In this document: positions 1 through 40,367 of the stretch, one piece after another
How positions within the stretch are numbered: position 1 is the stretch's first letter
Layout of the letters: the number at the start of each line of letters is the position of its first letter
Virus record (IMG/VR): IMGVR_UViG_3300046045_000002
Span: 1-40,367 of that record
DNA: 40,367 bases
Strand: one strand, 5' to 3'
Origin: a virus
Position numbers and translations under genes: made by a program
Notes under the pieces: generated by a model
Databases searched by the model: none
The model's input: the letters and a program-made list of their open reading frames with translations, nothing else
What the model was told of the DNA's origin: nothing

Positions 1-1095
1 TCCCTCGGCGTCGAGGCGCGCGGCTATGCCGAATCTGCCCGCCGGTACGGCGTCGAGAGTGTGAACAGCACCCGGGCGATAGCCGAGGCGCTGATAGGCA
101 TGGGGGAGGTTCTCACCGAACGGACGGCGTCCGGGAACCTGAAAGTCGATAAGGCCGTCTTGTTGGCGCTGGCCGACCTCGACGGCGATTGGAAGCGCGT
201 AGGGGCGCGTACGCCTAACCCGTTGGCGGAAGCGGTGTTGCGCAGCAAGCGCGCGGGGAAGTGGCGGACGACGTACGCCGAGACATTCCTTTCCGAGGTC
301 GACGCCGACGGGCGCGTGCACCCGATGATTAACACGCTGCAAGCGCGCACGGGTCGCATGTCGATTCAGCGTCCGGCGCTGCAAACGTTGCCGTCATCGG
401 ATCAGATGATCCGTCGGTGCCTTTTGGCCGACGAGGGTCACGTAATGGTGAGCACCGACTTTCAGGCCGTAGAAATGCGTGTTCTCGCCGCCCTGGCCGA
501 CGTCACGCGAATGAAAGAGGCAATTCGAGACGGCGAGGACTTGCATTCCTTTACGGCCCGGCTGGTATTCGGCGAGGGGTTTACCCCCAAACACCGAAAG
601 CTGTGCAAGGGCGTCGGGTTCGGCAAGGTGTACGGCGGTGGCGCTGCGACCATTGCCCGGCAGACGGGCGCACCCGTTGCCGACGTTCAGCGGGCGATCA
701 ACGCGTACGACCGGGTGTACCCGGAAATCAAGCGGGCGTCGGGACGCTGGCAGCGCGAGGCGAGGCACACGGGCATGGTGCACGTGTCGGCGACCGGCCG
801 TCGGCTGCCGCTGGACCGTGACCGTACGTATGCCGTCGTGAACTATGCGTGTCAGTCGGCTGCGCGTGACGTCCTCGGGCAAGCGCTGTTGCACATGGAA
901 GAGCGGGGGCTCTTGCCCCTCTTGCGGCTACCGATCCATGACGAGGTTCTCGCGTCGGTGCCCGCCGAGGACGCAACGGACATTGCGCGCGAGATCGAGC
1001 AATGTATGACGTTCAGTCTGTACGGGGTACCGATCGAGGCCGAGGCGGAGATAGGGCGCCGGTCGTGGGGGAGTCTGTACGGCGCCGACGTGTAG
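1..1095 (+). CDS. DNA polymerase I (family A), C-terminal polymerase domain; continuation of the ORF starting at 39488 across the circular junction
   Basis: Position 1 is in frame with the ATG at 39488 (40241-39488=753). Motif A-like VSTDFQAVEMRVLA, motif B-like RKLCKGVGFGKVYGG and motif C-like PIHDEVL are present. Stop at 1093..1095. Confidence 0.9.
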   Translation, partial: SLGVEARGYAESARRYGVESVNSTRAIAEALIGMGEVLTERTASGNLKVDKAVLLALADLDGDWKRVGARTPNPLAEAVLRSKRAGKWRTTYAETFLSEVDADGRVHPMINTLQARTGRMSIQRPALQTLPSSDQMIRRCLLADEGHVMVSTDFQAVEMRVLAALADVTRMKEAIRDGEDLHSFTARLVFGEGFTPKHRKLCKGVGFGKVYGGGAATIARQTGAPVADVQRAINAYDRVYPEIKRASGRWQREARHTGMVHVSATGRRLPLDRDRTYAVVNYACQSAARDVLGQALLHMEERGLLPLLRLPIHDEVLASVPAEDATDIAREIEQCMTFSLYGVPIEAEAEIGRRSWGSLYGADV

Positions 1096-1114
1096 CCACG
1101 TGAGCTACGTCACA

Positions 1115-1149
1115 CCCCTTGGTTACCGTACGCGCAGGTAACCAAGGGG
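1115..1149 (+). terminator. Stem-loop after the DNA polymerase gene
   Basis: Perfect 13-bp stem ccccttggttacc (1115..1127) / ggtaaccaagggg (1137..1149) with a 9-nt loop, 20 nt after the stop codon. No T-run follows. Confidence 0.5.
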
Positions 1150-1154
1150 CCCAT

Positions 1155-1177
1155 CACCTACTAGTCACTAGTAGGTG
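1155..1177. repeat. 23-bp palindrome copy 1 (cacctactag-tca-ctagtaggtg)
   Basis: Exact 10-bp arms. Intergenic, 59 nt after the polymerase stop. Confidence 0.95.
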
Positions 1178-1553
1178 GGGTGGCGAAAAATATTCGAACC
1201 AACTACTCGAACTAGTAGCTGACGAGTCGTACAAGATCGAACCTTTGAACTGAAGGTAACGAGTCGTTACGCGCCGTCGTCTGCCTCTCATTCTTAGGGA
1301 TGAGCCTGGTTACACCTTCGATCTTGGTACAACCTCCTCCGTCGTCGCAGGTCAAACCCGGTACGTAAGCACGTTGTGTAGATCGTGTGCACGGCGTACG
1401 TTCCATCCACGCAAGACGGCACGGCCCGATCAACCCCCGTCAAGCGCCCCGCGTAACGGGGTTAGGTCGTGCTGTCTCTCGTCACCTCTGCCTCGGCACC
1501 CCCATGCCAAAAACAGGCTGTGACGCAGCCCACAAGGTCTGACCCCGTTCCGC
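1178..1553. other. Long non-coding region, locally low GC, with nested complementary segments
   Basis: No plausible ORF. 1229..1241 (gtacaagatcgaa) complements 1317..1330 (ttcgatcttggtac, one bulge). Hairpin gtaacg-agt-cgttac at 1256..1270. Direct repeat acgagtcgt at 1222..1230 and 1259..1267. Confidence 0.35.
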
Positions 1554-1571
1554 GTAAACCCTCCCGCTCTA
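1554..1571 (+). promoter_or_regulatory. Early-gene motif copy 1 (GTAAACCCTCCCGCTCTA)
   Basis: 16 of 18 match to the GTAAACCCTTGCGCTCTA consensus. 36 nt upstream of the sigma-factor ATG. Confidence 0.55.
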
Positions 1572-1607
1572 GGGCGGGCGACAACGCGAACGAACGGAGC
1601 ACGACCC

Positions 1608-2426
1608 ATGATCGACCTCACCCCCGAGCAGATCGCCGCCGCTAAGGCGAACGACCTCGACGCCGTGACCGCTGTGGTTCAGGCCACGGAGGAAAGGGTT
1701 CAGCAGCTCGCCCGGCAGTACGCCACCACCGCTGGACGCGTGAACGCCGACCTCGCCGAGGAACTCGCGCAGATAGGCCGTATAGCCGTCTGGGAGTCCC
1801 TTAGCCGCTTCAACGGCCACGCGGTGGCCCAGTTCTTCACCTTCATAGACACGACGCTTAAGGGCGTCATGAGCGACGCTCGCAAGGTCGAGACCCGCCC
1901 GGGTGTGTCCCGCTCCGTCGCCGCCGATTTTGAGACAGCGCTCACGATGGCGGGCGGCGACCCGTACGACGCGGAGCGCGTAGCCGCTAGCCCCGCCATG
2001 GGCAAGCGCAAGATGAGCCCCGAAATGGCGTACGCCGCCCGGCTGTCGTGGCAAGGGGTCGAGTACCTCGACGCCCCGATGAACGGCGAGGGCGACGAAA
2101 CGATCACGCTCGGGGAGACGCTTGCCGATCGGGTCGGTCTTCCGGATGACCTGATCGAGGACGCCGATATCGAGTCGTTGCGCAAGCGCGAAATCCGCGA
2201 CCGGGTGCGCGGCATTGTCGGCCGCATGGGGGCACAGCGCCGGTACGTGTTGTCGGGTACCTACGGCCTCCCGTTCGCCCCGTTCTACGGCGAGGGACAC
2301 GATGCCGAAATGGCGGAAGACCTCGGGGTTCCGCGCGACCGCATCAAGACCGTTCGCAGCCTCGCTAAGACGGCATTCCGTAAGACGTGGCTTGCCGGTG
2401 CGCAGTCCGACGCCGACGCCGCCTAA
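1608..2426 (+). CDS. Sigma-70 family (ECF-like) RNA polymerase sigma factor
   Basis: 272 aa. Region-2-like IGRIAVWESLSRF and region-4 HTH-like EMAEDLGVPRDRIKTVRSLAKTAFRK. GGAG upstream of the ATG. Confidence 0.7.
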   Translation: MIDLTPEQIAAAKANDLDAVTAVVQATEERVQQLARQYATTAGRVNADLAEELAQIGRIAVWESLSRFNGHAVAQFFTFIDTTLKGVMSDARKVETRPGVSRSVAADFETALTMAGGDPYDAERVAASPAMGKRKMSPEMAYAARLSWQGVEYLDAPMNGEGDETITLGETLADRVGLPDDLIEDADIESLRKREIRDRVRGIVGRMGAQRRYVLSGTYGLPFAPFYGEGHDAEMAEDLGVPRDRIKTVRSLAKTAFRKTWLAGAQSDADAA

Positions 2427-2451
2427 TTCACCTTTCTGGGAGGGAACTGAA

Positions 2452-2661
2452 ATGCTTGCTACGCACAAGTTCGAAACCGCCTCGGGTCACACGGTCGAGG
2501 CCACGGCTACCGCAGCCGGATACGACTTCCACACGCGCAACGCGCAGGGCGAGACGATTTCGACCGTCGCCCATTCCCGCATTGCCGCTGAAATCCTGAT
2601 CGCGGAACTCTCGGCCGCGCAGCCTAAGCCCCGGGCGCGCCGTAAGGTGGCTGCAAAGTGA
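2452..2661 (+). CDS. Hypothetical protein (69 aa)
   Basis: ATG preceded by gggagggaactgaa; high GC3 in this frame. The longer upstream extension from 2215 overlaps the sigma gene. Confidence 0.6.
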   Translation: MLATHKFETASGHTVEATATAAGYDFHTRNAQGETISTVAHSRIAAEILIAELSAAQPKPRARRKVAAK

Positions 2662-2855
2662 GCCGCGCGCTTTCCTTCCTGATCGGGTTTGCCGTCGTCG
2701 CCGCTTTCGGCGTGACAGCGTGCGAGGACGGACCCGAGTGCACGCACTACGAGACGCAGACCACTTGGGCGTACGTCGTAGGACCGAAAGGCACCATGAC
2801 ACCCCACCTGATCGTGACCCAGGTCTGTACGCGCTACGCGTCGCCGACCCCGTAA
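2658..2855 (+). CDS. Small putative lipoprotein or membrane protein (65 aa)
   Basis: GTG start overlapping the previous stop. N-terminal hydrophobic signal with the lipobox-like sequence FGVTAC. Confidence 0.55.
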   Translation: MSRALSFLIGFAVVAAFGVTACEDGPECTHYETQTTWAYVVGPKGTMTPHLIVTQVCTRYASPTP

Positions 2856-2866
2856 GGCCGAGGACC

Positions 2867-2889
2867 CACCTACTAGTGACTAGTAGGTG
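2867..2889. repeat. 23-bp palindrome copy 2 (centre tga), extended to a 33-bp palindrome 2862..2894 followed by TTTTTT
   Basis: cacctactagtgactagtaggtg flanked by ggacc/ggtcc, with a T-run at 2895..2900. Looks like an intrinsic terminator. Confidence 0.95.
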
Positions 2890-2972
2890 GGTCCTTTTTT
2901 GCGTTTCATGACTCTGATCGCTTGCGAGCGGTGTTAGGCTGCCGCTACAAGCGGCAGACAGGGAGACGGAAG

Positions 2973-3536
2973 ATGATCACGAAGACCGAGCAGGGCAAGC
3001 GAGTCACCACCCCGTGGGGCGCTGGCACCGTCGAGTACCGCACTGACGGGTACGCGGGCGAGGTTGATTACTTCCTGGTCACCCTGGACGTTCCGGGCGA
3101 GTATGGCGTGACGCAGGTTCACGTGAAGCCCGAGGACATGCGGCCCGAGGTGCAGCCGGAACCGCGCACGATCCGGTTCGAGTCGACCGTGTGCGGACGC
3201 TGCAAGGGTGCCGGTCGGCGGAACGACGCCGGATGGGGCGCGAACCATCACGGAATCTGCTACCGGTGCCACGGCGCCGGGACGGTACTGACGGGCAACG
3301 GCTACCGGGCGTCACAGGCGTACAGCAAGATGCGTGATGAGCGCCTCGGCGCCACGTGGGGCGAACTCGCCGACGGCGAGGTTTTCCAGCACGACGGGAA
3401 GTACTACCGCAAGGGCGAACACGAGTGGCTGCGCCTCGCTGACGGGATCAAGGTTCACCGCCACAACGGCCCGGCAACCCGGAAGATGTGGAAGGAGATT
3501 GCCGCCCGCTACAAGGGCGCAACGCTGGCCTACTGA
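2973..3536 (+). CDS. Hypothetical protein with DnaJ-type CxxCxGxG zinc-finger repeats
   Basis: ATG preceded by gggagacggaag. Contains CGRCKGAG and CYRCHGAG. Confidence 0.6.
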   Translation: MITKTEQGKRVTTPWGAGTVEYRTDGYAGEVDYFLVTLDVPGEYGVTQVHVKPEDMRPEVQPEPRTIRFESTVCGRCKGAGRRNDAGWGANHHGICYRCHGAGTVLTGNGYRASQAYSKMRDERLGATWGELADGEVFQHDGKYYRKGEHEWLRLADGIKVHRHNGPATRKMWKEIAARYKGATLAY

Positions 3537-3549
3537 ACCGCCCGAGGGG

Positions 3550-3572
3550 CACCTACTAGTCGCTAGTAGGTG
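3550..3572. repeat. 23-bp palindrome copy 3 (centre tcg), extended by ggg/ccc (3547..3575) plus a T-rich run
   Basis: cacctactagtcgctagtaggtg followed by ccctttcttttt. Terminator-like. Confidence 0.95.
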
Positions 3573-3746
3573 CCCTTTCTTTTTAGCCCGAAAGGCTTTC
3601 TTAGCTAAACTAATCGTTCACAAGATCCTAACGTTTTACTTGATCCTTGCACCACGCACGCAGATTCGGACTACAGCGCTCCGCATACTGATGTTGACCT
3701 TTCAAATGTGCCGTTTACCGGTACCGGGGCAGTAGGGGTGCCCGTG

Positions 3747-4283
3747 ATGACTAGGACTGTGTGCGGAGTGGTAATCCCGGCTAAGTCGCCGACCGTCTGT
3801 CTCCATATCGAGGTGCCCGCAGACAGCGTGTGCACCTGTACCGGGCGGAAGTGCAAGCCTTGGGAGTGGCGGGCACTGGAGTGCCCTACAAGGCTCCCGG
3901 AGGAGTACGCCTACACCCGGCATGACCTCGACCGCGTCATGCGCTCATACGGCCACGTGTGGGCCCTCACGGCGGCGAGGCAGCGCAGCGACAACCGGTT
4001 CCGGCTGGTTGCCCGGGGGCTGTTCAGCGGGCGGGTTCTCTCCACCTACACGTGGGGGTGGAACGCCGTGTACGGCCGGTACGAACCCGAGGCCGAACCG
4101 TGGAATCTGTGGGACGAACGCGAGGCCGAGGGGAAGCGTGAGCGCATCCCTTACACGCTGTCCGGCTTCAGTCGGCTAGCCGCCGGGCTGCACCAGGACC
4201 CCGGGCCGTTCGTCCGGCACAAGGAAGACGTCCCGCACGAGCACGCATTGCCCGACTTCTACGGACTCCCGAACGCTGCCTAG
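3747..4283 (+). CDS. Hypothetical protein (178 aa, Cys-rich N-terminus)
   Basis: ATG preceded by aggggtgcccgtg. Follows a roughly 170-bp AT-richer spacer and is followed by an 11-bp-stem hairpin. Confidence 0.6.
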   Translation: MTRTVCGVVIPAKSPTVCLHIEVPADSVCTCTGRKCKPWEWRALECPTRLPEEYAYTRHDLDRVMRSYGHVWALTAARQRSDNRFRLVARGLFSGRVLSTYTWGWNAVYGRYEPEAEPWNLWDEREAEGKRERIPYTLSGFSRLAAGLHQDPGPFVRHKEDVPHEHALPDFYGLPNAA

Positions 4284-4309
4284 GCGCTGCGCGGTAGGAC
4301 CCGTGCAGT

Positions 4310-4339
4310 AGCCCCGCTCTAAGGCCGTAGAGCGGGGCT
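4310..4339 (+). terminator. Stem-loop (perfect 11-bp stem)
   Basis: agccccgctct (4310..4320) / agagcggggct (4329..4339) with an 8-nt loop. No T-run. Confidence 0.5.
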
Positions 4340-4363
4340 TACGCATGTCCGTAGGCTGGTCCC

Positions 4364-4657
4364 ATGGCTATCGGATATGAGTGGCGAATCATCGGGCGCG
4401 AACTCTCCGGGGGCGCATGTCCCGATGGTGACGCGGACGGCGTGGCTGGCTGCGTCGAGGACGTGGCAACGGCCATCACGGAAGCGCTGCGGTTCCATCT
4501 GCGGGACCAACGGCCGGACATCGTCGGCGCCGTCCTCACGAACATGTGGGGGCCGTTGCGGCATCGCATGCTGACGGATGGCATCACCGGATTGAAGGAT
4601 GAAAGGCGCTGGACCGGTACCGCGCCGGGTCTCTCCGTGCGACTCTGGCAGCTATGA
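4364..4657 (+). CDS. Hypothetical protein (97 aa)
   Basis: ORF with high GC3. Its stop overlaps the next start (ATGA). Confidence 0.55.
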   Translation: MAIGYEWRIIGRELSGGACPDGDADGVAGCVEDVATAITEALRFHLRDQRPDIVGAVLTNMWGPLRHRMLTDGITGLKDERRWTGTAPGLSVRLWQL

Positions 4658-4893
4658 ACACACCAGCTACACGAACGCCGTTGGAAGTCGCGCACCATGC
4701 GCGCTACCGCATCCGGAACAACCCGCTTGCCGACCGCGCACGCCCGTTCGAGATCATCGATGACCTAATGGGCGGGCACGCGTGCGCACTGCCCGACGCG
4801 AGCGGGTTCCTCAAGACGCTCACGTTCCGGAACGAGAAATCAGCCCGCGCATGGCTGGTCGAGTGCCAGCAAAGGGGGACCGCGAATGCGTGA
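4654..4893 (+). CDS. Hypothetical protein (79 aa)
   Basis: Overlaps its neighbours at both ends, consistent with translational coupling. Confidence 0.55.
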   Translation: MNTPATRTPLEVAHHARYRIRNNPLADRARPFEIIDDLMGGHACALPDASGFLKTLTFRNEKSARAWLVECQQRGTANA

Positions 4894-5194
4894 GATCAAC
4901 GACCGGTACGAGGTACAGACGGTCGGCGGCAAGTTCGTAATCCGCGACCTATGGATGCGCGCTTTCTGCTCACTCGACGGGGAGAACGTTCTCCGCTGGT
5001 CGACGTGGACGGACGCGGAGGGATGGCTCCAGCGGTGCTACCGGATTTGGGGCCACGTGCCGAATGTCGGCGACGACCCGAACGACCTGAACGCCAAAGC
5101 CCGGAACTGGGCTGAAATGCGGTCGCGCAATGCCCGGCGGTCGCCATGGGAAGGCTGGTCCGTTCCGCTGTGGGATAGCCGGTTCGGCCAATGA
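4886..5194 (+). CDS. Hypothetical protein (102 aa, Trp-rich)
   Basis: ORF with high GC3, followed by a hairpin at 5200..5228. Confidence 0.55.
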   Translation: MREINDRYEVQTVGGKFVIRDLWMRAFCSLDGENVLRWSTWTDAEGWLQRCYRIWGHVPNVGDDPNDLNAKARNWAEMRSRNARRSPWEGWSVPLWDSRFGQ

Positions 5195-5199
5195 CGTAA

Positions 5200-5228
5200 G
5201 CCCCGGAGCGCAGCTATCGCCCCGGGGC
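5200..5228 (+). terminator. Stem-loop ending the + strand accessory operon
   Basis: gccccgg (5200..5206) / ccggggc (5222..5228). Confidence 0.4.
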
Positions 5229-5244
5229 CTACGCCCTCACCTTA

Positions 5245-5274
5245 GCCCCGTCCGGCCACCACAGCGGGCGGGGC
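5245..5274 (-). terminator. Stem-loop immediately downstream of the minus-strand gene
   Basis: gccccgtccg (5245..5254) / cgggcggggc (5265..5274). 10-bp stem with one G-T pair. Confidence 0.4.
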
Positions 5275-5278
5275 ACTC

Positions 5279-5491
5279 TTATGCGTCGTCGCGCGTTGCC
5301 GGGCACCTCCACAGTGCCCAACCCTTGCCGTATGGCCGGATAGCTACGCGGTAGGCGAGGCGCAGCCGCACATACAGCGCAGCTACCTCGTGCCACCGGT
5401 TGAAAGCGTCCTCGCGCCCGAGGCTGCCGGTTATCTGAATGCTGCCCGGCGGAACGGGCGGGTTCGGGGTGTAGGGGAGTGTGGTTCTCAT
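5279..5491 (-). CDS. Hypothetical protein (70 aa); the only convincing minus-strand gene
   Basis: ATG at 5491..5489. About 75% GC3 in this frame when read by hand. The longer 107-aa version would overlap the divergent gene. Confidence 0.5.
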   Translation of the reverse strand: MRTTLPYTPNPPVPPGSIQITGSLGREDAFNRWHEVAALYVRLRLAYRVAIRPYGKGWALWRCPATRDDA

Positions 5492-5564
5492 GTCGGCCAC
5501 GCTACGGATCAAGGCGCCGTTACCGGATCGCCCGCAGGGTCGAGGCGTAGGTAACGTTCCGGGC
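5492..5564. promoter_or_regulatory. Divergent intergenic region with a 7-bp inverted repeat (cgttacc 5518..5524 / ggtaacg 5550..5556)
   Basis: 73 bp between two divergently oriented start codons. Candidate switch or operator region. Confidence 0.3.
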
Positions 5565-5942
5565 ATGGAAACGAAGCGCTGTAACGAGTGCCAGGAAGAC
5601 AAGCCCGTCGAGGCTTTCGAGGTCTACCGCAAGGGGCCGTCCGGAACGCCCTACCGCCGGGGAAGCTGCCGCACGTGTCGGCAGCCAGAGCGGACCGAGA
5701 AAGAGGCTGCACGCCGAGGCCGACAGCGCGAGCAGAACCCCGAGGGGTTCAAGGCTGCGAAAGCGTCCGAGGCCACCGCCCGCCGCAAGCGCCTACGGCT
5801 CGAACAGCTTGCCGACGTCGTCCGGCTTGTGTCGGCACAGCTTGCCGACGGCCGGTCGGTCGAGGACGTTGCCGAGGTGCTGCTAGCCGCCGACGTGCGC
5901 GTGTACGGGGACGTTTCCGCAGATCAGCGCGTACATCCATAG
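5565..5942 (+). CDS. Zinc-ribbon protein with a basic central region and a possible C-terminal HTH (125 aa)
   Basis: METKRCNECQ...CRTCRQ (CxxC...CxxC), an Arg/Lys-rich middle and LADGRSVEDVAEVL near the C-terminus. Lies directly upstream of the integrase gene. Confidence 0.55.
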   Translation: METKRCNECQEDKPVEAFEVYRKGPSGTPYRRGSCRTCRQPERTEKEAARRGRQREQNPEGFKAAKASEATARRKRLRLEQLADVVRLVSAQLADGRSVEDVAEVLLAADVRVYGDVSADQRVHP

Positions 5943-5973
5943 TCCTGGTCACTGTTCGATGACCAGGGATATG
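5938..5973. other. Candidate attP: 36-bp imperfect dyad (13 of 18 arm positions complementary)
   Basis: catagtcctggtcactgt | tcgatgaccagggatatg. Perfect 8-bp core cctggtca/tgaccagg. Directly upstream of the serine integrase gene. Confidence 0.35.
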
Positions 5974-5974
5974 G

Positions 5975-7720
5975 GTGTACGCTCGGGGCATGACACCTTC
6001 AGTCCGCGCGGCCGTCGAGGTCGCCAGCGTTCACGGGGCGGCAGACGTAGCAGCTATCTACGTTAGGCAGTCCCGCAAGAAAGCTGACGGTTCCGAGGCA
6101 TCCCCCGCCGTTCAGGTCGAGGAATCCGAGAAAAAGGCTATCGCCCTCGACCTGCGGTCGCTGCCCGTCTACTCGGACGTCGGCATTTCCGGCTACGACC
6201 CGAACGCGGAGCGCCCGGCATTCGAGCGCATGCTCAAGGATGCTGCCGCCGGTAAGTTCTCGAAAATCATCGTGTACTACATGAGCCGATTCTCTCGGCA
6301 AGAGCCGCTAGAGGTGCTCGCAGTAGTCCGCGAACTCTGGTCGTACGGAATCACCATCATTTCCGTGACCGAGGGCGAATTCCGGCCCGACGACTTCGGC
6401 AGCCTCATTCACCTCCTGGCCCGACTGGAAGGAAACCACAAAGAGAGCAAGCTGAAATCAATCAACGTCAAGAAGACGAAACAAAAGGCGCGCAACCTCG
6501 GGGGCTACATGGGCGGACCACCGCCGTACGGGTTCCACACGCGCAAGGTGCTGAAAGACGGCGTGGCCATTCAGGAACTTGTGCCCGACTGGAAGGTGCA
6601 AGCACCGATCGTGCGTGACCTAGTCGCCTACATGCTGGAGCACCGCAACGACCCGGCAGACAAGTTCGGAAAGCACCCGGCGTCAATCCTCGGCGCGTGC
6701 GAATGGCTGAACGCCCACCCGCAAGCCAAACCCCGCCGTGGCGAGACGTGGAAGGACGCGAGCGTTACCCGACTGCTCATCGACCCCCGGCTAGCCGGAT
6801 TCGCCGCCGACTACGTGTACGAGAACGCAGCCGACGAGGAACGGCGCCGGAAGACACGTGCCTACGTAATCCAGCGGGACGACGACGGGCACGAGATCAT
6901 CGGAAACGAAGCAATCGTGACCCCCGCTGACTGGTACACGCTGCAAGAACACCTGCGCAGCCGGGCGAACAAAGGCCGTGCCTCGAACGGCGAATCACTG
7001 TTCGGCGGGTCGGGATTGGTCGACTGCGAGTGCGGGAAGCTGTTCACGTTCTTTTGGGCGCGCAAGACAGACGTCAAGAACTACCGGTGCCCGCGCACCC
7101 GTGTGGACGACGTCGGCCGGACGCACGACGGCGGGAACAGCATTTCGGCGCTGCACCTCGAAGACTGGGTTGCCCGACGCATCTTCGCGCTGATCACCAC
7201 ATCGGCGGGCGACGAGGAAACGCAAGAAATCCTGCTAGAGGCGACTAGGCGCTACGGACGGCGCGTCGAGGCACCGCAGACGGCGGGCGAGCGCACAGAG
7301 CTGGTCCGCGCACGTGCGGCCGACACACAAGCGCTGAACGACCTATACGACCGCGAAGAAGCGGGCGACTACGACGACCCGATCGGCCGAAAGCGGTTCC
7401 GTGACCGCAAAGACAAGATCTTGACCCGGATCAAGGCAGCCGAAAGCCGCCTAGCCGAACTGGACACGATCGAGACACCGGCGCTACCTATCGAGCAGTG
7501 GCTACCCGAGGACGCCGACGCCGACCCGATCGGCCCGGGGTCGTGGTGGCACGGCGCAAGCCTCGACCAGCGTCGGGACATGGTGGCGCTGTTCGTAGAG
7601 CGCATCACGGTCCATAAGGCGGCAAGCAAGGGCGGCAACTACAACGGCGTGGTGTTCAACGCTGGCAGCCGCGCGGAGATTACGTGGGCGAGGCCGCACG
7701 ACGACGAGGAAGACGCCTAG
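5975..7720 (+). CDS. int: Large serine recombinase (integrase)
   Basis: 581 aa. N-terminal resolvase-type motif AAIYVRQSRKK, zinc-ribbon-like CECGK...YRCPR and a C-terminal coiled-coil-like region. The start is either GTG 5975 or ATG 5990. Confidence 0.9.
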   Translation: MYARGMTPSVRAAVEVASVHGAADVAAIYVRQSRKKADGSEASPAVQVEESEKKAIALDLRSLPVYSDVGISGYDPNAERPAFERMLKDAAAGKFSKIIVYYMSRFSRQEPLEVLAVVRELWSYGITIISVTEGEFRPDDFGSLIHLLARLEGNHKESKLKSINVKKTKQKARNLGGYMGGPPPYGFHTRKVLKDGVAIQELVPDWKVQAPIVRDLVAYMLEHRNDPADKFGKHPASILGACEWLNAHPQAKPRRGETWKDASVTRLLIDPRLAGFAADYVYENAADEERRRKTRAYVIQRDDDGHEIIGNEAIVTPADWYTLQEHLRSRANKGRASNGESLFGGSGLVDCECGKLFTFFWARKTDVKNYRCPRTRVDDVGRTHDGGNSISALHLEDWVARRIFALITTSAGDEETQEILLEATRRYGRRVEAPQTAGERTELVRARAADTQALNDLYDREEAGDYDDPIGRKRFRDRKDKILTRIKAAESRLAELDTIETPALPIEQWLPEDADADPIGPGSWWHGASLDQRRDMVALFVERITVHKAASKGGNYNGVVFNAGSRAEITWARPHDDEEDA

Positions 7721-7743
7721 ACGGCGCTGTGAGCCCCTGGACG

Positions 7744-7779
7744 GCCCCGGATGGTCCCTGCGACTGTCCGGGGCTTTTT
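7744..7779 (+). terminator. Intrinsic terminator after int
   Basis: gccccgga (7744..7751) / tccggggc (7767..7774) followed by ttttt. Confidence 0.65.
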
Positions 7780-7872
7780 CGTGCGCTCAGACGGCCGTCT
7801 GTGGCTTTGGGGTGGTCGGCATAAGCGGAGCGCGACCGTCCGGTTACCTGGGGTGGTCAGACAGCGGGGGTG

Positions 7873-7966
7873 GGATGACGAATGACGAATTTGATAGTCA
7901 TCTGTGTATCCCTTAAGAGCCTCTATAGACATACCGAGATCGTTGTTCGTTTCGTCATTCGTCATC
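7873..7966. repeat. Inverted-arm element, copy A (94 nt)
   Basis: The arm GATGACGAATGACGAA (7874..7889) is perfectly complementary to TTCGTCATTCGTCATC (7951..7966). The 27-nt core gtatcccttaagagcctctatagacat (7906..7932) is identical to the core of copy B. Confidence 0.9.
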
Positions 7967-7968
7967 AC

Positions 7969-7986
7969 GTAAACCGTTGCGCTCTA
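7969..7986 (+). promoter_or_regulatory. Early-gene motif copy 2 (GTAAACCGTTGCGCTCTA), upstream of the tRNA cluster
   Basis: 2 nt after element A and 129 nt upstream of the first tRNA. Confidence 0.55.
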
Positions 7987-8115
7987 GTAGGGAGTGAGGG
8001 AAGGTTCCCGCGCACGAATCTAAAACACTCCTCGGCGGACCGAGGACTTCCCCAAAATCCGCCCGGCGGTCGACTCCCGTGTCTCTCTCCCACGGTTTGA
8101 GCCTGCCGGGCACCT

Positions 8116-8188
8116 TGACGCGTAGCTCAGTCGGCAGAGCAAGGGATTGTTAATCCCTGGGTCGTTGGTTCGAGTCCAACCGTGTCAG
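8116..8188 (+). tRNA. tRNA-Asn (anticodon GTT)
   Basis: Cloverleaf folded by hand: acceptor tgacgcg/cgtgtca, anticodon stem aggga/tccct with loop ttGTTaa, T-arm gttgg-ttcgagt-ccaac. Confidence 0.85.
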
Positions 8189-8265
8189 CGGAGCGTACGA
8201 CGACCCCGTTTGAGGGGCTACGGGTGGCATGCACTCCCCAACCGCAGAGGCGGTTTCGTACGCAA

Positions 8266-8342
8266 CGGCATATAGCTCGAAGCGTGGTTAGAGCGCCGGT
8301 CTGATAAACCGGAGGTTCCAGGTTCGACCCCTGGTGTGCCGA
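8266..8342 (+). tRNA. tRNA-Ile (anticodon GAT)
   Basis: Acceptor cggcata/tgtgccg, anticodon stem ccggt/accgg with loop ctGATaa, T-arm ccagg-ttcgacc-cctgg. Confidence 0.85.
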
Positions 8343-8452
8343 CTGGTGGTAGCCCGTAAGGCCGTGACTGGCATGACTGGCACCACCCTGGGTGAAACCG
8401 GCCCTCACTGCCCGACTAGTCATCGGGTAAGCGGGCGGCGAGTAGCCCTCAA

Positions 8453-8529
8453 GCCGCGTTAGCCCAATCGGTAGAGGCGTCGGTCTTAGGAACCGAAGGT
8501 TAGGGGTTCGAATCCCTTACGCGGTACCA
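8453..8529 (+). tRNA. tRNA with anticodon TAG (Leu by anticodon), short 5-nt variable loop, encoded CCA
   Basis: Acceptor gccgcgt/acgcggt, anticodon stem tcggt/accga with loop ctTAGga (anticodon 8487..8489), T-arm agggg-ttcgaat-ccctt, discriminator A, 3-prime cca. Confidence 0.75.
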
Positions 8530-8530
8530 C

Positions 8531-8553
8531 GACCTACTAGTCACTAGTAGGTG
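8531..8553. repeat. 23-bp palindrome copy 4 (centre tca; first base g instead of c)
   Basis: gacctactagtcactagtaggtg, starting 2 nt after the last tRNA. Confidence 0.9.
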
Positions 8554-8572
8554 CTCATGAAAGGCGGTCCCG

Positions 8573-8833
8573 GTGGCCATTGCTACTTACCGGCGTTCCC
8601 GCCACGTTCCCGCGCATGATGCGGCTGCCCGTTGGCGCCGTGCGCTCAATCGCGCTGCCTACGTCGGTTGTAACCGATGTGGTGGCGCTTTCGCTCCGTC
8701 TGACGTCGAGGTCGACCATATTCGGCCCCTTGCCCTCGGTGGCGAGGACGTAGAGAGCAACATTCAGACCCTTTGCATTCCGTGTCACGTTGCCAAGACT
8801 CGCGAGGAATTCCAATATGCCGCAGCCGGGTGA
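8573..8833 (+). CDS. HNH endonuclease (86 aa)
   Basis: DHIRPLALGGEDVESNIQTLCIPCHVAKT. GTG start 19 nt after the palindrome. Confidence 0.8.
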   Translation: MAIATYRRSRHVPAHDAAARWRRALNRAAYVGCNRCGGAFAPSDVEVDHIRPLALGGEDVESNIQTLCIPCHVAKTREEFQYAAAG

Positions 8834-9302
8834 TTTCGGCGTAGTCCAAATCCACGGCTACGGCGGAAAGCTGATTTCTTTCGGGCAAGCCCTTATCGGC
8901 TGTCCCTCGCGTTTCTCTCACGTGTTCCTCGTTCTCGACAATGGGGAAATCGTTCAGGGCGAGCCCGGCGGAGCGAAGATTTATCCGGCGTCCGTGATGG
9001 ATGGTCGAGGCGCTGTGTACAGCAACCTGCCGCTTACCACTGAACAGCGTGCCGCAATCGTCTCTGCGGGCCGTTCGCTGGTCGGCACACCCTATTCATG
9101 GGCCGACTACGCGGCTATCGGTTTCCAGCGCCTAGGGCTGCCGTCTAAGGCACTGGCCGACTATGTGGCCGACAGTGGCCACATGATCTGTAGTCAGCTT
9201 GTGGCCGAGGCGTACGATCGCGCGGGTATTCCGCTGTTCCCTAATCGCGCGCCCGGTAATTGTGCGCCCGGTGATTTGGCGAGATTGATCGGGGCTAAGT
9301 AA
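8817..9302 (+). CDS. Papain-like (NlpC/P60 or YiiX-type) cysteine peptidase or amidase-like protein
   Basis: 161 aa. ATG preceded by gaggaattccaat. Candidate catalytic residues are SHVFLV (His) and MICSQLV (Cys). The family call is tentative. Confidence 0.45.
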   Translation: MPQPGDFGVVQIHGYGGKLISFGQALIGCPSRFSHVFLVLDNGEIVQGEPGGAKIYPASVMDGRGAVYSNLPLTTEQRAAIVSAGRSLVGTPYSWADYAAIGFQRLGLPSKALADYVADSGHMICSQLVAEAYDRAGIPLFPNRAPGNCAPGDLARLIGAK

Positions 9303-9652
9303 TGCCCCGTAGACCCTGCCTAGATTGCGGTCGTCTTACAGCCAACCCTAGCCGCTGTGATGCCCATATGGCCGTGTGGAATGCACGGGTGGAACGTCGT
9401 AGGGGTTCATCGACTGCAAGAGGCTATGGCGCTGCGTGGCGCAAGGTAGCGCGCGTGGTGCTGGATAAGCACCGTTCTACCTATGGTCACTACTGCCCAG
9501 GGTTCGAGGTTCCTCCCCATGCTGCTAGTGACCTCACTGTGGACCACATCAAGCCTCGGTCCCTCGGCGGCACCGACCAGCCGGACAACCTTCGTGTTCT
9601 CTGTCGGGCTTGCAACAGTCGCAAGCACAATCGCCCACCGGTCGCGCTGTAG
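9302..9652 (+). CDS. HNH endonuclease (116 aa)
   Basis: DHIKPRSLGGTDQPDNLRVLCRACNSRKHN. N-terminal CLDCG...C zinc ribbon. Confidence 0.85.
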   Translation: MPRRPCLDCGRLTANPSRCDAHMAVWNARVERRRGSSTARGYGAAWRKVARVVLDKHRSTYGHYCPGFEVPPHAASDLTVDHIKPRSLGGTDQPDNLRVLCRACNSRKHNRPPVAL

Positions 9653-9835
9653 GTGACGTTCCGAGGTCGCTACCTCGCTGTATCACAGAGTGTAGCTACC
9701 AATTCGGACATTATGTGCAGTAGGGGGGCATACCAAATCTCTTGCGACTACCATCTAGTGGACCCGGGCCCAGGGGAAAAACACATGGCCGCAGGTTAGG
9801 GGGTGGGGGGTCTGGCCCCGAAATCCCCGAAAAAC
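9653..9835. other. Candidate cos / packaging-recognition region
   Basis: 183-bp non-coding gap between the HNH and terS genes. G-runs tagggggg (9721..) and ttagggggtggggggtctggcccc (9796..9819). Three gctacc/actacc repeats. The ends themselves cannot be read from the sequence. Confidence 0.3.
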
Positions 9836-9858
9836 CACCTACTAGTGACTAGTAGGTG
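9836..9858. repeat. 23-bp palindrome copy 5 (centre tga)
   Basis: cacctactagtgactagtaggtg, 21 nt upstream of the terS ATG. Confidence 0.95.
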
Positions 9859-9879
9859 ACCGAAAGGGGGCGAAAACCC

Positions 9880-10347
9880 ATGTCGGGACCGCCCCCGATG
9901 CCAAACGAGCGGAAACGGAAGCTAGGTAACCCTGGGAAGCGGGCACTACCCGTCGTCGCCGAGGTCGCCGACGCTGTACCGCTCGAAAATCCCGCCCCGC
10001 TCCACCTAAAGGCCGAGGGTCGGAAGCTGTGGGAGCGCGTCACGTATGGCGCCCATTGGCTAGCCGAATCGGACACGCCCACACTCACGCTGTTGTGCGA
10101 GAAATACGACCGTCGCGCGCAATTCCTCGCCGACCTCGCCCGCACGGACGCCGTTCTTTTTACGGATAAGGGTTACGCCTATCCGAATCCGCTGGTCGGC
10201 ATGCTGTCGACTATCGAAAACGAAATCGCCCGCCTATTCAGCGCGCTGGGACTCACGCCGACCGACCGAACCCGTATGGGTGTCGCCGAGGTCAAGGCCC
10301 GGAATGCGTTCGAGGAGATGCTAGCGAGGCGACAAGAGAGGGGATAA
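9880..10347 (+). CDS. Terminase small subunit (P27-like)
   Basis: N-terminal NERKRKLGNPGKR motif. ATG preceded by aaagggggcgaaaaccc. Lies directly upstream of terL. Confidence 0.75.
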   Translation: MSGPPPMPNERKRKLGNPGKRALPVVAEVADAVPLENPAPLHLKAEGRKLWERVTYGAHWLAESDTPTLTLLCEKYDRRAQFLADLARTDAVLFTDKGYAYPNPLVGMLSTIENEIARLFSALGLTPTDRTRMGVAEVKARNAFEEMLARRQERG

Positions 10348-10350
10348 CGC

Positions 10351-11865
10351 TTGACGCACCCTCTCTACCTAACGCCCGTCGCCCCCGAGGAAATGGTGAG
10401 CGGCGACGGCCCCGACTTTAACGACTTCACGCAGTTTCTCCGGGTCACAAAGGACTCGATCGGCGGTAGTGCGGGCGAAATCCTCGTGATGCGCCCGTGG
10501 CAGATCGAGCTAATGGATAGGCTCTACGCCCGACGCGCCGACGGCCGACTAAAGCACCGCACAGCGCTCATCGGAATGCCGCGAAAGAACGGCAAGAGCG
10601 CGCTAGCTGCCGGTATTGCGCTGTTCGGCCTAGCTTTCGGCCCCCGTGGTGGCGAAGTCTTTTCCTGCGCTGGTGACAAGGAACAAGCGCGGATCGTTTT
10701 CTCGACCACTAAGCAAATGGTCGAAATGGAGCCGCAATTCGGCTCCATGTTCAAGTGTTATCGCGACGCTATCGAGTTTCCGGCGACGGGCAGCGTTTAC
10801 CGCGTCCTTTCCGCCGAGGCGTACACGAAAGAGGGTCTAAACCCGCACCTTGTCATTTTCGATGAGGTGCACGTTCAGCCCAATCGTGAACTGTGGGACG
10901 TTATGGCGCTCGCTTCGGGCGCCCGTCGTGAGCCGATGATGGTCGGCATTACCACAGCGGGGGTTAAGACCGACTCGACCGGCGGCGACAGCACGTGCTA
11001 TCAGCTCTATCAGCACGGAATGCGCGTTGCCTCGGGCGAGGTGTCCGACCCCGGGTTCTTTATGTCGTGGTGGGGTGCCCCCGAGGGTGCCGTTCACACC
11101 GACCCCGCTGTGTGGGAAGCCTCGAACCCCGGCTTTGACGACATTGTGTCGCGCGAGGATTTCGAGTCGGCCGTGTTGCGTACTCCCGAGAGTGAGTTTC
11201 GCACGAAGCGCCTCAACCAATGGGTGTCGACGGCGCAAGCGTGGCTGCCCGCTGGTACGTGGGAAGCGTGCGAGGACGCCGAGGCGACCATTCCCGACGG
11301 CACCGAGGTAGTTCTAGGGTTCGACGGGTCGTTCTCGAACGACTCGACGGCTATCACGGTCGTTAGGTGCCCGCAGGGCGAGGACGACAAGCCACACATA
11401 GACGTCGTGGCAGCGTGGGAAAAGCCCCGGGAATCGGGCAACGATTGGCGCGTTGACATTCTCGACGTCGAGGCGGAGATTCGGGCAGCCTGCCGACGCT
11501 GGCAGGTGCGAGAGATCGTGTGTGACCCCTATCGGTGGGCGCGCACGTATCAGGTTCTCGAAGACGAGGGTTTGCCGGTCGTTGAGTACCCGCAAAGCCC
11601 CGCCCGCATGGTTCCCGCCACGCAACGCTTTTTCGAGTCGGTGCTGAACAAGACCGTCACTCATTCCGGCGATCAGCGCCTAGCCCGACACCTCGCGAAC
11701 TGTGTGATCCGCACGGACTCCCGAGGCAGCCGGATCACTAAGGACGCTAAGAACTCGCCTCGGAAAATCGACCTCGCTGTCAGTGCCGTGATGGCGCTGG
11801 ACCGGGCGTGTGTCGAGCCGGAACCCGAACCAATTCCGCAGTTCTTTTCGTGGGCCGACCTATAG
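10351..11865 (+). CDS. Terminase large subunit
   Basis: 504 aa. Walker A-like GMPRKNGKS and Walker B-like LVIFDEVH. TTG start preceded by gagagggg. Confidence 0.9.
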   Translation: MTHPLYLTPVAPEEMVSGDGPDFNDFTQFLRVTKDSIGGSAGEILVMRPWQIELMDRLYARRADGRLKHRTALIGMPRKNGKSALAAGIALFGLAFGPRGGEVFSCAGDKEQARIVFSTTKQMVEMEPQFGSMFKCYRDAIEFPATGSVYRVLSAEAYTKEGLNPHLVIFDEVHVQPNRELWDVMALASGARREPMMVGITTAGVKTDSTGGDSTCYQLYQHGMRVASGEVSDPGFFMSWWGAPEGAVHTDPAVWEASNPGFDDIVSREDFESAVLRTPESEFRTKRLNQWVSTAQAWLPAGTWEACEDAEATIPDGTEVVLGFDGSFSNDSTAITVVRCPQGEDDKPHIDVVAAWEKPRESGNDWRVDILDVEAEIRAACRRWQVREIVCDPYRWARTYQVLEDEGLPVVEYPQSPARMVPATQRFFESVLNKTVTHSGDQRLARHLANCVIRTDSRGSRITKDAKNSPRKIDLAVSAVMALDRACVEPEPEPIPQFFSWADL

Positions 11866-11872
11866 GGGCGCT

Positions 11873-12070
11873 ATGGAGCAACAGAAGACGTCCCTACGGG
11901 AACGACTAAGGGGTCTACGGGCCCGAATACCGCGCAGCGCGACGGCCGACGCTTTCGACGTAAGCGGCCTCGGCTGCCTAGTCGGCGCCGCGTGGTGGTG
12001 GCAACCCATTGTCGGCCTTACTGCCCTCGGCCTCGCGCTGCTACTAGCAGGGTGGGTAACGAGTGATTAA
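11873..12070 (+). CDS. Small membrane protein (65 aa)
   Basis: C-terminal hydrophobic segments LGCLVGAAWWW and GLTALGLALLLAGW. Confidence 0.5.
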   Translation: MEQQKTSLRERLRGLRARIPRSATADAFDVSGLGCLVGAAWWWQPIVGLTALGLALLLAGWVTSD

Positions 12071-13301
12071 GCGTGCAATGCAGAAGCGCTTTTATGCGCC
12101 GTCCGGCGCCGGTGATCCGTGGGCGATTCCGACTAACGGAAGTCTGCAAGCGATCACAGCGGCGGGCGTTCAGGTCACCGACGAAACGGCAATGCAGCTA
12201 CTCGCCGTCTCGGCGTGCGTCCGCATTCTCTCGGACACGGTCGCTGGTCTGCCGTTCGACGCTGTTAAGGCTGTCGGCGAGACGCGACAGACTATCGAGC
12301 CACCGCCGGGCATTGTGTCGGACCCGTTCGGCGGTGCGAATGACAGCACGTTGCCGACACGGCGCCTAGGTGTCTCTCAGCTAATGGTTTCGCTGTTGCT
12401 GCGAGGCAATGCGTACTGCCTAGTCCTTTCCCGTGACCGGATGAACCGGCCGACCCGGCTGCGGGTTCTGCACCCGGACCGTGTCCGCTGTCAGTTCGAT
12501 GACCAGGGTAAGCGGGTGTACGAAGTCAACCGGCTGCCGGTCGACGCCGAGGACATCGTTCACATTATTGGCCTCGCCTACCCCGAGGCGCCGACCGGGA
12601 TTAGCGTGCTGTCGTACGCCCGGAACGCGATTGGCCTCGGGCTAGCCGCCGAGGAATTCGGCGCGAGATTTTTTGGCTCCGGCGCCCACATGACCGGCAT
12701 TATCGAGGTGCCCGGCGACCTCGACAAGGAACGCGCCCGAGGGCTGAAAGAGGGTTTCACCGCCTCGCACAGCGGGGTGAAGAATTCGCACTCGGTCGGC
12801 GTGCTGTCGGGTGGCGCACAGTGGAAGCCAATTTCTGTGAGCCCCGAGGACGCGCAGTTTCTCGGCACCCGCGCGGCGCAGAACCTCGACATTGCGATGT
12901 TGTTCGGAATCCCGCCGCACATGTTGGGTCAGATCGATAAGACGACCTCTTGGGGTACGGGTATCGAGCAACAGGGTTTGGCGTTCCTTACGTACACCCT
13001 CGGCCCATGGCTAGGCAGGTTCGAGGACGCGTTTAGCGCCATGCTGCCTAAGCCGCAGACGGCCCGGTTCAACGTCGACGGGCTACTTCGCACCGACGCC
13101 GCTGGACGGTACGCCGTCTATTCCGTCGCCCGGTCTGCGGGCATTCTCACGCCGAACGAGATTCGCGCCCTAGAGAACTTCCCGCCCGTTGACGGCGGCG
13201 ACAACATCGACGCCCCGCTAAACAGCAACGTCAAGCCTCTTAAGGACGCGCAAGCGGGGAAGTCGCAGCCATCTGCCGACGCACTAGGGGCGGTTCTTTA
13301 G
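12063..13301 (+). CDS. Portal protein (HK97-like)
   Basis: 412 aa, positioned between terL and the prohead protease. The start is GTG 12063 or ATG 12078. Confidence 0.85.
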   Translation: MIKRAMQKRFYAPSGAGDPWAIPTNGSLQAITAAGVQVTDETAMQLLAVSACVRILSDTVAGLPFDAVKAVGETRQTIEPPPGIVSDPFGGANDSTLPTRRLGVSQLMVSLLLRGNAYCLVLSRDRMNRPTRLRVLHPDRVRCQFDDQGKRVYEVNRLPVDAEDIVHIIGLAYPEAPTGISVLSYARNAIGLGLAAEEFGARFFGSGAHMTGIIEVPGDLDKERARGLKEGFTASHSGVKNSHSVGVLSGGAQWKPISVSPEDAQFLGTRAAQNLDIAMLFGIPPHMLGQIDKTTSWGTGIEQQGLAFLTYTLGPWLGRFEDAFSAMLPKPQTARFNVDGLLRTDAAGRYAVYSVARSAGILTPNEIRALENFPPVDGGDNIDAPLNSNVKPLKDAQAGKSQPSADALGAVL

Positions 13302-14020
13302 TGAGTGACCTATCCAGCCGCGCACAGCGGCTACACGTGGCCGAGAACCGGCAACGGCCTTTCGAGGGCATGGAATTGCGCGCCCTCGACAACGGGACCG
13401 GCGGGGAAAACCTGCGGTTCACCGGTTACGCCTCGGTGACGAACGCCCCCTATGAAATGGAAGATTTCCTAGGGGAGTACACCGAGCGAATCATGCCCGG
13501 GGCGTTCACTCGGTCCATAGCCGAGGGCGCCGACGTGCCGTTCAAGGTGAACCACAGCGGCATGACCCTTGCCCGTACGAAGTCGGGAACGATGCGCCTA
13601 GCCGAGGATTCGCGCGGGTTGCACGTCGAGGCCGACCTAGACCCGACTAACCCCGAAGTGCAGTCGCTACGCAGCGCCATGCAGCGCGGGGATATCGATG
13701 AAATGAGTTTCGCGTTCCGCGTGAACTCTCAGGTTTGGTCCCCGGATTGGTCGCAGCGCGACATTACCGAGGTCGACCTACACAAGGGGGACGTAAGCGC
13801 TGTCAACTATGGCGCAAATCCTGCTACGGCGGGTGCGGTACTGCGCTCACGTGACATTGCGCTGTTGCACGCCCGAGGCGCCATCAGCGCCGAACAGGCC
13901 GAGGCGCTCGCGCGCATGATCCGGCAGGGCGAGGACGCCCGTTCCGAGGCCGAACCCGAGGCAAAGCCCGGCGTCGACCTTTCCCTATTCGCGACGCGAC
14001 TACGCGCGCTGAATTTCTAA
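13301..14020 (+). CDS. Prohead (capsid maturation) protease, HK97 family
   Basis: 239 aa. FTGYASV...GAFTRS...KVNHSGMTLARTKSGTMRLAED pattern. Position between portal and capsid genes. Confidence 0.8.
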   Translation: MSDLSSRAQRLHVAENRQRPFEGMELRALDNGTGGENLRFTGYASVTNAPYEMEDFLGEYTERIMPGAFTRSIAEGADVPFKVNHSGMTLARTKSGTMRLAEDSRGLHVEADLDPTNPEVQSLRSAMQRGDIDEMSFAFRVNSQVWSPDWSQRDITEVDLHKGDVSAVNYGANPATAGAVLRSRDIALLHARGAISAEQAEALARMIRQGEDARSEAEPEAKPGVDLSLFATRLRALNF

Positions 14021-14022
14021 CT

Positions 14023-14045
14023 CACCTACTAGTCACTAGTAGGTG
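14023..14045. repeat. 23-bp palindrome copy 6 (centre tca)
   Basis: Starts 2 nt after the protease stop and ends 8 nt before the capsid ATG. Confidence 0.95.
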
Positions 14046-14053
14046 CTTCCCCG

Positions 14054-15415
14054 ATGGAGCACATTTTGAATAAGCGCGAAATGGTCGCCGACCTACTTGC
14101 GAAGCGTTCCGCTCTAAAGACCGAGCTTGACGGCCTTGTCGACGGCGCCACCGCCGAAAAGCGTTCTCTTTCCGAGGATGAGTCGGCCCGGTTCGACAGG
14201 GGCGAGGCGGAGATTCGGGCGTTCGATGAGCGCGTTAAGGAACTCGACTCGCAGATCAAGGCCGACGAGGCTGCGGCCGACATGGCTAAGCGCTATGCCG
14301 CGCCTCGCGTCGAGTCCGTCAAGGAACCGGAGATCTACCGTTCCGGCGTCGGTGGCCGTTCCTACTTCCGCGACCTACACCTAGCGCGAAGCAAGGGTGA
14401 CCGCGACGCTTCCGACCGGCTTGTTCGGAACAACCGGGGCCGTGCGGCCGACCTCGAACAGCGTGCTATCAGCGGCACTAATGGCGCCGGTGGAGAGTTC
14501 ATTCCGCCCCTATGGCTGGAGAACGAGTTCGTTAAGTACGCGCGTCCGGGTCGCATTACCGCGAACCTTTCGCCCTCCTTCCCGCTGCCCCCGGGTACTG
14601 ACTCGATCAACGTCCCGAAGGTTTCCGGCGGTACGGCGGTTGCTGTGCAGTCGACGCAGAACAGCGCCGTTCAGCAGACCGACCTAACCACGACCTCGAT
14701 TTCGTCCACTGTGACGACCGTTGCGGGTGGCCAGACGGTTTCCCTACAGCTGATCGAGCAGTCGCCTCTTAACATCGATGATGTTGTTCTGGCCGACCTT
14801 GCCGCCGACTATGCGCGGCAGCTCAACCTACTCGTGCTGAGTGGTTCGGGCACCTCGGGGCAGCCGACCGGCATCATGACCCTTGCGGGCACGAACGCTA
14901 TCGACTACAACCCCGCGACCGTCACCGCGCAGAACTTCTACAGCGCGGTTGCGAACGCCATTCAGACGGTTCACACGAACCGATTCCTCCCGCCGGACAC
15001 GATCATCATGCACCCGCGCCGGTGGGCGTGGCTGGTTGCTCAGGCCGACTCTTCCGGTCGTCCGCTGGTCGTTCCGCACGCCGGTGGTCCGTTCAACGCC
15101 ATGGCCGACCCGGGCGCCGTTGCCGCTCAGGGCTACGTCGGCACCATGCAGGGTCTGCCGGTCTACGTCGACGCGCTGATCCCGACCAACCTGACCGCCG
15201 ACACCGGCACCGCCGAGGATGCGGTGATTGTCGGCCGGTTCGCCGACCTCATGCTGTGGGAGTCGCACATTCGGGCCGAGGCGTTCGAGCAGACGTACTC
15301 GAACAACATGAGCGTTTTCATCCGGCTGTACAACTACATGTCGTTTCAGCCCGCCCGTTACCCGAAGTCGCTTTCTGTGATCACCGGTAAGGGTCTCCAG
15401 ACGCCGACGTTCTAA
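14054..15415 (+). CDS. Major capsid protein (HK97 fold with an N-terminal coiled-coil delta domain)
   Basis: 453 aa. Charged helical N-terminus followed by a capsid-like body. Position after the protease. Confidence 0.85.
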   Translation: MEHILNKREMVADLLAKRSALKTELDGLVDGATAEKRSLSEDESARFDRGEAEIRAFDERVKELDSQIKADEAAADMAKRYAAPRVESVKEPEIYRSGVGGRSYFRDLHLARSKGDRDASDRLVRNNRGRAADLEQRAISGTNGAGGEFIPPLWLENEFVKYARPGRITANLSPSFPLPPGTDSINVPKVSGGTAVAVQSTQNSAVQQTDLTTTSISSTVTTVAGGQTVSLQLIEQSPLNIDDVVLADLAADYARQLNLLVLSGSGTSGQPTGIMTLAGTNAIDYNPATVTAQNFYSAVANAIQTVHTNRFLPPDTIIMHPRRWAWLVAQADSSGRPLVVPHAGGPFNAMADPGAVAAQGYVGTMQGLPVYVDALIPTNLTADTGTAEDAVIVGRFADLMLWESHIRAEAFEQTYSNNMSVFIRLYNYMSFQPARYPKSLSVITGKGLQTPTF

Positions 15416-15424
15416 GCCCTTTAG

Positions 15425-15949
15425 GTGGTGGCCGTGGTTACTCATTACGACCGTTTGCGAAACGCTGTTCGCCGGTCTATGAACCGCCACGGCCACCACC
15501 GAGGCCATGCCGTCAACCGCTTCGTTCACTCGCACCGACACGGAAAGCGGCCGACCAAGCCCCGAGGGCACAAGCCGCATGCGGCGCATAAGAAGCACCA
15601 CAAGCGGCGGCATTACCACCTAAAGCATCACCGGCACCTCAAGCACCATTACCACCTAAAGCACAAGCGCCATTACAAGCACCGGCGGCACGTGCTGCAC
15701 CACCGCCGACACCTGCGGCACCTTGCGAAGCACCTTCGGCACGTTAAGAAGCACCGCCGACACCTCAAGCATCATCGGCACGTGATCCACCACCGGAAGC
15801 ACCGCCGACACACGACGCACCGCCACTTGCACCGCAAGCACAAGCGGCACACGACGCACCACCGACGGCGGCACATACTCCACCGCCGACACACCACACA
15901 CCACCACCGCCGGGGGTCGACACACCGACGACACCGCCGTTACCGCTAG
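15425..15949 (+). CDS. His/Arg/Lys-rich low-complexity basic protein (174 aa from GTG 15425; alternative ATG at 15479)
   Basis: The only long + strand ORF in the 540-bp gap between the capsid and connector genes. Third codon positions are mostly C or G. By hand count 55 H, 41 R and 18 K, with one acidic residue. Confidence 0.55.
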   Translation: MVAVVTHYDRLRNAVRRSMNRHGHHRGHAVNRFVHSHRHGKRPTKPRGHKPHAAHKKHHKRRHYHLKHHRHLKHHYHLKHKRHYKHRRHVLHHRRHLRHLAKHLRHVKKHRRHLKHHRHVIHHRKHRRHTTHRHLHRKHKRHTTHHRRRHILHRRHTTHHHRRGSTHRRHRRYR

Positions 15950-15957
15950 GGGTTCGC

Positions 15958-16860
15958 TTGACCACACAGACGATTTACTTTGTCGGGCAAGACGTCGGCC
16001 TCACGTGCACCCCGCTGGACGACAACGGCAACGCCACCACGGGCGCTCTTAGCGTCTCTGTGACCGTCACGAGCCCGACCGGGGCCACCACCACCCCGGC
16101 AGTCTCCTCGGCCGGTGGCGGGGCGTACAGCGCCGTTGTGCCGTCCGTCTCGGCGGGCACATGGCTGGTTCGATGGACAGCGACCGGCACGAACGGCACG
16201 GTTCCCGTCGGTTGGGCGTACGAGGATCAGTTCACGGTCCGCCCGCAGGGCGTAGAGCAACTGGTCGACCTAGTCAGCGTGAAGAAGCACCTGAACATCC
16301 CGCTGAACGACAACCGGCAAGACGAGGAGTTGCAGGGGTTCATACTTACCGCCGCTGATCAGGCGCGCGACGTGTGCGGGCCCTTCCTGCCGGAACAGCA
16401 CACACAGTTTTTCGATGGGGGACTGACCACTCTCCAGCCGGATTGGCTGCCCGTCGCCTCGGTGCAGTCCGTCACCGAGTATTACGGCCTATCGGCGTTC
16501 GTCCTCACGGAACAGCCCCTCGGGGCGCAGATGAACGCGTTCGCTTTCACAGCGGACTACGACACGGGCCAACTGACCCGGCGCACGTTCGGCGGCGAGG
16601 CTGCGCTGTTCGCCCTCGGAACGAAGAACGTGAAAGTCGTGTACACCGCCGGAACCGGCGGGCAAATCCCGTTCACTATCCGCCTCGGCGCCCTCGAACT
16701 GATCCGGCACCTATGGCAGCAGACGCAGAACGGCGGACGGCCTAAGTTCGGTTCCGCTGGAATGGATGGCGAGTCCATGGGCGTGCCGATGGGTTTTGCG
16801 CTGCCTGATCGCGTGATCGAGCTGTGGGGGCCGAAGCGCCGACCCCCGGGAATCGCGTAA
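15958..16860 (+). CDS. Head-tail connector/adaptor (gp6-like) with an N-terminal Ig-like extension
   Basis: 300 aa. The motif QLVDLVSVKKHLNIPLNDNRQDEELQGFILTAADQARDVCG is typical of gp6-like adaptors. The first ~95 aa are Thr/Ser/Gly-rich with a beta-strand pattern. Confidence 0.6.
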   Translation: MTTQTIYFVGQDVGLTCTPLDDNGNATTGALSVSVTVTSPTGATTTPAVSSAGGGAYSAVVPSVSAGTWLVRWTATGTNGTVPVGWAYEDQFTVRPQGVEQLVDLVSVKKHLNIPLNDNRQDEELQGFILTAADQARDVCGPFLPEQHTQFFDGGLTTLQPDWLPVASVQSVTEYYGLSAFVLTEQPLGAQMNAFAFTADYDTGQLTRRTFGGEAALFALGTKNVKVVYTAGTGGQIPFTIRLGALELIRHLWQQTQNGGRPKFGSAGMDGESMGVPMGFALPDRVIELWGPKRRPPGIA

Positions 16861-17327
16861 TGACCATTCCTAGCAGCACCTCGCCCGCTGTTCGGGCCTA
16901 TCTCTTCACGCAGCTAACGGCGCAGCTACAGCCGGACGCGAACGTGACCACCGCGAGTCTCCTCGTGTGCTACGACGAACCCGGGCCGAATCAACCGGAC
17001 GACATTGTGTCGATCGGCAAGGTTCAGCGGCAGATCGGCGTTAACTCGCTTGTCGGCGGGGGTGGCGCCGGATGGCTTGATGAGCGGTACACGGTAGAGA
17101 TCGAAATCGACGTGTACCGAGGCAACGACGACCCGCAGTACGTCTATCAGCGGGCGTCCGACCTCGCCGACGCTGCCATTGCAGTGATCCGCACCGACCC
17201 GACTCTAGGCGGCAACGTACTGACGGCCCGCCCGCACACCTCGAACCACGAAGTCACGTGGGATGACCAGCACATGGGCCGACACGCCACGGTGACTATC
17301 GAGGTCGAGTGCTTCCAGCGCATCTAG
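16860..17327 (+). CDS. Neck / tail-terminator-like protein (155 aa)
   Basis: Position between the adaptor and major tail protein. ATG overlaps the previous stop (TAATG). Confidence 0.45.
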   Translation: MTIPSSTSPAVRAYLFTQLTAQLQPDANVTTASLLVCYDEPGPNQPDDIVSIGKVQRQIGVNSLVGGGGAGWLDERYTVEIEIDVYRGNDDPQYVYQRASDLADAAIAVIRTDPTLGGNVLTARPHTSNHEVTWDDQHMGRHATVTIEVECFQRI

Positions 17328-17328
17328 T

Positions 17329-17351
17329 CACCTACTAGTCGCTAGTAGGTG
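17329..17351. repeat. 23-bp palindrome copy 7 (centre tcg)
   Basis: Starts 1 nt after the stop at 17327 and ends 19 nt before the next start. Confidence 0.95.
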
Positions 17352-17370
17352 GTCGACCCTAGGAACCCCC

Positions 17371-17568
17371 TTGCCCCTTTTCACGTACACCGGCACAGAC
17401 GAACGCTATTACCCGACGCTAGGCGTCGAGGCTTCCCCGGGCGCCGTTCTCGATCTCCCCGAGGCGCCCGACGATGGTCGATGGGAATCGGCGGCAACTC
17501 CCCAGGGTGCGCCCCTGCCGCTGGAGAACCCGCAGCCCGAGGCCGACCCCGCACCTACGAATCTGTAA
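17371..17568 (+). CDS. Hypothetical Pro-rich protein (65 aa) carrying the LPLENPQP motif
   Basis: TTG start. About 70% GC3 in this frame, against poor GC3 in the overlapping 17349 frame. Confidence 0.5.
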   Translation: MPLFTYTGTDERYYPTLGVEASPGAVLDLPEAPDDGRWESAATPQGAPLPLENPQPEADPAPTNL

Positions 17569-17577
17569 GGGCTGCTC

Positions 17578-18543
17578 ATGCCGCATTCTTCTAATCTCTC
17601 ATTCCTCGGAATTGCCAAGGAATCGACGCTAGGTACGCCGGTTGCGGCGACTGCCTATATCCCGGTCGACAAGCCTACGCCGAAGGACGCACTAACCCTC
17701 TTGGATGACAAGGGGCTGCGCGGTTCTATGGTCGAGGTCTACAACCAGATTGCCGGACCGAAGCATTCGACGTTTGACTTCGGCGGCGACGTCTTCCCGG
17801 ACACTATCGGTTGGATGCTAGCTGGTGTTCTCGGCGACCTTACGACCACGGGCGCTAGCGCGCCGTATACGCACGCTATGGCGGTTCTGAACACCTCGGA
17901 CGGACAGCCGAAGTCGTACACCCTCACCGACTACTACGCGACCGGCACACGGCAGTACGCGGGTGCGAAGTTCAGTGAGCTGGGATTCAAGTTCAACGGT
18001 GATTCCATGCTCACCTACTCGGCTAAGGCTACGGCGTTCGCCTCGAACACCACGACCGTGCCGACCCCGTCTTTCACCTCGATTCCGCCTATTGCCGCGT
18101 GGACTGGCGCTGTTCAGATCAACGGCACGCCGGTTACGACCGTCCTCGACGGCGAGGTAACCATCAAGCGGCCCGTGACCGTGATTCAGCCGGTCGCCGG
18201 TTCGCAGAACCCCGGCAACCTCTGGTCGGGTCCCGTGTCTGTCGACGGCAAGATGACGCTTGTCATGGAAGACGACACGCAGCTAACCAACTACCTGAAC
18301 GTTACGCAGCCGTCCCTAGACATCAACTTTGCTGCGGGAACCGGCGCCTCGGCGATTCAGGTGAAGCTACACATGTCGAATGTCACCTACAGCGCTGCGG
18401 ATATCGGGCGAGGTAAGGACTACGTCGAAATTGCCGTGTCGTTCGCCGCCCGTGCGAACTCGACCGACGTCGGCACCTCGGGCGGCTACTCGCCCATCAA
18501 GGCCACCATTCAGAACGCGATCACCTCGGGAACTTACGCCTAA
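17578..18543 (+). CDS. Major tail protein
   Basis: 321 aa, directly upstream of the chaperone pair and tape measure gene. Confidence 0.8.
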   Translation: MPHSSNLSFLGIAKESTLGTPVAATAYIPVDKPTPKDALTLLDDKGLRGSMVEVYNQIAGPKHSTFDFGGDVFPDTIGWMLAGVLGDLTTTGASAPYTHAMAVLNTSDGQPKSYTLTDYYATGTRQYAGAKFSELGFKFNGDSMLTYSAKATAFASNTTTVPTPSFTSIPPIAAWTGAVQINGTPVTTVLDGEVTIKRPVTVIQPVAGSQNPGNLWSGPVSVDGKMTLVMEDDTQLTNYLNVTQPSLDINFAAGTGASAIQVKLHMSNVTYSAADIGRGKDYVEIAVSFAARANSTDVGTSGGYSPIKATIQNAITSGTYA

Positions 18544-18980
18544 TGATGCACATCAATCTGCCGTCCGGCGCTACCGCCGACCTGCGCGACGTCGCCGAGG
18601 TCACCGAGCGACAGCGGCGCCCTATCAAGCGCATTCAGGCGCAGCTAGCCGCCCGCCCCGCGTTCGCCGCCGCTGTCAAGGAAGCGCAGGCAATCGCTAA
18701 GGCTGCGGGCACCGACCTGAGCCCCGAGGCCGAACTACGGATCGCCGCCGGTATGGGCGACGCGTTCGACCTACTAGAGGAACTGAACGATTCCCTCGTT
18801 GCCGCTCTAGTGGCCGGTTGGTCGTACGGGTTCCCCGTGTCCACCGATGGCGTTCAGGACGTCCCCGGCGCCGACCTGGACGCGCTGCGTAAGCAGTGTG
18901 CGCCGTTCCTGCCGAAGCTACTGCCGGACTTTGAGCCGACTGCCGAGGCCGATTCCCCTATCGCGCCCTCTGGCGCCTAA
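18543..18980 (+). CDS. Tail assembly chaperone (G-like)
   Basis: 145-aa acidic protein between the major tail protein and the tape measure gene. Confidence 0.75.
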   Translation: MMHINLPSGATADLRDVAEVTERQRRPIKRIQAQLAARPAFAAAVKEAQAIAKAAGTDLSPEAELRIAAGMGDAFDLLEELNDSLVAALVAGWSYGFPVSTDGVQDVPGADLDALRKQCAPFLPKLLPDFEPTAEADSPIAPSGA

Positions 18981-19186
18981 GCCAAGCACTAGAGGGGACG
19001 TTCGACTTCCCGCCCGAGGCGCTTCCGCTTGAGGAATATCGGACGTGGCGACTGTGCACCCTCATGCACTGTCGCCCGTCCGACCTCGACACCGAATCGG
19101 CGCTAGAACTCGACTGGTTGCTAGCGGTTGATGACGCTGTGGCGCGCGCCCGTAAGAACGTCGAGGAAAGGGCGGCAAATGGCTAA
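18543..19186 (+). CDS. Tail assembly chaperone, -1 frameshift product (G-T-like)
   Basis: The -1 frame is open from 18935 to the stop at 19184..19186 and reads ...EGTFDFPPEALPLEEYRTWRL.... The shift must occur within 18935..18977. Confidence 0.55.
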
Positions 19187-19682
19187 TGAGGCTTTCGGCG
19201 CCCTGATCGAGGGCGTCAAGGCTGCCGAGGCGGAACTGATCGCCATGGATAAGCGGGTGGATCTCGCTACGGTGGCCTCGCTTAAGAAGGTGCAGTCACT
19301 CACTCGCGCCCGTGTCCGGTCGAGGCTGCGCGGCCGTGCCCGCTGGAATCACCGAGGGCAGGGTAAGGGCGAGTGGGAATTCGTCCACAAGGTCGACATT
19401 AACGGCGGCGGGTCCGGCCACGTGAACCGGTCGGGTGGCCCGGGTCGATTCACCGGCACGCTAAACAGCGCGGTACGAGGCAGCCGAAAGCCCCGCCTAG
19501 AGGGTGAGGGCGTGTACTCCGCCGTCGTGTTCATGGGCAGCAAGGTTGCCCCCGTGGCGAACGTGTACAAGCACCGGCTAGAGGGGAAGTTCCCCTATTT
19601 CGCCCCCGGTGTGAAGTCGGCCGAACCGAAGATGCCCGCTGTTTGGGAAAAGGCATGGGCTAAGGCCACAGCGACTAAGTAA
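19179..19682 (+). CDS. Hypothetical structural protein (167 aa; possibly HK97 gp10-like)
   Basis: ATG preceded by gaggaaagggcggcaa. Unusual position between the chaperones and the tape measure gene. Confidence 0.4.
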   Translation: MANEAFGALIEGVKAAEAELIAMDKRVDLATVASLKKVQSLTRARVRSRLRGRARWNHRGQGKGEWEFVHKVDINGGGSGHVNRSGGPGRFTGTLNSAVRGSRKPRLEGEGVYSAVVFMGSKVAPVANVYKHRLEGKFPYFAPGVKSAEPKMPAVWEKAWAKATATK

Positions 19683-19686
19683 CCAC

Positions 19687-19709
19687 CACCTACTAGTAAC
19701 TAGAAGGTG
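19687..19709. repeat. 23-bp palindrome copy 8, degenerate (centre taa; one right-arm mismatch)
   Basis: cacctactagtaactagaaggtg, ending 20 nt before the tape measure ATG. Confidence 0.85.
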
Positions 19710-19729
19710 GTCACCACAAGGGGGTGACT

Positions 19730-22303
19730 ATGGGCGCGTTGCCCCCGATTTTCATCGAGTTCCTCGGTAAGAAGACCGGGTTTTCGGCGACCGCAAAGGG
19801 TGTCAAGACTGAGCTAGCCGAGGTCGAGGCGGCGGGCGGCGGCAATATGAAGCGGCTAGGTGCCGTCTCTAAGGCTGCCCTACTCGGTATCGGCGTAGCC
19901 GCCGCTGTTACCGCCGTCAAGACTGTGCACATGGCGGCCGACTTCCAGACGGCCATGACCCGCGTTCAGACGGGCGCCGGTGAGTCGGCGTCCAACATGA
20001 AAATGGTCAGTAATGGCGTGCTCGCCATGGCTGGTCAAGTCGGGCAGTCGACACAACAGCTAACGCAGGGTCTCTATACGGTCGAGTCGGCCGGTTACCA
20101 CGGGTCCGCAGCGCTGCAAGTGCTCAAGACGTCGGCCATGGGCGCAAAGGTCGGTGCCGCCGACCTAGGCACGGTGACTGACGCTGTCACGACGGCGCTG
20201 AACGCGTATCACATGTCGGCCTCGAACGCCGTACCGGTCATGAACGCGCTAGTCGCGACCGAGGCCGAGGGTAAGACGAACATGGAAGCGCTAGCCGGTT
20301 CCATGGCCTCGATTCTGCCGGTCGCCTCGGCCGCACATGTTGGCCTGAACGAGGTTCTCGGCGCCATGGCCACGATGACGGCGCAGGGTACTTCCGCCGA
20401 CGTTGCGGCGACCTACCTGCGGCAGACCATCGGGCAGTTGTCGAACCCGACGGCTAAGGCCGCAGCAACCATGAAGGGTCTAGGGCTAGACGCGACTAGC
20501 GTGTCTCAGGAACTGGGGCAGCGGGGTCTAGCCGCCACTCTGGACACCCTCACGACCGCCATTAAGAACAAGATGGGCCCGAGCGGTACGGTCCTTATCG
20601 ATACGCTGCAAAAGGCAGCGAAGAATTCCAAGGATTTCAACGGGCAGCTAGCTAAGGCGTCCGGGTCGCAGAAGACATACATCGGCGCCCTCGCAACCAT
20701 GGTCGGCGGTACAAAGTCGATGATGGGTGCGCTACAGCTAACCGGCGCGCACGCAAAGACGTTCGCCGACGACGTAAAGGGCGTCGAGGAACACGTTCGC
20801 AAGGGTGGTAAGTCGGTCGAGGGTTGGGCCGAGGTACAGAAGACCTACAACCAGCGAATGGCCGAGGCCAAGGGATCGTTGCAAGCCCTCGGTATCTCCA
20901 TAGGCAACGCGCTGTTGCCGACAGCCACAAAGCTAATGACGGTGTTCGGCAAGTTCGCCGGATTCCTCGCCACGCATCACACGGCCCTACTGCTGTTCGC
21001 CGCTGGCCTAGGTGCTGTTGCCCTCGGGCTGTCGGTCGCCGCTATCGCGTCGTGGGACTTCAACGAATCGCTACTCGCCGACCCACTGACGTGGATTGTC
21101 GTAGCGATCGTGGCCGTGGTGGTCGGTCTAGTCGAACTGGTCATGCACTGGAAGCAAGTAGCCGCGTGGCTAACCGGCGTGTGGCACTCGGTCGTACACG
21201 GCCTAGGGGATCTCTGGCACTGGCTAGAGCGCGAGACGCTAAGCGCGTGGCACTCGATCGAGAGTGGGATCACCACGGCGTGGCACGCGGTAGCCGCGTT
21301 CTTTTCCTCGGCGTGGCACGCTGTCGCCGACCCGATCGTTAACGCGTGGCACTGGATCGTGCGCACCACGATGTCAGTGTGGAACGGCATAGTCGGATTT
21401 TTCAAAAAGTGGTGGCCACTTTTGCTGGTCATTTTCCTCCCGTTCGTCGCGCTAATCGTCTCGCTGTGGAATCACTTTCATAAGCAAATCGAGTCGACGG
21501 CCAAGTCAATTTGGAACGGAATTAAGTCGTTCCTAAAGGGCGTGTGGGACGGAATTGCCGCCGTAGCCGAGGCCGCGTGGTCGCTGATCAAGAAATACAT
21601 AGTTTCGCCGATCGAGGACGTGTGGCACTGGCTACAGTCGATTTGGCGGACCGTGTCTCACTGGCTAGAGGGCGAGTGGCGGGGGATCGAGCAAACGGCG
21701 TCCTCGCTGTGGTCGAGCATCAAGCGGAACATGATTCAGCCCCTCACCGACGCGTGGCACTCGATCACGCGCCTTATGGGGCAGATCAAGGACACGATTT
21801 CCAACAAGCTGCATGACGCGTGGAACGCTGTAAAGAGCGTCGGTTCATGGTTCCTGAGCATCGGTTCCGACATCGTGCACGGAATCATCAGCGGTATCGA
21901 GGGCGCGGCGGGTGGTCTATTCGACTCACTCAAGAACCTCGCGTCGAATGCGCTTAGCTCCGCTAAGTCGTTCCTCGGCATCAACTCGCCGTCGCGTGAG
22001 TTTGCCGAACAGGTCGGCCACTGGATTCCGCACGGTATCGCCGACGGTGTGCGCAACTCTGCCCACGTCGTCAAGGAAGCTGTGAACAGCGCCACGGGTG
22101 CCGCTCTAGCGCGCGTGAACGTTGGCGGGCAGCTTTCCCTAGGTATGGGCACCTCGGGCGGCTACGGCGGTTCTACGGTCGTCGTGAACGTGCATGTCGA
22201 GGGTTCCGTCATGGCCGAGCAGGACCTACGAGACGTGCTACAGCGCGAGATGTTGCGGCTAGGTTCGCGCAACTCGCAGACGTGGCAGCCGTATCGGCGC
22301 TAA
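19730..22303 (+). CDS. Tape measure protein
   Basis: 857 aa from ATG 19730 (preceded by aaggggg). Central hydrophobic segments and repeated AWH / WHxV motifs. Confidence 0.9.
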   Translation: MGALPPIFIEFLGKKTGFSATAKGVKTELAEVEAAGGGNMKRLGAVSKAALLGIGVAAAVTAVKTVHMAADFQTAMTRVQTGAGESASNMKMVSNGVLAMAGQVGQSTQQLTQGLYTVESAGYHGSAALQVLKTSAMGAKVGAADLGTVTDAVTTALNAYHMSASNAVPVMNALVATEAEGKTNMEALAGSMASILPVASAAHVGLNEVLGAMATMTAQGTSADVAATYLRQTIGQLSNPTAKAAATMKGLGLDATSVSQELGQRGLAATLDTLTTAIKNKMGPSGTVLIDTLQKAAKNSKDFNGQLAKASGSQKTYIGALATMVGGTKSMMGALQLTGAHAKTFADDVKGVEEHVRKGGKSVEGWAEVQKTYNQRMAEAKGSLQALGISIGNALLPTATKLMTVFGKFAGFLATHHTALLLFAAGLGAVALGLSVAAIASWDFNESLLADPLTWIVVAIVAVVVGLVELVMHWKQVAAWLTGVWHSVVHGLGDLWHWLERETLSAWHSIESGITTAWHAVAAFFSSAWHAVADPIVNAWHWIVRTTMSVWNGIVGFFKKWWPLLLVIFLPFVALIVSLWNHFHKQIESTAKSIWNGIKSFLKGVWDGIAAVAEAAWSLIKKYIVSPIEDVWHWLQSIWRTVSHWLEGEWRGIEQTASSLWSSIKRNMIQPLTDAWHSITRLMGQIKDTISNKLHDAWNAVKSVGSWFLSIGSDIVHGIISGIEGAAGGLFDSLKNLASNALSSAKSFLGINSPSREFAEQVGHWIPHGIADGVRNSAHVVKEAVNSATGAALARVNVGGQLSLGMGTSGGYGGSTVVVNVHVEGSVMAEQDLRDVLQREMLRLGSRNSQTWQPYRR

Positions 22304-22315
22304 CCGATTGGGGGT

Positions 22316-22338
22316 CACCTACTAGTCACTAGTAGGTG
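22316..22338. repeat. 23-bp palindrome copy 9 (centre tca), extended to 33 bp (22311..22343) by ggggt/acccc
   Basis: Exact arms. Ends 25 nt before the GTG at 22364. Confidence 0.95.
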
Positions 22339-22363
22339 ACCCCTCTTACTTGAGGGTGGACAC

Positions 22364-25300
22364 GTGACAATCTCCGCTGTCGGCGGACTAGCTCAGAACC
22401 ATGGCACGGGTGTTACGACCGTCGGTGTTGGGTCGCCCTCGGTGGGGCATGTTCTCGTGATGGTCGTGCGGGTGTCCTCAACCACGATCAGCGCAACCTC
22501 GGTGTCGGGCGGGTTGGTCAGTACGTGGGTGAACGTGTCCGGCGTGACGGACACCCTTACCGGGTCGCATGTCGACGTGTTTTACGGGGTCGTGTCCGGC
22601 ACCGGTTCGGCTACGGCAACGGTCACGTTCAGTTCGTCCAACTCGGCTGTGTCGACTGAGATATGTACGCAGGAATTCGCGTCCTCGATCCCGGGCGCCG
22701 TATGGACGATTTCCGCCCCGGCAGCCACGACGGACGGCACCGGTACGACCCTCACGTTCCCGACACTTGATGCGGGCGTGGGCGGACAGCTCTATTTCGG
22801 GTACGCGTTCGTCGCTGGCACGGCTGCCGCAGGGTCGGACCCGGGCTTTACGTACGACGTGACGACAGCGGGCAACCTGATTGAGTTCAACCCGACGGCG
22901 ACCGGCGCTCTTACTCCCACGGCCACGCAAAGCCCCTCGGGCAACTGGGCGACTTTCGGTTTCGTCCTCGCCGACGGCACCCCTGCCGCTCCACCCGCGC
23001 TGAATCAGAATTTCCCGCAGATGGAATACGGGTGGGGTGCGCTGTGGAATTGCAATGCGGGCGACTCGCCCCTAGACCGCTATGTCGACGTGACCCCGCG
23101 CACTCAGGGCACGGTCGGCACGTCGCGCGGCCGACAGTACGAGCTAGACCTAGTTCAGACAGGCACGCTGCGCGCCTCTCTCACGTCGACTGACGGCGCC
23201 CTCGACCCGAACAACAAAACGGGCCCGTGGGGCGGCAACATATGGCCGTATCAGCCTTTCCGGGTGCGCGCACAGTGGCCACCGACTACGAACATTCTCG
23301 ACCCGGTCATAGCGAATGGCGGCGACGGGCTTGCGCCGGGCACGCTGAATGCGGGCAATAACGGCGAGGATGTGTTCACTAACACCGACTCGACCGGCGG
23401 AAGCATCGTGGCCAGCGCGAGCGCCTACAGCGGGTCGAACGTCTTTCAGTTCGCTGTGCCCGCCTCGACGGCAATTGGCACGCGCATCATGCAGACCCCG
23501 CAGCCTGCCATGACCCCGCTCACGACGTATTCGCTCACGATCAACGTGCGGAACGTGACCGACTCGACCAGTCTCGACGTGAGGGCACACATCGGTTTCT
23601 ACGGGCCCCCACCCGCGCAGCCGCCTACCTCGTACACGTACGGCGCTACGACGACCCTTACGGGGTCCTCGACGGCCACGGGGTGGACGACCCTCACGGT
23701 TACCGCTACGGCCCCCGCGAACGCGTACGGAATCAACGTCGGCGTAGCCGTGGCTAACGTCCCGGCTGCACTGTGCAACGTGCAGGTTGACGGCATTCAG
23801 CTTGAGAAGAACGCCACGCCGACGGCGTTCGTGTCGCCCGGCACGTGGTACCCGATTTACTCGGGCTTCATTGAGCGTTGGCCGCAAAGCTGGGCGCTGA
23901 ACAACACCCTCGGGCTAGTCGAGCCGACCGGGGTCGACGCGTTCGCGCTGTTGTCGCAGCGCATCTTGCGAGACCCGCTCACCGAGGAGATTTACCGGCG
24001 TAACCCGTCGTTTCTGTACACCCTCGGCGACCCGTCCGGCGTGCAGTCGTTCACCGACTCGACCGGCAACAACCCGGCGGTTCAGATCAACTCCAGCAAG
24101 TATGGCGCCGGTTCGCTCACGTCGGGCAACTCGATTACGTCGGCGACCTCGGGCGGGACGTACACGGGGTCGAGCGGATCGGTCGTGACCGTCAACAACC
24201 CGAACTCTGGCACGAACCTACTCGGCCCGGCGTCGTTCCTGTCGTTCTCGAACGCTGGAATCAAGGGTCCGAAGAACCCGAATTCGTTTACCCGCATGCT
24301 GGCATTCCGGTACACCGGCTCTACGCCGACCTCGGGCAACTGGTCCACTATGTGGGTTGCAATGGACCGACAGCGTTCCGGCGGATTCGCGTCCGGGTCT
24401 CAGGTGTCTTTCAACATCAGCCCTACGGGCGACTTTTACGTCACCCTCGGCGGTCCGGGGAACAATCAGGCTGCCTACAACCCGGGCGTTGTCGTCACTG
24501 ACCAGAATTGGCACCTAGTCGGCGTCTCATACGACGCGACCGCGCAACAGGTGTGGGTCACGGTCGACGGCGGTTACTGGTTCTGGTCCGGCGTGGCCAA
24601 CCATGCGCCGTCCGGCTGCCAGAGTGACACCCTCGGCAACTGGATTGACGACACGACCGGCAACGGTTCCGCGTGGAACTACAAGGGCGACTTGTCGTTT
24701 GCAATGGAGTTCACGACGGCCCTACAGCCTGCCGATTTCGTGGCTATCTACAGCGCGTGGAAGAACTCGTTTAGCGGCGACTCGACAGACCAGCGGTACG
24801 CGCGCATTCTGACGTACGCCGGTTACACGGGACCCTCGACCATTCAGTCCGGGCTCACAAGGTCCATGGGCCCGATGAACACGGACGGGCAGGATGCGCT
24901 ATCCGCCCTCGGCGACGTGGTCATTACCGAGAACGGCGAACACTTCGTAGACCGAATGGGATCGGTGAACTTCCGGTCGAGGGGCGCGCGCTACAACTCG
25001 ACGGTTCCCGTGTACACATTCGGCGAGAACGTGTCGGCGGGGGAGTACCCGTATGAAGAGATCGAGCTAGATTTCGACCCGACGCACCTTGCCAACCTTG
25101 TTCAGGTCACGCAGACCTCGACCAACCAGGTGTTTACCGCAGCCGACAGCACCTCGCAGACGAACTACTTCCCGCGCACCATGCAGCGGGACGTGAACAC
25201 TTCCAGCGCGCTCGAATGCCAGGATGCGGCGGGATATCTCGTCAGCCGGTACAAGCAACCGCTACCGCGCATTTCCACGCTGAAACTCCACCCGGCGGCG

Positions 25301-25834
25301 AACACGTCACTTTGGCCCGTGTGCCTCGGGATGGAACTGGGCACTCGCGTACGCATCATGCGACGCCCCCTCGGCGCCCCGGCCATTCAGATTGACGCCT
25401 TTGTCGAAAACATCGCATGGCAGATTGACGACAAGGGCGAGGCGTTCATGACGCTGCAATGTTCGCCGGTCGACGCGCAGCCGTACGCCGAATTCGCCGT
25501 GTGGCGCACCGCGCTGAATGCGGGCATTGCTTCCGGCGTTACGACCATCACCGTTAAGGCGGGGTCGGATAACACGAACCCCCTCGCTGCACAGGTCGGC
25601 TACGGGCAACAGCTTGTGTTGGGGCAGGGGACAGCGAACGCCGAGACGGTCACGGTGCTTTCGGTCGGTGCCACGTCGCCCGGCTGGACTACCGGCACCA
25701 TCACCCTGCAAGCGGCAACGACCAAGAGCCACAGCGCCAACGACATCGTGTGCGAGCCGTTGCCGACCGGGGTCACCTCGACCTCGGCATTCGACGGCAT
25801 CGCGAAGTTTGACTCTGTCGCACTCGCCTACTAA
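22364..25834 (+). CDS. Large minor tail protein (distal-tail/baseplate type with CBM-like and LamG-like segments)
   Basis: 1156 aa. Dit-like SRGRQYELDLVQTGTLRASLTSTDGALDPNN, the CBM-like ending VQVDGIQLEKN and LamG-like NWHLVGVSYDATAQQVWVTVDG. Confidence 0.65.
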   Translation: MTISAVGGLAQNHGTGVTTVGVGSPSVGHVLVMVVRVSSTTISATSVSGGLVSTWVNVSGVTDTLTGSHVDVFYGVVSGTGSATATVTFSSSNSAVSTEICTQEFASSIPGAVWTISAPAATTDGTGTTLTFPTLDAGVGGQLYFGYAFVAGTAAAGSDPGFTYDVTTAGNLIEFNPTATGALTPTATQSPSGNWATFGFVLADGTPAAPPALNQNFPQMEYGWGALWNCNAGDSPLDRYVDVTPRTQGTVGTSRGRQYELDLVQTGTLRASLTSTDGALDPNNKTGPWGGNIWPYQPFRVRAQWPPTTNILDPVIANGGDGLAPGTLNAGNNGEDVFTNTDSTGGSIVASASAYSGSNVFQFAVPASTAIGTRIMQTPQPAMTPLTTYSLTINVRNVTDSTSLDVRAHIGFYGPPPAQPPTSYTYGATTTLTGSSTATGWTTLTVTATAPANAYGINVGVAVANVPAALCNVQVDGIQLEKNATPTAFVSPGTWYPIYSGFIERWPQSWALNNTLGLVEPTGVDAFALLSQRILRDPLTEEIYRRNPSFLYTLGDPSGVQSFTDSTGNNPAVQINSSKYGAGSLTSGNSITSATSGGTYTGSSGSVVTVNNPNSGTNLLGPASFLSFSNAGIKGPKNPNSFTRMLAFRYTGSTPTSGNWSTMWVAMDRQRSGGFASGSQVSFNISPTGDFYVTLGGPGNNQAAYNPGVVVTDQNWHLVGVSYDATAQQVWVTVDGGYWFWSGVANHAPSGCQSDTLGNWIDDTTGNGSAWNYKGDLSFAMEFTTALQPADFVAIYSAWKNSFSGDSTDQRYARILTYAGYTGPSTIQSGLTRSMGPMNTDGQDALSALGDVVITENGEHFVDRMGSVNFRSRGARYNSTVPVYTFGENVSAGEYPYEEIELDFDPTHLANLVQVTQTSTNQVFTAADSTSQTNYFPRTMQRDVNTSSALECQDAAGYLVSRYKQPLPRISTLKLHPAANTSLWPVCLGMELGTRVRIMRRPLGAPAIQIDAFVENIAWQIDDKGEAFMTLQCSPVDAQPYAEFAVWRTALNAGIASGVTTITVKAGSDNTNPLAAQVGYGQQLVLGQGTANAETVTVLSVGATSPGWTTGTITLQAATTKSHSANDIVCEPLPTGVTSTSAFDGIAKFDSVALAY

Positions 25835-25842
25835 TCGAGGGG

Positions 25843-25865
25843 CACCTACTAGTCGCTAGTAGGTT
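25843..25865. repeat. 23-bp palindrome copy 10 (centre tcg; last base t)
   Basis: cacctactagtcgctagtaggtt, ending 5 nt before the GTG at 25871. Confidence 0.9.
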
Positions 25866-25870
25866 CCCCC

Positions 25871-26416
25871 GTGGGAGCACCCTTGACGAACCTACCCGTA
25901 CCCGTTCCCGCACAGGAGTCGGCGGGCAACCTGATTACTGGTGCGCTGTGGAACGCGAGCGTTTACAACGGCGTCACGTTCCTTCTGAACCCGCCCATCT
26001 TTGCCGGGTGGCAGAACACCTCACAGTCGCTCAGTACAACGGCCGTAGCCATCACGATGGATTCCGAGACTGCCGACAGCTACGGCGGGCACTCAACCAC
26101 GACTAACACCAGTCGGTATGTCGCGCAGGTCGCGGGCTACTACATGGTGTGGGGATGCCTCGCCGTGAACGGCGCAACCTCACAGTCGGAAATTCTGACG
26201 TACGTAGCGAAGAACGGCTCAGAGGTTCCCGGTTCCCGCACTACCGACGTTGCTAACTCCTCACACACGTACGTCGCCAACACGGCGCCCGTGATTGTGC
26301 AGATGAACGCCAACGATTACGTCGAGCTATACGGCATTGCCGACGGCACTACCCCGACCACGCACGGCGGGGGCACCCCTTCCAGCGCACTAAACGCGAT
26401 ATTCATTCACGCGTAA
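25871..26416 (+). CDS. Minor tail / receptor-binding candidate (C1q/TNF-like jelly-roll pattern)
   Basis: 181 aa. Pattern YVAQVAGYYMVWG...NDYVELYG. Position after the large tail protein. Confidence 0.45.
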   Translation: MGAPLTNLPVPVPAQESAGNLITGALWNASVYNGVTFLLNPPIFAGWQNTSQSLSTTAVAITMDSETADSYGGHSTTTNTSRYVAQVAGYYMVWGCLAVNGATSQSEILTYVAKNGSEVPGSRTTDVANSSHTYVANTAPVIVQMNANDYVELYGIADGTTPTTHGGGTPSSALNAIFIHA

Positions 26417-26428
26417 GGGAGAACACCA

Positions 26429-27883
26429 ATGACTTACCCCGCCGGGGTCGACGTTTCCTCGTACCAGTCGGCTACCTACGACACGCGCGGCCTCGCGTTC
26501 GTGTTCGTCAAGGCCACCGAGGGAACCTCCTACGTGAACCCGCTGTACGGCGCTCAGACGGCCCATGGGCGCGCTGCGGGGCTTGTGGTCGGCCACTACC
26601 ACTACCTACACCCCGGAAGCGTCCAGGCGCAGGCTGACGCGTTCCTAGCGCATGCCGACGTGCGTACCGGCGAAGTGATCGCCCTCGACTGGGAAGCAAG
26701 CGGCAGCACACAGTCCGACCGGGACGCGTGGATTCGCTACGTCAAGGGCAAGCGACCGGCTAACCGGGTCGTGCTCTACTGCAACACCGATTTTTGGCTT
26801 CACGTCGACACAGAGTCGTACGCGGGTGACGGCCTATGGATTGCCGACCCGAACCACCCCGCCGGGCAGCCGGGCGTCACGCACACGTGGGTTTTTCACC
26901 AGTATTCGAGCGCCAACGGGGTTGATCACAACGTGGCGAATTTCGCGTCAACCGTTGCGCTCAAGGAATGGGCGGGGACACCCGCACAACAGAAGGGAAC
27001 GCCCGTGGGCGGAAGCGCAGCGATGATCTCGACGGCCGAAAAGGAAATCGGCTATCACGAGGGGCGCGATGCGTCCGGCAACTGGGACAACATCCAAAAG
27101 TATTCCGAACAGGTTCCGGGCCTCGCGTGGTCCGACGGGCAGCCGTGGTGCATGACGTTCCAGTCGTGGTGCGCCATGATTTCCGGCAATGCCGCCCTGT
27201 ACCCGCGTACCGCTAGCTGTGTCGAGGGCGTGTCGTGGTTCAAGGCCGAGGGTCGATGGTCGGATTACCCCGCTGTCGGCGCGCTCGCTTTCTACGGCAC
27301 CGACGGAGGTTCGCACGTCGGCCTAGTCGCCGGTTTCGACGCCGACAACATTTACACGGTCGAGGGCAACACGAACGACAACGGGTCGGCCGAGGGCGAC
27401 GGCGTATACGGCAAGGAACGACAGCGCCGTATCTCGTACGTGTACGGCTATGGGTACCCGAAGTTTGCCGAGGGCATCGTGTCGGCCGACCCCGCGTACG
27501 GCGGCACTAAGAGCGCGGGCGTGCAGTACATCCCCGGCAAGCCCGTGCCGAGGCCGACACCGGCCCCCACACCGGCGCCCAAGCCTGCACCTAAGCCCGT
27601 GGTGAGCCTCGCAAACGTCGTAGCCGCCGCGCAGCAGGACCCGCAGGCTACGCAGGGGCACGAGTCCCACCCGGCGGACGTTAAGCCCGTAGAAGCTGCC
27701 CTAGCGGCCGAGGGGCTACTAGACAAGCGCTATGCCTACGACGGGTCGTTCGGCTCGCTGTCGGTCAAGGCGTACGCCGAATGGCAGAAGAAGTGCGGAT
27801 TCTCGGGCGCCGACGCGAACGGCATTCCCGGGCGTAAGACCCTCGCCGCCCTAGGCGCTAAGCACGGGTTCACGGTGGCCTAA
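26429..27883 (+). CDS. Endolysin: GH25 muramidase, CHAP-like amidase/peptidase and a peptidoglycan-binding domain
   Basis: GVDVSSYQ...FVFVKATEG (GH25), EKEIGYHEG...QPWCMTFQSW (CHAP-like Cys) and the C-terminal YDGSFGSLSVKAYAEWQKKCG (PG_binding_1-like). Confidence 0.85.
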   Translation: MTYPAGVDVSSYQSATYDTRGLAFVFVKATEGTSYVNPLYGAQTAHGRAAGLVVGHYHYLHPGSVQAQADAFLAHADVRTGEVIALDWEASGSTQSDRDAWIRYVKGKRPANRVVLYCNTDFWLHVDTESYAGDGLWIADPNHPAGQPGVTHTWVFHQYSSANGVDHNVANFASTVALKEWAGTPAQQKGTPVGGSAAMISTAEKEIGYHEGRDASGNWDNIQKYSEQVPGLAWSDGQPWCMTFQSWCAMISGNAALYPRTASCVEGVSWFKAEGRWSDYPAVGALAFYGTDGGSHVGLVAGFDADNIYTVEGNTNDNGSAEGDGVYGKERQRRISYVYGYGYPKFAEGIVSADPAYGGTKSAGVQYIPGKPVPRPTPAPTPAPKPAPKPVVSLANVVAAAQQDPQATQGHESHPADVKPVEAALAAEGLLDKRYAYDGSFGSLSVKAYAEWQKKCGFSGADANGIPGRKTLAALGAKHGFTVA

Positions 27884-28119
27884 TGCGCGAGGACGACGAC
27901 GAACTATCCATGACCGTCGGGGCACGCGAAATCTACGATGAACTAGTGGGCGTGCGTTCCGACGTGCGCTCGCTGGTCGAGTCCCGCGCCGACATTGATA
28001 AGACCCTCGGCGATCACGAGAACCGGCTACGCGTCCTAGAGCGCTGGAAGTACGGAATCCCCGGGGTCGTCGCCCTATCCGCCGTAGCGGCGGGCGTGCA
28101 GATTTACCGGGGGCACTAG
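27883..28119 (+). CDS. Membrane protein of the lysis cassette (78 aa, C-terminal TM)
   Basis: IPGVVALSAVAAGVQIY. ATG overlaps the lysin stop. Confidence 0.5.
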   Translation: MREDDDELSMTVGAREIYDELVGVRSDVRSLVESRADIDKTLGDHENRLRVLERWKYGIPGVVALSAVAAGVQIYRGH

Positions 28120-28275
28120 GTGCACACAGCGGCGTACATCGCTCAACAGGTGTGGCCGAACCTCGCCGCTGACGTGATTTGGGTCCCGCTGGTGTGGGCG
28201 TGGCATCACACGCACTTCCGGCGGACCCTACAGCGGGAAATCGACCAACTACACGAACGATTGAGAGAGAAGTAA
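28120..28275 (+). CDS. Small membrane protein (51 aa)
   Basis: GTG start directly after the previous stop. TM-like VWPNLAADVIWVPLVWAW. Below the 60-aa cutoff of the ORF track. Confidence 0.4.
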   Translation: MHTAAYIAQQVWPNLAADVIWVPLVWAWHHTHFRRTLQREIDQLHERLREK

Positions 28276-28586
28276 TGGCAGTTTCTCCGAAGGTAAGCGC
28301 GTCGACCGTTGGCGCAGCCGCCTCGACCGTCGTTGTTCAGGTGCTCGCTAAGCACCTCTTTCACGGCGCCGTACCGTCTGACGTCCTCGGCCTGATCGAG
28401 GGCGCCGTAACGGCCGGTGTCACTTTCGCCTCGGGCTATTTCGTCGCGCACGCGCCCAAAACTGTTGCCGAGGTCGAGACGGCCGTAAAGGACGTAGCCG
28501 AGGCAATCCCGTTCACGCAGATGCCGCAGCTACCGCTAGAGAACCCGCAGCCGACTGCACAGCCGCTACCGCCCGCCGGGGCGTAA
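28275..28586 (+). CDS. Holin-like protein (103 aa, two TM segments) with a C-terminal LPLENPQP motif
   Basis: TAATG overlap with the previous gene. Hydrophobic segments VGAAASTVVVQVLA and GAVTAGVTFASGYFVA. Confidence 0.55.
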   Translation: MAVSPKVSASTVGAAASTVVVQVLAKHLFHGAVPSDVLGLIEGAVTAGVTFASGYFVAHAPKTVAEVETAVKDVAEAIPFTQMPQLPLENPQPTAQPLPPAGA

Positions 28587-28600
28587 GCCGTTGCGCTCCC
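28583..28600 (+). promoter_or_regulatory. Early-gene motif copy 3 (GTAAGCCGTTGCGCTCCC)
   Basis: Its TAA is the holin-like gene stop. Only 8 nt upstream of the dNMP kinase ATG. Confidence 0.45.
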
Positions 28601-28633
28601 AATAGGGCATGACCCAAAACATTGCCCTATTGG
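28599..28633. promoter_or_regulatory. Perfect 11-bp inverted repeat bracketing the start codon at 28609
   Basis: ccaatagggca (28599..28609) / tgccctattgg (28623..28633) with a 13-nt spacer. Confidence 0.4.
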
Positions 28634-29148
28634 GCCGTGCGCGTTCCGGAAAAGACACTGTGGCTGCCCGGCTGGTCGAGCGGCACGGATTCACCCGTGT
28701 CGCTTTCGCCGACCCGCTTAAGCGAATGGCCGAGACGGTAAGCCCGTTTGTGCCGACCTCGCCCGGCGTGGTCGTACAACTCGCCCCGCTGATTCGTGAC
28801 GTCGGGTGGGAGTACGCGAAAGACCGGTACCCCGAGGTGCGCCGGTTGCTCCAATGGATTGGGCACACCGTGCGCGACCTCGACCCCGAATTCTGGGTAC
28901 GCGTAGCACTGCACAGCGTCGAGGCTGCACCCGGGCCCGTGGTCGTGACCGACGTCCGGTACCCCAATGAGGCCGAGGCGCTGCGCGCGCGAGGTTTTCG
29001 CATGGTTCGGGTGGTCCGCCCGGGTCAAGATTTGGTCAGTTCTCACGTGAGTGAGACGGCCCTCGATCGGTACCCGCCCGACCTGCGCGTGTTGAACGAC
29101 GGAACCCTAGATGACCTGCGCGAACGCGCCGACGGCCTAGCGGCCTAG
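28609..29148 (+). CDS. Deoxynucleoside monophosphate kinase
   Basis: P-loop LLGRARSGKDT and the FADPLKRMA motif. 179 aa. Confidence 0.75.
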   Translation: MTQNIALLGRARSGKDTVAARLVERHGFTRVAFADPLKRMAETVSPFVPTSPGVVVQLAPLIRDVGWEYAKDRYPEVRRLLQWIGHTVRDLDPEFWVRVALHSVEAAPGPVVVTDVRYPNEAEALRARGFRMVRVVRPGQDLVSSHVSETALDRYPPDLRVLNDGTLDDLRERADGLAA

Positions 29149-29153
29149 CCCTT

Positions 29154-29193
29154 GCCCCGTGCCAGCCCTAACCGGCGGGTGCGGGGCATTTTT
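29154..29193 (+). terminator. Stem-loop plus T-run after the dNMP kinase gene
   Basis: gccccg (29154..29159) / cggggc (29182..29187) followed by attttt. Confidence 0.45.
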
Positions 29194-29202
29194 GCGTTCG
29201 GG

Positions 29203-29225
29203 CACCTACTAGTGACTAGTAGGTG
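29203..29225. repeat. 23-bp palindrome copy 11 (centre tga)
   Basis: Exact arms. Ends 67 nt upstream of ATG 29293. Confidence 0.95.
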
Positions 29226-29292
29226 GTGGTGCGCGTGCCGCGCCGTGTGCTTAGCTACTCCCACAACAACAGAGAACAACGAAGGGGCGGAC

Positions 29293-31140
29293 ATGAACAT
29301 TCAGCTTGGGCGGGGCGGCAAGGTCCACTACGCGGGCGAGCCGGACGGTTACATGCCCGCCCCGAAGTGCGGCGGCAACCGCGCTGTTGAGGGCTACAGG
29401 GCCGTTAAGGCGGAAGTCGACTGTAAGAACTGCCTCAAGATCATGGCCGCCGAGGCGGCTGCGCAGGAAGCGCCCGAGGTCGAGGCGCCCACCGAGGACA
29501 AGGGAGAGACCGTGACCGTTACCGAGGTTCCCGCCGACACGGAGTACGACGCCGCTTTCGAGCGTGGTCGTTCGCTGGGCAAGGATCACGCCGAGGCGCA
29601 CGACTACGCGGCCGAGGTAGTGAGGAACGCGCGGATTCGCGCCGAGCAGGCCACCGAAAAGCTTCAGTACCGCACCATGCACCCCGTGACCGGCAAGCGT
29701 GTCCGTATTCCCTCGCCTAAGCCCGCTAAGTGGGCAGCGTGGGAGAACGGCAACCTTTTCGGCCTCGCCGACGTGGAAACCGTGGCCGAGGCTATTTCCT
29801 CGCTCCCCAAGGGGCGGGAATTCAACGTCACGGCTCTTTTCCCGATTTCCCCCCGCGATGCCGCACAGTCTGGTATCATCGCGCCCGATGTTCCGGTTAG
29901 CGCCGGAACCGCCACCACAGAGGAGAACGAAATGCCCCCTCGCAAGCGCGCTGCCGCTAAGCCCGCTAAGACGGCCGAGGTCGCCCCCGAGGCGCCCGAG
30001 GACACTGCCCCCGCCGACGCTGCCCCGATCGAGGGCGACACGCCCGCCGAGGACACCGCCGACGCTATCCAGCGGGCTAAGGACATCATCGCGCAGGTTC
30101 TCGCAGCCGCCGAGGTCGGCGAGTCGGCCGACCCGAACCGCATCAAGGAACTCGCCGAATCGGCGGAGACAATCATCGGTGAGCTGCCCATGGAGCACCG
30201 CACGGGCCTGCGCGCTGCGCTGGAGGAGGCTAAGCGGGGCGAGTCCTACACGGCCGAGGGTCACGGTAAGGACGGAAAGAAGAAGACGGCGTCTAAGGCC
30301 GTCGCTAAGAAGACGGCTGCGGCTGCGGCTACCAAGGAAACGCAGGACTACAAGCAAGCCATTCCCGACGCCGAAAAGGTCGTCGCCGACGTAGCCGCCG
30401 CGTACGCAAAGGGCGTCGAGTTCGAGCGCGAGAACTCCAACGCTGCCCGCTCGATCGCCGAAAAGGTGCTCGCCGCCCGTCTGTTCCTTTCCGACAAGGA
30501 TGGACACCCGGACTACAACGGCAAGTCGAACGCGGCAAAGGTGCTGTCGGGTGTCGTGTACGCCGCCGCTGGTTCCGGGTTCGAGCGCACCGAGGAAAAC
30601 GAGGACGCCCTAGACCGTCTGGTGAAGTCGGTGCAGAACCTGCGGAATGACGTTCTCGTGAAGTACGTCCGCAACATCGGCAAGGAAGACGCTCACCGGT
30701 TCTTCCCCAAGGCATTCGCGGCCGACCCCGAGGCCGACCCGACCGAGGCCATTCAGAAGTTCTACAAGATTCCGGAGCGCAGCACGTTCGAGATTCAGGC
30801 CGAAAAGCGCCGTCTCGAAAGGGCGCAGCGTAAGGCGCTTGCTGCGGGCAAGGAAAAGGAAGCTAAGGAACTCGGCGAGGCGATCAAGACCGTCGGAAAG
30901 ACCGAGGCCGAGGGCGGCGAGGGTGAGGGCGAGGCTGCCGCCGCGCCTAAGACGGCCGCCGAAAAGCGGAGGGCTAAGCACCTCGCTGCGATCGAGGCCG
31001 CAACGGAAAAGTTCGCCGACCTCGAAAAGGAAATCGAAAAGATCGATGCGGAGGAGGCCGCCGAACTAGTGGCCAAGCTGGAAGCGTTCAACGGCATGTC
31101 GGCGACGCTCACGGCCATGTTGAAGGGTAAGACCGCGTAG
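29293..31140 (+). CDS. Large acidic Ala/Glu/Lys-rich protein of unknown function (615 aa)
   Basis: ATG preceded by gaaggggcggac. N-terminal Cys motif PKCGG...CKNC, AKKT/PAKT basic tracts and long low-complexity acidic stretches. Confidence 0.7.
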   Translation: MNIQLGRGGKVHYAGEPDGYMPAPKCGGNRAVEGYRAVKAEVDCKNCLKIMAAEAAAQEAPEVEAPTEDKGETVTVTEVPADTEYDAAFERGRSLGKDHAEAHDYAAEVVRNARIRAEQATEKLQYRTMHPVTGKRVRIPSPKPAKWAAWENGNLFGLADVETVAEAISSLPKGREFNVTALFPISPRDAAQSGIIAPDVPVSAGTATTEENEMPPRKRAAAKPAKTAEVAPEAPEDTAPADAAPIEGDTPAEDTADAIQRAKDIIAQVLAAAEVGESADPNRIKELAESAETIIGELPMEHRTGLRAALEEAKRGESYTAEGHGKDGKKKTASKAVAKKTAAAAATKETQDYKQAIPDAEKVVADVAAAYAKGVEFERENSNAARSIAEKVLAARLFLSDKDGHPDYNGKSNAAKVLSGVVYAAAGSGFERTEENEDALDRLVKSVQNLRNDVLVKYVRNIGKEDAHRFFPKAFAADPEADPTEAIQKFYKIPERSTFEIQAEKRRLERAQRKALAAGKEKEAKELGEAIKTVGKTEAEGGEGEGEAAAAPKTAAEKRRAKHLAAIEAATEKFADLEKEIEKIDAEEAAELVAKLEAFNGMSATLTAMLKGKTA

Positions 31141-31151
31141 GGAACCTAATC

Positions 31152-31178
31152 GGGGCCTCGGGAAACCGGGGCCCCTTT
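31152..31178 (+). terminator. Stem-loop after the 615-aa gene
   Basis: ggggcc (31152..31157) / ggcccc (31170..31175) followed by ttt. Confidence 0.45.
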
Positions 31179-31184
31179 CGCCAC

Positions 31185-31207
31185 CACCTACTAGTCACTA
31201 GTAGGTG
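31185..31207. repeat. 23-bp palindrome copy 12 (centre tca)
   Basis: Exact arms. Ends 19 nt before ATG 31227. Confidence 0.95.
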
Positions 31208-31226
31208 GTCGAGGGAGGGAAGTGAA

Positions 31227-31523
31227 ATGAGGCAGAAGCGTCAGTATCAGATCAACATGGGAACGGTGTCCTCGACGTCTAACGGACAGGTGCTCATGTA
31301 CGCGTGGATTCCCGAGGGTCCCGACGCCGATCGATCCTTGCAGTGCAGCGCCGACACGACATGGGTCCGCGAATACGCTGCCCGACTGATCGAGGCGGCC
31401 GACCAAACCGACAAGCACACGGCCGAGCGTCTCGCCCGGCTGGAAGCGCAGCGCGAGACGCCCGTAACCCGTGCCTACTCGGAGGGGCTCATCAGGGAAA
31501 CGCGGCGCGAGGGGGAGAAGTGA
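31227..31523 (+). CDS. Hypothetical protein (98 aa)
   Basis: ATG preceded by gagggagggaagtgaa. Confidence 0.6.
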   Translation: MRQKRQYQINMGTVSSTSNGQVLMYAWIPEGPDADRSLQCSADTTWVREYAARLIEAADQTDKHTAERLARLEAQRETPVTRAYSEGLIRETRREGEK

Positions 31524-31831
31524 CCGGCGAATACCTCGCACTGTTGCGCTGCGTCGACTGCCGGAACGGGTTCATGGCATGCCCTGATTGCGTGAACACG
31601 ATCCGCATTGACCCGGCTACCGGGTTGCCGCCGGACGTCGAGGTAATCGACGGAAAGGCCGTGCACAAGGAACCCGACCCCGAGGCGACCGCCCGCAGCG
31701 TGAAACAGCCCGTGTGCGACGACTGCATTCGGGAGCGGAACCGCACCTACGACCGGGGCGGGGAAGGCGTGGAGCACATCTACGGGTACCTCGAAACAGC
31801 GGAAGAACGACACGGGAGGGCACACGCATGA
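31520..31831 (+). CDS. Zinc-finger protein (103 aa)
   Basis: GTG overlapping the previous stop (GTGA). CVDC...CPDC...CDDC. Confidence 0.55.
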   Translation: MTGEYLALLRCVDCRNGFMACPDCVNTIRIDPATGLPPDVEVIDGKAVHKEPDPEATARSVKQPVCDDCIRERNRTYDRGGEGVEHIYGYLETAEERHGRAHA

Positions 31832-32019
31832 GCGGCAAGCCGCGCACATGGTTCCTCGTAGAAATCGAGGGCGACGACGCAAGCCACGCTGCACAGCGTG
31901 ACCACGTCATTACGTACTGCGACAAGCGGGTTAGCTTCCCCAAGGGAGGCACCGCCCGGCCGACGTGCCCCGACTGCCGACAGATGGTCGCCGCCCTCGA
32001 CCCCCAGGAAACCCCCTAG
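31828..32019 (+). CDS. Hypothetical protein (63 aa)
   Basis: ATGA overlap with the previous gene. YCDK...CPDC. Confidence 0.5.
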   Translation: MSGKPRTWFLVEIEGDDASHAAQRDHVITYCDKRVSFPKGGTARPTCPDCRQMVAALDPQETP

Positions 32020-32040
32020 GCGCCCCTCTGAGCCCCTCGC

Positions 32041-32078
32041 AGCCCCGCTAGGCCCCTCCGGCCCGGCGGGGCTTTCTC
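32041..32078 (+). terminator. Stem-loop at the start of module B
   Basis: agccccgc (32041..32048) / gcggggct (32066..32073) followed by ttctc. Confidence 0.5.
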
Positions 32079-32118
32079 ATGCCCGCAGACGGGCGCGTGT
32101 GGCCTCGACAGCGGGCAG

Positions 32119-32211
32119 GATGACGAGTGACGACTTTTACATGAACCTCGGTATCCCTTAAGAGCCTCTATAGACATTCCTGAACGACTACCAATTTCGT
32201 CATTCGTCATC
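32119..32211. repeat. Inverted-arm element, copy B (93 nt)
   Basis: Arms GATGACGAGTGACGAC (32120..32135) and TTCGTCATTCGTCATC (32196..32211). The 27-nt core at 32152..32178 is identical to copy A. Spacer lengths are the same as in A (16 and 17 nt) but the spacer sequences differ. Confidence 0.9.
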
Positions 32212-32223
32212 GGCCGGTCGGCC

Positions 32224-32241
32224 GTAAACCCTTGCGCTCCC
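32224..32241 (+). promoter_or_regulatory. Early-gene motif copy 4 (GTAAACCCTTGCGCTCCC)
   Basis: 12 nt after element B and 37 nt upstream of ATG 32279. Confidence 0.55.
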
Positions 32242-32278
32242 TCACTGGTGTAAGCACACCACCGAGGGAAGGGGCCAC

Positions 32279-33151
32279 ATGGCCACCGTCCGCACCGTCC
32301 ACCGAGGCGGAAGCCGGTTCTATGTCCATCCGGACACGCCAGAGATCAAGGTTCCCGGCGTCACGTCCGTAATCGGCATGCTGCCTAAGCCGTTCCTCGC
32401 CCCGTGGAACGCAAAGCTAGTCGCCGAACTCGCCGTAGACTCCCTGCCCTTTGTCGAGCAGATGGCACAGCGCGACCGGCAAGGGGCCGTCGACTTCCTT
32501 AAGGGTGCCGCCCGCCGGTACACAAAGGTGCGCGCCGAAATCGGGTCCGCCGCTCACGATCTGTTCGAGCGCATGATCCGGGGCGAGGGCGACCTCACCG
32601 AGCGCGATTACCGGGGCCGGTTCCGCGTGAGCGTTCACCCCGACCTCGAACCGTACCGGGCCAACTTCGCTGAGTTCCTGGAAGTCGTGAACCCGGAACT
32701 TGTCGGCGCCGAAGATGTGGCGTGGTCCGATGAGCACGAGTACGCGGGGTCGTTCGACGCCATGCTTCGTGTGTGGCTGGACGACGACAACAACCCGACG
32801 CCGGATCGCTCGGGCACGCCGGTTCTGCTTATGGCCGACTGGAAGACGTCTAAGGACATTCACGCCGAGGTCGCCCTACAGATGGCGGCTTACGCCTACG
32901 CCGACCGGATCATCAAGCCGGACGGCACCAGTGTGCCCATGCCGGAATTCGACGGCGCTGCGGTGCTGCACATCACGCCCGATCAGTGGACGTTCAAGCC
33001 CGTCCGTATCGAGCGCGACGTGTTCGACTTCTTCCTTTCGCTGCGGCACGTCTTCAACTGGGACCGCGACGTGTCTAAGACCGTCGTAGGCCGTGCCATT
33101 GCGCGCAGCGCGGGGCGGCTGGTCACCGGTACACAGCGGCGTGCGCGATGA
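32279..33151 (+). CDS. RecB-family PD-(D/E)XK exonuclease
   Basis: 290 aa. GSFDAML, LLMADWKTSKD and QMAAYAYA (QxxxY) motifs. No Cas4-type Cys cluster. Confidence 0.75.
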   Translation: MATVRTVHRGGSRFYVHPDTPEIKVPGVTSVIGMLPKPFLAPWNAKLVAELAVDSLPFVEQMAQRDRQGAVDFLKGAARRYTKVRAEIGSAAHDLFERMIRGEGDLTERDYRGRFRVSVHPDLEPYRANFAEFLEVVNPELVGAEDVAWSDEHEYAGSFDAMLRVWLDDDNNPTPDRSGTPVLLMADWKTSKDIHAEVALQMAAYAYADRIIKPDGTSVPMPEFDGAAVLHITPDQWTFKPVRIERDVFDFFLSLRHVFNWDRDVSKTVVGRAIARSAGRLVTGTQRRAR

Positions 33152-33303
33152 CGCGCGAGGACGCGCTCAAGGAAGCGCAGGAACTCGTCAAGGCCATGGC
33201 CACGAACAGCCGGGGCTTTATGGATGGCGCGTCGTTCGAGTCGCGCGTGTCGGCAACGATCCGAATTGCCGAATTCCTTATTGCCGAGGGGGACGGCGAA
33301 TGA
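33148..33303 (+). CDS. Hypothetical protein (51 aa)
   Basis: ATGA overlap at both ends. Below the cutoff of the ORF track. Confidence 0.4.
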   Translation: MTREDALKEAQELVKAMATNSRGFMDGASFESRVSATIRIAEFLIAEGDGE

Positions 33304-33521
33304 CCGCCGTTCGCGTGGTCCAGACGAAACCGGCGTTCAAGTACCCCGCCGGTAAGCACTGGGGGCCGTACAAGCACCTTGCCGACGCCCTAGAGCGCGT
33401 GAAGCTACTGCGGCGTCATGGGGGCGACGGAAAGGTTCAGGCGGGGGAGTGGAATCCCTGCGTGATGACCCGCCCCGAGGTCGAGTGGGACGTGTCCGAG
33501 GACGACGCCGACGGCGCGTAA
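33300..33521 (+). CDS. Hypothetical protein (73 aa)
   Basis: ATG overlapping the previous stop. The ORF ends inside motif copy 5. Confidence 0.5.
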   Translation: MTAVRVVQTKPAFKYPAGKHWGPYKHLADALERVKLLRRHGGDGKVQAGEWNPCVMTRPEVEWDVSEDDADGA

Positions 33522-33535
33522 ACCCTTGCGCTCTA
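33518..33535 (+). promoter_or_regulatory. Early-gene motif copy 5 (GTAAACCCTTGCGCTCTA, consensus)
   Basis: Its TAA is the stop of the upstream gene. 41 nt upstream of ATG 33577. Confidence 0.55.
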
Positions 33536-33576
33536 CCCACCTTGCACCACCCCAACTAGCCGAGGAGAGAACGGCA

Positions 33577-33960
33577 ATGGAGCGAATCAAGGTCACCGAG
33601 GCGCAGGTTAAGACGGCGCTGATCGAGGCGGTTGCCGAAAAGGGCGACGACTACGTGTACACGAACCCGGACGGCGAGTCGGCCACGGGTGCGGCTGCCT
33701 CTTGCTACTACGTGCACGGCGACAAGCCCGGCTGTCTGGTCGGCAACGCGCTTCACCGCCTCGGGGTTCCGCTGTCGGCGCTTGAGGCGCATGAGATGCG
33801 CGGGGCGTACAGCGTGGCTAAGGAACTGATCGACGTCACGGACAGCAGCAGCACTTTCACCATGCTGGCCGAAGTGCAGGACTCGCAGGACAACGGCGCC
33901 ATGTGGGGTGATGCCCTCGCCTACGCCGGGGTTGTGACCCGGGTCGGCGACGACGCGTAA
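33577..33960 (+). CDS. Hypothetical protein (127 aa)
   Basis: ATG preceded by gaggagagaacggca. Confidence 0.6.
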   Translation: MERIKVTEAQVKTALIEAVAEKGDDYVYTNPDGESATGAAASCYYVHGDKPGCLVGNALHRLGVPLSALEAHEMRGAYSVAKELIDVTDSSSTFTMLAEVQDSQDNGAMWGDALAYAGVVTRVGDDA

Positions 33961-33974
33961 ACCGCTGCGCTCTA
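33957..33974 (+). promoter_or_regulatory. Early-gene motif copy 6 (GTAAACCGCTGCGCTCTA)
   Basis: Its TAA is the stop of the upstream gene. 73 nt upstream of ATG 34048, with the hairpin gagggggcgggaaag/ctttcccgccctc in between. Confidence 0.5.
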
Positions 33975-34047
33975 GCGGTACCGAGGGGGCGGGAAAGCGG
34001 CCAAATCCTTTCCCGCCCTCGGCCAAAACACCTTGAACGGAGAGACT

Positions 34048-34746
34048 ATGGCGCTGCGCATTTTCGACACCGACCCGGACGCTAAGCCTAAGCCGCGCAC
34101 GAACTACAACGATGACTATGTTGCCCGCTGGTACATGGGGCGGCAGGTCGACAACCAGCCCGAGGCGCTGAGCGAGTGGCGCGTGATGACCGGCGACCGT
34201 GAGATCGGGCAGGCTATCGCGCAGCTTTTCGGCGGACAGCCGGTCGAGACGGATTCCAGCGCGGACAAGTTCATCGAGGTTCTCACCACGTCGGCAAAGG
34301 TGCCGGTGATCCTCGACGGCCCTAAGTCCATCACTTCGGACATGAAGCTGTGGAACCGGGGCAAGCTGGTTCACCACTGTGACGGCGTCGACTTCCTGTC
34401 GCACAACGACGAAAAGCGTGTTGGCACGGCGTGCGGCTGCCCGCAGCTTTTCGCCGAGCGTAAGCAGGCTGCGCGCGACTACATGGGCCCCTCGCCCTCG
34501 ATCAACGTGCGTTTCCGCCTCGCCGATGATCCCGACCTCGGCGTGTGCCACTTCCAGACGACGTCATGGACGCTGGCCGAGGTGCTGCACGAGCACGACG
34601 ACGCGCTTCGGCGAATCGGTGGCGAGGCGTACGCGGAACTGTCTATCGAACTGGTCGAGTACACGACTAAGAAGGGTCGGCACGTCGAGTACCTCAAGCC
34701 GGTAATCCGTGTCGTCAAGGCGTGGCAAGACGCCATAGCCGACTAG
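34048..34746 (+). CDS. Hypothetical protein with a Cys/His cluster (232 aa); possible recombination partner of the exonuclease
   Basis: ATG preceded by ggagagact. HHCDG...GTACGCP. The function is inferred from position only. Confidence 0.35.
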   Translation: MALRIFDTDPDAKPKPRTNYNDDYVARWYMGRQVDNQPEALSEWRVMTGDREIGQAIAQLFGGQPVETDSSADKFIEVLTTSAKVPVILDGPKSITSDMKLWNRGKLVHHCDGVDFLSHNDEKRVGTACGCPQLFAERKQAARDYMGPSPSINVRFRLADDPDLGVCHFQTTSWTLAEVLHEHDDALRRIGGEAYAELSIELVEYTTKKGRHVEYLKPVIRVVKAWQDAIAD

Positions 34747-34780
34747 TCGCCGACCACCACCAAAACGAGGGAGATACCGC

Positions 34781-34993
34781 ATGGCTTTTTACGAGATTCT
34801 GCGCGAGGACGCGAACGGCTACGCGTCGGCCATTGTCCGGGCGCACGGCACTAAGCAGGCACTCGACGCTGTGAAGCACCTTGGGTTTACCCCGGCTAAC
34901 GCCGTGGTCGAGAGAGTTCCGGACGGGCGCGACGTTGATAACAAGGTTCTCGCCTTTGTCGAGGAACCGCACGACGCCGACTTTGCCGAGTAG
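34781..34993 (+). CDS. Hypothetical protein (70 aa)
   Basis: ATG preceded by gagggagataccgc. Confidence 0.55.
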   Translation: MAFYEILREDANGYASAIVRAHGTKQALDAVKHLGFTPANAVVERVPDGRDVDNKVLAFVEEPHDADFAE

Positions 34994-34996
34994 CCC

Positions 34997-35176
34997 GTGA
35001 CTGAGCACAACGGGGGTCGGGACACCGACGATTCCGACCCCCGCCCCGTGGCGCTCATCCTCAAGTTTGCTTCCGACGAATTCGTTCGGTTGCCGCTGTG
35101 GTACTTCCGCCCGCAGGTAGTCAAGGCCGTCATTCACGAACGTCGGCGCCGGTTCGGCGTGTACGACGACGAATAG
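34997..35176 (+). CDS. Hypothetical protein (59 aa)
   Basis: GTG start. The frame was read by hand (VTEHNGGRDTDDSDPRPVALILKF...). Fills the gap and is just below the ORF-track cutoff. Confidence 0.4.
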   Translation: MTEHNGGRDTDDSDPRPVALILKFASDEFVRLPLWYFRPQVVKAVIHERRRRFGVYDDE

Positions 35177-35186
35177 GAGAGAGCAC

Positions 35187-35504
35187 ATGGCCAGCGCTGA
35201 GAAGAAGACCAAGACCACCGTTGAGCACACCATCACGCTTACCCTCACCATGGCCGAGGCCGAGGCGGTTGCCGCTGTTCTCGGGAACGTCGGGGGCGAG
35301 ATTGCGTCGACCCCGCGCAAGGAATCCGACGGCGTGTTCTGGGCACTGTCTAAGGCCGGTGTCGACGTGACCCACATGACCGGCGACCACGCGGGGCGCA
35401 GGGTTTCCGGCGAGATTCGCTTTCACAAGTCCGTGACCGAGGCGCAGCGCGCTAAGGGAGCGAGCCCGTTCGGTGACGACTTCCTTAAGCGGGTGGGTCT
35501 CTAA
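35187..35504 (+). CDS. Hypothetical protein (105 aa)
   Basis: ATG preceded by aggagagagcac. Confidence 0.6.
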   Translation: MASAEKKTKTTVEHTITLTLTMAEAEAVAAVLGNVGGEIASTPRKESDGVFWALSKAGVDVTHMTGDHAGRRVSGEIRFHKSVTEAQRAKGASPFGDDFLKRVGL

Positions 35505-35776
35505 TGGGGAAGCGCGGTGTCGTCACCGACTATGCGGGCGAGGAACTGTACCCGGGTGATCTGATCGCCTACGCGGCCCGACAGGGCAACCGGGTGCGCA
35601 TGACGGATGCGACGGTCGAGCGGGTGACCGCTAAGAACATCGGTGGTCGACTGGTCCCGATGCTTAAGGTTCTGCCGACCGGCATCGAATCGGGTTTCAC
35701 TGCCCGCCGGAAGATCCGGGCACAGTGGATCGGTGCTGAACACGCGCGGCTTATCCAGCCGGGCGAGGAAGGCTAA
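35504..35776 (+). CDS. Hypothetical protein (90 aa)
   Basis: TAATG overlap with the previous gene. Confidence 0.55.
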   Translation: MGKRGVVTDYAGEELYPGDLIAYAARQGNRVRMTDATVERVTAKNIGGRLVPMLKVLPTGIESGFTARRKIRAQWIGAEHARLIQPGEEG

Positions 35777-35786
35777 GCCAAGGGGA

Positions 35787-35820
35787 GGGGTCGGAGCGCT
35801 CACGCGTTCCGGCCCCTTTT
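35787..35820 (+). terminator. Intrinsic terminator
   Basis: ggggtcgga (35787..35795) / tccggcccc (35808..35816; one G-U pair) followed by tttt. Confidence 0.6.
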
Positions 35821-35827
35821 CGTGTTT

Positions 35828-35850
35828 CACCTACTAGTCACTAGTAGGTG
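35828..35850. repeat. 23-bp palindrome copy 13 (centre tca)
   Basis: Exact arms. Ends 13 nt before the GTG at 35864. Confidence 0.95.
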
Positions 35851-35863
35851 GGGAAGGGTCGGC

Positions 35864-36040
35864 GTGGTCCGACAGATCACAGACAAGACAGCCCCTGCCA
35901 TGGGGGACGTGAGGCGCATGCAGACGGGCGACACGTTGCTAGTGCACGATGCTGCCCGCAAGCGCGCCGACTGGTCGAGGTTTCAGGATGCAATCCGCCA
36001 TGCCGTCGCGCGTGGCGCCGAGGTTAGGTGGGTCCATTGA
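35864..36040 (+). CDS. Hypothetical protein (58 aa from GTG 35864)
   Basis: The longer ORF from 35822 would start inside the palindrome. The start is uncertain (an ATG at 35900 is also possible). Confidence 0.4.
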   Translation: MVRQITDKTAPAMGDVRRMQTGDTLLVHDAARKRADWSRFQDAIRHAVARGAEVRWVH

Positions 36041-36123
36041 TGGGCGTAGATATCGGTATCGCTGTCGTGTATTTCATCGTCGGCACCATCTTCGGATGGC
36101 ACATCGCGCGAGACGGTAGGTGA
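36040..36123 (+). CDS. Possible 27-aa hydrophobic peptide
   Basis: MGVDIGIAVVYFIVGTIFGWHIARDGR. ATGA and GTGA overlaps with both neighbours. Confidence 0.25.
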   Translation: MGVDIGIAVVYFIVGTIFGWHIARDGR

Positions 36124-36554
36124 GTGGCCTACGGGCGTGCCGCCAATGTGGGCGCACTCGACCCGCCGAGGAATTCATAGCCGGGAAGGCTAAGCGGAAC
36201 GCGTCGAATTGTGCGACGTGCCGCCGGAAGAATGCCGCCGAGCACCGCCGGAAGTACTACGCGTCGTTGCCGCCGGATAAGCGGCACGAACTCACGCACC
36301 GCCGACGTGCCGAGGGGTACGGCGTAGAGCACGTGGCATACAGCCGTACGGCGATCATGCGCCGTTGGCGGAACGCGTGCTGTTACTGCAATGGGGTGGC
36401 TACTCACCTCGACCACGTGCACCCGCTGTCCAAGGGTGGCGCCGACCGGGAATCCAACATCGTTCCCGCGTGTCGGTCGTGCAACCTTTCCAAGGGTGCA
36501 AAGTCGCTAGCGGATTGGGCCGACACGTTCGGGCCGGAAGATCCGCCGTTCTAG
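36120..36554 (+). CDS. HNH endonuclease (144 aa)
   Basis: HLDHVHPLSKGGADRESNIVPACRSCNLSKG. N-terminal CRQCG...CATC zinc ribbon. Confidence 0.85.
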   Translation: MSGLRACRQCGRTRPAEEFIAGKAKRNASNCATCRRKNAAEHRRKYYASLPPDKRHELTHRRRAEGYGVEHVAYSRTAIMRRWRNACCYCNGVATHLDHVHPLSKGGADRESNIVPACRSCNLSKGAKSLADWADTFGPEDPPF

Positions 36555-36565
36555 GAAGGCTGACA

Positions 36566-36949
36566 GTGCGCCCTGATTGGGATTCGTACTTTCTCGGCAT
36601 TGCGCGCGCTGTGGCTGCCCGTGCCGACTGCACCCGCCGACAGGTTGGCGCCGTGGTGGTCGACACGGGGAACCGTGTTCTCTCGGTGGGGTACAACGGT
36701 GCCCCGCCGGGAGTTCCCGGATGCCTCACAGCGGGTGCGTGCCCTCGGGGCCGACTGAGTAAGGCCGACGTCCCCTCGGGAACCGGCGATTACGACCATT
36801 GCGTAAGCGTGCACGCCGAGGCTAACGCGCTGTTGTATTCCGACCCAGTGCGCCGGATTGACGGCACGCTGTATTGCACTGATGAGCCGTGCCCCGGCTG
36901 CCGGAAGCTGATCGAGGGCGCTGGAATTGCCCGGGTGGTGGTCGCGTAA
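36566..36949 (+). CDS. dCMP deaminase
   Basis: VHAEANAL and EPCPGC zinc-binding motifs. GTG preceded by ggaaggctgaca. Confidence 0.85.
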   Translation: MRPDWDSYFLGIARAVAARADCTRRQVGAVVVDTGNRVLSVGYNGAPPGVPGCLTAGACPRGRLSKADVPSGTGDYDHCVSVHAEANALLYSDPVRRIDGTLYCTDEPCPGCRKLIEGAGIARVVVA

Positions 36950-36963
36950 ACCCTTGCGCTCTA
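36946..36963 (+). promoter_or_regulatory. Early-gene motif copy 7 (GTAAACCCTTGCGCTCTA, consensus)
   Basis: Its TAA is the deaminase stop. 23 nt upstream of ATG 36987. Confidence 0.55.
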
Positions 36964-36986
36964 TGGCGGGCGAGGAAAGGAAAACC

Positions 36987-39425
36987 ATGAAATTCTCTGA
37001 CGTCCTCGCCCGGTTCGCTGATGTGGACGAGCAGCACGACGGCGGGTACCTCGCGCTGTGTCCGGCGCACATGGACTCCCGTCCGTCCCTGCGTATTTGG
37101 CGGGGTGACGACAACAAGGTTCGGATCACGTGCCGGGCAGGCTGCGGAACCGAGGCTGTCATAGCGTCGGTGGGGCTTGAGTGGCGCGACTTGTTCGAGG
37201 CGACCGGCGAGGGGCTGACGGTGCCCAAGGAACCGCCCGCCATGGTCGGCACGGGGCACATTGCTGCGCTTGCGCGCTATGTGGACGAGACATCGATGAT
37301 GCTCGGGGACTACGCCCAAGACTGGTCAACGCAAGCGCGCGAGTACCTCGACCGCCGGTTCGGCCTTTCCGTGGAACTCGCCGCCGAATTGTTGATCGGT
37401 GTCGATGCCCCGGACTGGCACTTGCCGTTCAAGCATTTGTCGTCGGCGTTCCGCGCCTACCCGCGTCTTACGGTTCCGCTGGTCGGTTTCGACGGCGTTG
37501 CCCGAGGCTTGCAGGGGCGGGACCTTTCCGGCCGTTGCCCGGGTCGGTGGCTGTCGCTCAGCAACCCCGAGGGGGCCGTGTGGGCGCCGTACGGCGTGTT
37601 TCACGGGCAGGGTGGCTACGGTGTCACTCTGGTGACCGAGGGGCCGGGAGACGCGCTCACAGCCGTTGCTGTCGGCTACAACGCCGTAGGGGTCCGGGGC
37701 GCGAGTCTCTCGCACAAGCCCGAGTTGATCGCTGAACTCGCCGAGGGTCTGCGCGGCACTCAGGTGATCGTGTGTGGCGACAACGACAACGCGGGCGAGG
37801 GGTTCACGCGCCGACTGGTCGAGGGACTCGCCGCCCACGGGATCGAGGTGTTCGCCCTCGAAATCCCGCACAGCGGCGACGACTTGACCGATTGGCGTAC
37901 ACGCGACCCTCACGGGTTCCCCCTCGCGCTGCACCGTGCCGTCAAGGCGGCTAGGCCGGTTCGCGACCGTGCCGAGGTCGAGGCGGCTGCCGTGTCGGCC
38001 GAACTCACCGATCGCACCGGCGCCGACACCGTGTCGGGTGACCAGGGCGCCGAGGCCGCAAAGATTCTCGCCGGTCTTATCAACCGGTACGGGGAATCCG
38101 ACGCCATGAACGCTCACGCGCTTGTGGCATGGACGGACGGCCGGATCAAGTACGCCCCGGGCCTCGGCTACTACGTGTGGAACGGCCGGACGTGGGAGCG
38201 TTCCGAGGTCAAGGTTCGGCAGGAAGTCCACCGCATGGGCGCTGCGCTGATCCTGGCCAACAAGCTAACCGAGGCTAAGCCGTTCACCATGACGACGCGT
38301 ATCGACGCGTTGCTTACGGAACTGCGTAGCGTGCCCTCGGTGCATGTCGACGCTGCGGCATTCGACGCCCGGCCGGACTTGCTCAGCTTCCGGAACGGGA
38401 CTGTCGACCTGCGCACCGGCACCCTGCGCCCGCACGATAAGCGGGACATGTTGACTTTCTCGCTGCCCCTCGACTACGACCCGTCGGCGCGCGCGGAGCG
38501 CTGGGAGCGGTTCATCGAGGAAGTCATGCCGGGCATGCCAGAAATGCCGTCGTACCTGCGGCGGCTGGTCGGCTACGGCATTACCGGCCACACGTCCGAG
38601 CAGTGTTTCGCTGTGCTGTGGGGAATCGGCGCCAACGGGAAGTCGGTGTTCACGGACACGCTCACCGAGGTGTTCAGCACGATCACTAAGACAACCCCGT
38701 TCGCCACGTTCGAGGACAAGGGTTCCGGCGGAATCCCCAACGACATTGCGGCGTTGCGCGGAGCGCGCTTGGTCATGGCGTCCGAGGGCGAGTCGGGTAA
38801 GGCCATGTCCGAGGCCGTACTCAAGAGGGTGACCGGTAAGGACAAGGTGACCGCGCGGTTCCTGCGGCAAGAGTTCTTCACGTTCGCCCCGACGTTCCTG
38901 ATCATGCTTGCCACGAACCACAAGCCCCGCTTTAAGGGGCAAGACGAGGGACTGTGGCGACGGGTCAAGATGATCCCGTTCCGCCGGTACTTTGCGCCCG
39001 AGGAACGTGATTACGGCCTCGCCGACGCGCTGTTGCGCGAGGCGCCCGGGATCGTGGCATGGGCCGTGCGAGGTGCTGTCGAGTGGTACCGCGAGGGACT
39101 CGCCGACCCGGGGCCCGTACGCAACGCCACCCGCGAATACCGCGAGACGTCCGACGCCCTACAGGGCTTCTGCCCGGGTGTGGTCGAGGTGACCGGCGAC
39201 GACAACGACCGGTTGCTAGGGAACGAGTGCTTTAACACTTACCTCGATTGGTGCGAGGCCGAGAACCTGCCGCAGAAGGAACGATGGACCCGGCAGGCTT
39301 TCTATCGCGCCATGGAAGAGCGCAAGGTGAAGCGCCGGAAGACGGCACAGGGGATCACACTGTTCGGTGTGCGCCTCGCCGACGCTGCGCCGGTCGAACC
39401 GGGCCCGGGAATCTTCGCTAAGTAG
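36987..39425 (+). CDS. Bifunctional DNA primase (zinc finger plus TOPRIM) / SF3 (D5/P4-type) helicase
   Basis: CPAHMDSRPSLRIW...CRAGC, TOPRIM-like VTEGPGDAL...VCGDNDNAGEGF, and Walker A WGIGANGKS with a P4/D5-type C-terminal region. Confidence 0.85.
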   Translation: MKFSDVLARFADVDEQHDGGYLALCPAHMDSRPSLRIWRGDDNKVRITCRAGCGTEAVIASVGLEWRDLFEATGEGLTVPKEPPAMVGTGHIAALARYVDETSMMLGDYAQDWSTQAREYLDRRFGLSVELAAELLIGVDAPDWHLPFKHLSSAFRAYPRLTVPLVGFDGVARGLQGRDLSGRCPGRWLSLSNPEGAVWAPYGVFHGQGGYGVTLVTEGPGDALTAVAVGYNAVGVRGASLSHKPELIAELAEGLRGTQVIVCGDNDNAGEGFTRRLVEGLAAHGIEVFALEIPHSGDDLTDWRTRDPHGFPLALHRAVKAARPVRDRAEVEAAAVSAELTDRTGADTVSGDQGAEAAKILAGLINRYGESDAMNAHALVAWTDGRIKYAPGLGYYVWNGRTWERSEVKVRQEVHRMGAALILANKLTEAKPFTMTTRIDALLTELRSVPSVHVDAAAFDARPDLLSFRNGTVDLRTGTLRPHDKRDMLTFSLPLDYDPSARAERWERFIEEVMPGMPEMPSYLRRLVGYGITGHTSEQCFAVLWGIGANGKSVFTDTLTEVFSTITKTTPFATFEDKGSGGIPNDIAALRGARLVMASEGESGKAMSEAVLKRVTGKDKVTARFLRQEFFTFAPTFLIMLATNHKPRFKGQDEGLWRRVKMIPFRRYFAPEERDYGLADALLREAPGIVAWAVRGAVEWYREGLADPGPVRNATREYRETSDALQGFCPGVVEVTGDDNDRLLGNECFNTYLDWCEAENLPQKERWTRQAFYRAMEERKVKRRKTAQGITLFGVRLADAAPVEPGPGIFAK

Positions 39426-39439
39426 CCGTCCGCTGTGGG

Positions 39440-39462
39440 GCACCTTCTAGTCACTAGTAGGT
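39440..39462. repeat. 23-bp palindrome copy 14 (centre tca; one left-arm mismatch), extended by gggg/cccc (39436..39466)
   Basis: caccttctagtcactagtaggtg followed by cccctttg. Ends 25 nt before the polymerase ATG. Confidence 0.9.
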
Positions 39463-39487
39463 GCCCCTTTGCTGTGCAAGGGGAGAC

Positions 39488-40367
39488 ATGCGCATCTATC
39501 AACACACCATTGCGGGCGACCTTGTTCACGTCTATGTGCCCGAGGACGTTGCCGACCTCGACGTGTTCCTTCGGTGGGCGCAGGATGCCGACCGTGTGGG
39601 CCCTATCGCCCTCGACACCGAGACGACCGGGCTCGATATCTACTCGCCTGCCTATCGGCTGCGTACGGTCCAGTTCGGCAACGCGCGGGAAGCGTTCGTA
39701 ATCCACTACGAGCGTGGGGGAGAGTTCGCGCGGGCAGCCGTCGAGGTGCTGCGTAACGCCCGCCGGTTCCTGATCCATAACGGCCCGTTCGATTGGCTAG
39801 TCCTCGACCGGCACGCCGGTATTCCGCTGGAGAGCCTCGCCCCGCGCACGCGTGACACAAAGATCCTGTCAACGCTGGTCGACCCCCGACAGCCGCAAGA
39901 GGGTGGCATAGGGACCGGCCTCAAGCCGGTTTCCGGGCACTACGTCGACCCGTCGGCGCCGGACACGCAAGGGGACCTTACGGCCGTCTTCCGGTCCCTG
40001 GGGCTCACTAAGGCCACGGGGTGGGCCGGTATCGACCTCGACCACCCCACCTACAACCTCTATGCCGGTCTTGACGTCATCCTTGCTGCCCGGGTCGAGC
40101 CTCGCCTCACAGCGGAACTCACCCGCCTCGGGGTGCGTGACGCCCTGGTGCAGTACGAGCACGAGATAGCCCGTATCTGCGCGCACATGCAGCGTGCTGG
40201 GATGGTGCTGGATATCCCGTACACGCGGAACCTGAACGATTCCCTCGGCGTCGAGGCGCGCGGCTATGCCGAATCTGCCCGCCGGTACGGCGTCGAGAGT
40301 GTGAACAGCACCCGGGCGATAGCCGAGGCGCTGATAGGCATGGGGGAGGTTCTCACCGAACGGACGG
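39488..40367 (+). CDS. DNA polymerase I (family A), N-terminal part with the 3-5 exonuclease domain; runs off the window end and continues at position 1
   Basis: ATG preceded by caaggggagac. Exo I-like IALDTETTGLD. The ORF is open to the end of the window and in frame with 1..1095. Confidence 0.9.
   Translation, partial: MRIYQHTIAGDLVHVYVPEDVADLDVFLRWAQDADRVGPIALDTETTGLDIYSPAYRLRTVQFGNAREAFVIHYERGGEFARAAVEVLRNARRFLIHNGPFDWLVLDRHAGIPLESLAPRTRDTKILSTLVDPRQPQEGGIGTGLKPVSGHYVDPSAPDTQGDLTAVFRSLGLTKATGWAGIDLDHPTYNLYAGLDVILAARVEPRLTAELTRLGVRDALVQYEHEIARICAHMQRAGMVLDIPYTRNLNDSLGVEARGYAESARRYGVESVNSTRAIAEALIGMGEVLTERT
40241..40367. repeat. 127-bp exact duplicate of 1..127 (circular-assembly overlap)
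   Basis: Base-for-base identity by direct comparison. It lies inside the polymerase ORF. Confidence 0.95.

Follow-up and report, generated by a model that had tools for sequence, protein, structure and literature searches.

Dispersed repressor-binding sites have been known in phage phiC31 since the 1990s. The 42-kDa C-terminal isoform of its repressor reportedly binds the conserved inverted repeats (CIRs), as described by Ingham et al. in 1994 and Wilson et al. in 1995. The phiC31 repressor is described as having three isoforms and multiple binding sites scattered over the genome (PMC4557955). In the phiC31 genome, we find 15 copies of (A)CCTACTCAC|GTGAGTAGG(T). Cluster A mycobacteriophages (L5, Bxb1), whose repressor is gp71, likewise carry many dispersed, highly conserved sites in short intergenic gaps, named stoperators (PMC4557955). 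A repressor-stoperator system with at least 8 intergenic binding sites has also been reported for Streptomyces phage R4 and phiJoe/phiScoe (PMC10276819).

The window analysed here, a whole stretch of 40,367 nucleotides, is a complete, circularly permuted genome of 40,240 bp with all genes on one strand. The virus is a temperate Streptomyces phage, syntenic with phiC31. Its DNA polymerase is 65% identical to phiC31 gp11, and the order dNMP kinase, c, early genes, primase, DNA polymerase, gp12/sigma-like gene, serine integrase, tRNAs, terminase is common to the window, phiC31 and Rowa.

Fourteen intergenic palindromes

The window contains 14 copies of CACCTACTAG-NNN-CTAGTAGGTG, where none is expected by chance. 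The count made in the initial annotation is confirmed by 14 matches to CACCTACTAGNNNCTAGTAGGTG at ≤3 mismatches, and the shuffle control that it suggested gave 0 matches in 100 dinucleotide-preserving shuffles. The family is sharply bounded: all 14 copies show ≤2 mismatches over the 22 specified bases, while the next best site of the genome shows 7-8. As previously described, the arms are exact in ten copies and carry one mismatch in four (8531, 19687, 25843, 39441), the last of these starting at 39441 and not at 39440. The palindrome is made of 11-bp arms about a single central base. This base is unconstrained and differs between orthologous sites of relatives (T, T, C, T, A, G, C, A in a Streptomyces noursei prophage); therefore, the orientation formerly assigned to each copy from its centre triplet is without support. 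On the other hand, the 10-bp arms never covary, with the same sequence in every window copy and in relatives.

All 14 copies lie in intergenic gaps of our gene map, a placement that ~7% of positions would permit (p ~7e-17). None is inside a CDS, as had been noted; at most, the terminal GTG of the palindrome overlaps a possible start codon at 9856, 17349 and 35848. Each of the 14 copies starts 1-59 nt past the preceding stop codon or tRNA end, so that the earlier range of 1-60 nt holds but applies to every copy rather than to 13. In about ten copies, the distance to the next plausible start codon is ≤25 nt (8531, 9836, 14023, 17329, 19687, 22316, 25843, 31185, 35828, 39441), also in agreement with the initial annotation. 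Its statement that the palindromes mark most operon boundaries was too strong, a copy being present in 14 of the 29 gaps of at least 20 nt.

Palindrome 1 (1155..1177; exact, centre TCA) starts 59 nt past the DNA polymerase stop, just after a separate hairpin (1115-1149), and is syntenic with phiC31 site 29548 and Rowa site 31600, each 3' of the polymerase gene. Palindromes 2 (2867..2889; exact, centre TGA) and 3 (3550..3572; centre TCG) are terminator-like. Palindrome 4 (8531..8553; one mismatch) starts 1 nt past tRNA-Leu (8453-8529), and Rowa also has a site directly 3' of its last tRNA. Palindrome 5 (9836..9858; exact) is separated by 21 nt from the start of the small terminase gene (ATG 9880), comparable to phiC31 site 1223, which precedes its terminase gene. 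Palindrome 6 (14023..14045; exact) separates the head protease gene from the major capsid gene, palindrome 7 (17329..17351; centre TCG) starts 1 nt past the stop of ORF 16824-17327, the next gene after the head-tail adaptor, and palindrome 8 (19687..19709; one mismatch, centre TAA) has the tape measure gene directly downstream. Palindrome 9 (22316..22338; exact) is 3' of the tape measure gene, as is phiC31 site 11090, and palindrome 10 (25843..25865; one mismatch) is 3' of the gene of a 1156-aa tail protein.

A terminator-like hairpin precedes palindrome 11 (29203..29225; exact), and the ATG of c (29293) follows it after 67 nt; this copy is a candidate autoregulatory operator. Palindrome 12 (31185..31207; exact) is found past the terminator-like hairpin of c, with 19 nt separating it from the first early gene (ATG 31227). 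Palindrome 13 (35828..35850; exact) is located in the early region, directly past a terminator-like hairpin. Finally, palindrome 14 (39441..39463; one mismatch) is followed by a CCCCTTTG tail in the gap between the primase and DNA polymerase genes, which also holds phiC31 site 27543 and Rowa site 29627. Its left arm carries a mismatch in 3/3 phages, but not an identical one (CACCTTC in the window, CATC in two relatives).

The c repressor and its predicted operators

The initial annotation reported no recognisable repressor. However, the 615-aa ORF at 29293..31140 (+ strand), identical to the public JGI gene call P0004, encodes a c-type immunity repressor, the predicted partner of the palindromes. 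It matches PF25746 ‘Phage_Repressor_c’ with 127.7 bits (cutoff 27) and an E value of 7.8e-37, and this family (“Streptomyces phage repressor protein c”) is also matched by phiC31 c and Rowa gp26. The gene had been missed because the family has no canonical Pfam HTH match. With a phiC31-type c repressor encoded at this position, the zinc-finger proteins previously put forward as candidate binders are not needed. By BLASTP, window c is 54% identical to phiC31 c over the N-terminal part and 25% identical over the C-terminal part, and tblastn also links both. The gene is located as in phiC31, with the lysis and dNMP kinase genes before it and the early genes after it. The AlphaFold model of the repressor is of low confidence (pLDDT 60, pTM 0.26), and a DNA-binding fold is not confirmed from it.

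Upstream of c, the same layout was observed in the five phages compared (window, phiC31, Rowa, L038 and L043; 5/5): terminator, palindrome, ~65 nt, ACAACGAAGGGGCGG, ATG. In the window, the terminator, read from the sequence, is a terminator-like hairpin followed by TTTTT (29153..29193, + strand) that closes the late operon immediately before the c operator; an equivalent hairpin and T-run are present in the four other phages. In L038 and L043, a clear promoter, TTGAC(T/A)-N18-TAG(G/T)CT, begins right past the palindrome.

Each of the c-repressor phages examined carries several copies of a palindrome of its own, based on AC(C/A)TAC...GTA(G/T)GT, with four operator types for five c-repressor groups. 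The operator is CACCTACTAGT-N-ACTAGTAGGTG in the window, L039 and the S. noursei prophage L048, CCTACTCACGTGAGTAGG in phiC31, variants of ACCTACGGA...CCGTAGGT in Rowa, L044, L038, L041 and L043, and AGCTACTGAATTCAGTAGTT in L045 and L047. Between the window and L038, the c proteins share 84% identity in the N-terminal domain but only 32% in the C-terminal domain, and the operators of the two phages differ; specificity thus appears to follow the PF25746 domain. In L048, whose c is 50% identical to that of the window, the same 23-mer is found at syntenic positions. The palindrome type tracks the repressor C-terminal domain across phages. The half-sites are spaced by 9 bp in the window versus 8 bp in every other c-repressor group, hence the binding geometry must differ somewhat.

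Taken together, the 14 palindromes are very probably operators of the phage's own c-type repressor (29293-31140) and homologues of the phiC31 CIRs, binding of the repressor to the palindromes being predicted by homology with phiC31. In the lysogen, the c repressor would bind the 14 sites as a symmetric oligomer. Palindrome 11 would abut the c promoter and mediate autoregulation, while the sites heading early transcription units and those between late genes would keep lytic genes silent, either by occluded initiation or by a stoperator-like block of elongating RNA polymerase. During lytic growth, the unbound sites would be transcribed and form hairpins. The c gene of the window contains no copy, whereas phiC31 has an internal site (19773), so the three-isoform arrangement may not be shared with phiC31.

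Hairpins and alternative readings of the palindromes

Folding energies are -13.3 kcal/mol for the isolated core and -17 to -32 kcal/mol for the copies with their flanks. Stem extensions of at least 3 bp are found in five of the 14 copies, against ~1.6% per site by chance: 2867 (6 bp, GC), 3550 (3 bp), 22316 (5 bp, GC), 25843 (4 bp) and 39441 (4 bp, GC). Two-base extensions occur at 19687 and at 31185 (copy 12). Like Rho-independent terminators, the copies at 2867 and 3550 associate a GC-clamped stem with a clear T-rich tail, and they are the only two of the 14 that pass a terminator scan. A terminator-like character was formerly given to these two copies and to 39441, where the tail is weaker, like that at 22316, and the scan is not passed. 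Ten of the 14 copies have no T-rich tail, consistent with the earlier view that most cannot be classical terminators. Streptomyces intrinsic terminators can reportedly be without U tails (Ingham, Hunter and Smith, in 1995), so some termination could occur at every copy despite the missing T-runs.

An alternative reading is that the palindromes function chiefly as RNA: transcribed hairpins between cistrons that terminate or attenuate transcription, stabilise 3' ends or undergo RNase III-type processing, without a dedicated DNA-binding protein. We consider this unlikely as a primary explanation. The flanking extensions do retain pairing with different bases, and compensatory changes maintain them at the three sites for which relatives were compared (3' of the tape measure, long tail protein and primase genes; palindrome 9 is the first of these). 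However, a purely structural element should covary, yet the arms are sequence-identical in the 14 copies, in a relative with ~80-94% protein identity and in the prophage with 50% repressor identity. The core is thus constrained by sequence and the flanks by structure, a split predicted by protein recognition of the core. Moreover, the palindrome sequence varies together with the repressor C-terminal domain from phage to phage, and no Rfam family was matched. Four copies also lie just downstream of a separate hairpin, three of these hairpins being followed by a T-run. The hairpins include, besides that preceding c, GGGGCC...GGCCCC with TTTC 3' of c (31152..31179, + strand), separate from palindrome 12, and a 9-bp stem with TTTTCGTGTTT (35787..35827, + strand), separate from palindrome 13, both terminator-like as read from the sequence. 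An RNA-level role is likely a second function of a subset: the five stem-extended copies, two to four of them U/T-tailed, probably double as terminators or attenuators.

It is very improbable that the palindromes are promoters or promoter-proximal elements. The phage does encode a sigma-like protein (1608-2426; PHROG sigma-factor families at E 1.7e-46, with a weak Sigma70_r2 match) that could recognise such elements, and many copies are just upstream of genes. However, a perfect palindrome is directionless, yet the genes are all on one strand, and the copies end 5-25 nt from start codons without a TAnnnT-type -10 element. In addition, a separate directional 21-nt motif, CGCGTAAACC(C/G)(T/C)TGCGCTCTA, occurs in 8 copies, 6 of them 25-60 nt upstream of start codons. 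It sits where phiC31 and Rowa have their own promoter-like families (before the dNMP kinase, primase and gp12/sigma genes), and is the better promoter candidate. We regard as equally improbable that the phage accumulated a host-derived repeat (REP- or MITE-like) or a host-protein site. The exact 21-nt core is indeed present in 13 Streptomyces genomes and one Embleya genome, usually 10-25 nt past a tRNA-Pro(CGG) gene. However, the motif is found in 15 of 185,579 species genomes, always as a single copy, which does not make a repeat family and argues against the host REP-like element raised in the initial annotation. Flanks were examined at eight loci, and in all of them the motif lies next to a tyrosine-integrase gene or the remnant of one (8/8), a C-terminal remnant in seven; in L028 and L033, only the 3' part of the tRNA is present, the form expected at an attachment junction, and one locus has an intact integrase and an HK97-type capsid gene. 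Therefore, these copies probably belong to integrated mobile elements and not to core host DNA. Also counted against a host origin are the 0 matches to the motif in 50,697 isolated-phage records and the fact that the motif family is common to c-repressor phages.

Other neighbours of the motif are an HTH-DUF488 gene in L029 and L037 and a host Nramp gene in L035. Small capsid-encoding, satellite-like elements carry the same palindrome core as a candidate operator. No c-type repressor was found near the single cores in satellite-like contigs and at tRNA-adjacent junctions, and these cores are always atop long perfect hairpins. This suggests that the hairpin has some function independent of a cis-encoded repressor, a point that favours the RNA-level role.

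Comparison with known repressor systems

Rho-independent terminators share only part of the features: unlike them, the palindromes have a sequence-constrained core, and several follow a separate terminator. R4, phiJoe and phiScoe resemble the window phage as temperate Streptomyces siphophages with a repressor gene between the lysis and early genes; R4- or phiJoe-type phages are absent from the tblastn matches to window c at E 1e-5. As for the mycobacteriophage stoperators, sites inside long operons without room for a promoter make a block to transcript elongation the natural reading. However, stoperators are asymmetric 13-bp sites, monomer-bound and orientation-dependent, whereas the window sites are perfect palindromes with a free centre base, and gp71 and window c belong to unrelated repressor families.

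The closest system is that of phiC31 (Lomovskayavirus C31), rightly cited as a precedent in the initial annotation, the two sets of sites being related as homologues rather than by analogy only. The phages share the PF25746 repressor family, the position and strand of c and the genome synteny. Both carry many near-identical palindromes confined to intergenic gaps of early and late regions, with the outer half-site ACCTACT/AGTAGGT in common, and the gaps past the polymerase, between primase and polymerase, past the tape measure, before the terminase and before c hold sites in both, the last between a terminator and the c gene. Each also has a separate conserved family of directional promoter-like motifs. 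In contrast, the inner arm half reads TAGT in the window but CAC in the phiC31 sites. The centre of the window site is odd, with 9 bp between ACCTAC and GTAGGT, 11-bp arms and 23 bp in total, versus 8 bp and ~18-20 bp in phiC31, and the C-terminal domains of the repressors are only ~25% identical. The window phage would be expected to be heteroimmune with phiC31. Its regulatory architecture is that of phiC31 with another operator allele, and the novelty implied earlier is without support.

A c-type repressor gene in a phiC31-like genome

The first 127 bp of the window recur without a mismatch at its other end (1-127 and 40241-40367), which shows the contig to be circularly closed and the genome to be 40,240 bp long. 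In a map built from PHROG and Pfam matches, the genes all lie on the + strand and follow the same order as in phiC31 and in Streptomyces phage Rowa. The DNA polymerase gene (615 aa; 65% identical to phiC31 gp11) runs from 39488 across the junction to 1095. It is followed by genes for a sigma-like protein (1608-2426; 37% identical to phiC31 gp12) and a serine integrase (5975-7720), and by tRNAs (8116-8529). The terminase, portal, protease, capsid, tape measure and tail genes occupy 9880-25834. The endolysin gene (26429-27883), the dNMP kinase gene (28609-29148), a large ORF (29152-31140), the early genes including those for an exonuclease and an endonuclease VII (from 31227), and the primase gene (about 36990-39425) complete the map. 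Against 50,697 phage records, a 20-kb megablast query matched in fragments of the tRNA region only, so no close isolated phage is found among them at the DNA level. Rfam at gathering thresholds recovered three tRNAs in the window and nothing else; the third gene, at 8266-8342 (58.9 bits), was unreported by ARAGORN. Between the capsid and head-tail adaptor genes, a 174-aa ORF (15425-15949) is extremely rich in His, Arg and Lys, with HRHLKHH-type repeats. Its codon-position GC fits coding, it has no PHROG match, and its N-terminal 44 residues alone are conserved in a relative.

The large ORF shares the strand of the virion, lysis and dNMP kinase genes, comes after them and precedes the early genes. 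The phiC31 repressor gene is likewise placed after virion and lysis genes and before early genes (PMC4557955). Both the phiC31 c repressor and the "immunity repressor" of Rowa are recovered by tblastn with this ORF. Read from its true start, ATG 29293, with GAAGGGG ahead of it, it encodes 615 aa and agrees exactly with the public gene call (P0004). This protein, c, matches Pfam PF25746, "Streptomyces phage repressor protein c", at 127.7 bits (cutoff 27, E 7.8e-37) over profile positions 3-342 of 352. By BLASTP, it aligns with phiC31 c in both its N-terminal domain (54% identical, E 9e-17) and its C-terminal part (25% over 287 residues, E 5e-10). The initial annotation had reported no recognisable repressor, which was wrong, since 29293-31140 matches both PF25746 and phiC31 c. 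The PF25746 family is without a canonical Pfam HTH match. No sequence relatives of c were found among solved structures, a profile search for further c homologues added nothing, and an AlphaFold2 model from a 12-sequence alignment (pLDDT 60, pTM 0.26) was judged too poor for a fold search. A 615-aa "hypothetical protein" is now assigned as an immunity repressor, with 14 predicted operators.

Fourteen intergenic palindromes

A search for CACCTACTAGNNNCTAGTAGGTG at up to 3 mismatches gave 14 matches in the window and none in 100 dinucleotide-preserving shuffles. These are exactly the 14 sites of the initial annotation; 13 of its start positions hold, and the last copy starts at 39441 rather than 39440. 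The arms are perfect in 10 copies and carry one mismatch in the other 4. The family has no degenerate tail: all copies lie within 2 mismatches and the best remaining site in the genome is at 7-8. As had been claimed, none is inside a CDS, all 14 falling in intergenic gaps of the gene map (p ~7e-17 for such placement), 6 of them within the late region. The distances to neighbouring genes were also borne out: every copy starts 1-59 nt past a stop codon or tRNA end, and about ten end at most 25 nt ahead of the next start codon, leaving little room downstream. The statement that they mark most operon boundaries was somewhat generous, as a palindrome is present in 14 of the 29 gaps of at least 20 nt. 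Where the centre reads T-N-A, the arms are 11 bp about one central base. This base is free: orthologous sites differ in it, and the copies in a Streptomyces noursei prophage have T, T, C, T, A, G, C and A. The proposal that the centre triplet gives each copy an orientation is therefore unsupported.

The 10-bp arms have the same sequence in the window, its relative and the prophage, and never covary. Outside the arms, five copies carry stem extensions of 3-6 bp, and extensions of 2-5 bp recur across relatives at three comparable sites (after the tape measure, long tail protein and primase genes). Because these recurring extensions are built from different bases, they point to selection on their pairing. 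Features of rho-independent terminators are confined to a subset of copies. T-rich tails follow those at 2867 and 3550, the two of 14 that pass a terminator scan, and weaker ones follow those at 22316 and 39441; 10 of the 14 have at most 3 T in the 10 nt after the stem. At 1155, 29203, 31185 and 35828, the palindrome is not the terminator, because a separate hairpin stands just upstream, followed by a T-run at the last three. The simplest reading would be a core recognised by a protein, with a subset of the sites also recruited as terminator hairpins.

Other roles for the repeat fit the data poorly. A cos site or an HNH cleavage site present in 14 copies would fragment the genome. The copy number also argues against an attB or attP site of the serine integrase, as does the junction in two genomic loci (L028 and L033), which falls within tRNA sequence and outside the palindrome. 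Avoidance of CTAG, or a restriction effect, is not apparent either, CTAG being undepleted outside the copies (112 observed vs about 104 expected). As for additional sites, 1201-1220 (AACTACTCGAACTAGTAGCT), 48 nt 3' of the first palindrome, resembles an operator with the 8-bp spacing of other groups. It is probably not one, because the palindromy is absent from the same place in the closest relative.

A common host repeat of the REP or MITE kind, the alternative named in the initial annotation, would be expected to recur within genomes. A search of 185,579 species genomes found the exact 21-nt core 15 times, never more than once in a genome (13 Streptomyces, 1 Embleya). In ten cases, a tRNA-Pro(CGG) gene ends 10-25 nt before the copy; in Embleya, a tRNA-Ser(CGA) gene ends just before it. 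At seven loci, a C-terminal remnant of a tyrosine integrase is on the far side, converging on the tRNA gene; in two of these, L028 and L033, nothing but the 3' part of the tRNA is left, as expected at an attachment junction. In L026, the palindrome follows a tRNA-Ser gene and an intact tyrosine integrase and precedes small ORFs and an HK97-type capsid gene. All eight copies examined closely thus adjoin a tyrosine-integrase gene or remnant, as expected for integration junctions of mobile elements. Together with the single copy per genome, this speaks against a host repeat and for carriage by mobile elements. Other copies neighbour an HTH-DUF488 gene (L029 and L037) or a host Nramp gene (L035). 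ORF 1073-1657 of L023, considered as a conserved gene beside the genomic copies, was discarded, the conserved frame being the tyrosine-integrase C-terminal remnant. In all these loci (L023-L037), the copy tops a perfect hairpin of about 40 bp, the outer stem of which varies from locus to locus through compensatory changes. None of the 50,697 records of isolated phages matched a motif-containing 31-mer in blastn, and a literature search for motif strings returned unrelated primer sequences only.

Operator types and repressor groups

The same scan detected 15 copies of an inverted repeat with halves (A)CCTACTCAC and GTGAGTAGG(T) in phiC31. Rowa has about 20 copies of CACCT(A/C)CGGATTTTCGGAGGTG. 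The outer ACCTAC...GTAGGT is common to the window, phiC31 and Rowa motifs, and the outer hexamers are common to all five repressor groups. Compared with the phiC31 conserved inverted repeat (CIR), the outer ACCTACT/AGTAGGT is identical, whereas the inner bases do not agree and ACCTAC and GTAGGT stand 9 bp apart instead of 8 bp. At least two of the three phages share a site 3' of the polymerase, tape measure and long tail protein genes and of the tRNAs, ahead of the terminase gene, between primase and polymerase, and in the gap between dNMP kinase and c. In this last gap, the window palindrome (29203-29225) is 67 nt upstream of ATG 29293. The layout upstream of c is common to the window, phiC31, Rowa and two further c-repressor loci, L038 and L043: a hairpin with a T-run, the palindrome, about 65 nt, ACAACGAAGGGGCGG and the ATG. 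In L038 and L043, an obvious promoter, TTGAC(T/A)-N18-TAG(G/T)CT, lies directly 3' of the palindrome.

The commonest palindrome was listed for each c-type repressor locus taken from viral contigs and from the S. noursei genome GCA_044767795.1. It is CACCTACTAGT-N-ACTAGTAGGTG in the window, in its 35-kb relative (L039) and in the S. noursei prophage (L048), the c of which is 50% identical to that of the window and which has 8 operator copies in 21.7 kb at syntenic positions. In phiC31, it is the phage's own inverted repeat. Variants of ACCTACGGA...TCCGTAGGT predominate in Rowa, L044, L038, L041 and L043, and AGCTACTGAATTCAGTAGTT in L045 and L047. These four operator types match the grouping of the repressors by identity over their C-terminal 340 residues. 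The spacing between the outer hexamers is 9 bp in the window group alone and 8 bp in every other group. The window and L038 repressors share their N-terminal domains (84% identical) but neither their C-terminal domains (32%) nor their operators. Operator specificity therefore appears to follow the PF25746 domain. In phiC31, a 42-kDa C-terminal isoform is reportedly the DNA-binding form, in agreement with specificity residing in PF25746. With ACCTAC family-wide and the inner bases and spacing (8 or 9 bp) varying with the C-terminal domain, the comparison would mark the seat of operator specificity, and the five repressor groups form a small natural experiment in a family without a solved structure. 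It also defines a new immunity specificity within phiC31-like phages; orthogonal pairs of c repressor and operator could be tight, portable switches for Streptomyces engineering.

By homology, c is predicted to bind the palindromes and to regulate its own expression at the site upstream of its promoter. At the remaining 13 sites, c of a lysogen would prevent initiation or halt elongation. In phiC31, the repressor is described as binding at many dispersed sites, and the stoperators of mycobacteriophage L5 are said to block elongation (PMC4557955).

A second, directional motif, CGCGTAAACC(C/G)(T/C)TGCGCTCTA, occurs in 8 copies in the window. Six of them (1551-1571, 28580-28600, 32221-32241, 33515-33535, 33954-33974 and 36943-36963) are 25-60 nt upstream of start codons, in gaps without a palindrome; the others lie inside the endolysin gene (26944-26964) and inside ORF 7882-8100 (7966-7986). 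Counterparts are GGGTTGCCGACTCCCTTAC in phiC31 (9 copies) and GGCATTCGACTCACTCAC in Rowa (8 copies), with shared positions before the dNMP kinase, primase and gp12/sigma genes, and the motif is conserved in the 35-kb relative and the S. noursei prophage. It is probably a phage-specific early promoter family, for which the sigma-like gene at 1608-2426, the phiC31 gp12 homologue, is a candidate reader. Separately, a 68-bp repeat containing ATCCCTTAAGAGCCTCTATAGACAT is present at 7868-7935, after the integrase gene, and at 32113-32180, early in the early region and just upstream of the exonuclease gene; the two copies are 81% identical. Pairs of repeats are similarly placed in phiC31 (21649-21768 and 40428-40547), compared by position alone, and in Rowa (22984-23046 and 41059-41121), where the pair also holds an ATCC(C/A)TAAG(A/G)GTTTCTATAG core. 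The 68-bp repeats are possibly immediate-early promoters.

Satellite-like elements and relation to known systems

In eight viral contigs (L020, L003, L005, L006, L011, L013, L014 and L022), a single operator copy tops a long hairpin directly 3' of a capsid gene 62-66% identical to window 14054-15415. One of them, L020 (IMGVR_UViG_3300046454_000964), consists of an 8,930-bp unit repeated exactly in tandem (99.9% identity), whose coding content is limited to a capsid protein (62% identical to that of the phage), an HNH/endonuclease VII protein, a serine integrase and small ORFs. The unit holds the GTAAACC...GCGCTC promoter-like motif as well, and one of its ORFs is homologous to the 48-aa ORF at 9653-9799. 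Judged from this content, L020 looks like a small capsid-encoding satellite wired into the regulatory signals of the phage, and it differs from both MulchRoom and MiniFlayer, the published Streptomyces satellites. This satellite-like unit is the most interesting lead from the analysis. One operator copy each is likewise found in L026, with its tRNA-Ser, tyrosine integrase and HK97-type capsid, and in several integrase relics by tRNA-Pro(CGG). A tentative idea, which we consider rather unlikely, is that the 23-bp operator serves as a regulatory signal common to the phage lineage and to small elements parasitising it. If true, the c of a helper prophage would keep the satellites silent and release them on induction, and Streptomyces would harbour a helper-satellite system wired through a common operator.

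Among known systems, the closest counterpart is that of phiC31, with which the window shares a PF25746 repressor, the placement of its gene and dispersed intergenic inverted repeats in both early and late regions. It differs in that the site sequence is only partly related and that c contains no site: 29293-31140 holds no copy of the palindrome, nor a near copy at fewer than 7 mismatches, whereas in phiC31, the system of which features three in-frame repressor isoforms with a site and a promoter within c, one is present at 19773. Of the seven defining features of the c/CIR system that could be tested, five are found in the window, which by these sequence features appears to be a member of the phiC31 c-repressor/inverted-repeat system. 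Its palindrome is a new operator allele, unusual in its one additional base of spacing, and defines a new immunity group. It does not amount to a new kind of system. The stoperators of cluster A mycobacteriophages are asymmetric 13-bp sites, bound by a monomer and dependent on orientation, whereas the window sites are perfect palindromes of 11-bp arms with a free centre. By analogy, the window sites would work like cluster A stoperators, yet they fall outside that family because they are symmetric and their repressor is unrelated.

Follow-up and report, generated by a model that had tools for sequence, protein, structure and literature searches.

Background

The closest described system is that of the Streptomyces phage phiC31, in which an 18-mer, GGGTTGCCGACTCCCTTA, is repeated in 11 copies. 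It precedes the genes gp52, gp1, gp2, gp3, gp9a and gp12 and is also found 134 nt 5' of the tRNA of this phage. Its copies include:

phiC31 40567, before tRNA-Thr
phiC31 21760, before gp1
phiC31 23032, before gp3
phiC31 25054, before gp9a

We take this repeated 18-mer to be the mapped early promoters of phiC31. Several conserved non-canonical early promoters are said to have been mapped in this part of phiC31 by Ingham et al. in 1993, with activity in lytic growth only, and the promoter family is reportedly treated both in that work and by Smith et al. in 1999.

The window (the whole stretch of 40,367 nt analysed here) is the complete, circular assembly of a Streptomyces-type phage distantly related to phiC31, whose gene order it shares, and both phages have a gp12-type sigma gene. 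An initial annotation of the window had proposed that a repeated 18-nt motif could be a phage-specific promoter class, possibly read by the phage's own sigma-like protein and with the phiC31 early promoters as a precedent, or could instead be a regulator-binding site.

Results

The motif, (C)GTAAACCNTTGCGCTCTA, is present in eight copies on the + strand of the window and in none on the - strand (at most 4 mismatches):

1554..1571, + strand, motif copy GTAAACCCTCCCGCTCTA, 36 nt 5' of the sigma gene ATG at 1608
7969..7986, + strand, motif copy GTAAACCGTTGCGCTCTA, its end 129 nt 5' of tRNA-Asn (8116)
26947..26964, + strand, motif copy GTCAACCGTTGCGCTCAA, within the endolysin ORF 26429-27883, in the linker that joins the two endolysin domains
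28583..28600, + strand, motif copy GTAAGCCGTTGCGCTCCC, 8 nt 5' of the dNMP kinase ATG at 28609
32224..32241, + strand, motif copy GTAAACCCTTGCGCTCCC, 37 nt 5' of the exonuclease gene (32279)
33518..33535, + strand, exact consensus, 41 nt 5' of the ATG at 33577 (phrog_572 protein)
33957..33974, + strand, motif copy GTAAACCGCTGCGCTCTA, 73 nt 5' of the ATG at 34048, gene for a Gp3-like recombination directionality factor
36946..36963, + strand, exact consensus, 23 nt 5' of the primase ATG at 36987

A search with GTAAACCCTTGCGCTCTA at no more than 3 mismatches returns seven matches, all on the + strand (1554, 7969, 26947, 32224, 33518, 33957 and 36946), where 0.01 would be expected by chance and none of 100 shuffles gave seven. 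The repetition on one strand that was first reported is therefore real, as are all seven copies then listed, and an eighth, at 26947 in the endolysin ORF, had been missed; the copy at 28583 has 4 mismatches to the 18-mer of the initial annotation and 3 to the refined consensus. Every copy is directly preceded by C, with GC at this place in six of the eight, so that the motif extends at least 1 nt further 5'.

Gene boundaries hold seven of the eight copies. The gaps that we measure to the start codons (36, 8, 37, 41, 73 and 23 nt) and to the first tRNA agree with the 8-73 nt and 129 nt originally given, and the TAA inside the motif does terminate the preceding ORF in four copies (28179-28586, 33093-33521, 33526-33960 and 36365-36949). 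The last of these ORFs encodes a dCMP deaminase, and the ribosome-binding site of the primase begins 9 nt past the same copy (36946). Overlap of motif and stop codon is confined to the GTAA variants. The statement that structural genes have no copy in front of them holds if taken literally, but copy 7969 leads a run on its own strand that comprises tRNAs, the terminase and structural genes. In the endolysin ORF, an in-frame ATG at 27023, 3' of copy 26947, is the point where the C-terminal endolysin homology begins.

As had been noted for the motif, no sigma-70-type -35/-10 pair was found around the sigma-gene copy in a scan of positions 1000-1700, and HrdB-type -35/-10 hexamers 16-18 nt apart are likewise absent at that copy. 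Two copies have an upstream extension in common:

7868..7966, + strand, upstream extension of copy 7969, common to copies 7969 and 32224
32113..32211, + strand, the second copy of this extension, 5' of motif copy 32224

In the first, TGACGAA heptads, direct at 7874-7889 and inverted at 7951-7966, flank an identical 25-nt core. phiC31 likewise has an equivalent extension 5' of its copies 21760 and 40567.

The window and phiC31 have their repeats at seven common junctions (dNMP kinase, exonuclease, gp2-like, gp3-like, primase, sigma and tRNA), the phiC31 genes preceded by GGGTTGCCGACTCCCTTA being orthologous, and in both phages a block of about 18-21 bp occurs in many copies, all oriented with transcription and unlike sigma-70 promoters. 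The sequences themselves differ: GGGTTGCCGACTCCCTTA matches the window motif at 6 of 18 positions (1, 7, 8, 14, 17 and 18), and at up to 3 mismatches there is no match of the window consensus in phiC31, nor of the phiC31 consensus in the window. Intermediate variants link the two motifs (that of Heather, 13/18). Unlike phiC31, the window has no copy before the polymerase gene or before the post-sigma genes.

The sigma gene and its own copy of the motif have these features:

1608..2426, + strand, phage sigma factor gene, 272 aa, sigma2-sigma3-sigma4, proposed reader of the motif
1563..1578, + strand, inverted repeat CCCGC-tctagg-GCGGG, to which the 3' half of the motif copy contributes together with the bases that directly follow it

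The protein matches PHROG 15865 'RNA polymerase sigma factor' (1.7e-46), and profile comparison with PDB sequences gives matches to sigma regions 2 and 4, that to region 4 of RpoD at E = 4e-4. Against Pfam Sigma70_r2 (PF04542) it scores 22.3 bits for a cut-off of 24, and this domain is found in most of its homologues. Its AlphaFold2 model (mean pLDDT 82) has the overall fold of a sigma factor, with sigma2, sigma3, a linker and a sigma4 with helix-turn-helix, and all 50 of the Foldseek PDB matches listed for this model are either chains of sigma factors or complexes of RNA polymerase with sigma (SigB, SigA, sigmaS and sigma32 among them), aligned over about 245-285 columns. The 1608-2426 protein is a sigma factor as judged by profile and by predicted fold. 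It is shorter than gp12 of phiC31 (272 against 396 aa), with which it shares only the N-terminal ~180 residues, at 37% identity. The inverted repeat is particular to the sigma-gene copy among the copies of the window, and relatives retain such a repeat at their sigma copy though the paired sequences differ. To be transcribed in the first place, the gene needs a source that does not depend on sigma, yet none was found in the scan of 1000-1700.

Each of about 40 related phages and prophages has its own variant of the 18-bp block about 50 nt upstream of its sigma gene. Most of about 50 related loci show a same-strand variant in 2-14 copies, with one some 45-60 nt 5' of the sigma start, and opposite-strand copies are almost absent from these loci. 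Copies before tRNAs are found in relatives as well:

Heather 40528 and 40547, before tRNA-Lys
Shaeky 41684, before a tRNA array

In about 10 prophage loci the sigma-gene copy is the only clear one within 20 kb. These prophages count against a promoter reading, and so does the location of copy 26947 in a coding region.

Across about 30 relatives, the distance between blocks goes with the distance between sigma proteins (r = 0.79). In partial Mantel tests, the significance of which can be overstated on related sequences, the correlation is 0.72 when the neighbouring DNA polymerase is controlled (p = 2e-4), whereas that of block and polymerase, controlling for sigma, is -0.04. The correlation of block and sigma is 0.70 without the sigma gene's own copy, 0.74-0.75 with close relatives removed (p about 3e-4 over the range 0.72-0.75), and 0.77 when the type of operator palindrome is controlled. 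Block and palindrome type, controlling for sigma, show no such relation (partial Mantel r = 0.08, p = 0.2), palindrome type being here a stand-in for the repressor, which falls outside most loci. Individual cases illustrate this. Two loci (L014 and L047) have polymerases of 84% identity and sigma proteins of only 33%, and their blocks differ; phiC31 and three others (L027, L030 and L044) have nearly the same palindrome and different blocks; and two more (L015 and L024) have the same block with different palindromes. Each half of the block co-varies with sigma2 (partial r = 0.52 for one, 0.69 for the other), whereas sigma4 shows no co-variation with the block once sigma2 is controlled. Specificity appears to sit in the sigma2/sigma3 part of the protein.

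When 180 in-register copies are pooled, the block is sharply bounded, with purines at block positions 24-25 and, upstream, neither conservation nor a -35-like element. The flanks had been described as unconserved, and this holds on the upstream side; downstream there is a weak purine signal 6-10 nt past the block. The start codons found for long ORFs are concentrated at precisely +6, +7 and +8 past the block, with none at +9 to +12 (two annotated genes of Heather begin at +8), and ribosome-binding sites begin as early as +9. Start codons 6-8 nt past the block, together with ribosome-binding sites from +9, would put the start of transcription some 7-9 nt past its end. For a sigma that has a sigma4 domain, it would be unusual to read a block extending to -26 and to use no -35 element. 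A -35/-10 pair spaced by 18 nt would also be compatible with the GGAAT-like sequence at the block's 5' end and the weak GTGA 6-8 nt past the block.

Discussion

On the strength of these sequence comparisons, we think that the eight copies are probably phage-specific promoters read by the host core RNA polymerase with the sigma factor of 1608-2426. The host core polymerase carrying this sigma would recognise the 18-bp block (about 21 bp in the window phage), which would sit at about -26 to -9; transcripts would begin at the copies, some 7-9 nt after the last base of the block, and no -35 element would be used. The units driven would be dNMP kinase/repressor, exonuclease, two small units, primase/polymerase, the sigma gene and the tRNA/late-gene run, and the sigma gene, having a promoter of its own class, would be under positive autoregulation. 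Because the start would lie 7-9 nt past the block, the dNMP kinase of the window would be translated from a leaderless or nearly leaderless mRNA, as may be the case for some other genes. The timing of expression is presumed: the label "early" would be given to these copies by analogy with phiC31, and one of them leads the tRNA/late-gene run.

The idea of a phage-specific promoter class distinct from sigma-70 is strengthened by the junctions shared with the repeated 18-mer of phiC31, and that of a reading by the phage sigma-like protein by its sigma fold and by the way the motif changes with sigma across ~30 relatives. The phiC31 precedent is supported too: the two motifs share position, length and six positions, and intermediate variants make the link. 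It is possible, although we do not lean towards it, that the phiC31-like sigma family in general recognises a contiguous 18-bp promoter (-26 to -9) via sigma2/sigma3 with no -35, and that, judging from sequence, sigma and promoter have co-diversified into at least 10 specificities in the prophages of Streptomyces and Kitasatospora. If true, nature would here have supplied a series of sigma/promoter pairs that exclude one another, and the inverted repeat maintained at the promoter of the sigma gene would point to a special kind of autoregulation.

The same promoters and the same sigma could also work in a conventional geometry, in which sigma4 would read a -35 at the block's 5' end (GGAAT-like; GTAAA in the window), the remainder of the block would be a conserved spacer, and a short GTGA-like -10 6-8 nt past the block would be followed by a start ~15-19 nt past the block. 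GGAAT-N18-GT does resemble the promoters used by certain Streptomyces ECF sigma factors, SigR for one, the pooled profile shows a weak G/A, G/A, T/C at block positions 24-26 with GTGA as the commonest 4-mer at positions 25-26, and the protein has a sigma4-like helix-turn-helix. We nevertheless consider this geometry unlikely, since it would relegate the most conserved positions (C14, Y15 and C16) to the spacer and would exclude from the transcript ribosome-binding sites at +9 and starts at +8 (dNMP kinase, two Heather genes), and since the 5' half of the block co-varies with sigma2 and not with sigma4. The copies could also be promoters with another reader, either a host sigma helped by a phage activator or another phage protein whose gene travels together with the sigma gene, and in favour of this one may say that the alternative partners compared here are polymerase and operator palindromes only. 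The block differs among prophages of one host genus, however, which argues against a host sigma alone, and both the specific co-variation with sigma2/sigma3 and a fold that is that of a sigma, not of an activator, make such a reader very unlikely.

Those who prefer a regulator that blocks or modulates transcription at these sites, on the "stoperator" model of cluster A mycobacteriophages, can point to asymmetric copies, oriented with transcription in short intergenic gaps, four of which overlap a stop codon. Yet this overlap is restricted to GTAA variants, the block does not track palindrome type (partial r = 0.08, with discordant pairs in both directions), and the phage has both a homologue of the phiC31 repressor c and a separate 14-copy palindrome family, CACCTACTAGTCACTAGTAGGTG, parallel to the repeated palindrome of phiC31, which presumably corresponds to the repressor-binding conserved inverted repeats. 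The regulator site offered as an alternative in the initial annotation is thus weakened, and we think it highly improbable. We give the least credence of all to a motif acting in RNA, as a processing site or as a translation signal comparable to the cluster K start-associated sequences. The strict same-strand bias and the position 5' of genes would suit it, and the promoter mapping in phiC31 reportedly used nuclease S1, a method that cannot separate processed from primary ends; but the distance to the start codon is not fixed (8-73 nt), one copy is 5' of a tRNA, there is no match in Rfam and no shared secondary structure (hairpin potential is that of shuffled sequence except at the sigma-gene copy), and co-variation with a sigma protein would be unexpected.

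Read as sigma-dependent promoters, the copies of the window recall the other phage sigma systems (Bacillus phage SPO1 gp28 and gp33/34, T4 gp55, phiEco32 gp36), in that host core polymerase would be redirected to phage-only promoters. T4 gp55 (and probably phiEco32 gp36) recognises a single start-adjacent block with no -35 element, and recognition in the window also appears to rest on one block. The differences are that the window is a temperate actinophage with a much longer block (18 bp, to about -26), that its sigma keeps a sigma4-like domain and is encoded by a gene carrying its own promoter type, and that its promoters would serve replication-type genes, not only middle or late ones. The stoperators of cluster A mycobacteriophages (L5, Bxb1) are similar in being asymmetric, in one orientation, in short intergenic gaps and sometimes overlapping a stop codon; they are, however, 13 bp long and bound by the immunity repressor, whereas the block of the window goes with the sigma gene rather than with the type of operator, and exists beside a separate palindromic operator family. 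We do not class the copies with stoperator-type repressor sites, as the site sequence does not go with operator specificity (r = 0.08), nor with the cluster K start-associated sequences, given that the start codons lie anywhere from 8 to 73 nt away and that one copy precedes a tRNA. Most likely, the motif is the local version of the promoter family known from phiC31, and not a new kind of element.

Gene map of the window

The first and last 127 bases of the window (1-127 and 40241-40367) form an exact direct repeat; the assembly is thus circular and the element complete, at about 40.2 kb and a G+C content of 63.5%. Among sequenced phages, nucleotide similarity is confined to phiC31-like Streptomyces phages and, within these, to the primase gene (73-74% identity). 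Genes were assigned by Pfam and PHROG scans. Between the dNMP kinase and the terminase, tRNAs included, they follow one another as in phiC31, the dCMP deaminase excepted.

Genes of the window and their phiC31 counterparts
28609-29148: dNMP kinase; phiC31 gp52
29152-31140: homologue of the phiC31 repressor c (PF25746); phiC31 c
32279-33151: exonuclease; phiC31 gp1
34048-34746: Gp3-like recombination directionality factor; phiC31 gp3
36365-36949: dCMP deaminase; phiC31 gp20, located elsewhere in phiC31
36987-39425: primase; phiC31 gp9a
39488 to 1095, spanning the assembly junction: DNA polymerase; phiC31 gp11
1608-2426: sigma-like protein; phiC31 gp12
5975-7720: serine integrase; phiC31 int
8116-8529: tRNAs; phiC31 tRNA-Thr
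from about 9856: terminase and structural genes; phiC31 gp31 onwards

Rfam places a third tRNA at 8266-8342 (58.9 bits), between the two found by ARAGORN. A repeat search also found imperfect direct repeats of families D3 and D8 at 15587-15905, irregularly spaced (18-90 nt) and lying in the overlapping ORFs 15425-15949 (+) and 14828-15619 (-).

Copies of the motif

The repeated 18-mer is real. A search of the window for GTAAACCCTTGCGCTCTA with at most three mismatches returned seven matches, all on the + strand, for a chance expectation of about 0.01 (dinucleotide-preserving shuffles); with up to four mismatches the whole window holds eight copies on the + strand and none on the other, each of the eight directly preceded by a C. 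The initial annotation had listed seven copies, and all of them are genuine, including the one at 28583 (four mismatches to GTAAACCCTTGCGCTCTA, three to the refined consensus CGTAAACCCTTGCGCTCT); what it overlooked is an eighth, at 26947 within the endolysin ORF. On recheck we obtained the same spacing between motif and start codon (8-73 nt), the same 129 nt ahead of the first tRNA and the same four cases in which the TAA of the motif is the stop codon of the preceding gene. An Rfam search gave no match at the copies. Exact variants of the motif occur in several copies only in the two closest relatives among viral contigs, and the remaining matches, all single copies, are probably due to chance.

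The copy at 26947 (region 26947-27025) lies in an endolysin ORF of 484 aa, in the linker that joins its GH25 domain to its C-terminal endolysin domain, and an in-frame ATG at 27023 marks where the C-terminal homology (phrog_9589) begins; an internal promoter yielding a shorter endolysin product is possible. The copies ahead of the tRNAs (7969) and of the exonuclease gene (32224) have in common an upstream extension some 100 nt long (7868-7966 and 32113-32211), in which TGACGAA heptads, two direct and two inverted, flank an identical 25-nt core, ATCCCTTAAGAGCCTCTATAGACAT. The equivalent pair in phiC31 lies at 21649 and 40428, and the extension may serve the two main operons as an additional regulatory region.

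The protein at 1608-2426 is a sigma factor by profile and fold

The product of the gene behind copy 1554 scores slightly under the cut-off of Pfam sigma region 2 (22.3 bits, cut-off 24); it matches the PHROG sigma family (1.7e-46), and PF04542 is present in most of its homologues. When a profile built from 27 homologues is run against the PDB, it finds RpoD, SigA, RpoS and FliA through their regions 2 and 4 (best E = 4e-4). In the AlphaFold2 model (mean pLDDT 82), four helices make up sigma2 and a small bundle of helices sigma3, residues 154-165 form a disordered linker, and sigma4 is a helix-turn-helix at the C terminus. The 50 Foldseek matches listed from the PDB are all to chains of sigma factors or to complexes of RNA polymerase with sigma. 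By profile and fold, it is a sigma factor. A likeness of the motif to sigma-54 (-24/-12) promoters was considered and rejected, since the GG-to-GC spacing is wrong and the phage protein belongs to the sigma-70 family.

Variants of the motif in relatives

Relatives were gathered with the sigma protein as probe. The sample comprises 18 different phages found in the phage collection (the genomes compared being those of phiC31, Heather, Shaeky and Nesbitt), 8 IMG/VR contigs and about 38 Streptomyces and Kitasatospora prophages. Most of them carry an 18-mer some 45-60 nt upstream of the sigma start, which is repeated on that strand (2-14 times) and almost never on the opposite one. We adopted a threshold of at most three mismatches in 18, a looser one (14/20 matches) having returned GC-rich noise and opposite-strand matches. 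In about ten prophages whose sigma is 43-49% identical to that of the window, the strict threshold leaves the sigma-gene copy as the only one, and these prophages were excluded from the co-variation tests.

Motif variants and identity of the accompanying sigma to that of the window
GTAAGCCCTTGCGCTCAA: 80%
GGCAACCCTTGCGCTCCC: about 58%
GGAAGTCCTTGCGCTCCA: about 56%
GGAATCCCCTCCGCTCCA: 51% (Heather, 14 copies)
GGGTTGCCGACTCCCTTA: 37% (phiC31)

When 180 distinct copies are pooled in register, the block has sharp edges at positions 1 and 18, with near-universal G1, G2, A4, C7, C8, C14, Y15, C16 and A18, and no information is found upstream of it.

Probable operator palindromes

A separate repeat family, mostly intergenic, is spread over the whole genome.

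Copies of the 23-bp palindrome CACCTACTAGTCACTAGTAGGTG in the window (14)
1155-1177: first copy
near 2865, 3548, 8529, 9834, 14021, 17327, 19685, 22314, 25841, 29201, 31183, 35826 and 39439: further copies

They parallel the repeated palindrome CCTACTCACGTGAGTAGG of phiC31, which we take to be the conserved inverted repeats bound by its repressor. The window also encodes the repressor-c homologue at 29152-31140, and the palindromes are probably repressor operators. Among relatives, palindrome type varies independently of the promoter block.

Co-variation of block and sigma

Among 32 loci with at least three copies each, block distance follows sigma distance (r = 0.79) more closely than the distance of the adjacent polymerase (r = 0.45); the former correlation persists when the polymerase is controlled (0.72, p = 2e-4), whereas the latter vanishes when sigma is controlled (-0.04). 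It is 0.70 without the sigma gene's own copy and 0.74-0.75 after thinning to 28 or 20 lineages. With the operator palindromes as a proxy for repressor specificity (identifiable in 29 of the 32 loci), block against sigma gives 0.77 (p = 2e-4) when the palindrome is controlled, and block against palindrome gives 0.08 (p = 0.2) when sigma is controlled. Shared ancestry is only partly corrected in these tests, but the contrast between sigma and both controls is large. Loci L014 and L047 have polymerases 84% identical, sigmas 33% identical and different blocks, and discordant pairs of block and palindrome occur both ways. Within the protein, sigma2 co-varies with both block halves (partial r = 0.52 and 0.69), and sigma4 co-varies with neither when sigma2 is controlled.

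The main interpretation of the initial annotation, that the copies would be phage-specific promoters, is thus backed by comparative evidence. Non-canonical promoters of the phiC31 type have long been known; the computational evidence points to the gp12-type protein as their specificity factor, and indicates that each lineage of the phiC31 group has its own matched sigma/promoter pair.

Predicted transcription start

After the block, the start codons of long ORFs are concentrated at precisely +6 and +7 (GTG, 22 cases) and at +8 (ATG, 7 cases), with none from +9 to +12. The +8 cases include two annotated Heather genes and the window dNMP kinase, whose nucleotide-binding loop is at residues 9-16. 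The earliest ribosome-binding sites appear at +9, for instance at the window primase, and in the pooled copies block positions 24-25 are mostly purines, followed by a T-poor stretch. Taken together, start codons, ribosome-binding sites and purine profile suggest that +1 probably lies about 7-9 nt past the block, which would then occupy about -26 to -9, and that some transcripts would be leaderless. An alternative geometry, with a GGAAT-like -35 and a GTGA-like -10, agrees with a weak signal downstream of the block, but it would leave the ribosome-binding sites at +9 and the early start codons outside the transcript.

The copy ahead of the sigma gene

At this copy the block is paired, through its 3' half, with the sequence that adjoins it downstream (in the window CCCGC-tctagg-GCGGG, 1563-1578). 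A stem of at least five Watson-Crick pairs is present in 28 of 50 sigma-gene copies, in 21 of the 159 copies elsewhere and in 16% of the shuffled controls; a hairpin common to all copies was accordingly rejected, only sigma-gene copies exceeding the shuffled controls. Among loci L001-L051 the inverted repeat is kept in many lineages even though the paired sequences differ (CTGCCGCTCC/GGAGCGGCAG, CTTGCGC/GCGCAAG, CGACTTC/GAAGTCG, CTCACTCG/CGAGTGAG). Given the geometry we infer, it would lie at about -15 to +5; as to its role, one may reasonably guess that the sigma gene is autoregulated through it.

The polymerase-sigma gap (1096-1607) is about 510 nt long, non-coding and lower in G+C than the rest of the window; phiC31, Heather, Shaeky and Nesbitt have a similar gap of about 440-480 nt. 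It holds one palindrome and a CCAAAAACAGG element, the latter found in several relatives. A scan around the sigma gene, including this gap, found no sigma-70 promoter and no terminator.

Significance and comparison with phiC31

The finding assigns eight putative transcription units to the window, with predicted transcript starts. Matched sigma/promoter pairs are potential independent expression switches for Streptomyces engineering, and a natural series for studying how the DNA specificity of a sigma factor changes. Phage sigma factors with their own promoters are already well established, so that the finding is useful and of an unsurprising kind.

The window motif itself has no match in the phiC31 genome, whose own same-strand repeat, GGGTTGCCGACTCCCTTA, is present in 11 copies. 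This repeat presumably corresponds to the early promoters, conserved and non-canonical, that Ingham et al. (1993) reportedly mapped. No promoter features are annotated in GenBank records AJ006589 and X76288. Seven of the 11 copies occupy junctions shared with the window (ahead of gp52, gp1, gp2, gp3, gp9a, gp12 and tRNA-Thr); the one at tRNA-Thr lies 134 nt ahead of it, as its window counterpart lies ahead of a tRNA, and in both genomes the long upstream extension is common to the exonuclease-gene and tRNA copies. The window consensus agrees with that of Heather at 13 of 18 positions and with that of phiC31 at 6 (1, 7, 8, 14, 17 and 18). The window motif is the positional counterpart of the phiC31 repeat and most likely represents the phiC31-type promoter family in this phage, its diverged sequence matched to a diverged sigma.

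Follow-up and report, generated by a model that had tools for sequence, protein, structure and literature searches.

Why should a temperate phage keep two copies of one intergenic element, with identical centres and inverted arms, at distant places in its genome? The question arises in the window, the 40,367 nt of IMG/VR record IMGVR_UViG_3300046045_000002 analysed here, which is a phiC31-like temperate Streptomyces phage (a DNA polymerase gene seems to be missing, but this is an artefact of circular permutation, which cuts the gene in two at the ends of the record). In copy A, the left arm GATGACGAATGACGAA (7874-7889) consists of two tandem iterons, (A)TGACGA(A), with a period of 7 nt, and is followed by a left spacer of 16 nt (7890-7905), a core of 27 nt, GTATCCCTTAAGAGCCTCTATAGACAT (7906-7932), a right spacer of 17 nt (7933-7949), and the right arm TTCGTCATTCGTCATC (7951-7966), where two tandem iterons stand in inverted orientation, so that the two arms show perfect complementarity. 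Copy B has a left arm of two tandem iterons with two changes, GATGACGAGTGACGAC (32119-32134), a left spacer (32135-32150), a core identical to the 27 nt of copy A (32151-32177), a right spacer (32178-32194), and a right arm of two tandem inverted iterons (32196-32211). The spacers of the two copies agree at only 8/16 and 4/17 positions (manual count). TGACGAA doublets are confined in the window to these two elements, and a repeat search recovers the pair as both direct and inverted repeat families. Re-inspection confirmed all that the initial annotation had stated on arms, core, spacer lengths and identities, and also the 10-bp direct repeat tggggtggtc beside copy A (7808-7817 and 7849-7858).

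The flanks are also shared. Alignment recovered the common layout that had been described, with a stop codon, tgagcccct, a hairpin with a T-run, cagacgg and acagcggg preceding the element, and a promoter motif following it. Ahead of copy A, the int transcription unit ends in a terminator-like hairpin with a T-run (7743..7780, plus strand); upstream of copy B lies a terminator-like GC hairpin with a T-rich tail (32044..32080, plus strand; the minimal stem in the scan is 32056-32071). On the other side, a phage-specific promoter-like motif, CACGTAAACCGTTGCGCTCTA (7966..7986, plus strand), directly follows copy A ahead of the tRNA/late genes, and its counterpart (32221..32241, plus strand) lies 10 nt after copy B, with the start of the exonuclease gene, at 32279, 38 nt further on. 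The repeat search found eight copies of this motif, CGTAAACC..TTGCGCTC, in the window, and the element accompanies only two of them, which are the two operon-leading promoters. A consensus scan gave no host sigma-70-type promoter inside the element, where manual inspection yielded only poor -10 candidates. CTATAG was considered as a T7-type promoter and dropped, there being no single-subunit RNA polymerase among the annotated genes.

Is this pair peculiar to one phage? The exact 27-nt core has no match in IMG/VR, and relatives in this database were found instead by a degenerate arm pattern. An equivalent element of 76-114 nt is present in phiC31 (about 21,665-21,760 and about 40,444-40,540 of AJ006589), phiBT1, TG1, Heather, the Arthrobacter phage KeAlii and ~60 IMG/VR relatives. 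Two further loci, L001 and L004, were left out because they lack the homologous context; their matches to the arm pattern are long heptamer runs and probably unrelated. The plan is constant: 2-3 short tandem repeats per side, with a period of 7-10 nt, face each other across an interior of ~60 nt. Two copies were found in 6/6 complete genomes examined and in the ten IMG/VR loci with sufficient downstream sequence (L012, L031, L057, L070, L073, L083, L084, L088, L089 and contig 3300025529_000020, which holds L005 and L007); in two-copy relatives, 15-16 kb separate the first copy from the second one downstream, and both have the same iteron class. One copy lies upstream of the gp1 exonuclease gene, with 43-75 nt from its end to the exonuclease start in most relatives, and the other either precedes the tRNA/late genes or directly follows int. 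Elements occupy these two syntenic positions even where protein identity between the phages is no more than 45-65%. The initial annotation had proposed selection on arms, core and spacing, and not a recent duplication; the family strongly supports this, because the two-copy plan persists under changing spacers and even under changing sequences of arms and core. Its recurrence in dozens of relatives, at those two genomic positions, also speaks against a chance resemblance.

These observations leave little room for two readings that concern mobility or coding. The terminal inverted repeats and small size of the element recall a MITE-like insertion. Yet such an element would hardly be present in exactly two copies at fixed positions in phages this divergent, within an intergenic module that is itself homologous; the exact core is absent from IMG/VR, and a DNA similarity search against INPHARED returned no match to the element region (over 7 kb, the tRNA region alone matched known phages). 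No target-site duplication is found at either copy, as had been remarked at the outset, and on this ground and on synteny the MITE option was rejected. Both copies do contain short ATG-initiated frames, and the 13-codon plus-strand reading frames from which a 13-aa micro-peptide had been suggested are present, but the frames are destroyed in relatives: the common GTGACGAAGTGACG arms read GTG ACG AAG TGA and the GTGTAG arms read GTG TAG, which means an immediate stop in both and a peptide that is not conserved. The spacers differ at every codon position, and on the minus strand (the MTNDE... frame) the two ORFs, of 83 and 64 aa, have nothing in common beyond what the arms and core encode; the coding option was rejected as well. 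We thus find a mobile insertion or a micro-peptide barely credible.

An inverted repeat might also act as RNA, either as a structured small RNA or as a cis-acting hairpin for antitermination or processing, one per operon. Hairpin folds of both copies, on both strands, reach z = -3.7 to -6.2 relative to shuffled controls, and one of the changes in the left arm of copy B preserves a G-U pair; but the fold scores count for little, because any DNA palindrome folds well. A stem needs no tandem direct repeats, yet the arms have them. Among the arm mismatches of 71 elements, transversions (547) outnumber the wobbles on the minus strand (186) and on the plus strand (115); the share of transitions is 35%, close to the one-third expected without bias, and neither strand shows a sign of preserved pairing. 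In the early copy of Heather, only ~7 arm bases are able to pair, and in the relative L012 the core is flipped in orientation between its two copies. The element is, moreover, placed downstream of a terminator and upstream of a promoter motif of the mapped type, and tRNAs are the sole Rfam matches in the window. The structured-RNA option is accordingly rejected, as the mismatches lack a wobble preference and Rfam is silent, and we consider it very improbable.

If the element works as DNA, what does its design serve? The AT-rich interior offers a first indication. It spans 7890..7949 in copy A (GC ~0.40) and 32135..32194 in copy B, and its GC content of ~0.40-0.42 in the window copies compares with 0.64 for the genome. 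The interior of copy A is the least stable 60-mer of the 40-kb window (dG -73.2 vs a mean of -93.1, sd 4.3), and that of copy B is the third least stable. The feature extends to the family, where the mean interior GC of 63 distinct elements is 0.43, as opposed to 0.63 for the surrounding loci. Arms that face each other across an easily melted interior of ~60 bp could therefore allow two hexamers to assemble on either side. Our results somewhat favour the interpretation that the primase-helicase encoded by the phage itself is loaded at each element, as at an origin, an option that the initial annotation had listed as an iteron plus AT-rich origin and that the architecture, the low stability and the co-variation with the primase (below) have brought forward. 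The short tandem repeats in both arms would be iterons, read by a winged-helix-like C-terminal domain of the primase-helicase; with a pair of hexamers in place, one per side, the AT-rich centre would be melted and replication would proceed in both directions, as proposed for the origins of SaPI Rep/PriRep. The two copies may then be two origins, or an origin and a cis-acting enhancer, a case that would resemble ori plus crr of P4. Binding, melting and origin activity are what we infer from sequence patterns. GC and AT skew of the window show no origin-like switch.

The candidate initiator is encoded in the same genome. The homologue of phiC31 gp9a (36927..39425, plus strand; Toprim, D5_N and SF3 helicase) matches Toprim, D5_N and DUF5906 in Pfam, is assigned to DNA primase in PHROG, and retrieves SaPI5 PriRep5 (PDB 7OLA) with phmmer (E = 1.5e-5), together with poxvirus D5; a profile search matches PriRep5 with E = 5e-6, in an alignment that reaches into the C-terminal domain. 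The window thus encodes a primase/SF3-helicase of the D5/P4-alpha/PriRep family, with one element 4.7 kb upstream of its gene and the other ~8.7 kb downstream. The C-terminal domain (~750-832, nt ~39175-39422) is modelled by AF2 with a pLDDT of 81 as helix, helix and beta-hairpin. Foldseek against PDB matched it only weakly, and without statistical significance, to the C-terminal domain of a related primase-helicase, ASFV PrimPol, and to many winged-helix domains, with a best E of 0.06 and none reaching 0.001; the 50 best matches did not include the P4 alpha domain 1KA8. Pfam made no DNA-binding domain call on the C-terminus of the window protein, and one homologue carries PF03288.

Can the iterons be tied to this protein? 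The motif varies between phages (TGACG, TGTAG or TGCAG) and is uniform across all repeats of both copies within one phage; one motif per phage, differing between phages, is the signature of a cognate protein-DNA pair. The class of the left arm of copy A, for instance, also occurs in copy B, L028, L070 and L086. We compared iteron classes with proteins encoded within +/-10 kb of the primase gene, in what is mainly one class contrast (8 vs 42 phages) and is correlative. Nearest-neighbour class agreement was 8/8 for primase residues 788-832 (AUC 0.93) and 7/8 for residues 749-823, and fell to 0-4/8 for windows before residue 674. It was 0/8 for the RDF, although the RDF gene lies in the interval from the element to the primase gene, and 3/8 for both the exonuclease and the DNA polymerase. 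When only primase pairs with N-parts differing by <25% were compared, the C-terminal distance was 0.216 with a shared iteron class (n=87) vs 0.430 without (n=31). Among ~5,300 columns from 11 families, primase residue 810 is the sole column to separate the classes without exception (I/V/Q vs M/N/T), and the adjoining K/R and T/S positions separate them nearly as cleanly. In the AF2 model, these class-discriminating residues sit in the beta-hairpin after a helix, the predicted "wing". At the level of sequence, the iterons co-vary with the last ~80 residues of the primase-helicase and with no other protein tested, a pattern that would be expected if the iterons and the C-terminal domain of the initiator had cognate specificity.

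The position of the elements suggests that they might instead be transcriptional control sites only, whose arms are operators that repress, activate or loop the early and tRNA/late promoters, with no origin involved; this generalises the OL/OR-like idea, and the arm binder could possibly be the C-terminal domain of the primase-helicase. The copies lie 0-25 nt upstream of a promoter-like motif and just past a terminator, the element is restricted to the operon-leading promoters, the early copy keeps close to the exonuclease start in most relatives, and two distant identical sites could loop. A location just ahead of promoters is equally compatible with a transcriptional role, and it would be unusual for a phage genome of 40 kb to have two origins. 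However, the best co-varying segment is part of a replication enzyme, whereas the gp12 sigma-like protein co-varies less well (5/8, without a discriminating column), and an operator needs no AT-rich, minimally stable interior of fixed length. The distance from element to promoter is also widely variable: it is 0, 10 or 25 nt in some phages and ~190 nt in the late copy of TG1, and the second copy of KeAlii lies 4.8 kb from the tRNA. As for the immunity repressor, it has other operators, the CIR palindromes, which form a separate family, and its class agreement is 2/7, also without a discriminating column; the pair of OL/OR-like operators for immunity, as first suggested, is thus unsupported. 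A purely transcriptional role therefore seems to us rather unlikely.

The central dyad is the part of the element that the origin model leaves unexplained. In copy A it reads GTAT..CTTAAGAG-C-CTCTATAG..ACAT, and across the family it resembles ATCCCTAWAG..CTWTAGGGAT and is kept across iteron classes. A simple unwinding element would not require a core identical at 27/27 positions, and the dyad is probably recognised by a second factor in a separate step, or is a priming site. The elements may be another kind of DNA-level site, with arms bound by a phage protein and a core bent by a host factor, serving for partition as a centromere-like site in the style of P1 parS, for genome organisation or synapsis, or as an accessory to recombination or packaging. 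The conservation of the core across iteron classes suggests such a second, more conserved binding partner, and the two copies per genome, the overall symmetry and the inversion of the core between the copies of L012 fit this possibility. Against it, these phages integrate with a serine integrase, so that no partition function is expected; the phiC31 cos is elsewhere, as the linear record starts upstream of gp31 and ends after gp30, from which its ends are inferred to be the cos ends; and the attP of phiBT1 lies upstream of int. In addition, we found no candidate for a co-varying partner gene, and no protein family whose presence or absence follows the iteron class. We regard this alternative as improbable.

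Replication and transcription need not exclude each other. In the loading-site interpretation, each copy has a terminator on one side and, on the other, the promoter of phage-specific type that comes first in a major rightward transcription unit, so that loading may be coupled to transcription of that unit or influence it. The elements could then be dual-purpose origin-promoter modules, two SaPI-like loading sites upstream of the first early and late operon promoters, where helicase loading or co-directional forks would time or license the operons in a replication-coupled early-to-late switch, and where a second factor would read the conserved central dyad. We hold this version, like the purely transcriptional one, to be rather unlikely.

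Taken as loading sites for the primase-helicase, the elements have practical consequences. Streptomyces genetics relies on phiC31 and its relatives as workhorse phages, from which integrases and vectors are drawn. We found no mapped replication origin for the phiC31 family in the literature searched, although older papers may have noted the duplication in phiC31. The elements provide a testable origin location in phiC31, a likely initiator domain and candidate residues for iteron specificity. They would extend the design of self-loading primase-helicases and opposed iterons from satellites to full-size temperate actinophages, and cognate pairs of iterons and wings could serve as orthogonal replication modules for Streptomyces.

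How does this design compare with known systems? The phiC31 CIRs (conserved inverted repeats), which are the operators of repressor c, and the OL/OR of lambda are, like the elements of the window, repeated intergenic palindromic sites with a phage-specific sequence; they are bound by protein, as the elements would be. CIR-type palindromes are nevertheless a separate family (CACCTACTAGTCACTAGTAGGTG in 13-14 copies in the window, CCTACTCACGTGAGTAGG in 11 copies in phiC31), and are simple palindromes of 17-23 bp that lack an AT-rich interior, unlike the elements. A resemblance in plan is offered by the origins of papillomavirus E1 and polyomavirus large T, where inverted short repeats flank an easily melted centre and two SF3 hexamers assemble. 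The dyad plan is like that of the window, but the origin-binding domains are unrelated, the viruses are eukaryotic and the origin is single, so that the analogy is one of mechanism only.

Replication of the satellite phage P4 depends on two separated cis sites, ori and crr, which carry the same octamer iterons bound by alpha, and this arrangement would parallel the two copies in the window. The parallel is imperfect: crr is a tandem duplication of 120 bp and not a second dyad element, and the P4 sites are 4.5 kb apart, whereas the two arcs of the circle between the copies of the window measure 16 and 24 kb. In the P4 alpha protein, a primase and an SF3 helicase are followed by a winged-helix domain at the C-terminus that binds DNA (1ka8; PMC2777425). 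The window enzyme has its domains in the same order, but its C-terminal domain gave no significant sequence or fold match to that of alpha.

The closest counterparts are the Rep/PriRep initiators of SaPIs, the pathogenicity islands of Staphylococcus aureus (PMC9371898, 7OLA); they are primase/SF3-helicases with a C-terminal DNA-reading domain, and the window enzyme is their homologue. In the SaPI Reps, a C-terminal winged helix recognises iterons of 5-6 nt (PMC9371898). The iterons of the ori, no fewer than two per side, point in opposite directions around an AT-rich centre (PMC9371898), where two hexamers probably self-load, one on each side (PMC9371898). Several traits set the phage elements apart. 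SaPIs have one ori, placed directly after rep, whereas the window has two copies at a distance from the primase-helicase gene, and each of them, unlike the SaPI ori, is enclosed by a terminator and an operon-leading promoter. The repeats of the window family have a period of 7-10 nt, unlike those of SaPIs, and the AT-rich centre holds a strictly conserved dyad core that has no known counterpart in the SaPI description (PMC9371898). The shared traits are those of the loading site itself: the two elements of the window, and likewise the 63 related ones, have at least two opposed iterons per side around an AT-rich region, and the cognate pairing of iterons with initiator C-terminal domains known from SaPIs would be what we see in the phiC31 family as co-variation.

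The window is the genome of a phiC31-like temperate actinophage: all genes point rightward and their order is that of phiC31, with homologues of the repressor c (29152-31140, plus strand), the Cas4-type exonuclease gp1 (32279-33151, plus), the gp3-type recombination directionality factor (RDF; 34033-34746, plus) and the Toprim/D5_N/SF3 primase-helicase gp9a (36927-39425, plus), and with a serine integrase gene (5975-7720, plus) followed by tRNAs and then late genes. The genome was assembled circularly, and its exact 127-nt direct repeat (1-127 and 40241-40367) stems from the assembly of a circle or concatemer. The two ends divide the family A DNA polymerase gene between them (39497-40366 and 13-1092), so that this gene is absent from ORF lists that ignore the wrap. 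Between tRNA-Asn (8116-8189) and tRNA-Leu (8453-8529), Rfam finds a third tRNA (8266-8342, 58.9 bits) that ARAGORN does not call. Degenerate tandem repeats on the plus strand (15587-15905; periods of 18-39 nt, AAGCACC.../CACCGC...) lie within or overlap an ORF (15425-15949) and probably encode a low-complexity repeat protein segment.

Two elements of this genome share one design: copy A (7874-7966), after the integrase gene, and copy B (32119-32211), ahead of the exonuclease gene. Re-checking the sequence confirmed the initial annotation of both. Their 16-nt arms consist of two tandem TGACGAN heptamers apiece, perfectly complementary in copy A and with two changes in the left arm of copy B. 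The 27-nt core is identical between copies, and the spacers, of 16 and 17 nt in both, match at 8/16 and 4/17 positions. Both are preceded by a terminator-like hairpin, cagacgg and acagcggg, and followed by a promoter-like motif with 8 occurrences in the window. A search of the whole window found no TGACGAA doublets outside the two elements, which rank first and third among its least stable 60-mers (dG of -73.2 and -75.7 vs a mean of -93.1, sd 4.3). The second least stable (3576-3649, GC 0.37) adjoins a CIR-like palindrome and holds ttagctaaactaatcg, which in reverse resembles gttagttaggctaa, a motif directly after int in phiC31, phiBT1 and Heather; it could be attP-related or an all-frame stop block. 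Before copy B, an outer stem of GCGCCCCTCTG (32021-32031) and CAGACGGGCGC (32087-32097), 10/11 complementary, surrounds the terminator hairpin, as also in a related locus (L025). The cagacgg previously noted as conserved is the 3' half of this stem; its copy A counterpart, cagacggccgtctg (7790-7803), is a local palindrome and not an outer stem.

The element is a family-wide feature, not a peculiarity of this phage. Its DNA had no match in INPHARED, nor its exact 27-nt core in IMG/VR, and relatives were found in IMG/VR with a degenerate arm pattern and linked to the window through protein synteny. A dyad element lies 43-75 nt upstream of the exonuclease gene in about 60 of the 77 loci that encode an exonuclease homologue. 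All loci whose available DNA is long enough have a second copy 15-16 kb downstream of the first, usually right ahead of the tRNA cluster, with or without an adjacent homologous integrase. Two copies were present in 6/6 complete genomes examined, and a 37.8-kb contig carries one upstream of the exonuclease homologue (L005) and one upstream of the terminase region (L007). In phiC31 the pair occupies the gp54/gp1 and int/tRNA-Thr gaps, with 120 nt in common at 76% identity; TG1, phiBT1, Heather and the more distant Arthrobacter phage KeAlii (L092) also have it. The KeAlii elements (3450-3545 and 18347-18461) have GTGACG iterons with a period of 9; their core dyad differs (GTGTTCAAGA..TCTTGAACAC). 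The second lies directly 3' of the serine integrase gene and 4.8 kb before a tRNA, so that the second copy is not strictly tied to the tRNA or late promoter.

Members of the family keep the outline of the element and vary its sequence, which upholds the initial proposal of selection on arms, core and spacing. Each arm has 2-3 tandem repeats with a period of 7-10 nt, and the arms face each other across an AT-rich interior of about 60 nt (mean GC 0.43 vs 0.63 for the loci; 63 distinct elements) centred on a dyad like ATCCCTAWAG-N-CTWTAGGGAT. The repeat motif varies between phages (GTGACG in most, ATGACG in the window, CTGACG in three, GTGTAG in seven, GTGCAG in Heather) and is uniform in all repeats of both copies within one phage. 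The core dyad is strictly conserved, also between phages of different iteron class. L012, the closest relative found (primase 88% identical; elements at 2711-2803 and 18022-18114), has CTGAC(A/G)A iterons vs ATGACGA in the window. Its two cores, CCTATAGAGACTCTTAAGAG and TCTTAAGAGACTCTATAGG, are mutual reverse complements in opposite orientation, so the core would work irrespective of direction; this suggests that the palindromic element may invert.

Three of the earlier readings do not hold. A structured small RNA is rejected: a stem has no need of tandem direct repeats within its arms, mismatches in the arms of 71 elements comprise 115 plus-strand and 186 minus-strand wobbles vs 547 transversions, with no wobble preference on either strand, and only about 7 arm bases can pair in the early copy of Heather. 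An Rfam scan of the window returned tRNAs only. The suggested 13-aa peptide is rejected too, as the short ORFs are lost in relatives, where GTG ACG AAG TGA and GTG TAG stop at once. Mobile insertion of a MITE is contradicted by homologous flanks and syntenic positions without target-site duplication.

Because the iteron motif switches between phages, we asked which protein tracks it. ORFs from 58 loci were clustered, 11 widely shared families were aligned, and phages with TGACG-type (42) and TGYAG-type (8) iterons were compared among 50 non-redundant ones. No family among the ORF clusters of the 58 loci was confined to one class. Whole-protein nearest-neighbour agreement was 5/8 for gp12 and the primase-helicase, 3/8 for the exonuclease and DNA polymerase, 2/7 for the repressor and 0/8 for the RDF, which showed no association with iteron class. 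Within the 832-residue primase-helicase, agreement was 0-4/8 in windows before residue 674, 7/8 at residues 749-823 (AUC 0.88) and 8/8 at residues 788-832 (AUC 0.93). Physical linkage does not explain this, because the gene of the unassociated RDF separates the early element from that of the primase. Where the first 700 residues of two primases differ by <25%, C-terminal distance was 0.216 within a class (n=87) vs 0.430 between classes (n=31); three GTGTAG loci (L040, L041, L057) are 16-18% apart from a CTGACG locus (L024) in the N-part and 41-52% at the C-terminus. Scanned without bias, the roughly 5,300 columns of the 11 families gave a single exception-free class-separating column, primase residue 810 (I/V/Q with TGACG, M/N/T with TGYAG), and the positions around it are nearly as clean ([RK][RK]K[TS]xxG[IV] vs x[TVK]R[AVSG]xxG[MNT]). 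This co-variation makes the C-terminus of the primase-helicase a fairly likely reader of the arms.

Modelled with AF2 (pLDDT 81), residues 690-832 form helices followed by a beta-hairpin (model residues 113-124), where the discriminating residues are located. The Foldseek matches were all sub-threshold; they comprised ASFV PrimPol, through its C-terminal domain, and a number of winged-helix domains. The full-length protein matches SaPI5 PriRep5 (7OLA) and poxvirus D5, and its C-terminal region, searched as a profile, gives an alignment that reaches into the C-terminal domain of PriRep5. SaPI Reps start replication through a C-terminal winged helix reading 5-6-nt iterons, at origins with an AT-rich centre and at least two iterons per side in opposite directions, where two hexamers probably self-load, one on each side (PMC9371898). 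P4 alpha has the identical order of primase, SF3-helicase and winged-helix, and winged-helix domains of this kind contact DNA with recognition helix and wing (PMC2777425).

The window also carries other repeats. A 23-bp palindrome, CACCTACTAGTCACTAGTAGGTG, has 13-14 copies in intergenic gaps all round the genome (1153-1177, 2865-2889, 3547-3575, 8529-8554, 9834-9860, 14021-14048, 17327-17353, 19685-19709, 22314-22338, 25841-25865, 29201-29229, 31183-31209, 35826-35850 and 39439-39463), many inside GC stems of terminator-like look. It is the counterpart of the phiC31 CIR repressor operators (CCTACTCACGTGAGTAGG, 11 copies in L008). As these operators are a separate palindrome and the repressor tracks the iterons poorly, the elements do not qualify as the OL/OR-like immunity operators once envisaged. 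The 21-nt promoter-like motif, CGCGTAAACCCTTGCGCTCTA, stands just upstream of genes (starts at 1551, 7966, 26944, 28580, 32221, 33515, 33954 and 36943); in the equivalent role phiC31 has GGGTTGCCGACTCCCTTAC (9 copies) and Heather a third motif, GGGAATCCCCTCCGCTCTAG. The gp12 homologue of the window (1608-2426) matches Sigma70_r2 below threshold (E = 1.2e-4); those of TG1 and phiBT1 are labelled sigma factors in RefSeq. Since the motif differs by phage and gp12 looks sigma-like, they may be another co-varying pair.

Overall, we lean slightly towards the element working as an origin-type loading site, in keeping with the initial option of an iteron plus AT-rich origin, given the iteron arms, the AT-rich interior and the co-varying primase C-terminus. 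The primase-helicase would bind the arms, as iterons, through its C-terminal domain; two of its hexamers would load facing each other on either side of the conserved interior of about 60 bp, melt the duplex there and start priming. The pair of copies would serve either as two origins or, in the manner of P4 ori and crr, as one origin with an enhancer. As the copies consistently sit between a terminator and the leading promoter of an operon, they may act in transcription, alongside or in place of origin function. That the core dyad is retained when the iteron class changes points to a second reader or to a fixed place for priming; any connection with CTA/TTA-type primase start sites is speculation only. 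Neither a phiC31 origin nor this duplication turned up in the searchable literature, whose scope does not extend to key older phiC31 papers. By analogy, the element would be a further member of the SaPI-type origins, whose design it has and whose function it is predicted to share, and its system resembles P4 in domain logic. It differs from the SaPI origins in that it occurs in two copies, far from the initiator gene, has a conserved central dyad and is coupled to promoters.

Follow-up and report, generated by a model that had tools for sequence, protein, structure and literature searches.

Most of what is known about phage-encoded tRNAs comes from large lytic phages that carry many of them and in which their effects are diffuse, and it is debated whether they compensate for codon usage, replace a degraded tRNA pool or provide an escape from tRNA-cleaving defences. 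In T4-type and other many-tRNA phages the tRNAs match codons that are over-used in late and structural genes. The general principle that phage tRNAs match late-gene codons is set out in an analysis of Shigella phage Sf14 (PMC12482277). The phage described here shares with Sf14 and the T4-type phages a tRNA cognate to a codon, CTA, that is used far above the level of its relatives and presumably above that of its host, and that is concentrated in the late genes, the genes that suit the phage tRNA pool best. Unlike those phages, it is a small temperate phage (40 kb) that carries just three tRNAs, the effect falls almost wholly on one codon/tRNA pair, and the contrast is very large (~4-8% versus 30%). 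Its likeness to the bldA/TTA system of Streptomyces (PMC4932002, PMC10732093) lies in a rare leucine codon concentrated in temporally late genes, and in a dedicated cognate tRNA, the supply of which could restrict how strongly the target genes are expressed.

The window, that is, the whole 40,367-nt stretch of DNA that was analysed, represents a circularly permuted genome of 40,240 bp, with bases 1-127 repeating 40241-40367 because the assembly is circular. Both this phage and its tRNA-bearing relatives come from metagenomes only, and in the phage collection that we searched there was no close DNA relative, the matches being restricted to the tRNA locus. Pfam matches (PF25746, PF18897 and PF00239), synteny with phiC31 (NC_001978) and homology to phiC31 gp12 identify it as a phiC31-like temperate siphophage, presumably of high-GC actinobacteria. 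It resembles phiC31 and Lomovskayavirus in its repressor c, gp3-like recombination directionality factor, primase, DNA polymerase A, gp12 sigma-like gene and serine integrase, in having a tRNA and then an HNH gene just ahead of the small terminase, and in GC content (63.5%, versus 63.6% in phiC31). However, the large terminase is only 40% identical to that of phiC31, the capsid is of another type whose nearest cultured matches are in mycobacteriophages (41-45% identity), and the tRNA is Leu(UAG) where phiC31 has tRNA-Thr(CGU). Since sequence identity to phiC31 is low, we do not claim membership of the genus Lomovskayavirus. The sigma-like gene (1608..2426) matches Pfam Sigma70_r2 at 22.3 bits, under the 24-bit cut-off, and its product is 37% identical (BLASTP, E = 1e-23) to gp12 of phiC31, an annotated RNA polymerase sigma factor.

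Genes were called with an in-house codon-model caller; start codons and short genes are approximate, and 15425-15949 is left without a firm call. The late set was delimited by function, from the small terminase gene up to the dNMP kinase gene, giving 20 late and 31 other genes, and all of the blocks lie on the plus strand. The late block (9898..28586) encodes the small and large terminase, portal, S78 protease, capsid, tail tube, tape measure and tail proteins, a GH25 endolysin and small holin-like genes. The first part of the early block (28609..40367), described from Pfam matches and codon tallies, carries the dNMP kinase, the phiC31-type repressor c, an exonuclease-like gene, the gp3-like recombination directionality factor, a primase/D5 gene and the start of DNA polymerase A, with the remainder of the polymerase, the sigma-like gene and small genes in the second part (1..4283). 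Two further segments complete the map: a block of intermediate CTA use (4364..7720, 10-33% per gene), which contains the serine integrase (Resolvase domain), and three genes with little CTA that follow the tRNAs and precede the late block (8573..9652; HNH, a weak C92-like match and HNH), in which CTA accounts for 2 of 26 leucine codons.

The first-pass annotation, which was made from the letters alone, had proposed that the phage encodes a tRNA with anticodon UAG, reading CUA, and both ARAGORN and Rfam (64.1 bits) match this gene at 8453..8529 on the plus strand. It is the last of three plus-strand tRNA genes that span 8116-8529. The first, tRNA-Asn(GUU) at 8116..8189, is called by ARAGORN and Rfam (67.1 bits), and Asn codons make up 3.9% of late and 2.2% of early codons. 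The middle one, with anticodon GAU (Ile) at 8266..8342, was found by Rfam (58.9 bits) and missed by ARAGORN; its cloverleaf, which has an unusually long D loop of 12 nt, and its anticodon GAT were read by eye.

The tRNA(UAG) is a class I molecule with a variable loop of 5 nt, discriminator A73 and an encoded CCA end. In an alignment of 11 family members, 97.3% of cells are paired, and 17 of the 20 pairs, in all stems, show compensatory change, a level matched by 0 of 500 shuffles. The gene is intact, structurally sound and a member of a conserved family. Its variable loop is 4-5 nt in all 11 members and falls short of the class II long arm (>10 nt), the normal feature of bacterial tRNA-Leu (PMC2377443). 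The alignment shows no variation at T8, A14, G18, G19 or in the TTCGA T loop, and all members carry A73. The tRNA(UAG) has the LeuRS determinants listed in PMC2377443 (A73, U8-A14, G18, G19 and the T-loop partners) together with a Leu-type D arm, and in Aquifex aeolicus removal of the variable arm chiefly reduced affinity (PMC2377443). Homologues are already annotated in cultured phages: short tRNA-Leu(tag) genes of 75-78 nt are present in Streptomyces phage Immanuel3, Gordonia phage Keelan, Cronobacter phage LPCS28 and Vibrio phage V07. All four share with the window tRNA a homologous D arm (UAGCCCAAU.GGYAGAGGC) and T arm, A73 and a variable loop of 4-5 nt. In Immanuel3, the one whose gene surroundings were examined, the homologue lies in a 22-tRNA array of a lytic podovirus, in contrast to the three tRNAs of the temperate window phage, and LPCS28 and V07 have large Straboviridae genomes.

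An early-gene motif had been noted near 7969, ahead of the tRNA cluster, and this too was borne out. The promoter-like motif CGTAAACCGTTGCGCTC (7968..7984, plus strand) lies ~130 nt upstream of the first tRNA, and it is one of 8 copies of CGTAAACCnTTGCGCTC, 7 of which directly precede either the tRNA cluster or a non-late gene (the other copies are at 1553, 26946, 28582, 32223, 33517, 33956 and 36945). The same arrangement is found in the relative L163, and from position alone we infer a putative promoter role for the motif. Directly upstream of it is an inverted-repeat element (7874..7966) with 16-nt arms, GATGACGAATGACGAA and TTCGTCATTCGTCATC, around a conserved core; the element's second copy (32119-32211) is upstream of the motif of the exonuclease-like gene. 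A terminator-like hairpin directly 3′ of the integrase gene (7743..7785, plus strand; a 14-bp stem followed by TTTTT, recognised by consensus match only) divides the integrase from the tRNA unit. Directly 3′ of the tRNA(UAG) is the palindrome CCTACTAGTCACTAGTAGG (8533..8555), one of 14 intergenic copies with two CTAG apiece, and in L163 too the tRNA has a palindrome 3′ of it. A scan of 7600-10400 detected no terminator-like site between the tRNAs and the next genes, so the tRNA promoter might feed later genes too.

CTA is distributed very unevenly among these blocks. A genome-wide comparison of early and late genes, which the first-pass annotation had named as a possible refutation of its reading, gave a strong difference, with CTA making up 136 of the 454 leucine codons in late genes (30.0%) and 32 of the 394 in the other genes (8.1%; OR 4.8, Fisher p = 2.5e-16). 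The difference holds in gene-level tests (Mann-Whitney p = 1e-6; gene-label permutation p <= 5e-5) and among Pfam-supported genes (56/189 in late genes versus 9/224, or ~4%, in core replication and regulation genes), and the contrast is ~4- to 7-fold, varying with the choice of early set. CTA is present in 20 of 20 late genes and in 15 of the 31 others; CUA is the top leucine codon of the late genes, and genes for replication and regulation seldom use it. The CTA-rich block begins exactly at the small terminase gene. At the level of single genes, the earlier hand tallies of 9 of 20 leucine codons in the protease gene (13301-14020) and 0 of 20 in the sigma-like gene were correct, the in-frame GAC CTA CAC CTA GCG is present at 14372-14386, and the figure of about 2 for the exonuclease-like gene (32279-33151) holds at 2 of 20; for the integrase (5975-7720) the earlier estimate of roughly 8 in 45 becomes 8 of 42 (19%). 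Among the late genes CTA use rises from 21% in the capsid and 29% in the tail tube to 40% in the tape measure and 45% in the protease, with the lysis genes ranking high (holin-like gene 5/7, or 71%; endolysin 8/21), while the primase, repressor and polymerase have 3/74, 2/30 and 2/63. There is also a mild 5′ enrichment (69/211 in the first 30 codons versus 323/1426).

The bias is codon-specific and confined to the reading frame. CTA is far ahead as the most differing codon, with the runner-up at a p of about 2e-3. GTA, ACA, GCA, CCA, TCA and GGA show no early/late difference in a comparison with a slightly different early set, and CGA is the only other A-ending codon that differs, modestly (p = 3e-4). 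In frame 0 there are 138 CTA in late versus 28 in early genes, and in the other two frames the counts are 69 and 76 versus 52 and 72.

These counts bear on a non-translational origin of the excess, through DNA-level selection on CTAG or palindromes, mutation bias or acquisition of a late module, which we consider very improbable. It had been reported that CTAG is conspicuously frequent; the local count stands (5 in 20461-20700 versus 0.82 expected), but genome-wide there are 140 sites versus 134.6 expected from base composition (O/E 1.04), so that the excess over composition does not extend to the whole genome. CTAG is nevertheless 3-10 times commoner in the window than in relatives (O/E 0.22 in phiC31 and 0.08-0.44 in prophage relatives) and lies inside the intergenic palindromes, and GC3 is slightly lower in late than in early genes (0.77 versus 0.81), all of which would fit a cause at the level of DNA. 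However, 82 of the 140 CTAG sites are an in-frame CTA codon followed by G, 26 of the 140 lie in 13 palindrome copies, and a synonymous shuffle (62 CTAG expected versus 71 observed) attributes CTAG largely to CTA usage. Together with the restriction of the excess to frame 0 and the flatness of A-ending codons other than CGA, the shuffle led us to reject a DNA-level cause; phiC31, moreover, has the same GC and no CTA bias. A foreign late module was rejected since only CTA is strongly different and the bias persists, despite positional turnover, in four diverged genomes.

To what amino acid CUA corresponds was assessed from the residues found in homologues at 113 CTA sites, each with at least 5 homologues. 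Leucine accounts for 50.5% of these residues, compared with 47% at CTC and 46% at CTG sites. CTA sites thus align with leucine as often as the other two do, so that CUA is not reassigned and is read as leucine. Reassignment of sense codons has a precedent in yeast mitochondria, where CUN is read as Thr, and charging of the class I tRNA(UAG) with an amino acid other than leucine might be suspected from its short variable loop and from its location, as it sits where Streptomyces phage Shawty has a tRNA-Thr (a Megablast match of 8359-8515 to the Shawty tRNA-Thr(CGU) locus). This is exceedingly unlikely: the substitution spectrum at CTA is the same as at CTC and CTG, with Thr at just 3.6%, and A73 and the D arm are Leu-type. 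Recoding of CUA was accordingly rejected on the homologue-residue test.

Three relatives with the same tRNA, at 63-72% capsid identity to the window, show the same split, with late and early CTA of 17.1 and 5.5%, 24.6 and 7.0%, and 22.9 and 6.1%, and in each of the four genomes no codon differs more than CTA. Integrase CTA use is 8-19% across the four. Merely 28-39% of the window's CTA leucine sites are also CTA in the relatives; CTA sites thus turn over between relatives, which indicates that the bias is actively maintained. Among capsid-related loci, every one with a phage tRNA(UAG) has late CTA of 16-25%, while loci with a covered upstream region and without this tRNA have at most 7%, mostly <3%, the outlier being L119 (11%), which has the lowest GC among them. 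A clade member in which the tRNA(UAG) was searched for and not found has 6.9% late and 5.6% early CTA, and phiC31 shows no split (3.4% late, 2.8% early). Prophage relatives in Catenulispora, Streptomyces and Kutzneria came to light in a genome scan; none carries the tRNA(UAG), and their CTA use of 0.3-4.4%, along with the 3% of phiC31, serves as a proxy for the host of the window phage. The tRNA(UAG) is also the only tRNA common to all 7 clade tRNA sets. As the relatives are phylogenetically non-independent, the co-occurrence of tRNA and bias may reflect one or two gain or loss events. Immanuel3, from a separate lineage, shares the late CTA excess (8.0% late versus 1.7% early, p = 2e-5), but its split is far weaker.

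Taken together, these results indicate that the late genes are probably codon-adapted to a tRNA pool that includes the phage-made tRNA-Leu(UAG), and the early genes to the host pool. Host tRNA-Leu(UAG) would be scarce, as in high-GC actinomycetes (an inference for which host codon usage and tRNA content are represented by proxies, namely prophage relatives, phiC31 and Streptomyces tRNA lists), and genes translated right after infection or in the lysogen would therefore avoid CUA. The phage tRNA would be transcribed from its early-type promoter and then accumulate, making CUA a well-served and perhaps the best-served leucine codon, so that structural and lysis proteins could be translated efficiently without competition for host Leu tRNAs. 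Charging by host LeuRS would proceed via A73 and the Leu-type D arm, the short variable loop notwithstanding. As a side effect, full late-protein output would be coupled to earlier expression of the tRNA. The intermediate CTA use of the integrase counts against this explanation.

Two further aspects of the pattern also count against it. The late genes that are presumably best expressed are not the CTA-richest, as the capsid and tail tube stand below the protease, which is the opposite of what selection for translation speed alone would predict. Secondly, clade genomes that carry tRNA-Val(UAC) have little or no late surplus of GTA, and in phiC31, which carries tRNA-Thr(CGU), late ACG is just marginally raised. 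We therefore rejected a general effect of any phage tRNA; with no comparable split for the other clade tRNAs, generic compensation does not account for CUA being special.

Both aspects would fit selection of late CUA codons as a bldA-like gate or safety lock, blocking translation until the phage tRNA appears, either to time late synthesis or to silence leaky holin, endolysin and terminase transcripts in a lysogen in which the tRNA promoter is repressed. We regard such selection as doubtful. It would agree with the presence of CTA in every late gene and the richness of the lysis genes, with a CTA peak outside the presumably best-expressed genes, with the start of the CTA-rich block at the small terminase after three tRNA-adjoining genes that are poor in CTA, with the mild enrichment in the first 30 codons, with the conservation of tRNA(UAG) as the sole clade-wide tRNA and the only one with a codon split, and with a tRNA cluster that has its own early-type motif and an inverted-repeat element found at just one other promoter. 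However, CTA is also present in non-late genes (8%; integrase 19%), clusters and tandem pairs of CTA are no more frequent than chance, for which reason they were rejected as stall sites, and the scan 3′ of the tRNAs gave no terminator-like site that would separate them from the downstream genes. Repression of the tRNA in lysogens and its production before the late mRNAs are assumptions of this reading.

The comparison with bldA is informative here. A single tRNA-Leu(UAG) gene is found in each of six Streptomyces genomes (PMC4932002), a proxy for the host of the window phage; the phage tRNA need not, then, be the sole decoder of CUA, and any block would be leaky. In a bldA-type system the codon is essentially absent before the switch, whereas here CTA is found at 32 of 394 non-late leucine codons and at 9 of 224 in the core genes. 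The window phage further differs from bldA in that a host tRNA-Leu(UAG) probably exists, in that the tRNA is phage-borne, in that CTA makes up 30% of late leucine codons instead of being a rare isolated codon in each gene, and in that temporal regulation of the tRNA is a proposal. The strongest form of the idea, in which CUA and tRNA-Leu(UAG) constitute a dedicated lock that leaves late genes, including the lethal lysis genes, nearly untranslatable with the host pool until it is opened by the structurally atypical class I tRNA from a repressor-controlled early promoter, is in our judgement unlikely. If true, the lock would determine when late proteins are made and would protect lysogens, and the class I tRNA-Leu(UAG) family in phages of Actinobacteria and Gammaproteobacteria could be a general device.

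The distribution of this family bears on a further possibility, that the phage tRNA serves defence evasion or host shut-off by replacing cleaved or depleted host Leu tRNAs, its class I shape being a poor substrate for host tRNA-targeting nucleases and the codon bias being secondary. The tRNA(UAG) lacks the long variable arm yet has LeuRS determinants, class I tRNA-Leu(UAG) homologues are found in unrelated phages that infect Streptomyces, Gordonia, Cronobacter and Vibrio, and in Immanuel3 the homologue is the only Leu tRNA, with TTG at 0/563 in the late genes. We nevertheless judge this quite improbable, as evasion alone gives no reason to expect a bias towards CTA in particular or one limited to late genes, three tRNAs are far short of a replacement set, and no nuclease or shut-off gene was identified in the window. 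In Sf14, escape from anticodon nucleases was examined and excluded (PMC12482277).

Adaptation of the late genes to the phage-supplemented pool is the conventional reading, and it fits all of the data; a regulatory role for the tRNA is a stronger claim that invokes the same physical mechanism. The interpretation offered in the first-pass annotation is thus partly supported, with the dependence of late synthesis on the tRNA, its early production and its action as a timing device having the standing of proposals.

Collectively, our results make the window phage a very clean example of the known phage tuning of late protein synthesis. The 40-kb temperate clade focuses the effect on one codon and one tRNA, and the split is maintained despite turnover of sites and is absent in sister phages where the tRNA was not found. 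The conserved phage family of tRNA-Leu without a long variable arm bears on recognition by LeuRS, and it is also relevant to how phage tRNAs are named by annotation pipelines. The clade would provide a clean natural system in which to ask whether late translation depends on a phage tRNA for its level or its timing.

Leucine codons were tallied per gene on calls from a self-trained codon model, with the late block (from small terminase to just before the dNMP kinase gene) delimited by function and not by CTA pattern. CTA makes up 136 of the 454 Leu codons of the late genes (30.0%), where it is the commonest Leu codon, versus 32/394 (8.1%) elsewhere (odds ratio 4.8, p = 2.5e-16). The split was also seen gene by gene (Mann-Whitney p = 1e-6; gene-label permutation p ≤ 5e-5) and in the Pfam-supported genes alone (56/189 Leu codons late, 9/224 early). 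The first-pass annotation had claimed such an early/late difference from a partial tally, and the genome-wide comparison bears it out. Our recounts reproduced its figures for the protease (9/20 Leu codons) and the sigma-like gene (0/20), gave 8/42 for the integrase (roughly 8 of 45 claimed) and 2/20 for the exonuclease-like gene (about 2 in the first two-thirds claimed), and found the in-frame CTA pair quoted at 14372-14386. The CTA observation holds, with very strong statistical support.

When the early set was drawn slightly differently, the early/late difference for CTA reached p = 3e-19 and that for the next codon, CGA, 3e-4, while GTA, ACA, GCA, CCA, TCA, GGA, GAA and ATA showed no difference. 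In-frame CTA occurs 138 times late versus 28 times early; the two other frames hold 69 and 76 late versus 52 and 72 early. Since the excess is limited to the reading frame and specific to CTA, the signal sits at the codon level, and this frame and codon specificity rules out composition, mutation or a DNA motif as its cause.

Nucleotides 1-127 of the window are an exact copy of 40241-40367, indicating a circular assembly with a true length of 40,240 bp; a Logan contig from run SRR35440317 carries the same phage. Judged by Pfam matches and synteny, the window (63.5% GC) is assigned to the phiC31-type temperate siphophages. Its late block runs from the small terminase gene (9898) through large terminase, portal, S78 protease, capsid (14054), tail tube (17578), tape measure (19730), tail proteins and GH25 endolysin (26429) to small holin-like genes ending at 28586. 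There follow genes for a dNMP kinase (28609), repressor c (29293-31140; PF25746), an exonuclease-like protein (32279), a gp3-like recombination directionality factor (34048), primase/D5 (36987-39425) and DNA polymerase A (39488 to 1095, across the circular junction), then the sigma-like gene (1608-2426; Sigma70_r2 22.3 bits, below the cut-off; 37% identity to phiC31 gp12), small genes and the serine integrase gene (5975-7720). Three tRNAs, an HNH gene, a C92-like gene and another HNH gene separate the integrase from the small terminase. No close DNA relative was found among cultured phages; the large terminase shares 40% identity with its phiC31 counterpart and 53% with the one from Pontimonas phage phiPsal1, and the best cultured-phage capsid matches are mycobacteriophages (41-45% identity). 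On the 3′ side of the capsid gene, a plus-strand ORF at 15425-15949 would encode a His/Arg/Lys low-complexity peptide; the Logan gene calls have a minus-strand gene of 89 aa here instead (15656-15925). Degenerate tandem repeats occupy 15587-15905 of this region.

The proposed phage gene for a tRNA with anticodon UAG was found at 8453-8529 by ARAGORN and confirmed by Rfam, as was tRNA-Asn(GTT) at 8116-8189. The third tRNA (8266-8342) was found by Rfam (58.9 bits) but not by ARAGORN; its D loop is 12 nt long, its first pair is C1-G72, and its anticodon was read by eye as GAU (Ile). A terminator-like hairpin (7743-7785) follows the integrase gene, and the cluster stands, as also claimed, behind a copy of the early-type promoter-like motif CGTAAACCnTTGCGCTC (7968), other copies of which precede the sigma-like, dNMP kinase, exonuclease-like, recombination directionality factor and primase genes. 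Directly upstream of the motif lies an inverted-repeat element of about 95 nt (7874-7966; perfect 16-nt arms GATGACGAaTGACGAa and TTCGTCATTCGTCATC, core GTATCCCTTAAGAGCCTCTATAGACAT), whose only other copy (32119-32211) directly precedes the motif of the exonuclease-like gene. A palindrome (8533-8555) directly follows the tRNAs. In the closest early-region relative, locus L163, the order of motif, tRNAs and palindrome is the same, and the tRNA promoter-like motif there has a variant of the core ahead of it (18054). This layout fits a tRNA unit of the early expression class. A scan of 7600-10400 detected no terminator-like site between the tRNA cluster and the genes that follow it. The three genes directly after the tRNAs are CTA-poor (2/26 Leu codons), and the CTA-rich block begins at the small terminase gene, behind a palindrome at 9838. 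A further motif copy, CGTCAACCGTTGCGCTC, within the endolysin gene (26946-26962) may serve the holin-like genes downstream as an internal promoter, or may have arisen by chance.

The window tRNA(UAG) is a class I tRNA with a variable loop of 5 nt, unlike the tRNA-Leu of bacteria, which belongs to class II. It has A73, a 3-bp D stem and a D loop, AAUCGGUAGA, which we take to resemble that of E. coli tRNA-Leu, and its A15/U48 pair is replaced by G15/C48 in the related locus L004. The LeuRS determinants are A73, U8-A14, G18 and G19, and removal of the variable arm in Aquifex aeolicus mainly lowered affinity (PMC2377443). Because the tRNA is class I and window 8359-8515 has a match in Streptomyces phage Shawty at the tRNA-Thr(CGU) locus, we considered reassignment of CUA. 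At 113 CTA sites, each with at least five low-CTA homologues aligned, the homologue residue was Leu in 50.5% of cases, compared with 47% at CTC and 46% at CTG sites, and the substitution spectra were similar. As CTA sites align with Leu as often as CTC and CTG sites do, reassignment was rejected.

About 240 related loci came up in scans with the capsid and primase proteins. In the immediate clade, seven members (the window, L004, L005, L019, L038, L163 and L192) have a 74-77-nt tRNA(UAG), which lies upstream of the terminase genes wherever the sequence includes them. In every capsid-set locus with this tRNA, late-gene CTA is 16-25%; in those without it, upstream region covered, CTA is at most 7%, bar L119 at 11% (the lowest GC among these). 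Prophages in Catenulispora, Streptomyces, Streptacidiphilus and Kutzneria show 0.3-4.4%. Three related genomes rebuilt from overlapping loci have late/early CTA of 17.1/5.5%, 24.6/7.0% and 22.9/6.1% (p between 1e-7 and 3e-12), with CTA the top-differing codon in each. PhiC31, by contrast, has the same GC as the window but only a tRNA-Thr, and no split (3.4/2.8%). One clade member that yielded no tRNA likewise shows no split (6.9/5.6%), on an incomplete contig (35.7 kb) from which the tRNA region may be missing. Between 28 and 39% of window CTA Leu sites are also CTA in a relative, and 14-20% of window non-CTA Leu sites are CTA there; this turnover indicates that the bias is kept up by continuing pressure and not just inherited.

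The relatives also carry odd tRNAs (L010, 3142 and 3507; L019, 4167; L064, 4370; L038, 3836; L170 and L217, 16394), several of which ARAGORN lists as 'tRNA-???' and gives a two-letter anticodon, pointing to anticodon loops of non-standard form. A class I tRNA-Leu(GAG) is present in L010. CTT accounts for 30-37% of Leu codons in phiC31 (L243, NC_001978), which has no tRNA reading CTT directly; Streptomyces use of CTT is far below this. Among the relatives are A34 tRNAs, Asp-AUC (88 nt) and Asn-AUU, which resemble in this respect a streptomycete tRNA-Asp-AUC (PMC9262613).

Among cultured phages, homologues of the tRNA(UAG), annotated as tRNA-Leu(tag) and likewise short, are present in Streptomyces phage Immanuel3, Gordonia phage Keelan, Cronobacter phage LPCS28 and Vibrio phage V07. 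An 11-sequence alignment supports the cloverleaf (97.3% paired, compensatory change in 17/20 pairs), and on these comparisons class I tRNA-Leu(UAG) is, as a side finding, a conserved phage tRNA family. Immanuel3 (NC_048686) is an unrelated podovirus of S. griseus whose only Leu tRNA is of the class I UAG type; its CTA share is 8.0% late versus 1.7% early (p = 2e-5). TTG accounts for 0/563 of its late Leu codons versus 17/352 early; by established wobble rules, a class I UAG tRNA should not read UUG.

CTAG had been called conspicuously frequent. The local count stands (5 in 20461-20700 versus 0.82 expected), but genome-wide there is no over-representation (140 versus 134.6 expected). CTAG is strongly depleted in phiC31 (O/E 0.22) and prophage relatives (0.08-0.44), unlike in the window. 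In-frame CTA|G accounts for 82 of the 140 sites, and 26 belong to 13 copies of an intergenic palindrome, CACCTACTAGTsACTAGTAGGTG; once CTA usage is counted, late-gene CTAG is only marginally in excess (71 observed versus 62.1 expected). The palindrome has 14 copies of about 23 nt (1157, 2869, 3552, 8533, 9838, 14025, 17331, 19689, 22318, 25845, 29205, 31187, 35830 and 39443), nearly all in intergenic gaps right after stop codons, in early and late regions alike; some carry additional GC stems and T-runs and have the look of terminators. It is also present in L163 and probably corresponds to the repressor operators (CIRs) of phiC31.

Codon/tRNA co-adaptation is the best-supported mechanism. Early genes would be translated with the host tRNA pool alone, and we propose that they avoid CUA for this reason; by the late phase the phage tRNA would be available to serve CUA, which would explain its use in late genes. 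The tRNA-Asn may follow the same supply-and-demand logic, Asn accounting for 3.9% of codons late versus 2.2% early. The principle of tRNA/late-codon co-adaptation is established for other phages (PMC12482277). The data leave room for gating, that is, a CUA/tRNA(UAG) switch on late genes of the type exerted by bldA, the Streptomyces tRNA-Leu(UAA) that controls TTA-codon genes: no tRNA other than tRNA(UAG) is shared by all seven clade sets, CTA is the only codon partitioned early/late, CTA is not most abundant in the late genes presumed to be expressed most highly while the lysis genes are rich in it, and gene 5′ ends show a mild CTA enrichment. A switch in the strict sense, however, is opposed by the 8% CTA of non-late genes, by the tRNA-Leu(UAG) gene carried by Streptomyces genomes (PMC4932002) and by the lack of clustering of CTA codons. 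The interpretation in the first-pass annotation is supported in part: a phage tRNA matched to late CTA is retained, and a timing device conceptually like bldA would be a stronger claim. Co-adaptation and gating would work by the same physical mechanism; what sets them apart is solely the target of selection. Collectively, our results make this phage an unusually clean case of a known principle, the matching of a phage tRNA to late-gene codons.

Follow-up and report, generated by a model that had tools for sequence, protein, structure and literature searches.

A gene for a protein exceptionally rich in histidine, arginine, and lysine almost certainly lies between the major capsid and head-tail adaptor genes of a soil actinobacterial siphophage. 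It occupies positions 15434-15949 of the plus strand of the window, as we call the whole 40,367-nucleotide stretch of viral DNA analysed here. The protein belongs to a new family that current annotation does not see. Judged from the sequences of its members, the family pattern is best read as that of an accessory polycationic nucleic-acid binder. As far as we found, the combination of a His/Arg composition with a siphophage head-module setting is undescribed.

Genomic setting, composition, and start of the gene

The window is the complete genome, approximately 40.2 kb long, of a temperate siphophage with an actinobacterial host. Its two ends share a direct repeat of 127 bp, which reduces the unit length to 40,240 bp, and the DNA polymerase gene crosses the junction. 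The portal and S78 prohead protease genes are located upstream of the capsid gene. Other annotated genes encode a sigma factor, a large serine integrase, three tRNAs, TerS, TerL, tail proteins, the tape measure protein, an endolysin, a dNMP kinase, an exonuclease, and a primase. The tRNAs are those for Asn, Ile, and Leu, so that none serves the His, Arg, or Lys codons, and the idea of such a supply was dropped. The closest isolated phages are mycobacteriophages, with capsid protein identities of at most 45%, and the closest cellular matches are prophages of Catenulispora, Streptomyces, Streptacidiphilus, and Kutzneria. A megablast search of GenBank phages with the capsid-ORF-adaptor region gave no match, and neither did a search of the same phages with the adaptor protein.

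The gap between the capsid and adaptor genes is 542 bp long and contains the long plus-strand ORF that an earlier note on this DNA had described (15425..15949), which encodes 174 residues when counted from GTG 15425 and ends with a TAG stop codon at 15949. The flanking genes are those named in that note, as the upstream product matches PF05065 and the downstream one phrog_442 (Table 1). A residue count by script is identical to the hand count reported earlier, with 55 His, 41 Arg, and 18 Lys, which together make up 65.5% of the 174 residues, and with D9 as the sole acidic residue.

Table 1. Features of the basic gene and its surroundings, in window coordinates, and members of the protein family.
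Feature	Position	Strand	Basis or description
Major capsid protein, HK97 fold, N-terminal acidic delta/scaffold domain; upstream neighbour	14054..15415	+	Pfam PF05065, E 2.7e-23
Shine-Dalgarno-like AGGTGGTG, 7/8 match to AGGAGGTG, ends 3 nt 5' of the start codon	15423..15430	+	read from sequence; conserved in L167
Predicted CDS of the His/Arg/Lys-rich protein, TAG stop included	15434..15949	+	composition, orthologue start, 3n indels, third-position excess, dN/dS, codon usage
Conserved N-terminal motif HYDRLRNAVRRSMNR (LRRHLRRVRSQH in distant members), short helix predicted	15443..15487	+	alignments, AF2
Variable low-complexity His/Arg/Lys core, residues 49-154, with 18/36-bp repeats and four CACCGCCGACAC	15578..15895	+	composition, TRF
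Val-rich antisense ORF chosen by public gene callers; not a gene	15656..15925	-	Logan and JGI calls
Conserved C-terminal motif HHHRRGSTHRRHRRYR, stop codon directly after	15899..15946	+	alignments
Head-tail adaptor, 300 aa; downstream neighbour	15958..16860	+	phrog_442, E 2e-18
Members L165-167			adaptor 90% identical; 59 His
Members L005, L006, L179			capsid protein 76-81% identical; 125-126 aa; 16 His, 31-34 Arg
Members L016-19 and L172-174			family loci
Members L030, L031, L034, L180			family loci
Members L036-039			L038 = L091, Kutzneria buriramensis prophage
Members L085, L152			Catenulispora prophages
Members L069, L170, L201			family loci

The start codon had been left uncertain between GTG 15425 and an alternative ATG at 15479. 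Position 15425 is indeed not the likeliest start, and the ATG is excluded, since five orthologues conserve the amino acids encoded by the 15 codons before it. The orthologue in L165-L167 starts with an ATG ("MATHYD") exactly at the equivalent of window GTG 15434, and AGGTGGTG precedes the start codon in both. For these two reasons we prefer GTG 15434 over 15425 and 15479 as the most likely start, which would give a protein of 171 residues.

The 171-residue product has a calculated mass of 22.2 kDa and a calculated pI of about 12. It is composed of 32% His, 24% Arg, and 11% Lys (35% Arg plus Lys), and contains one acidic residue and no Cys. Its calculated net charge is approximately +62 at pH 7 and +108 at pH 5. 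The histidines are clustered, with up to 24 in a 60-residue stretch, and many of them are arranged in HxH, HH, and HxxxH spacings.

The coding strand is C/A-rich, as noted earlier, with 40% C, 25% A, 24% G, and 11% T, and the local GC skew reaches -0.33 and the AT skew +0.50. Tandem repeats of 18 and 36 bp were identified by TRF at 15611-15683. The reiterated units HLKHH(R/Y)HLKH and RHTTH could be located in the translated ORF, and the fourfold occurrence of CACCGCCGACAC was reproduced: the copies start at 15701, 15752, 15800, and 15881, there are no others in the window, and all four are in frame, each encoding HRRH.

Neither a promoter of its own nor a convincing terminator at its borders was found for the basic gene. 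We therefore dropped the idea of an independent moron-type transcription unit, and the gene is probably expressed with the late head operon.

Evidence for coding

Arguments internal to the ORF cannot decide whether it is coding, given the rate at which shuffled sequences hold open frames of this length, the GC pattern mirrored on the other strand, and the antisense gene calls. The ORF might be a by-product of C/A-rich, T-poor DNA, or the antisense ORF might be the real gene; we consider this reading very improbable, although the same three observations speak for it. Among dinucleotide-preserving shuffles of the 542-bp gap, 24% hold an open stretch of at least 174 codons. The region is poor in T, and with such a shuffle rate the length of the ORF is by itself not significant. 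The earlier note had taken the C or G at third codon positions, as in the flanking genes, as support for coding. The GC3 of the ORF (0.78) indeed equals that of the neighbouring genes (0.78-0.80), but the argument carries no weight alone, since GC1/2/3 is 0.74/0.38/0.78 in the sense frame and 0.77/0.39/0.72 in the antisense frame. Both public annotations of the window's contig chose the minus strand, where Logan calls a gene of 89 residues and JGI a "hypothetical protein" of 83 residues.

It is the comparison with relatives that shows the gene to be real, as proposed in the earlier note; ORF length and GC3 do not establish coding. Frame-agnostic nucleotide alignments of seven pairs of loci contain 27 indels, every one a multiple of three; the sole 1-nt indel in the alignment of the window with L167 is located 3' of the stop codon. 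Substitutions between the window and L167 number 32, 31, and 65 at codon positions 1, 2, and 3, and the third-position excess is present in 7 of the 7 pairs. The dN/dS ratios of nine pairs range from 0.17 to 0.46. Codon usage is similar to that of the phage's other genes (CAC 82% vs 87%, AAG 100% vs 92%).

The third-position excess contradicts coding on the antisense strand, because third positions of the sense frame are first positions of the antisense frame. Furthermore, the antisense frame contains stops in most relatives, and the only match of its product among 5.8 billion protein clusters is the product itself; the Val-rich antisense gene was rejected on these three grounds. The sense start, stop, and terminal motifs are in turn kept across loci with a GC content of 61-70%, in which the family genes have 62-77% GC. 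On these sequence comparisons, the non-gene reading is already contradicted.

The protein family and its distribution

Loci were collected by anchoring the searches on the capsid protein and the adaptor, and comprised 80 loci from IMG/VR, 80 from GTDB genomes, and 20 further loci from IMG/VR. His-dense ORFs were sought in all six frames of these loci, and occur only on the strand of the capsid gene and only just upstream of the adaptor gene. Similar ORFs at the same position in related phages, for which the earlier note had proposed a search, do exist: there are about 15 distinct homologues, found in phage contigs from metagenomes and in prophages of Catenulispora and Kutzneria. All 15 are on the plus strand, directly upstream of the same 300-residue adaptor, with 9-15 nt between the stop codon and the adaptor gene. 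A DNA-pattern scan of IMG/VR for the C-terminal motif gave 32 matches but one new member only, L201; most of the matches are short chance ORFs, as the pattern also allowed Gln. A metagenome scan with the adaptor returned three loci only, all of the L017 type.

Similarity beyond composition was scored against residue-shuffled partners. The window protein reaches a z-score of 27 to L167, 16 to L005, and 5-7 to L030, L031, L034, L170, and L180. All family members are linked transitively by shuffle-tested similarity; the weakest links are those of L017 and L069, which rest partly on synteny.

Family members share an architecture of a conserved Arg-rich N-terminal helix (predicted), a fast-evolving, repeat-expanding His/Arg/Lys core, and a conserved C-terminal end ...HRRHRRYR. 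The N-terminal motif reads THYDRLRxAVRRSM in close relatives and LRRHLRRVRSQH in distant ones, and is a candidate docking or targeting element. It resembles the C-terminal tail of the prohead protease, in a stretch too short for a test. The length of the core differs among relatives by 3n indels, and an internal HRHTLRAHR is common to several members. RRYR directly before the stop codon is present in 11 of the 15 members, and the remaining ones end with RRYGH, HRW(H/R), YRFR, or NYRRHRR. The C-terminal motif has shuffle z-scores of 5-9 against L030, L034, L180, and L167.

AF2, run with the single sequence, predicted a short helix over the N-terminal motif, at residues 4-18, and one 106-residue core helix with pLDDT values of up to 97, in a model with a mean pLDDT of 76.5 and a pTM of 0.36. 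Since no alignment stood behind this prediction and the sequence is of low complexity, we take the single long core helix as a hint only. No amphipathic or heptad periodicity was found in the core; a coiled coil and a membrane-active amphipathic helix were therefore rejected.

Arg and Lys make up 23-40% and Asp and Glu 0-6% of the residues in every member, across genomes of 61-70% GC, which together with the calculated charge of the window protein supports a polycation role. The proportion of His varies from 13 to 40%, being 13% in L005 and L179 (and similar in L006), 21% in L201, and 28-40% in the others. In the most GC-rich loci (L030, L034, L036, and L038, with family genes of 72-77% GC), Lys is replaced by Arg, and His stays at 28-40%. 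Since Arg plus Lys is stable and His varies, polycationic character is the constant property of the family, and His a variable, often dominant, addition.

The basic gene is accessory and dispensable for the lineage. Non-redundant loci whose adaptor is 52% identical or more were sorted by the content of the slot between the capsid and adaptor genes: the basic gene is present in about 19, the capsid gene is followed directly by the adaptor gene in 6, such as L007 and L040, and in about 11 the slot holds only a gene for an acidic protein, the helical "NPINYA" protein. The acidic and basic genes occur together in lineages L030, L031, L034, L036-039, and L069. Complete contigs with and without the basic gene are equally long (40.1-40.7 kb), and the capsid proteins of relatives that lack it, in genomes of equal length, are 58-72% identical. 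This equality of genome length indicates that capsid capacity is not adjusted to an internal protein load, and the lack of the gene in such relatives disfavours an essential DNA-condensing role.

The earlier note knew of no described phage head-module protein with this composition, and no described family matched in Pfam, PHROGs, the PDB, GenBank phages, or two very large protein collections. Pfam contains no family matching the window protein at E<=0.01; of five relatives searched, four had no Pfam match at E<=1, and L005 had three unrelated sub-threshold matches (E 0.11-0.73). Five family members had no PHROG match at E<=0.1, and no PDB chain, gpFI (PDB 2LSM) included, was matched at E<=1. 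A tblastn search of GenBank phages gave no match to the ORF or the family, and no isolated phage there carries the gene. Nothing was found by a word-indexed search of 5.8 billion protein clusters (15 billion sequences) with the single sequence or the family alignment, by a full phmmer search of 1.84 billion representatives, or by an exact-sequence look-up of ten family members. In a local test, the default bias and null2 corrections of HMMER removed all members but L005 and L006. The negative results from the protein collections thus exclude close relatives only, because these corrections hide distant members. A literature search found no mention of His-rich proteins of actinobacteriophages.

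Possible function and relation to known systems

The product of the basic gene is probably a binder of polyanions or nucleic acids, as its charge and composition suggest. We hypothesize that it is a phage "protamine", a polycation that acts in or on the head and is co-ejected with the DNA; this full model is the one we prefer, and we hold it tentatively, at somewhat less than an even chance. According to the model, the basic protein would be made together with the head proteins, and its Arg and Lys charges would bind polyanions, DNA above all. It would be taken up into the procapsid via the N-terminal helix and/or because the capsid protein's acidic delta domain attracts it electrostatically, stay with the packaged genome as a counter-ion, and be ejected along with the DNA. 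His would tune the charge of the protein, to approximately +108 at pH 5 or beside phosphates and to approximately +60 at cytoplasmic pH. Because His makes the charge tunable, binding would be strong in the virion and would loosen once the DNA is ejected.

A link to the head is supported by the position of the gene, always inside the portal-protease-capsid-adaptor block, by the conservation of the N-terminal helix, and by the acidic N-terminal delta domain of the capsid protein. Short N-terminal targeting sequences direct the internal proteins of T4 and DarB of P1 into heads (PMC7697877, PMC9024508). That the basic protein is packaged inside the head as a counter-ion is possible but doubtful. 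The equal genome lengths and the dispensability of the gene speak against a bulk internal load, which limits our confidence in the counter-ion model. To our knowledge, bulk internal proteins are not known from HK97-like siphophages with delta-domain scaffolds. We regard as unlikely the more specific idea of a "protamine" set by pH in an HK97-type head, which would partly neutralise the DNA, and would carry its full proton load inside the virion or where the soil is acidic but lose half its charge at the pH of the cytoplasm.

The main rival of the counter-ion model is a packaging or assembly chaperone like gpFI of phage lambda, a non-virion late protein that bridges the terminase-DNA complex and the prohead or otherwise aids head assembly. 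Like lambda FI, the basic gene stands between the genes for the major capsid protein and for head-tail joining, and in relatives this slot holds other small charged proteins. A chaperone would also fit the patchy accessory distribution, as gpFI can be bypassed by suppressors and is non-essential in vitro (PMC13595911). The basic core of such a chaperone would hold DNA, and its conserved termini would contact the capsid or the terminase. Specific bridging is, however, not obviously compatible with a +60 protein that would bind any nucleic acid, and none of the searches disclosed similarity to gpFI, to any PDB chain, or to a PHROG. Moreover, gpFI is no low-complexity polycation. We judge a chaperone role improbable to about the same degree as the pH-set "protamine", and the assignment of core and termini to separate contacts likewise.

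An accessory, fast-evolving, and patchily distributed gene is typical of host interaction. The protein could accordingly be an ejected effector, delivered with the DNA in low copy number, that acts in the host and not on DNA condensation in the head: it might protect the incoming genome against nucleases or defence systems, or attach to polyanions of the host such as RNA, polyphosphate, or nucleoid DNA. The conserved N-terminal element could target such an effector, as in the restriction-countering internal proteins of T4 or DarB of P1 (PMC9024508, PMC7697877). The low-complexity composition speaks against a specific inhibitor, and the searches described above, of Pfam, PHROGs, the PDB, GenBank phages, and the protein collections, disclosed no similarity to known anti-defence proteins; an effector is quite unlikely to be the correct reading. 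With its 32% His in HxH, HH, and HxxxH spacings, the window protein could also bind Ni, Zn, Co, or Cu, either for storage, as a buffer, or as a metallochaperone, like Hpn or the His-rich tails of HypB, SlyD, and UreE, or could condense DNA in a Zn-dependent manner, like protamine P2. The maintenance of His at 28-40% in the very GC-rich loci would agree with metal binding. It is nevertheless disfavoured, since His falls to 13% in the closest short orthologues (L005/L179) and to 21% in L201, though the termini and the Arg/Lys content are kept, and since Asp, Glu, and Cys, usual at metal sites, are lacking. A strongly cationic chain would, in addition, repel metal cations, and metal storage would be hard to explain for a gene of the head module. 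We consider a metal binder highly unlikely.

Small cations and polyamines are usually regarded as the agents that neutralise packaged phage DNA. If the "protamine" model is correct, the head-module polycation, with a charge of +60 to +110, would mean that some siphophages use a protein for packaging, virion stability, or genome delivery. With a "protamine" set by pH, siphophages would have their first described protein counter-ion for DNA; it would keep the particle stable outside the cell, let go of the genome inside, and be a natural counterpart of the His-rich, pH-switchable peptides that have been designed to deliver genes. Cultivable hosts that carry members of the family are Catenulispora pinistramenti NL8 with L085, Catenulispora sp. 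GAS73 with L152, and Kutzneria buriramensis DSM 45791 with L091. The family also exposes a blind spot of annotation. It is invisible in collections of billions of proteins because two gene-calling pipelines took the antisense strand and because the composition-bias filters of HMMER hide all but the closest relatives; other phage proteins of extreme composition may be missed likewise.

Mammalian protamine P2 combines Arg with His in its composition and binds Zn. Together with adenovirus pVII and baculovirus P6.9, it is like the window protein in being short, dominated by Arg, and almost free of acidic residues. The 32% His of the window protein exceeds that of protamine P2, and the window protein has no Cys. 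Viral pVII and P6.9 are encoded among structural genes, and bind and neutralise the packaged genome (PMC10548178, PMC5899202). They belong to viruses of eukaryotic hosts, in which DNA is co-assembled with protein, whereas in tailed phages naked DNA is pumped into a shell built beforehand. No sequence homology between these proteins or protamines and the window protein was found in the Pfam and PDB searches.

The internal proteins IPI-IPIII of T4 and DarB of P1 are accessory head proteins with N-terminal targeting that are delivered with the DNA (PMC7697877, PMC9024508). The family, for its part, has a conserved, predicted N-terminal helix and an accessory distribution. However, T4 and P1 are myophages, T4 has a separate scaffolding core, and their internal proteins are folded and of ordinary composition. 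No homology of the family to T4 IPI-III or the Dar proteins was detected, as five members had no PHROG match at the threshold given above.

Histatin-5, a secreted human peptide of 24 residues, combines His with Lys and Arg. Like the window protein, histatin-5 and Hpn of Helicobacter contain about 30% His or more. Hpn differs in that it is without the Arg/Lys load and has Gln, Cys, and Glu. Nor is Hpn-type His richness a conserved determinant of the family, in which His varies from 13 to 40%. The H1-like tails of actinobacterial HupB/HupS are polycationic, repeat-rich, disordered DNA binders. They resemble the window protein in charge and repeats, and come from the same phylum as its host; no homology was detected, and the tails are rich in Lys, Ala, and Pro, lack His, and are fused to an HU fold.

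In lambda, gene FI is located between the major capsid and head-tail joining genes. The likeness of gpFI to the window protein consists in this slot and in the role of a bypassable helper (PMC13595911). Lambda gpFI differs in having a folded C-terminal domain and in not being a polycation, and shows no similarity in sequence or in the PDB search. The closest known systems are thus, by composition, the protamine-like viral core proteins and protamine P2, by loading, the internal proteins of T4 and P1, and by position, lambda gpFI.

Occupants of the capsid-adaptor slot

In relatives, the interval between the capsid and adaptor genes is taken up by small, acidic, helical proteins of one family, whose N-terminus is of the MNPINYA(K/R)GL... 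type and which have no match in Pfam or PHROG. In some relatives the acidic protein is the sole occupant of the slot, and in others it is encoded directly 5' of the basic protein, the His/Arg/Lys-rich product of the slot gene of the window phage. The acidic protein may serve the polycation as a partner or chaperone, or it may fill the slot as an alternative to it. Some relatives encode an Ig-like protein of 111–137 residues directly 3' of the capsid gene, which is absent from the window phage. This Ig-like protein, probably a capsid decoration protein, weakly matches the C-terminal portion of phrog_9522, a major-tail-protein PHROG (E 2e-5).

The unusually long adaptor of the window phage contains a Thr/Val/Ser-rich N-terminal segment of ~95 residues that looks like an Ig-like domain. 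The adaptor has no tblastn match among 50,697 GenBank phage records, and the lineage is therefore known from metagenomes and prophages only.

Two public annotations of the window contig, made independently of each other by Logan and JGI, selected an unconserved antisense ORF (89 residues in Logan; 83 residues and labeled "hypothetical protein" in JGI) over the real plus-strand gene of the basic protein. These wrong-strand calls represent a systematic annotation failure for genes of extreme composition.

Features of the window and of related loci (L-numbers)
Feature	Location	Strand	Details
Terminal direct repeat	1-127 and 40241-40367		exact, 127 bp
RNA polymerase sigma factor	1608-2426	+	phrog_15865, E 2e-46
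Large serine integrase	5975-7720	+	phrog_95, E 5e-67
tRNA cluster	8116-8529	+	Asn(GTT), Ile(GAT), Leu(TAG)
Prohead protease C-terminal tail	13976-14017		DLSL(F/Y)xxRLRAL; homologues in L006, L007, L012, L017, L030
Perfect palindrome	14023-14045	+	11-bp arms, CACCTACTAGT-C-ACTAGTAGGTG
Antisense ORF	15656-15925	-	Val-rich
Head-tail adaptor	15958-16860	+	300 aa
Acidic MNPINYA-type protein	L034 5782-6102
	L009 5390-5647
	L012 5374-5643
	L069 1508-1837
	L176; L184
Ig-like protein	L034 5433-5768		also L024, L031, L036

Genome ends, lifestyle and tRNA genes

The exact terminal repeat identifies the window as a complete genome with a length of 40,240 bp that is either closed into a circle or redundant at its termini. 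The window ends divide a gene for a family-A-like DNA polymerase into 302 codons at the 3' end and 344 codons at the 5' end. The phage encodes its own sigma factor and a large serine integrase, and is therefore temperate and potentially able to redirect host transcription.

The tRNA-Ile (8266-8342) was matched by Rfam with 58.9 bits and was missed by ARAGORN, probably due to an enlarged D-loop. The codon CTA accounts for 22% of leucine codons in the large genes of the phage, which is unusual at a genomic GC content of 63.5%, and agrees with the presence of the phage-encoded tRNA-Leu(UAG).

Region upstream of the capsid gene

The palindrome is positioned 8 nt 5' of the capsid-gene ATG, and its 3' arm contains the sole SD-like AGGTG. 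It could be a hairpin regulating capsid translation, or an operator-like site.

The C-terminal tail of the prohead protease is conserved in the window phage and five related loci. It resembles the N-terminal YDRLRNAVRR of the basic protein, in a match too short for statistics. Both segments are Arg-containing amphipathic helices located at a protein terminus. In phage HK97, the C-terminus of the protease is said to mediate encapsidation.
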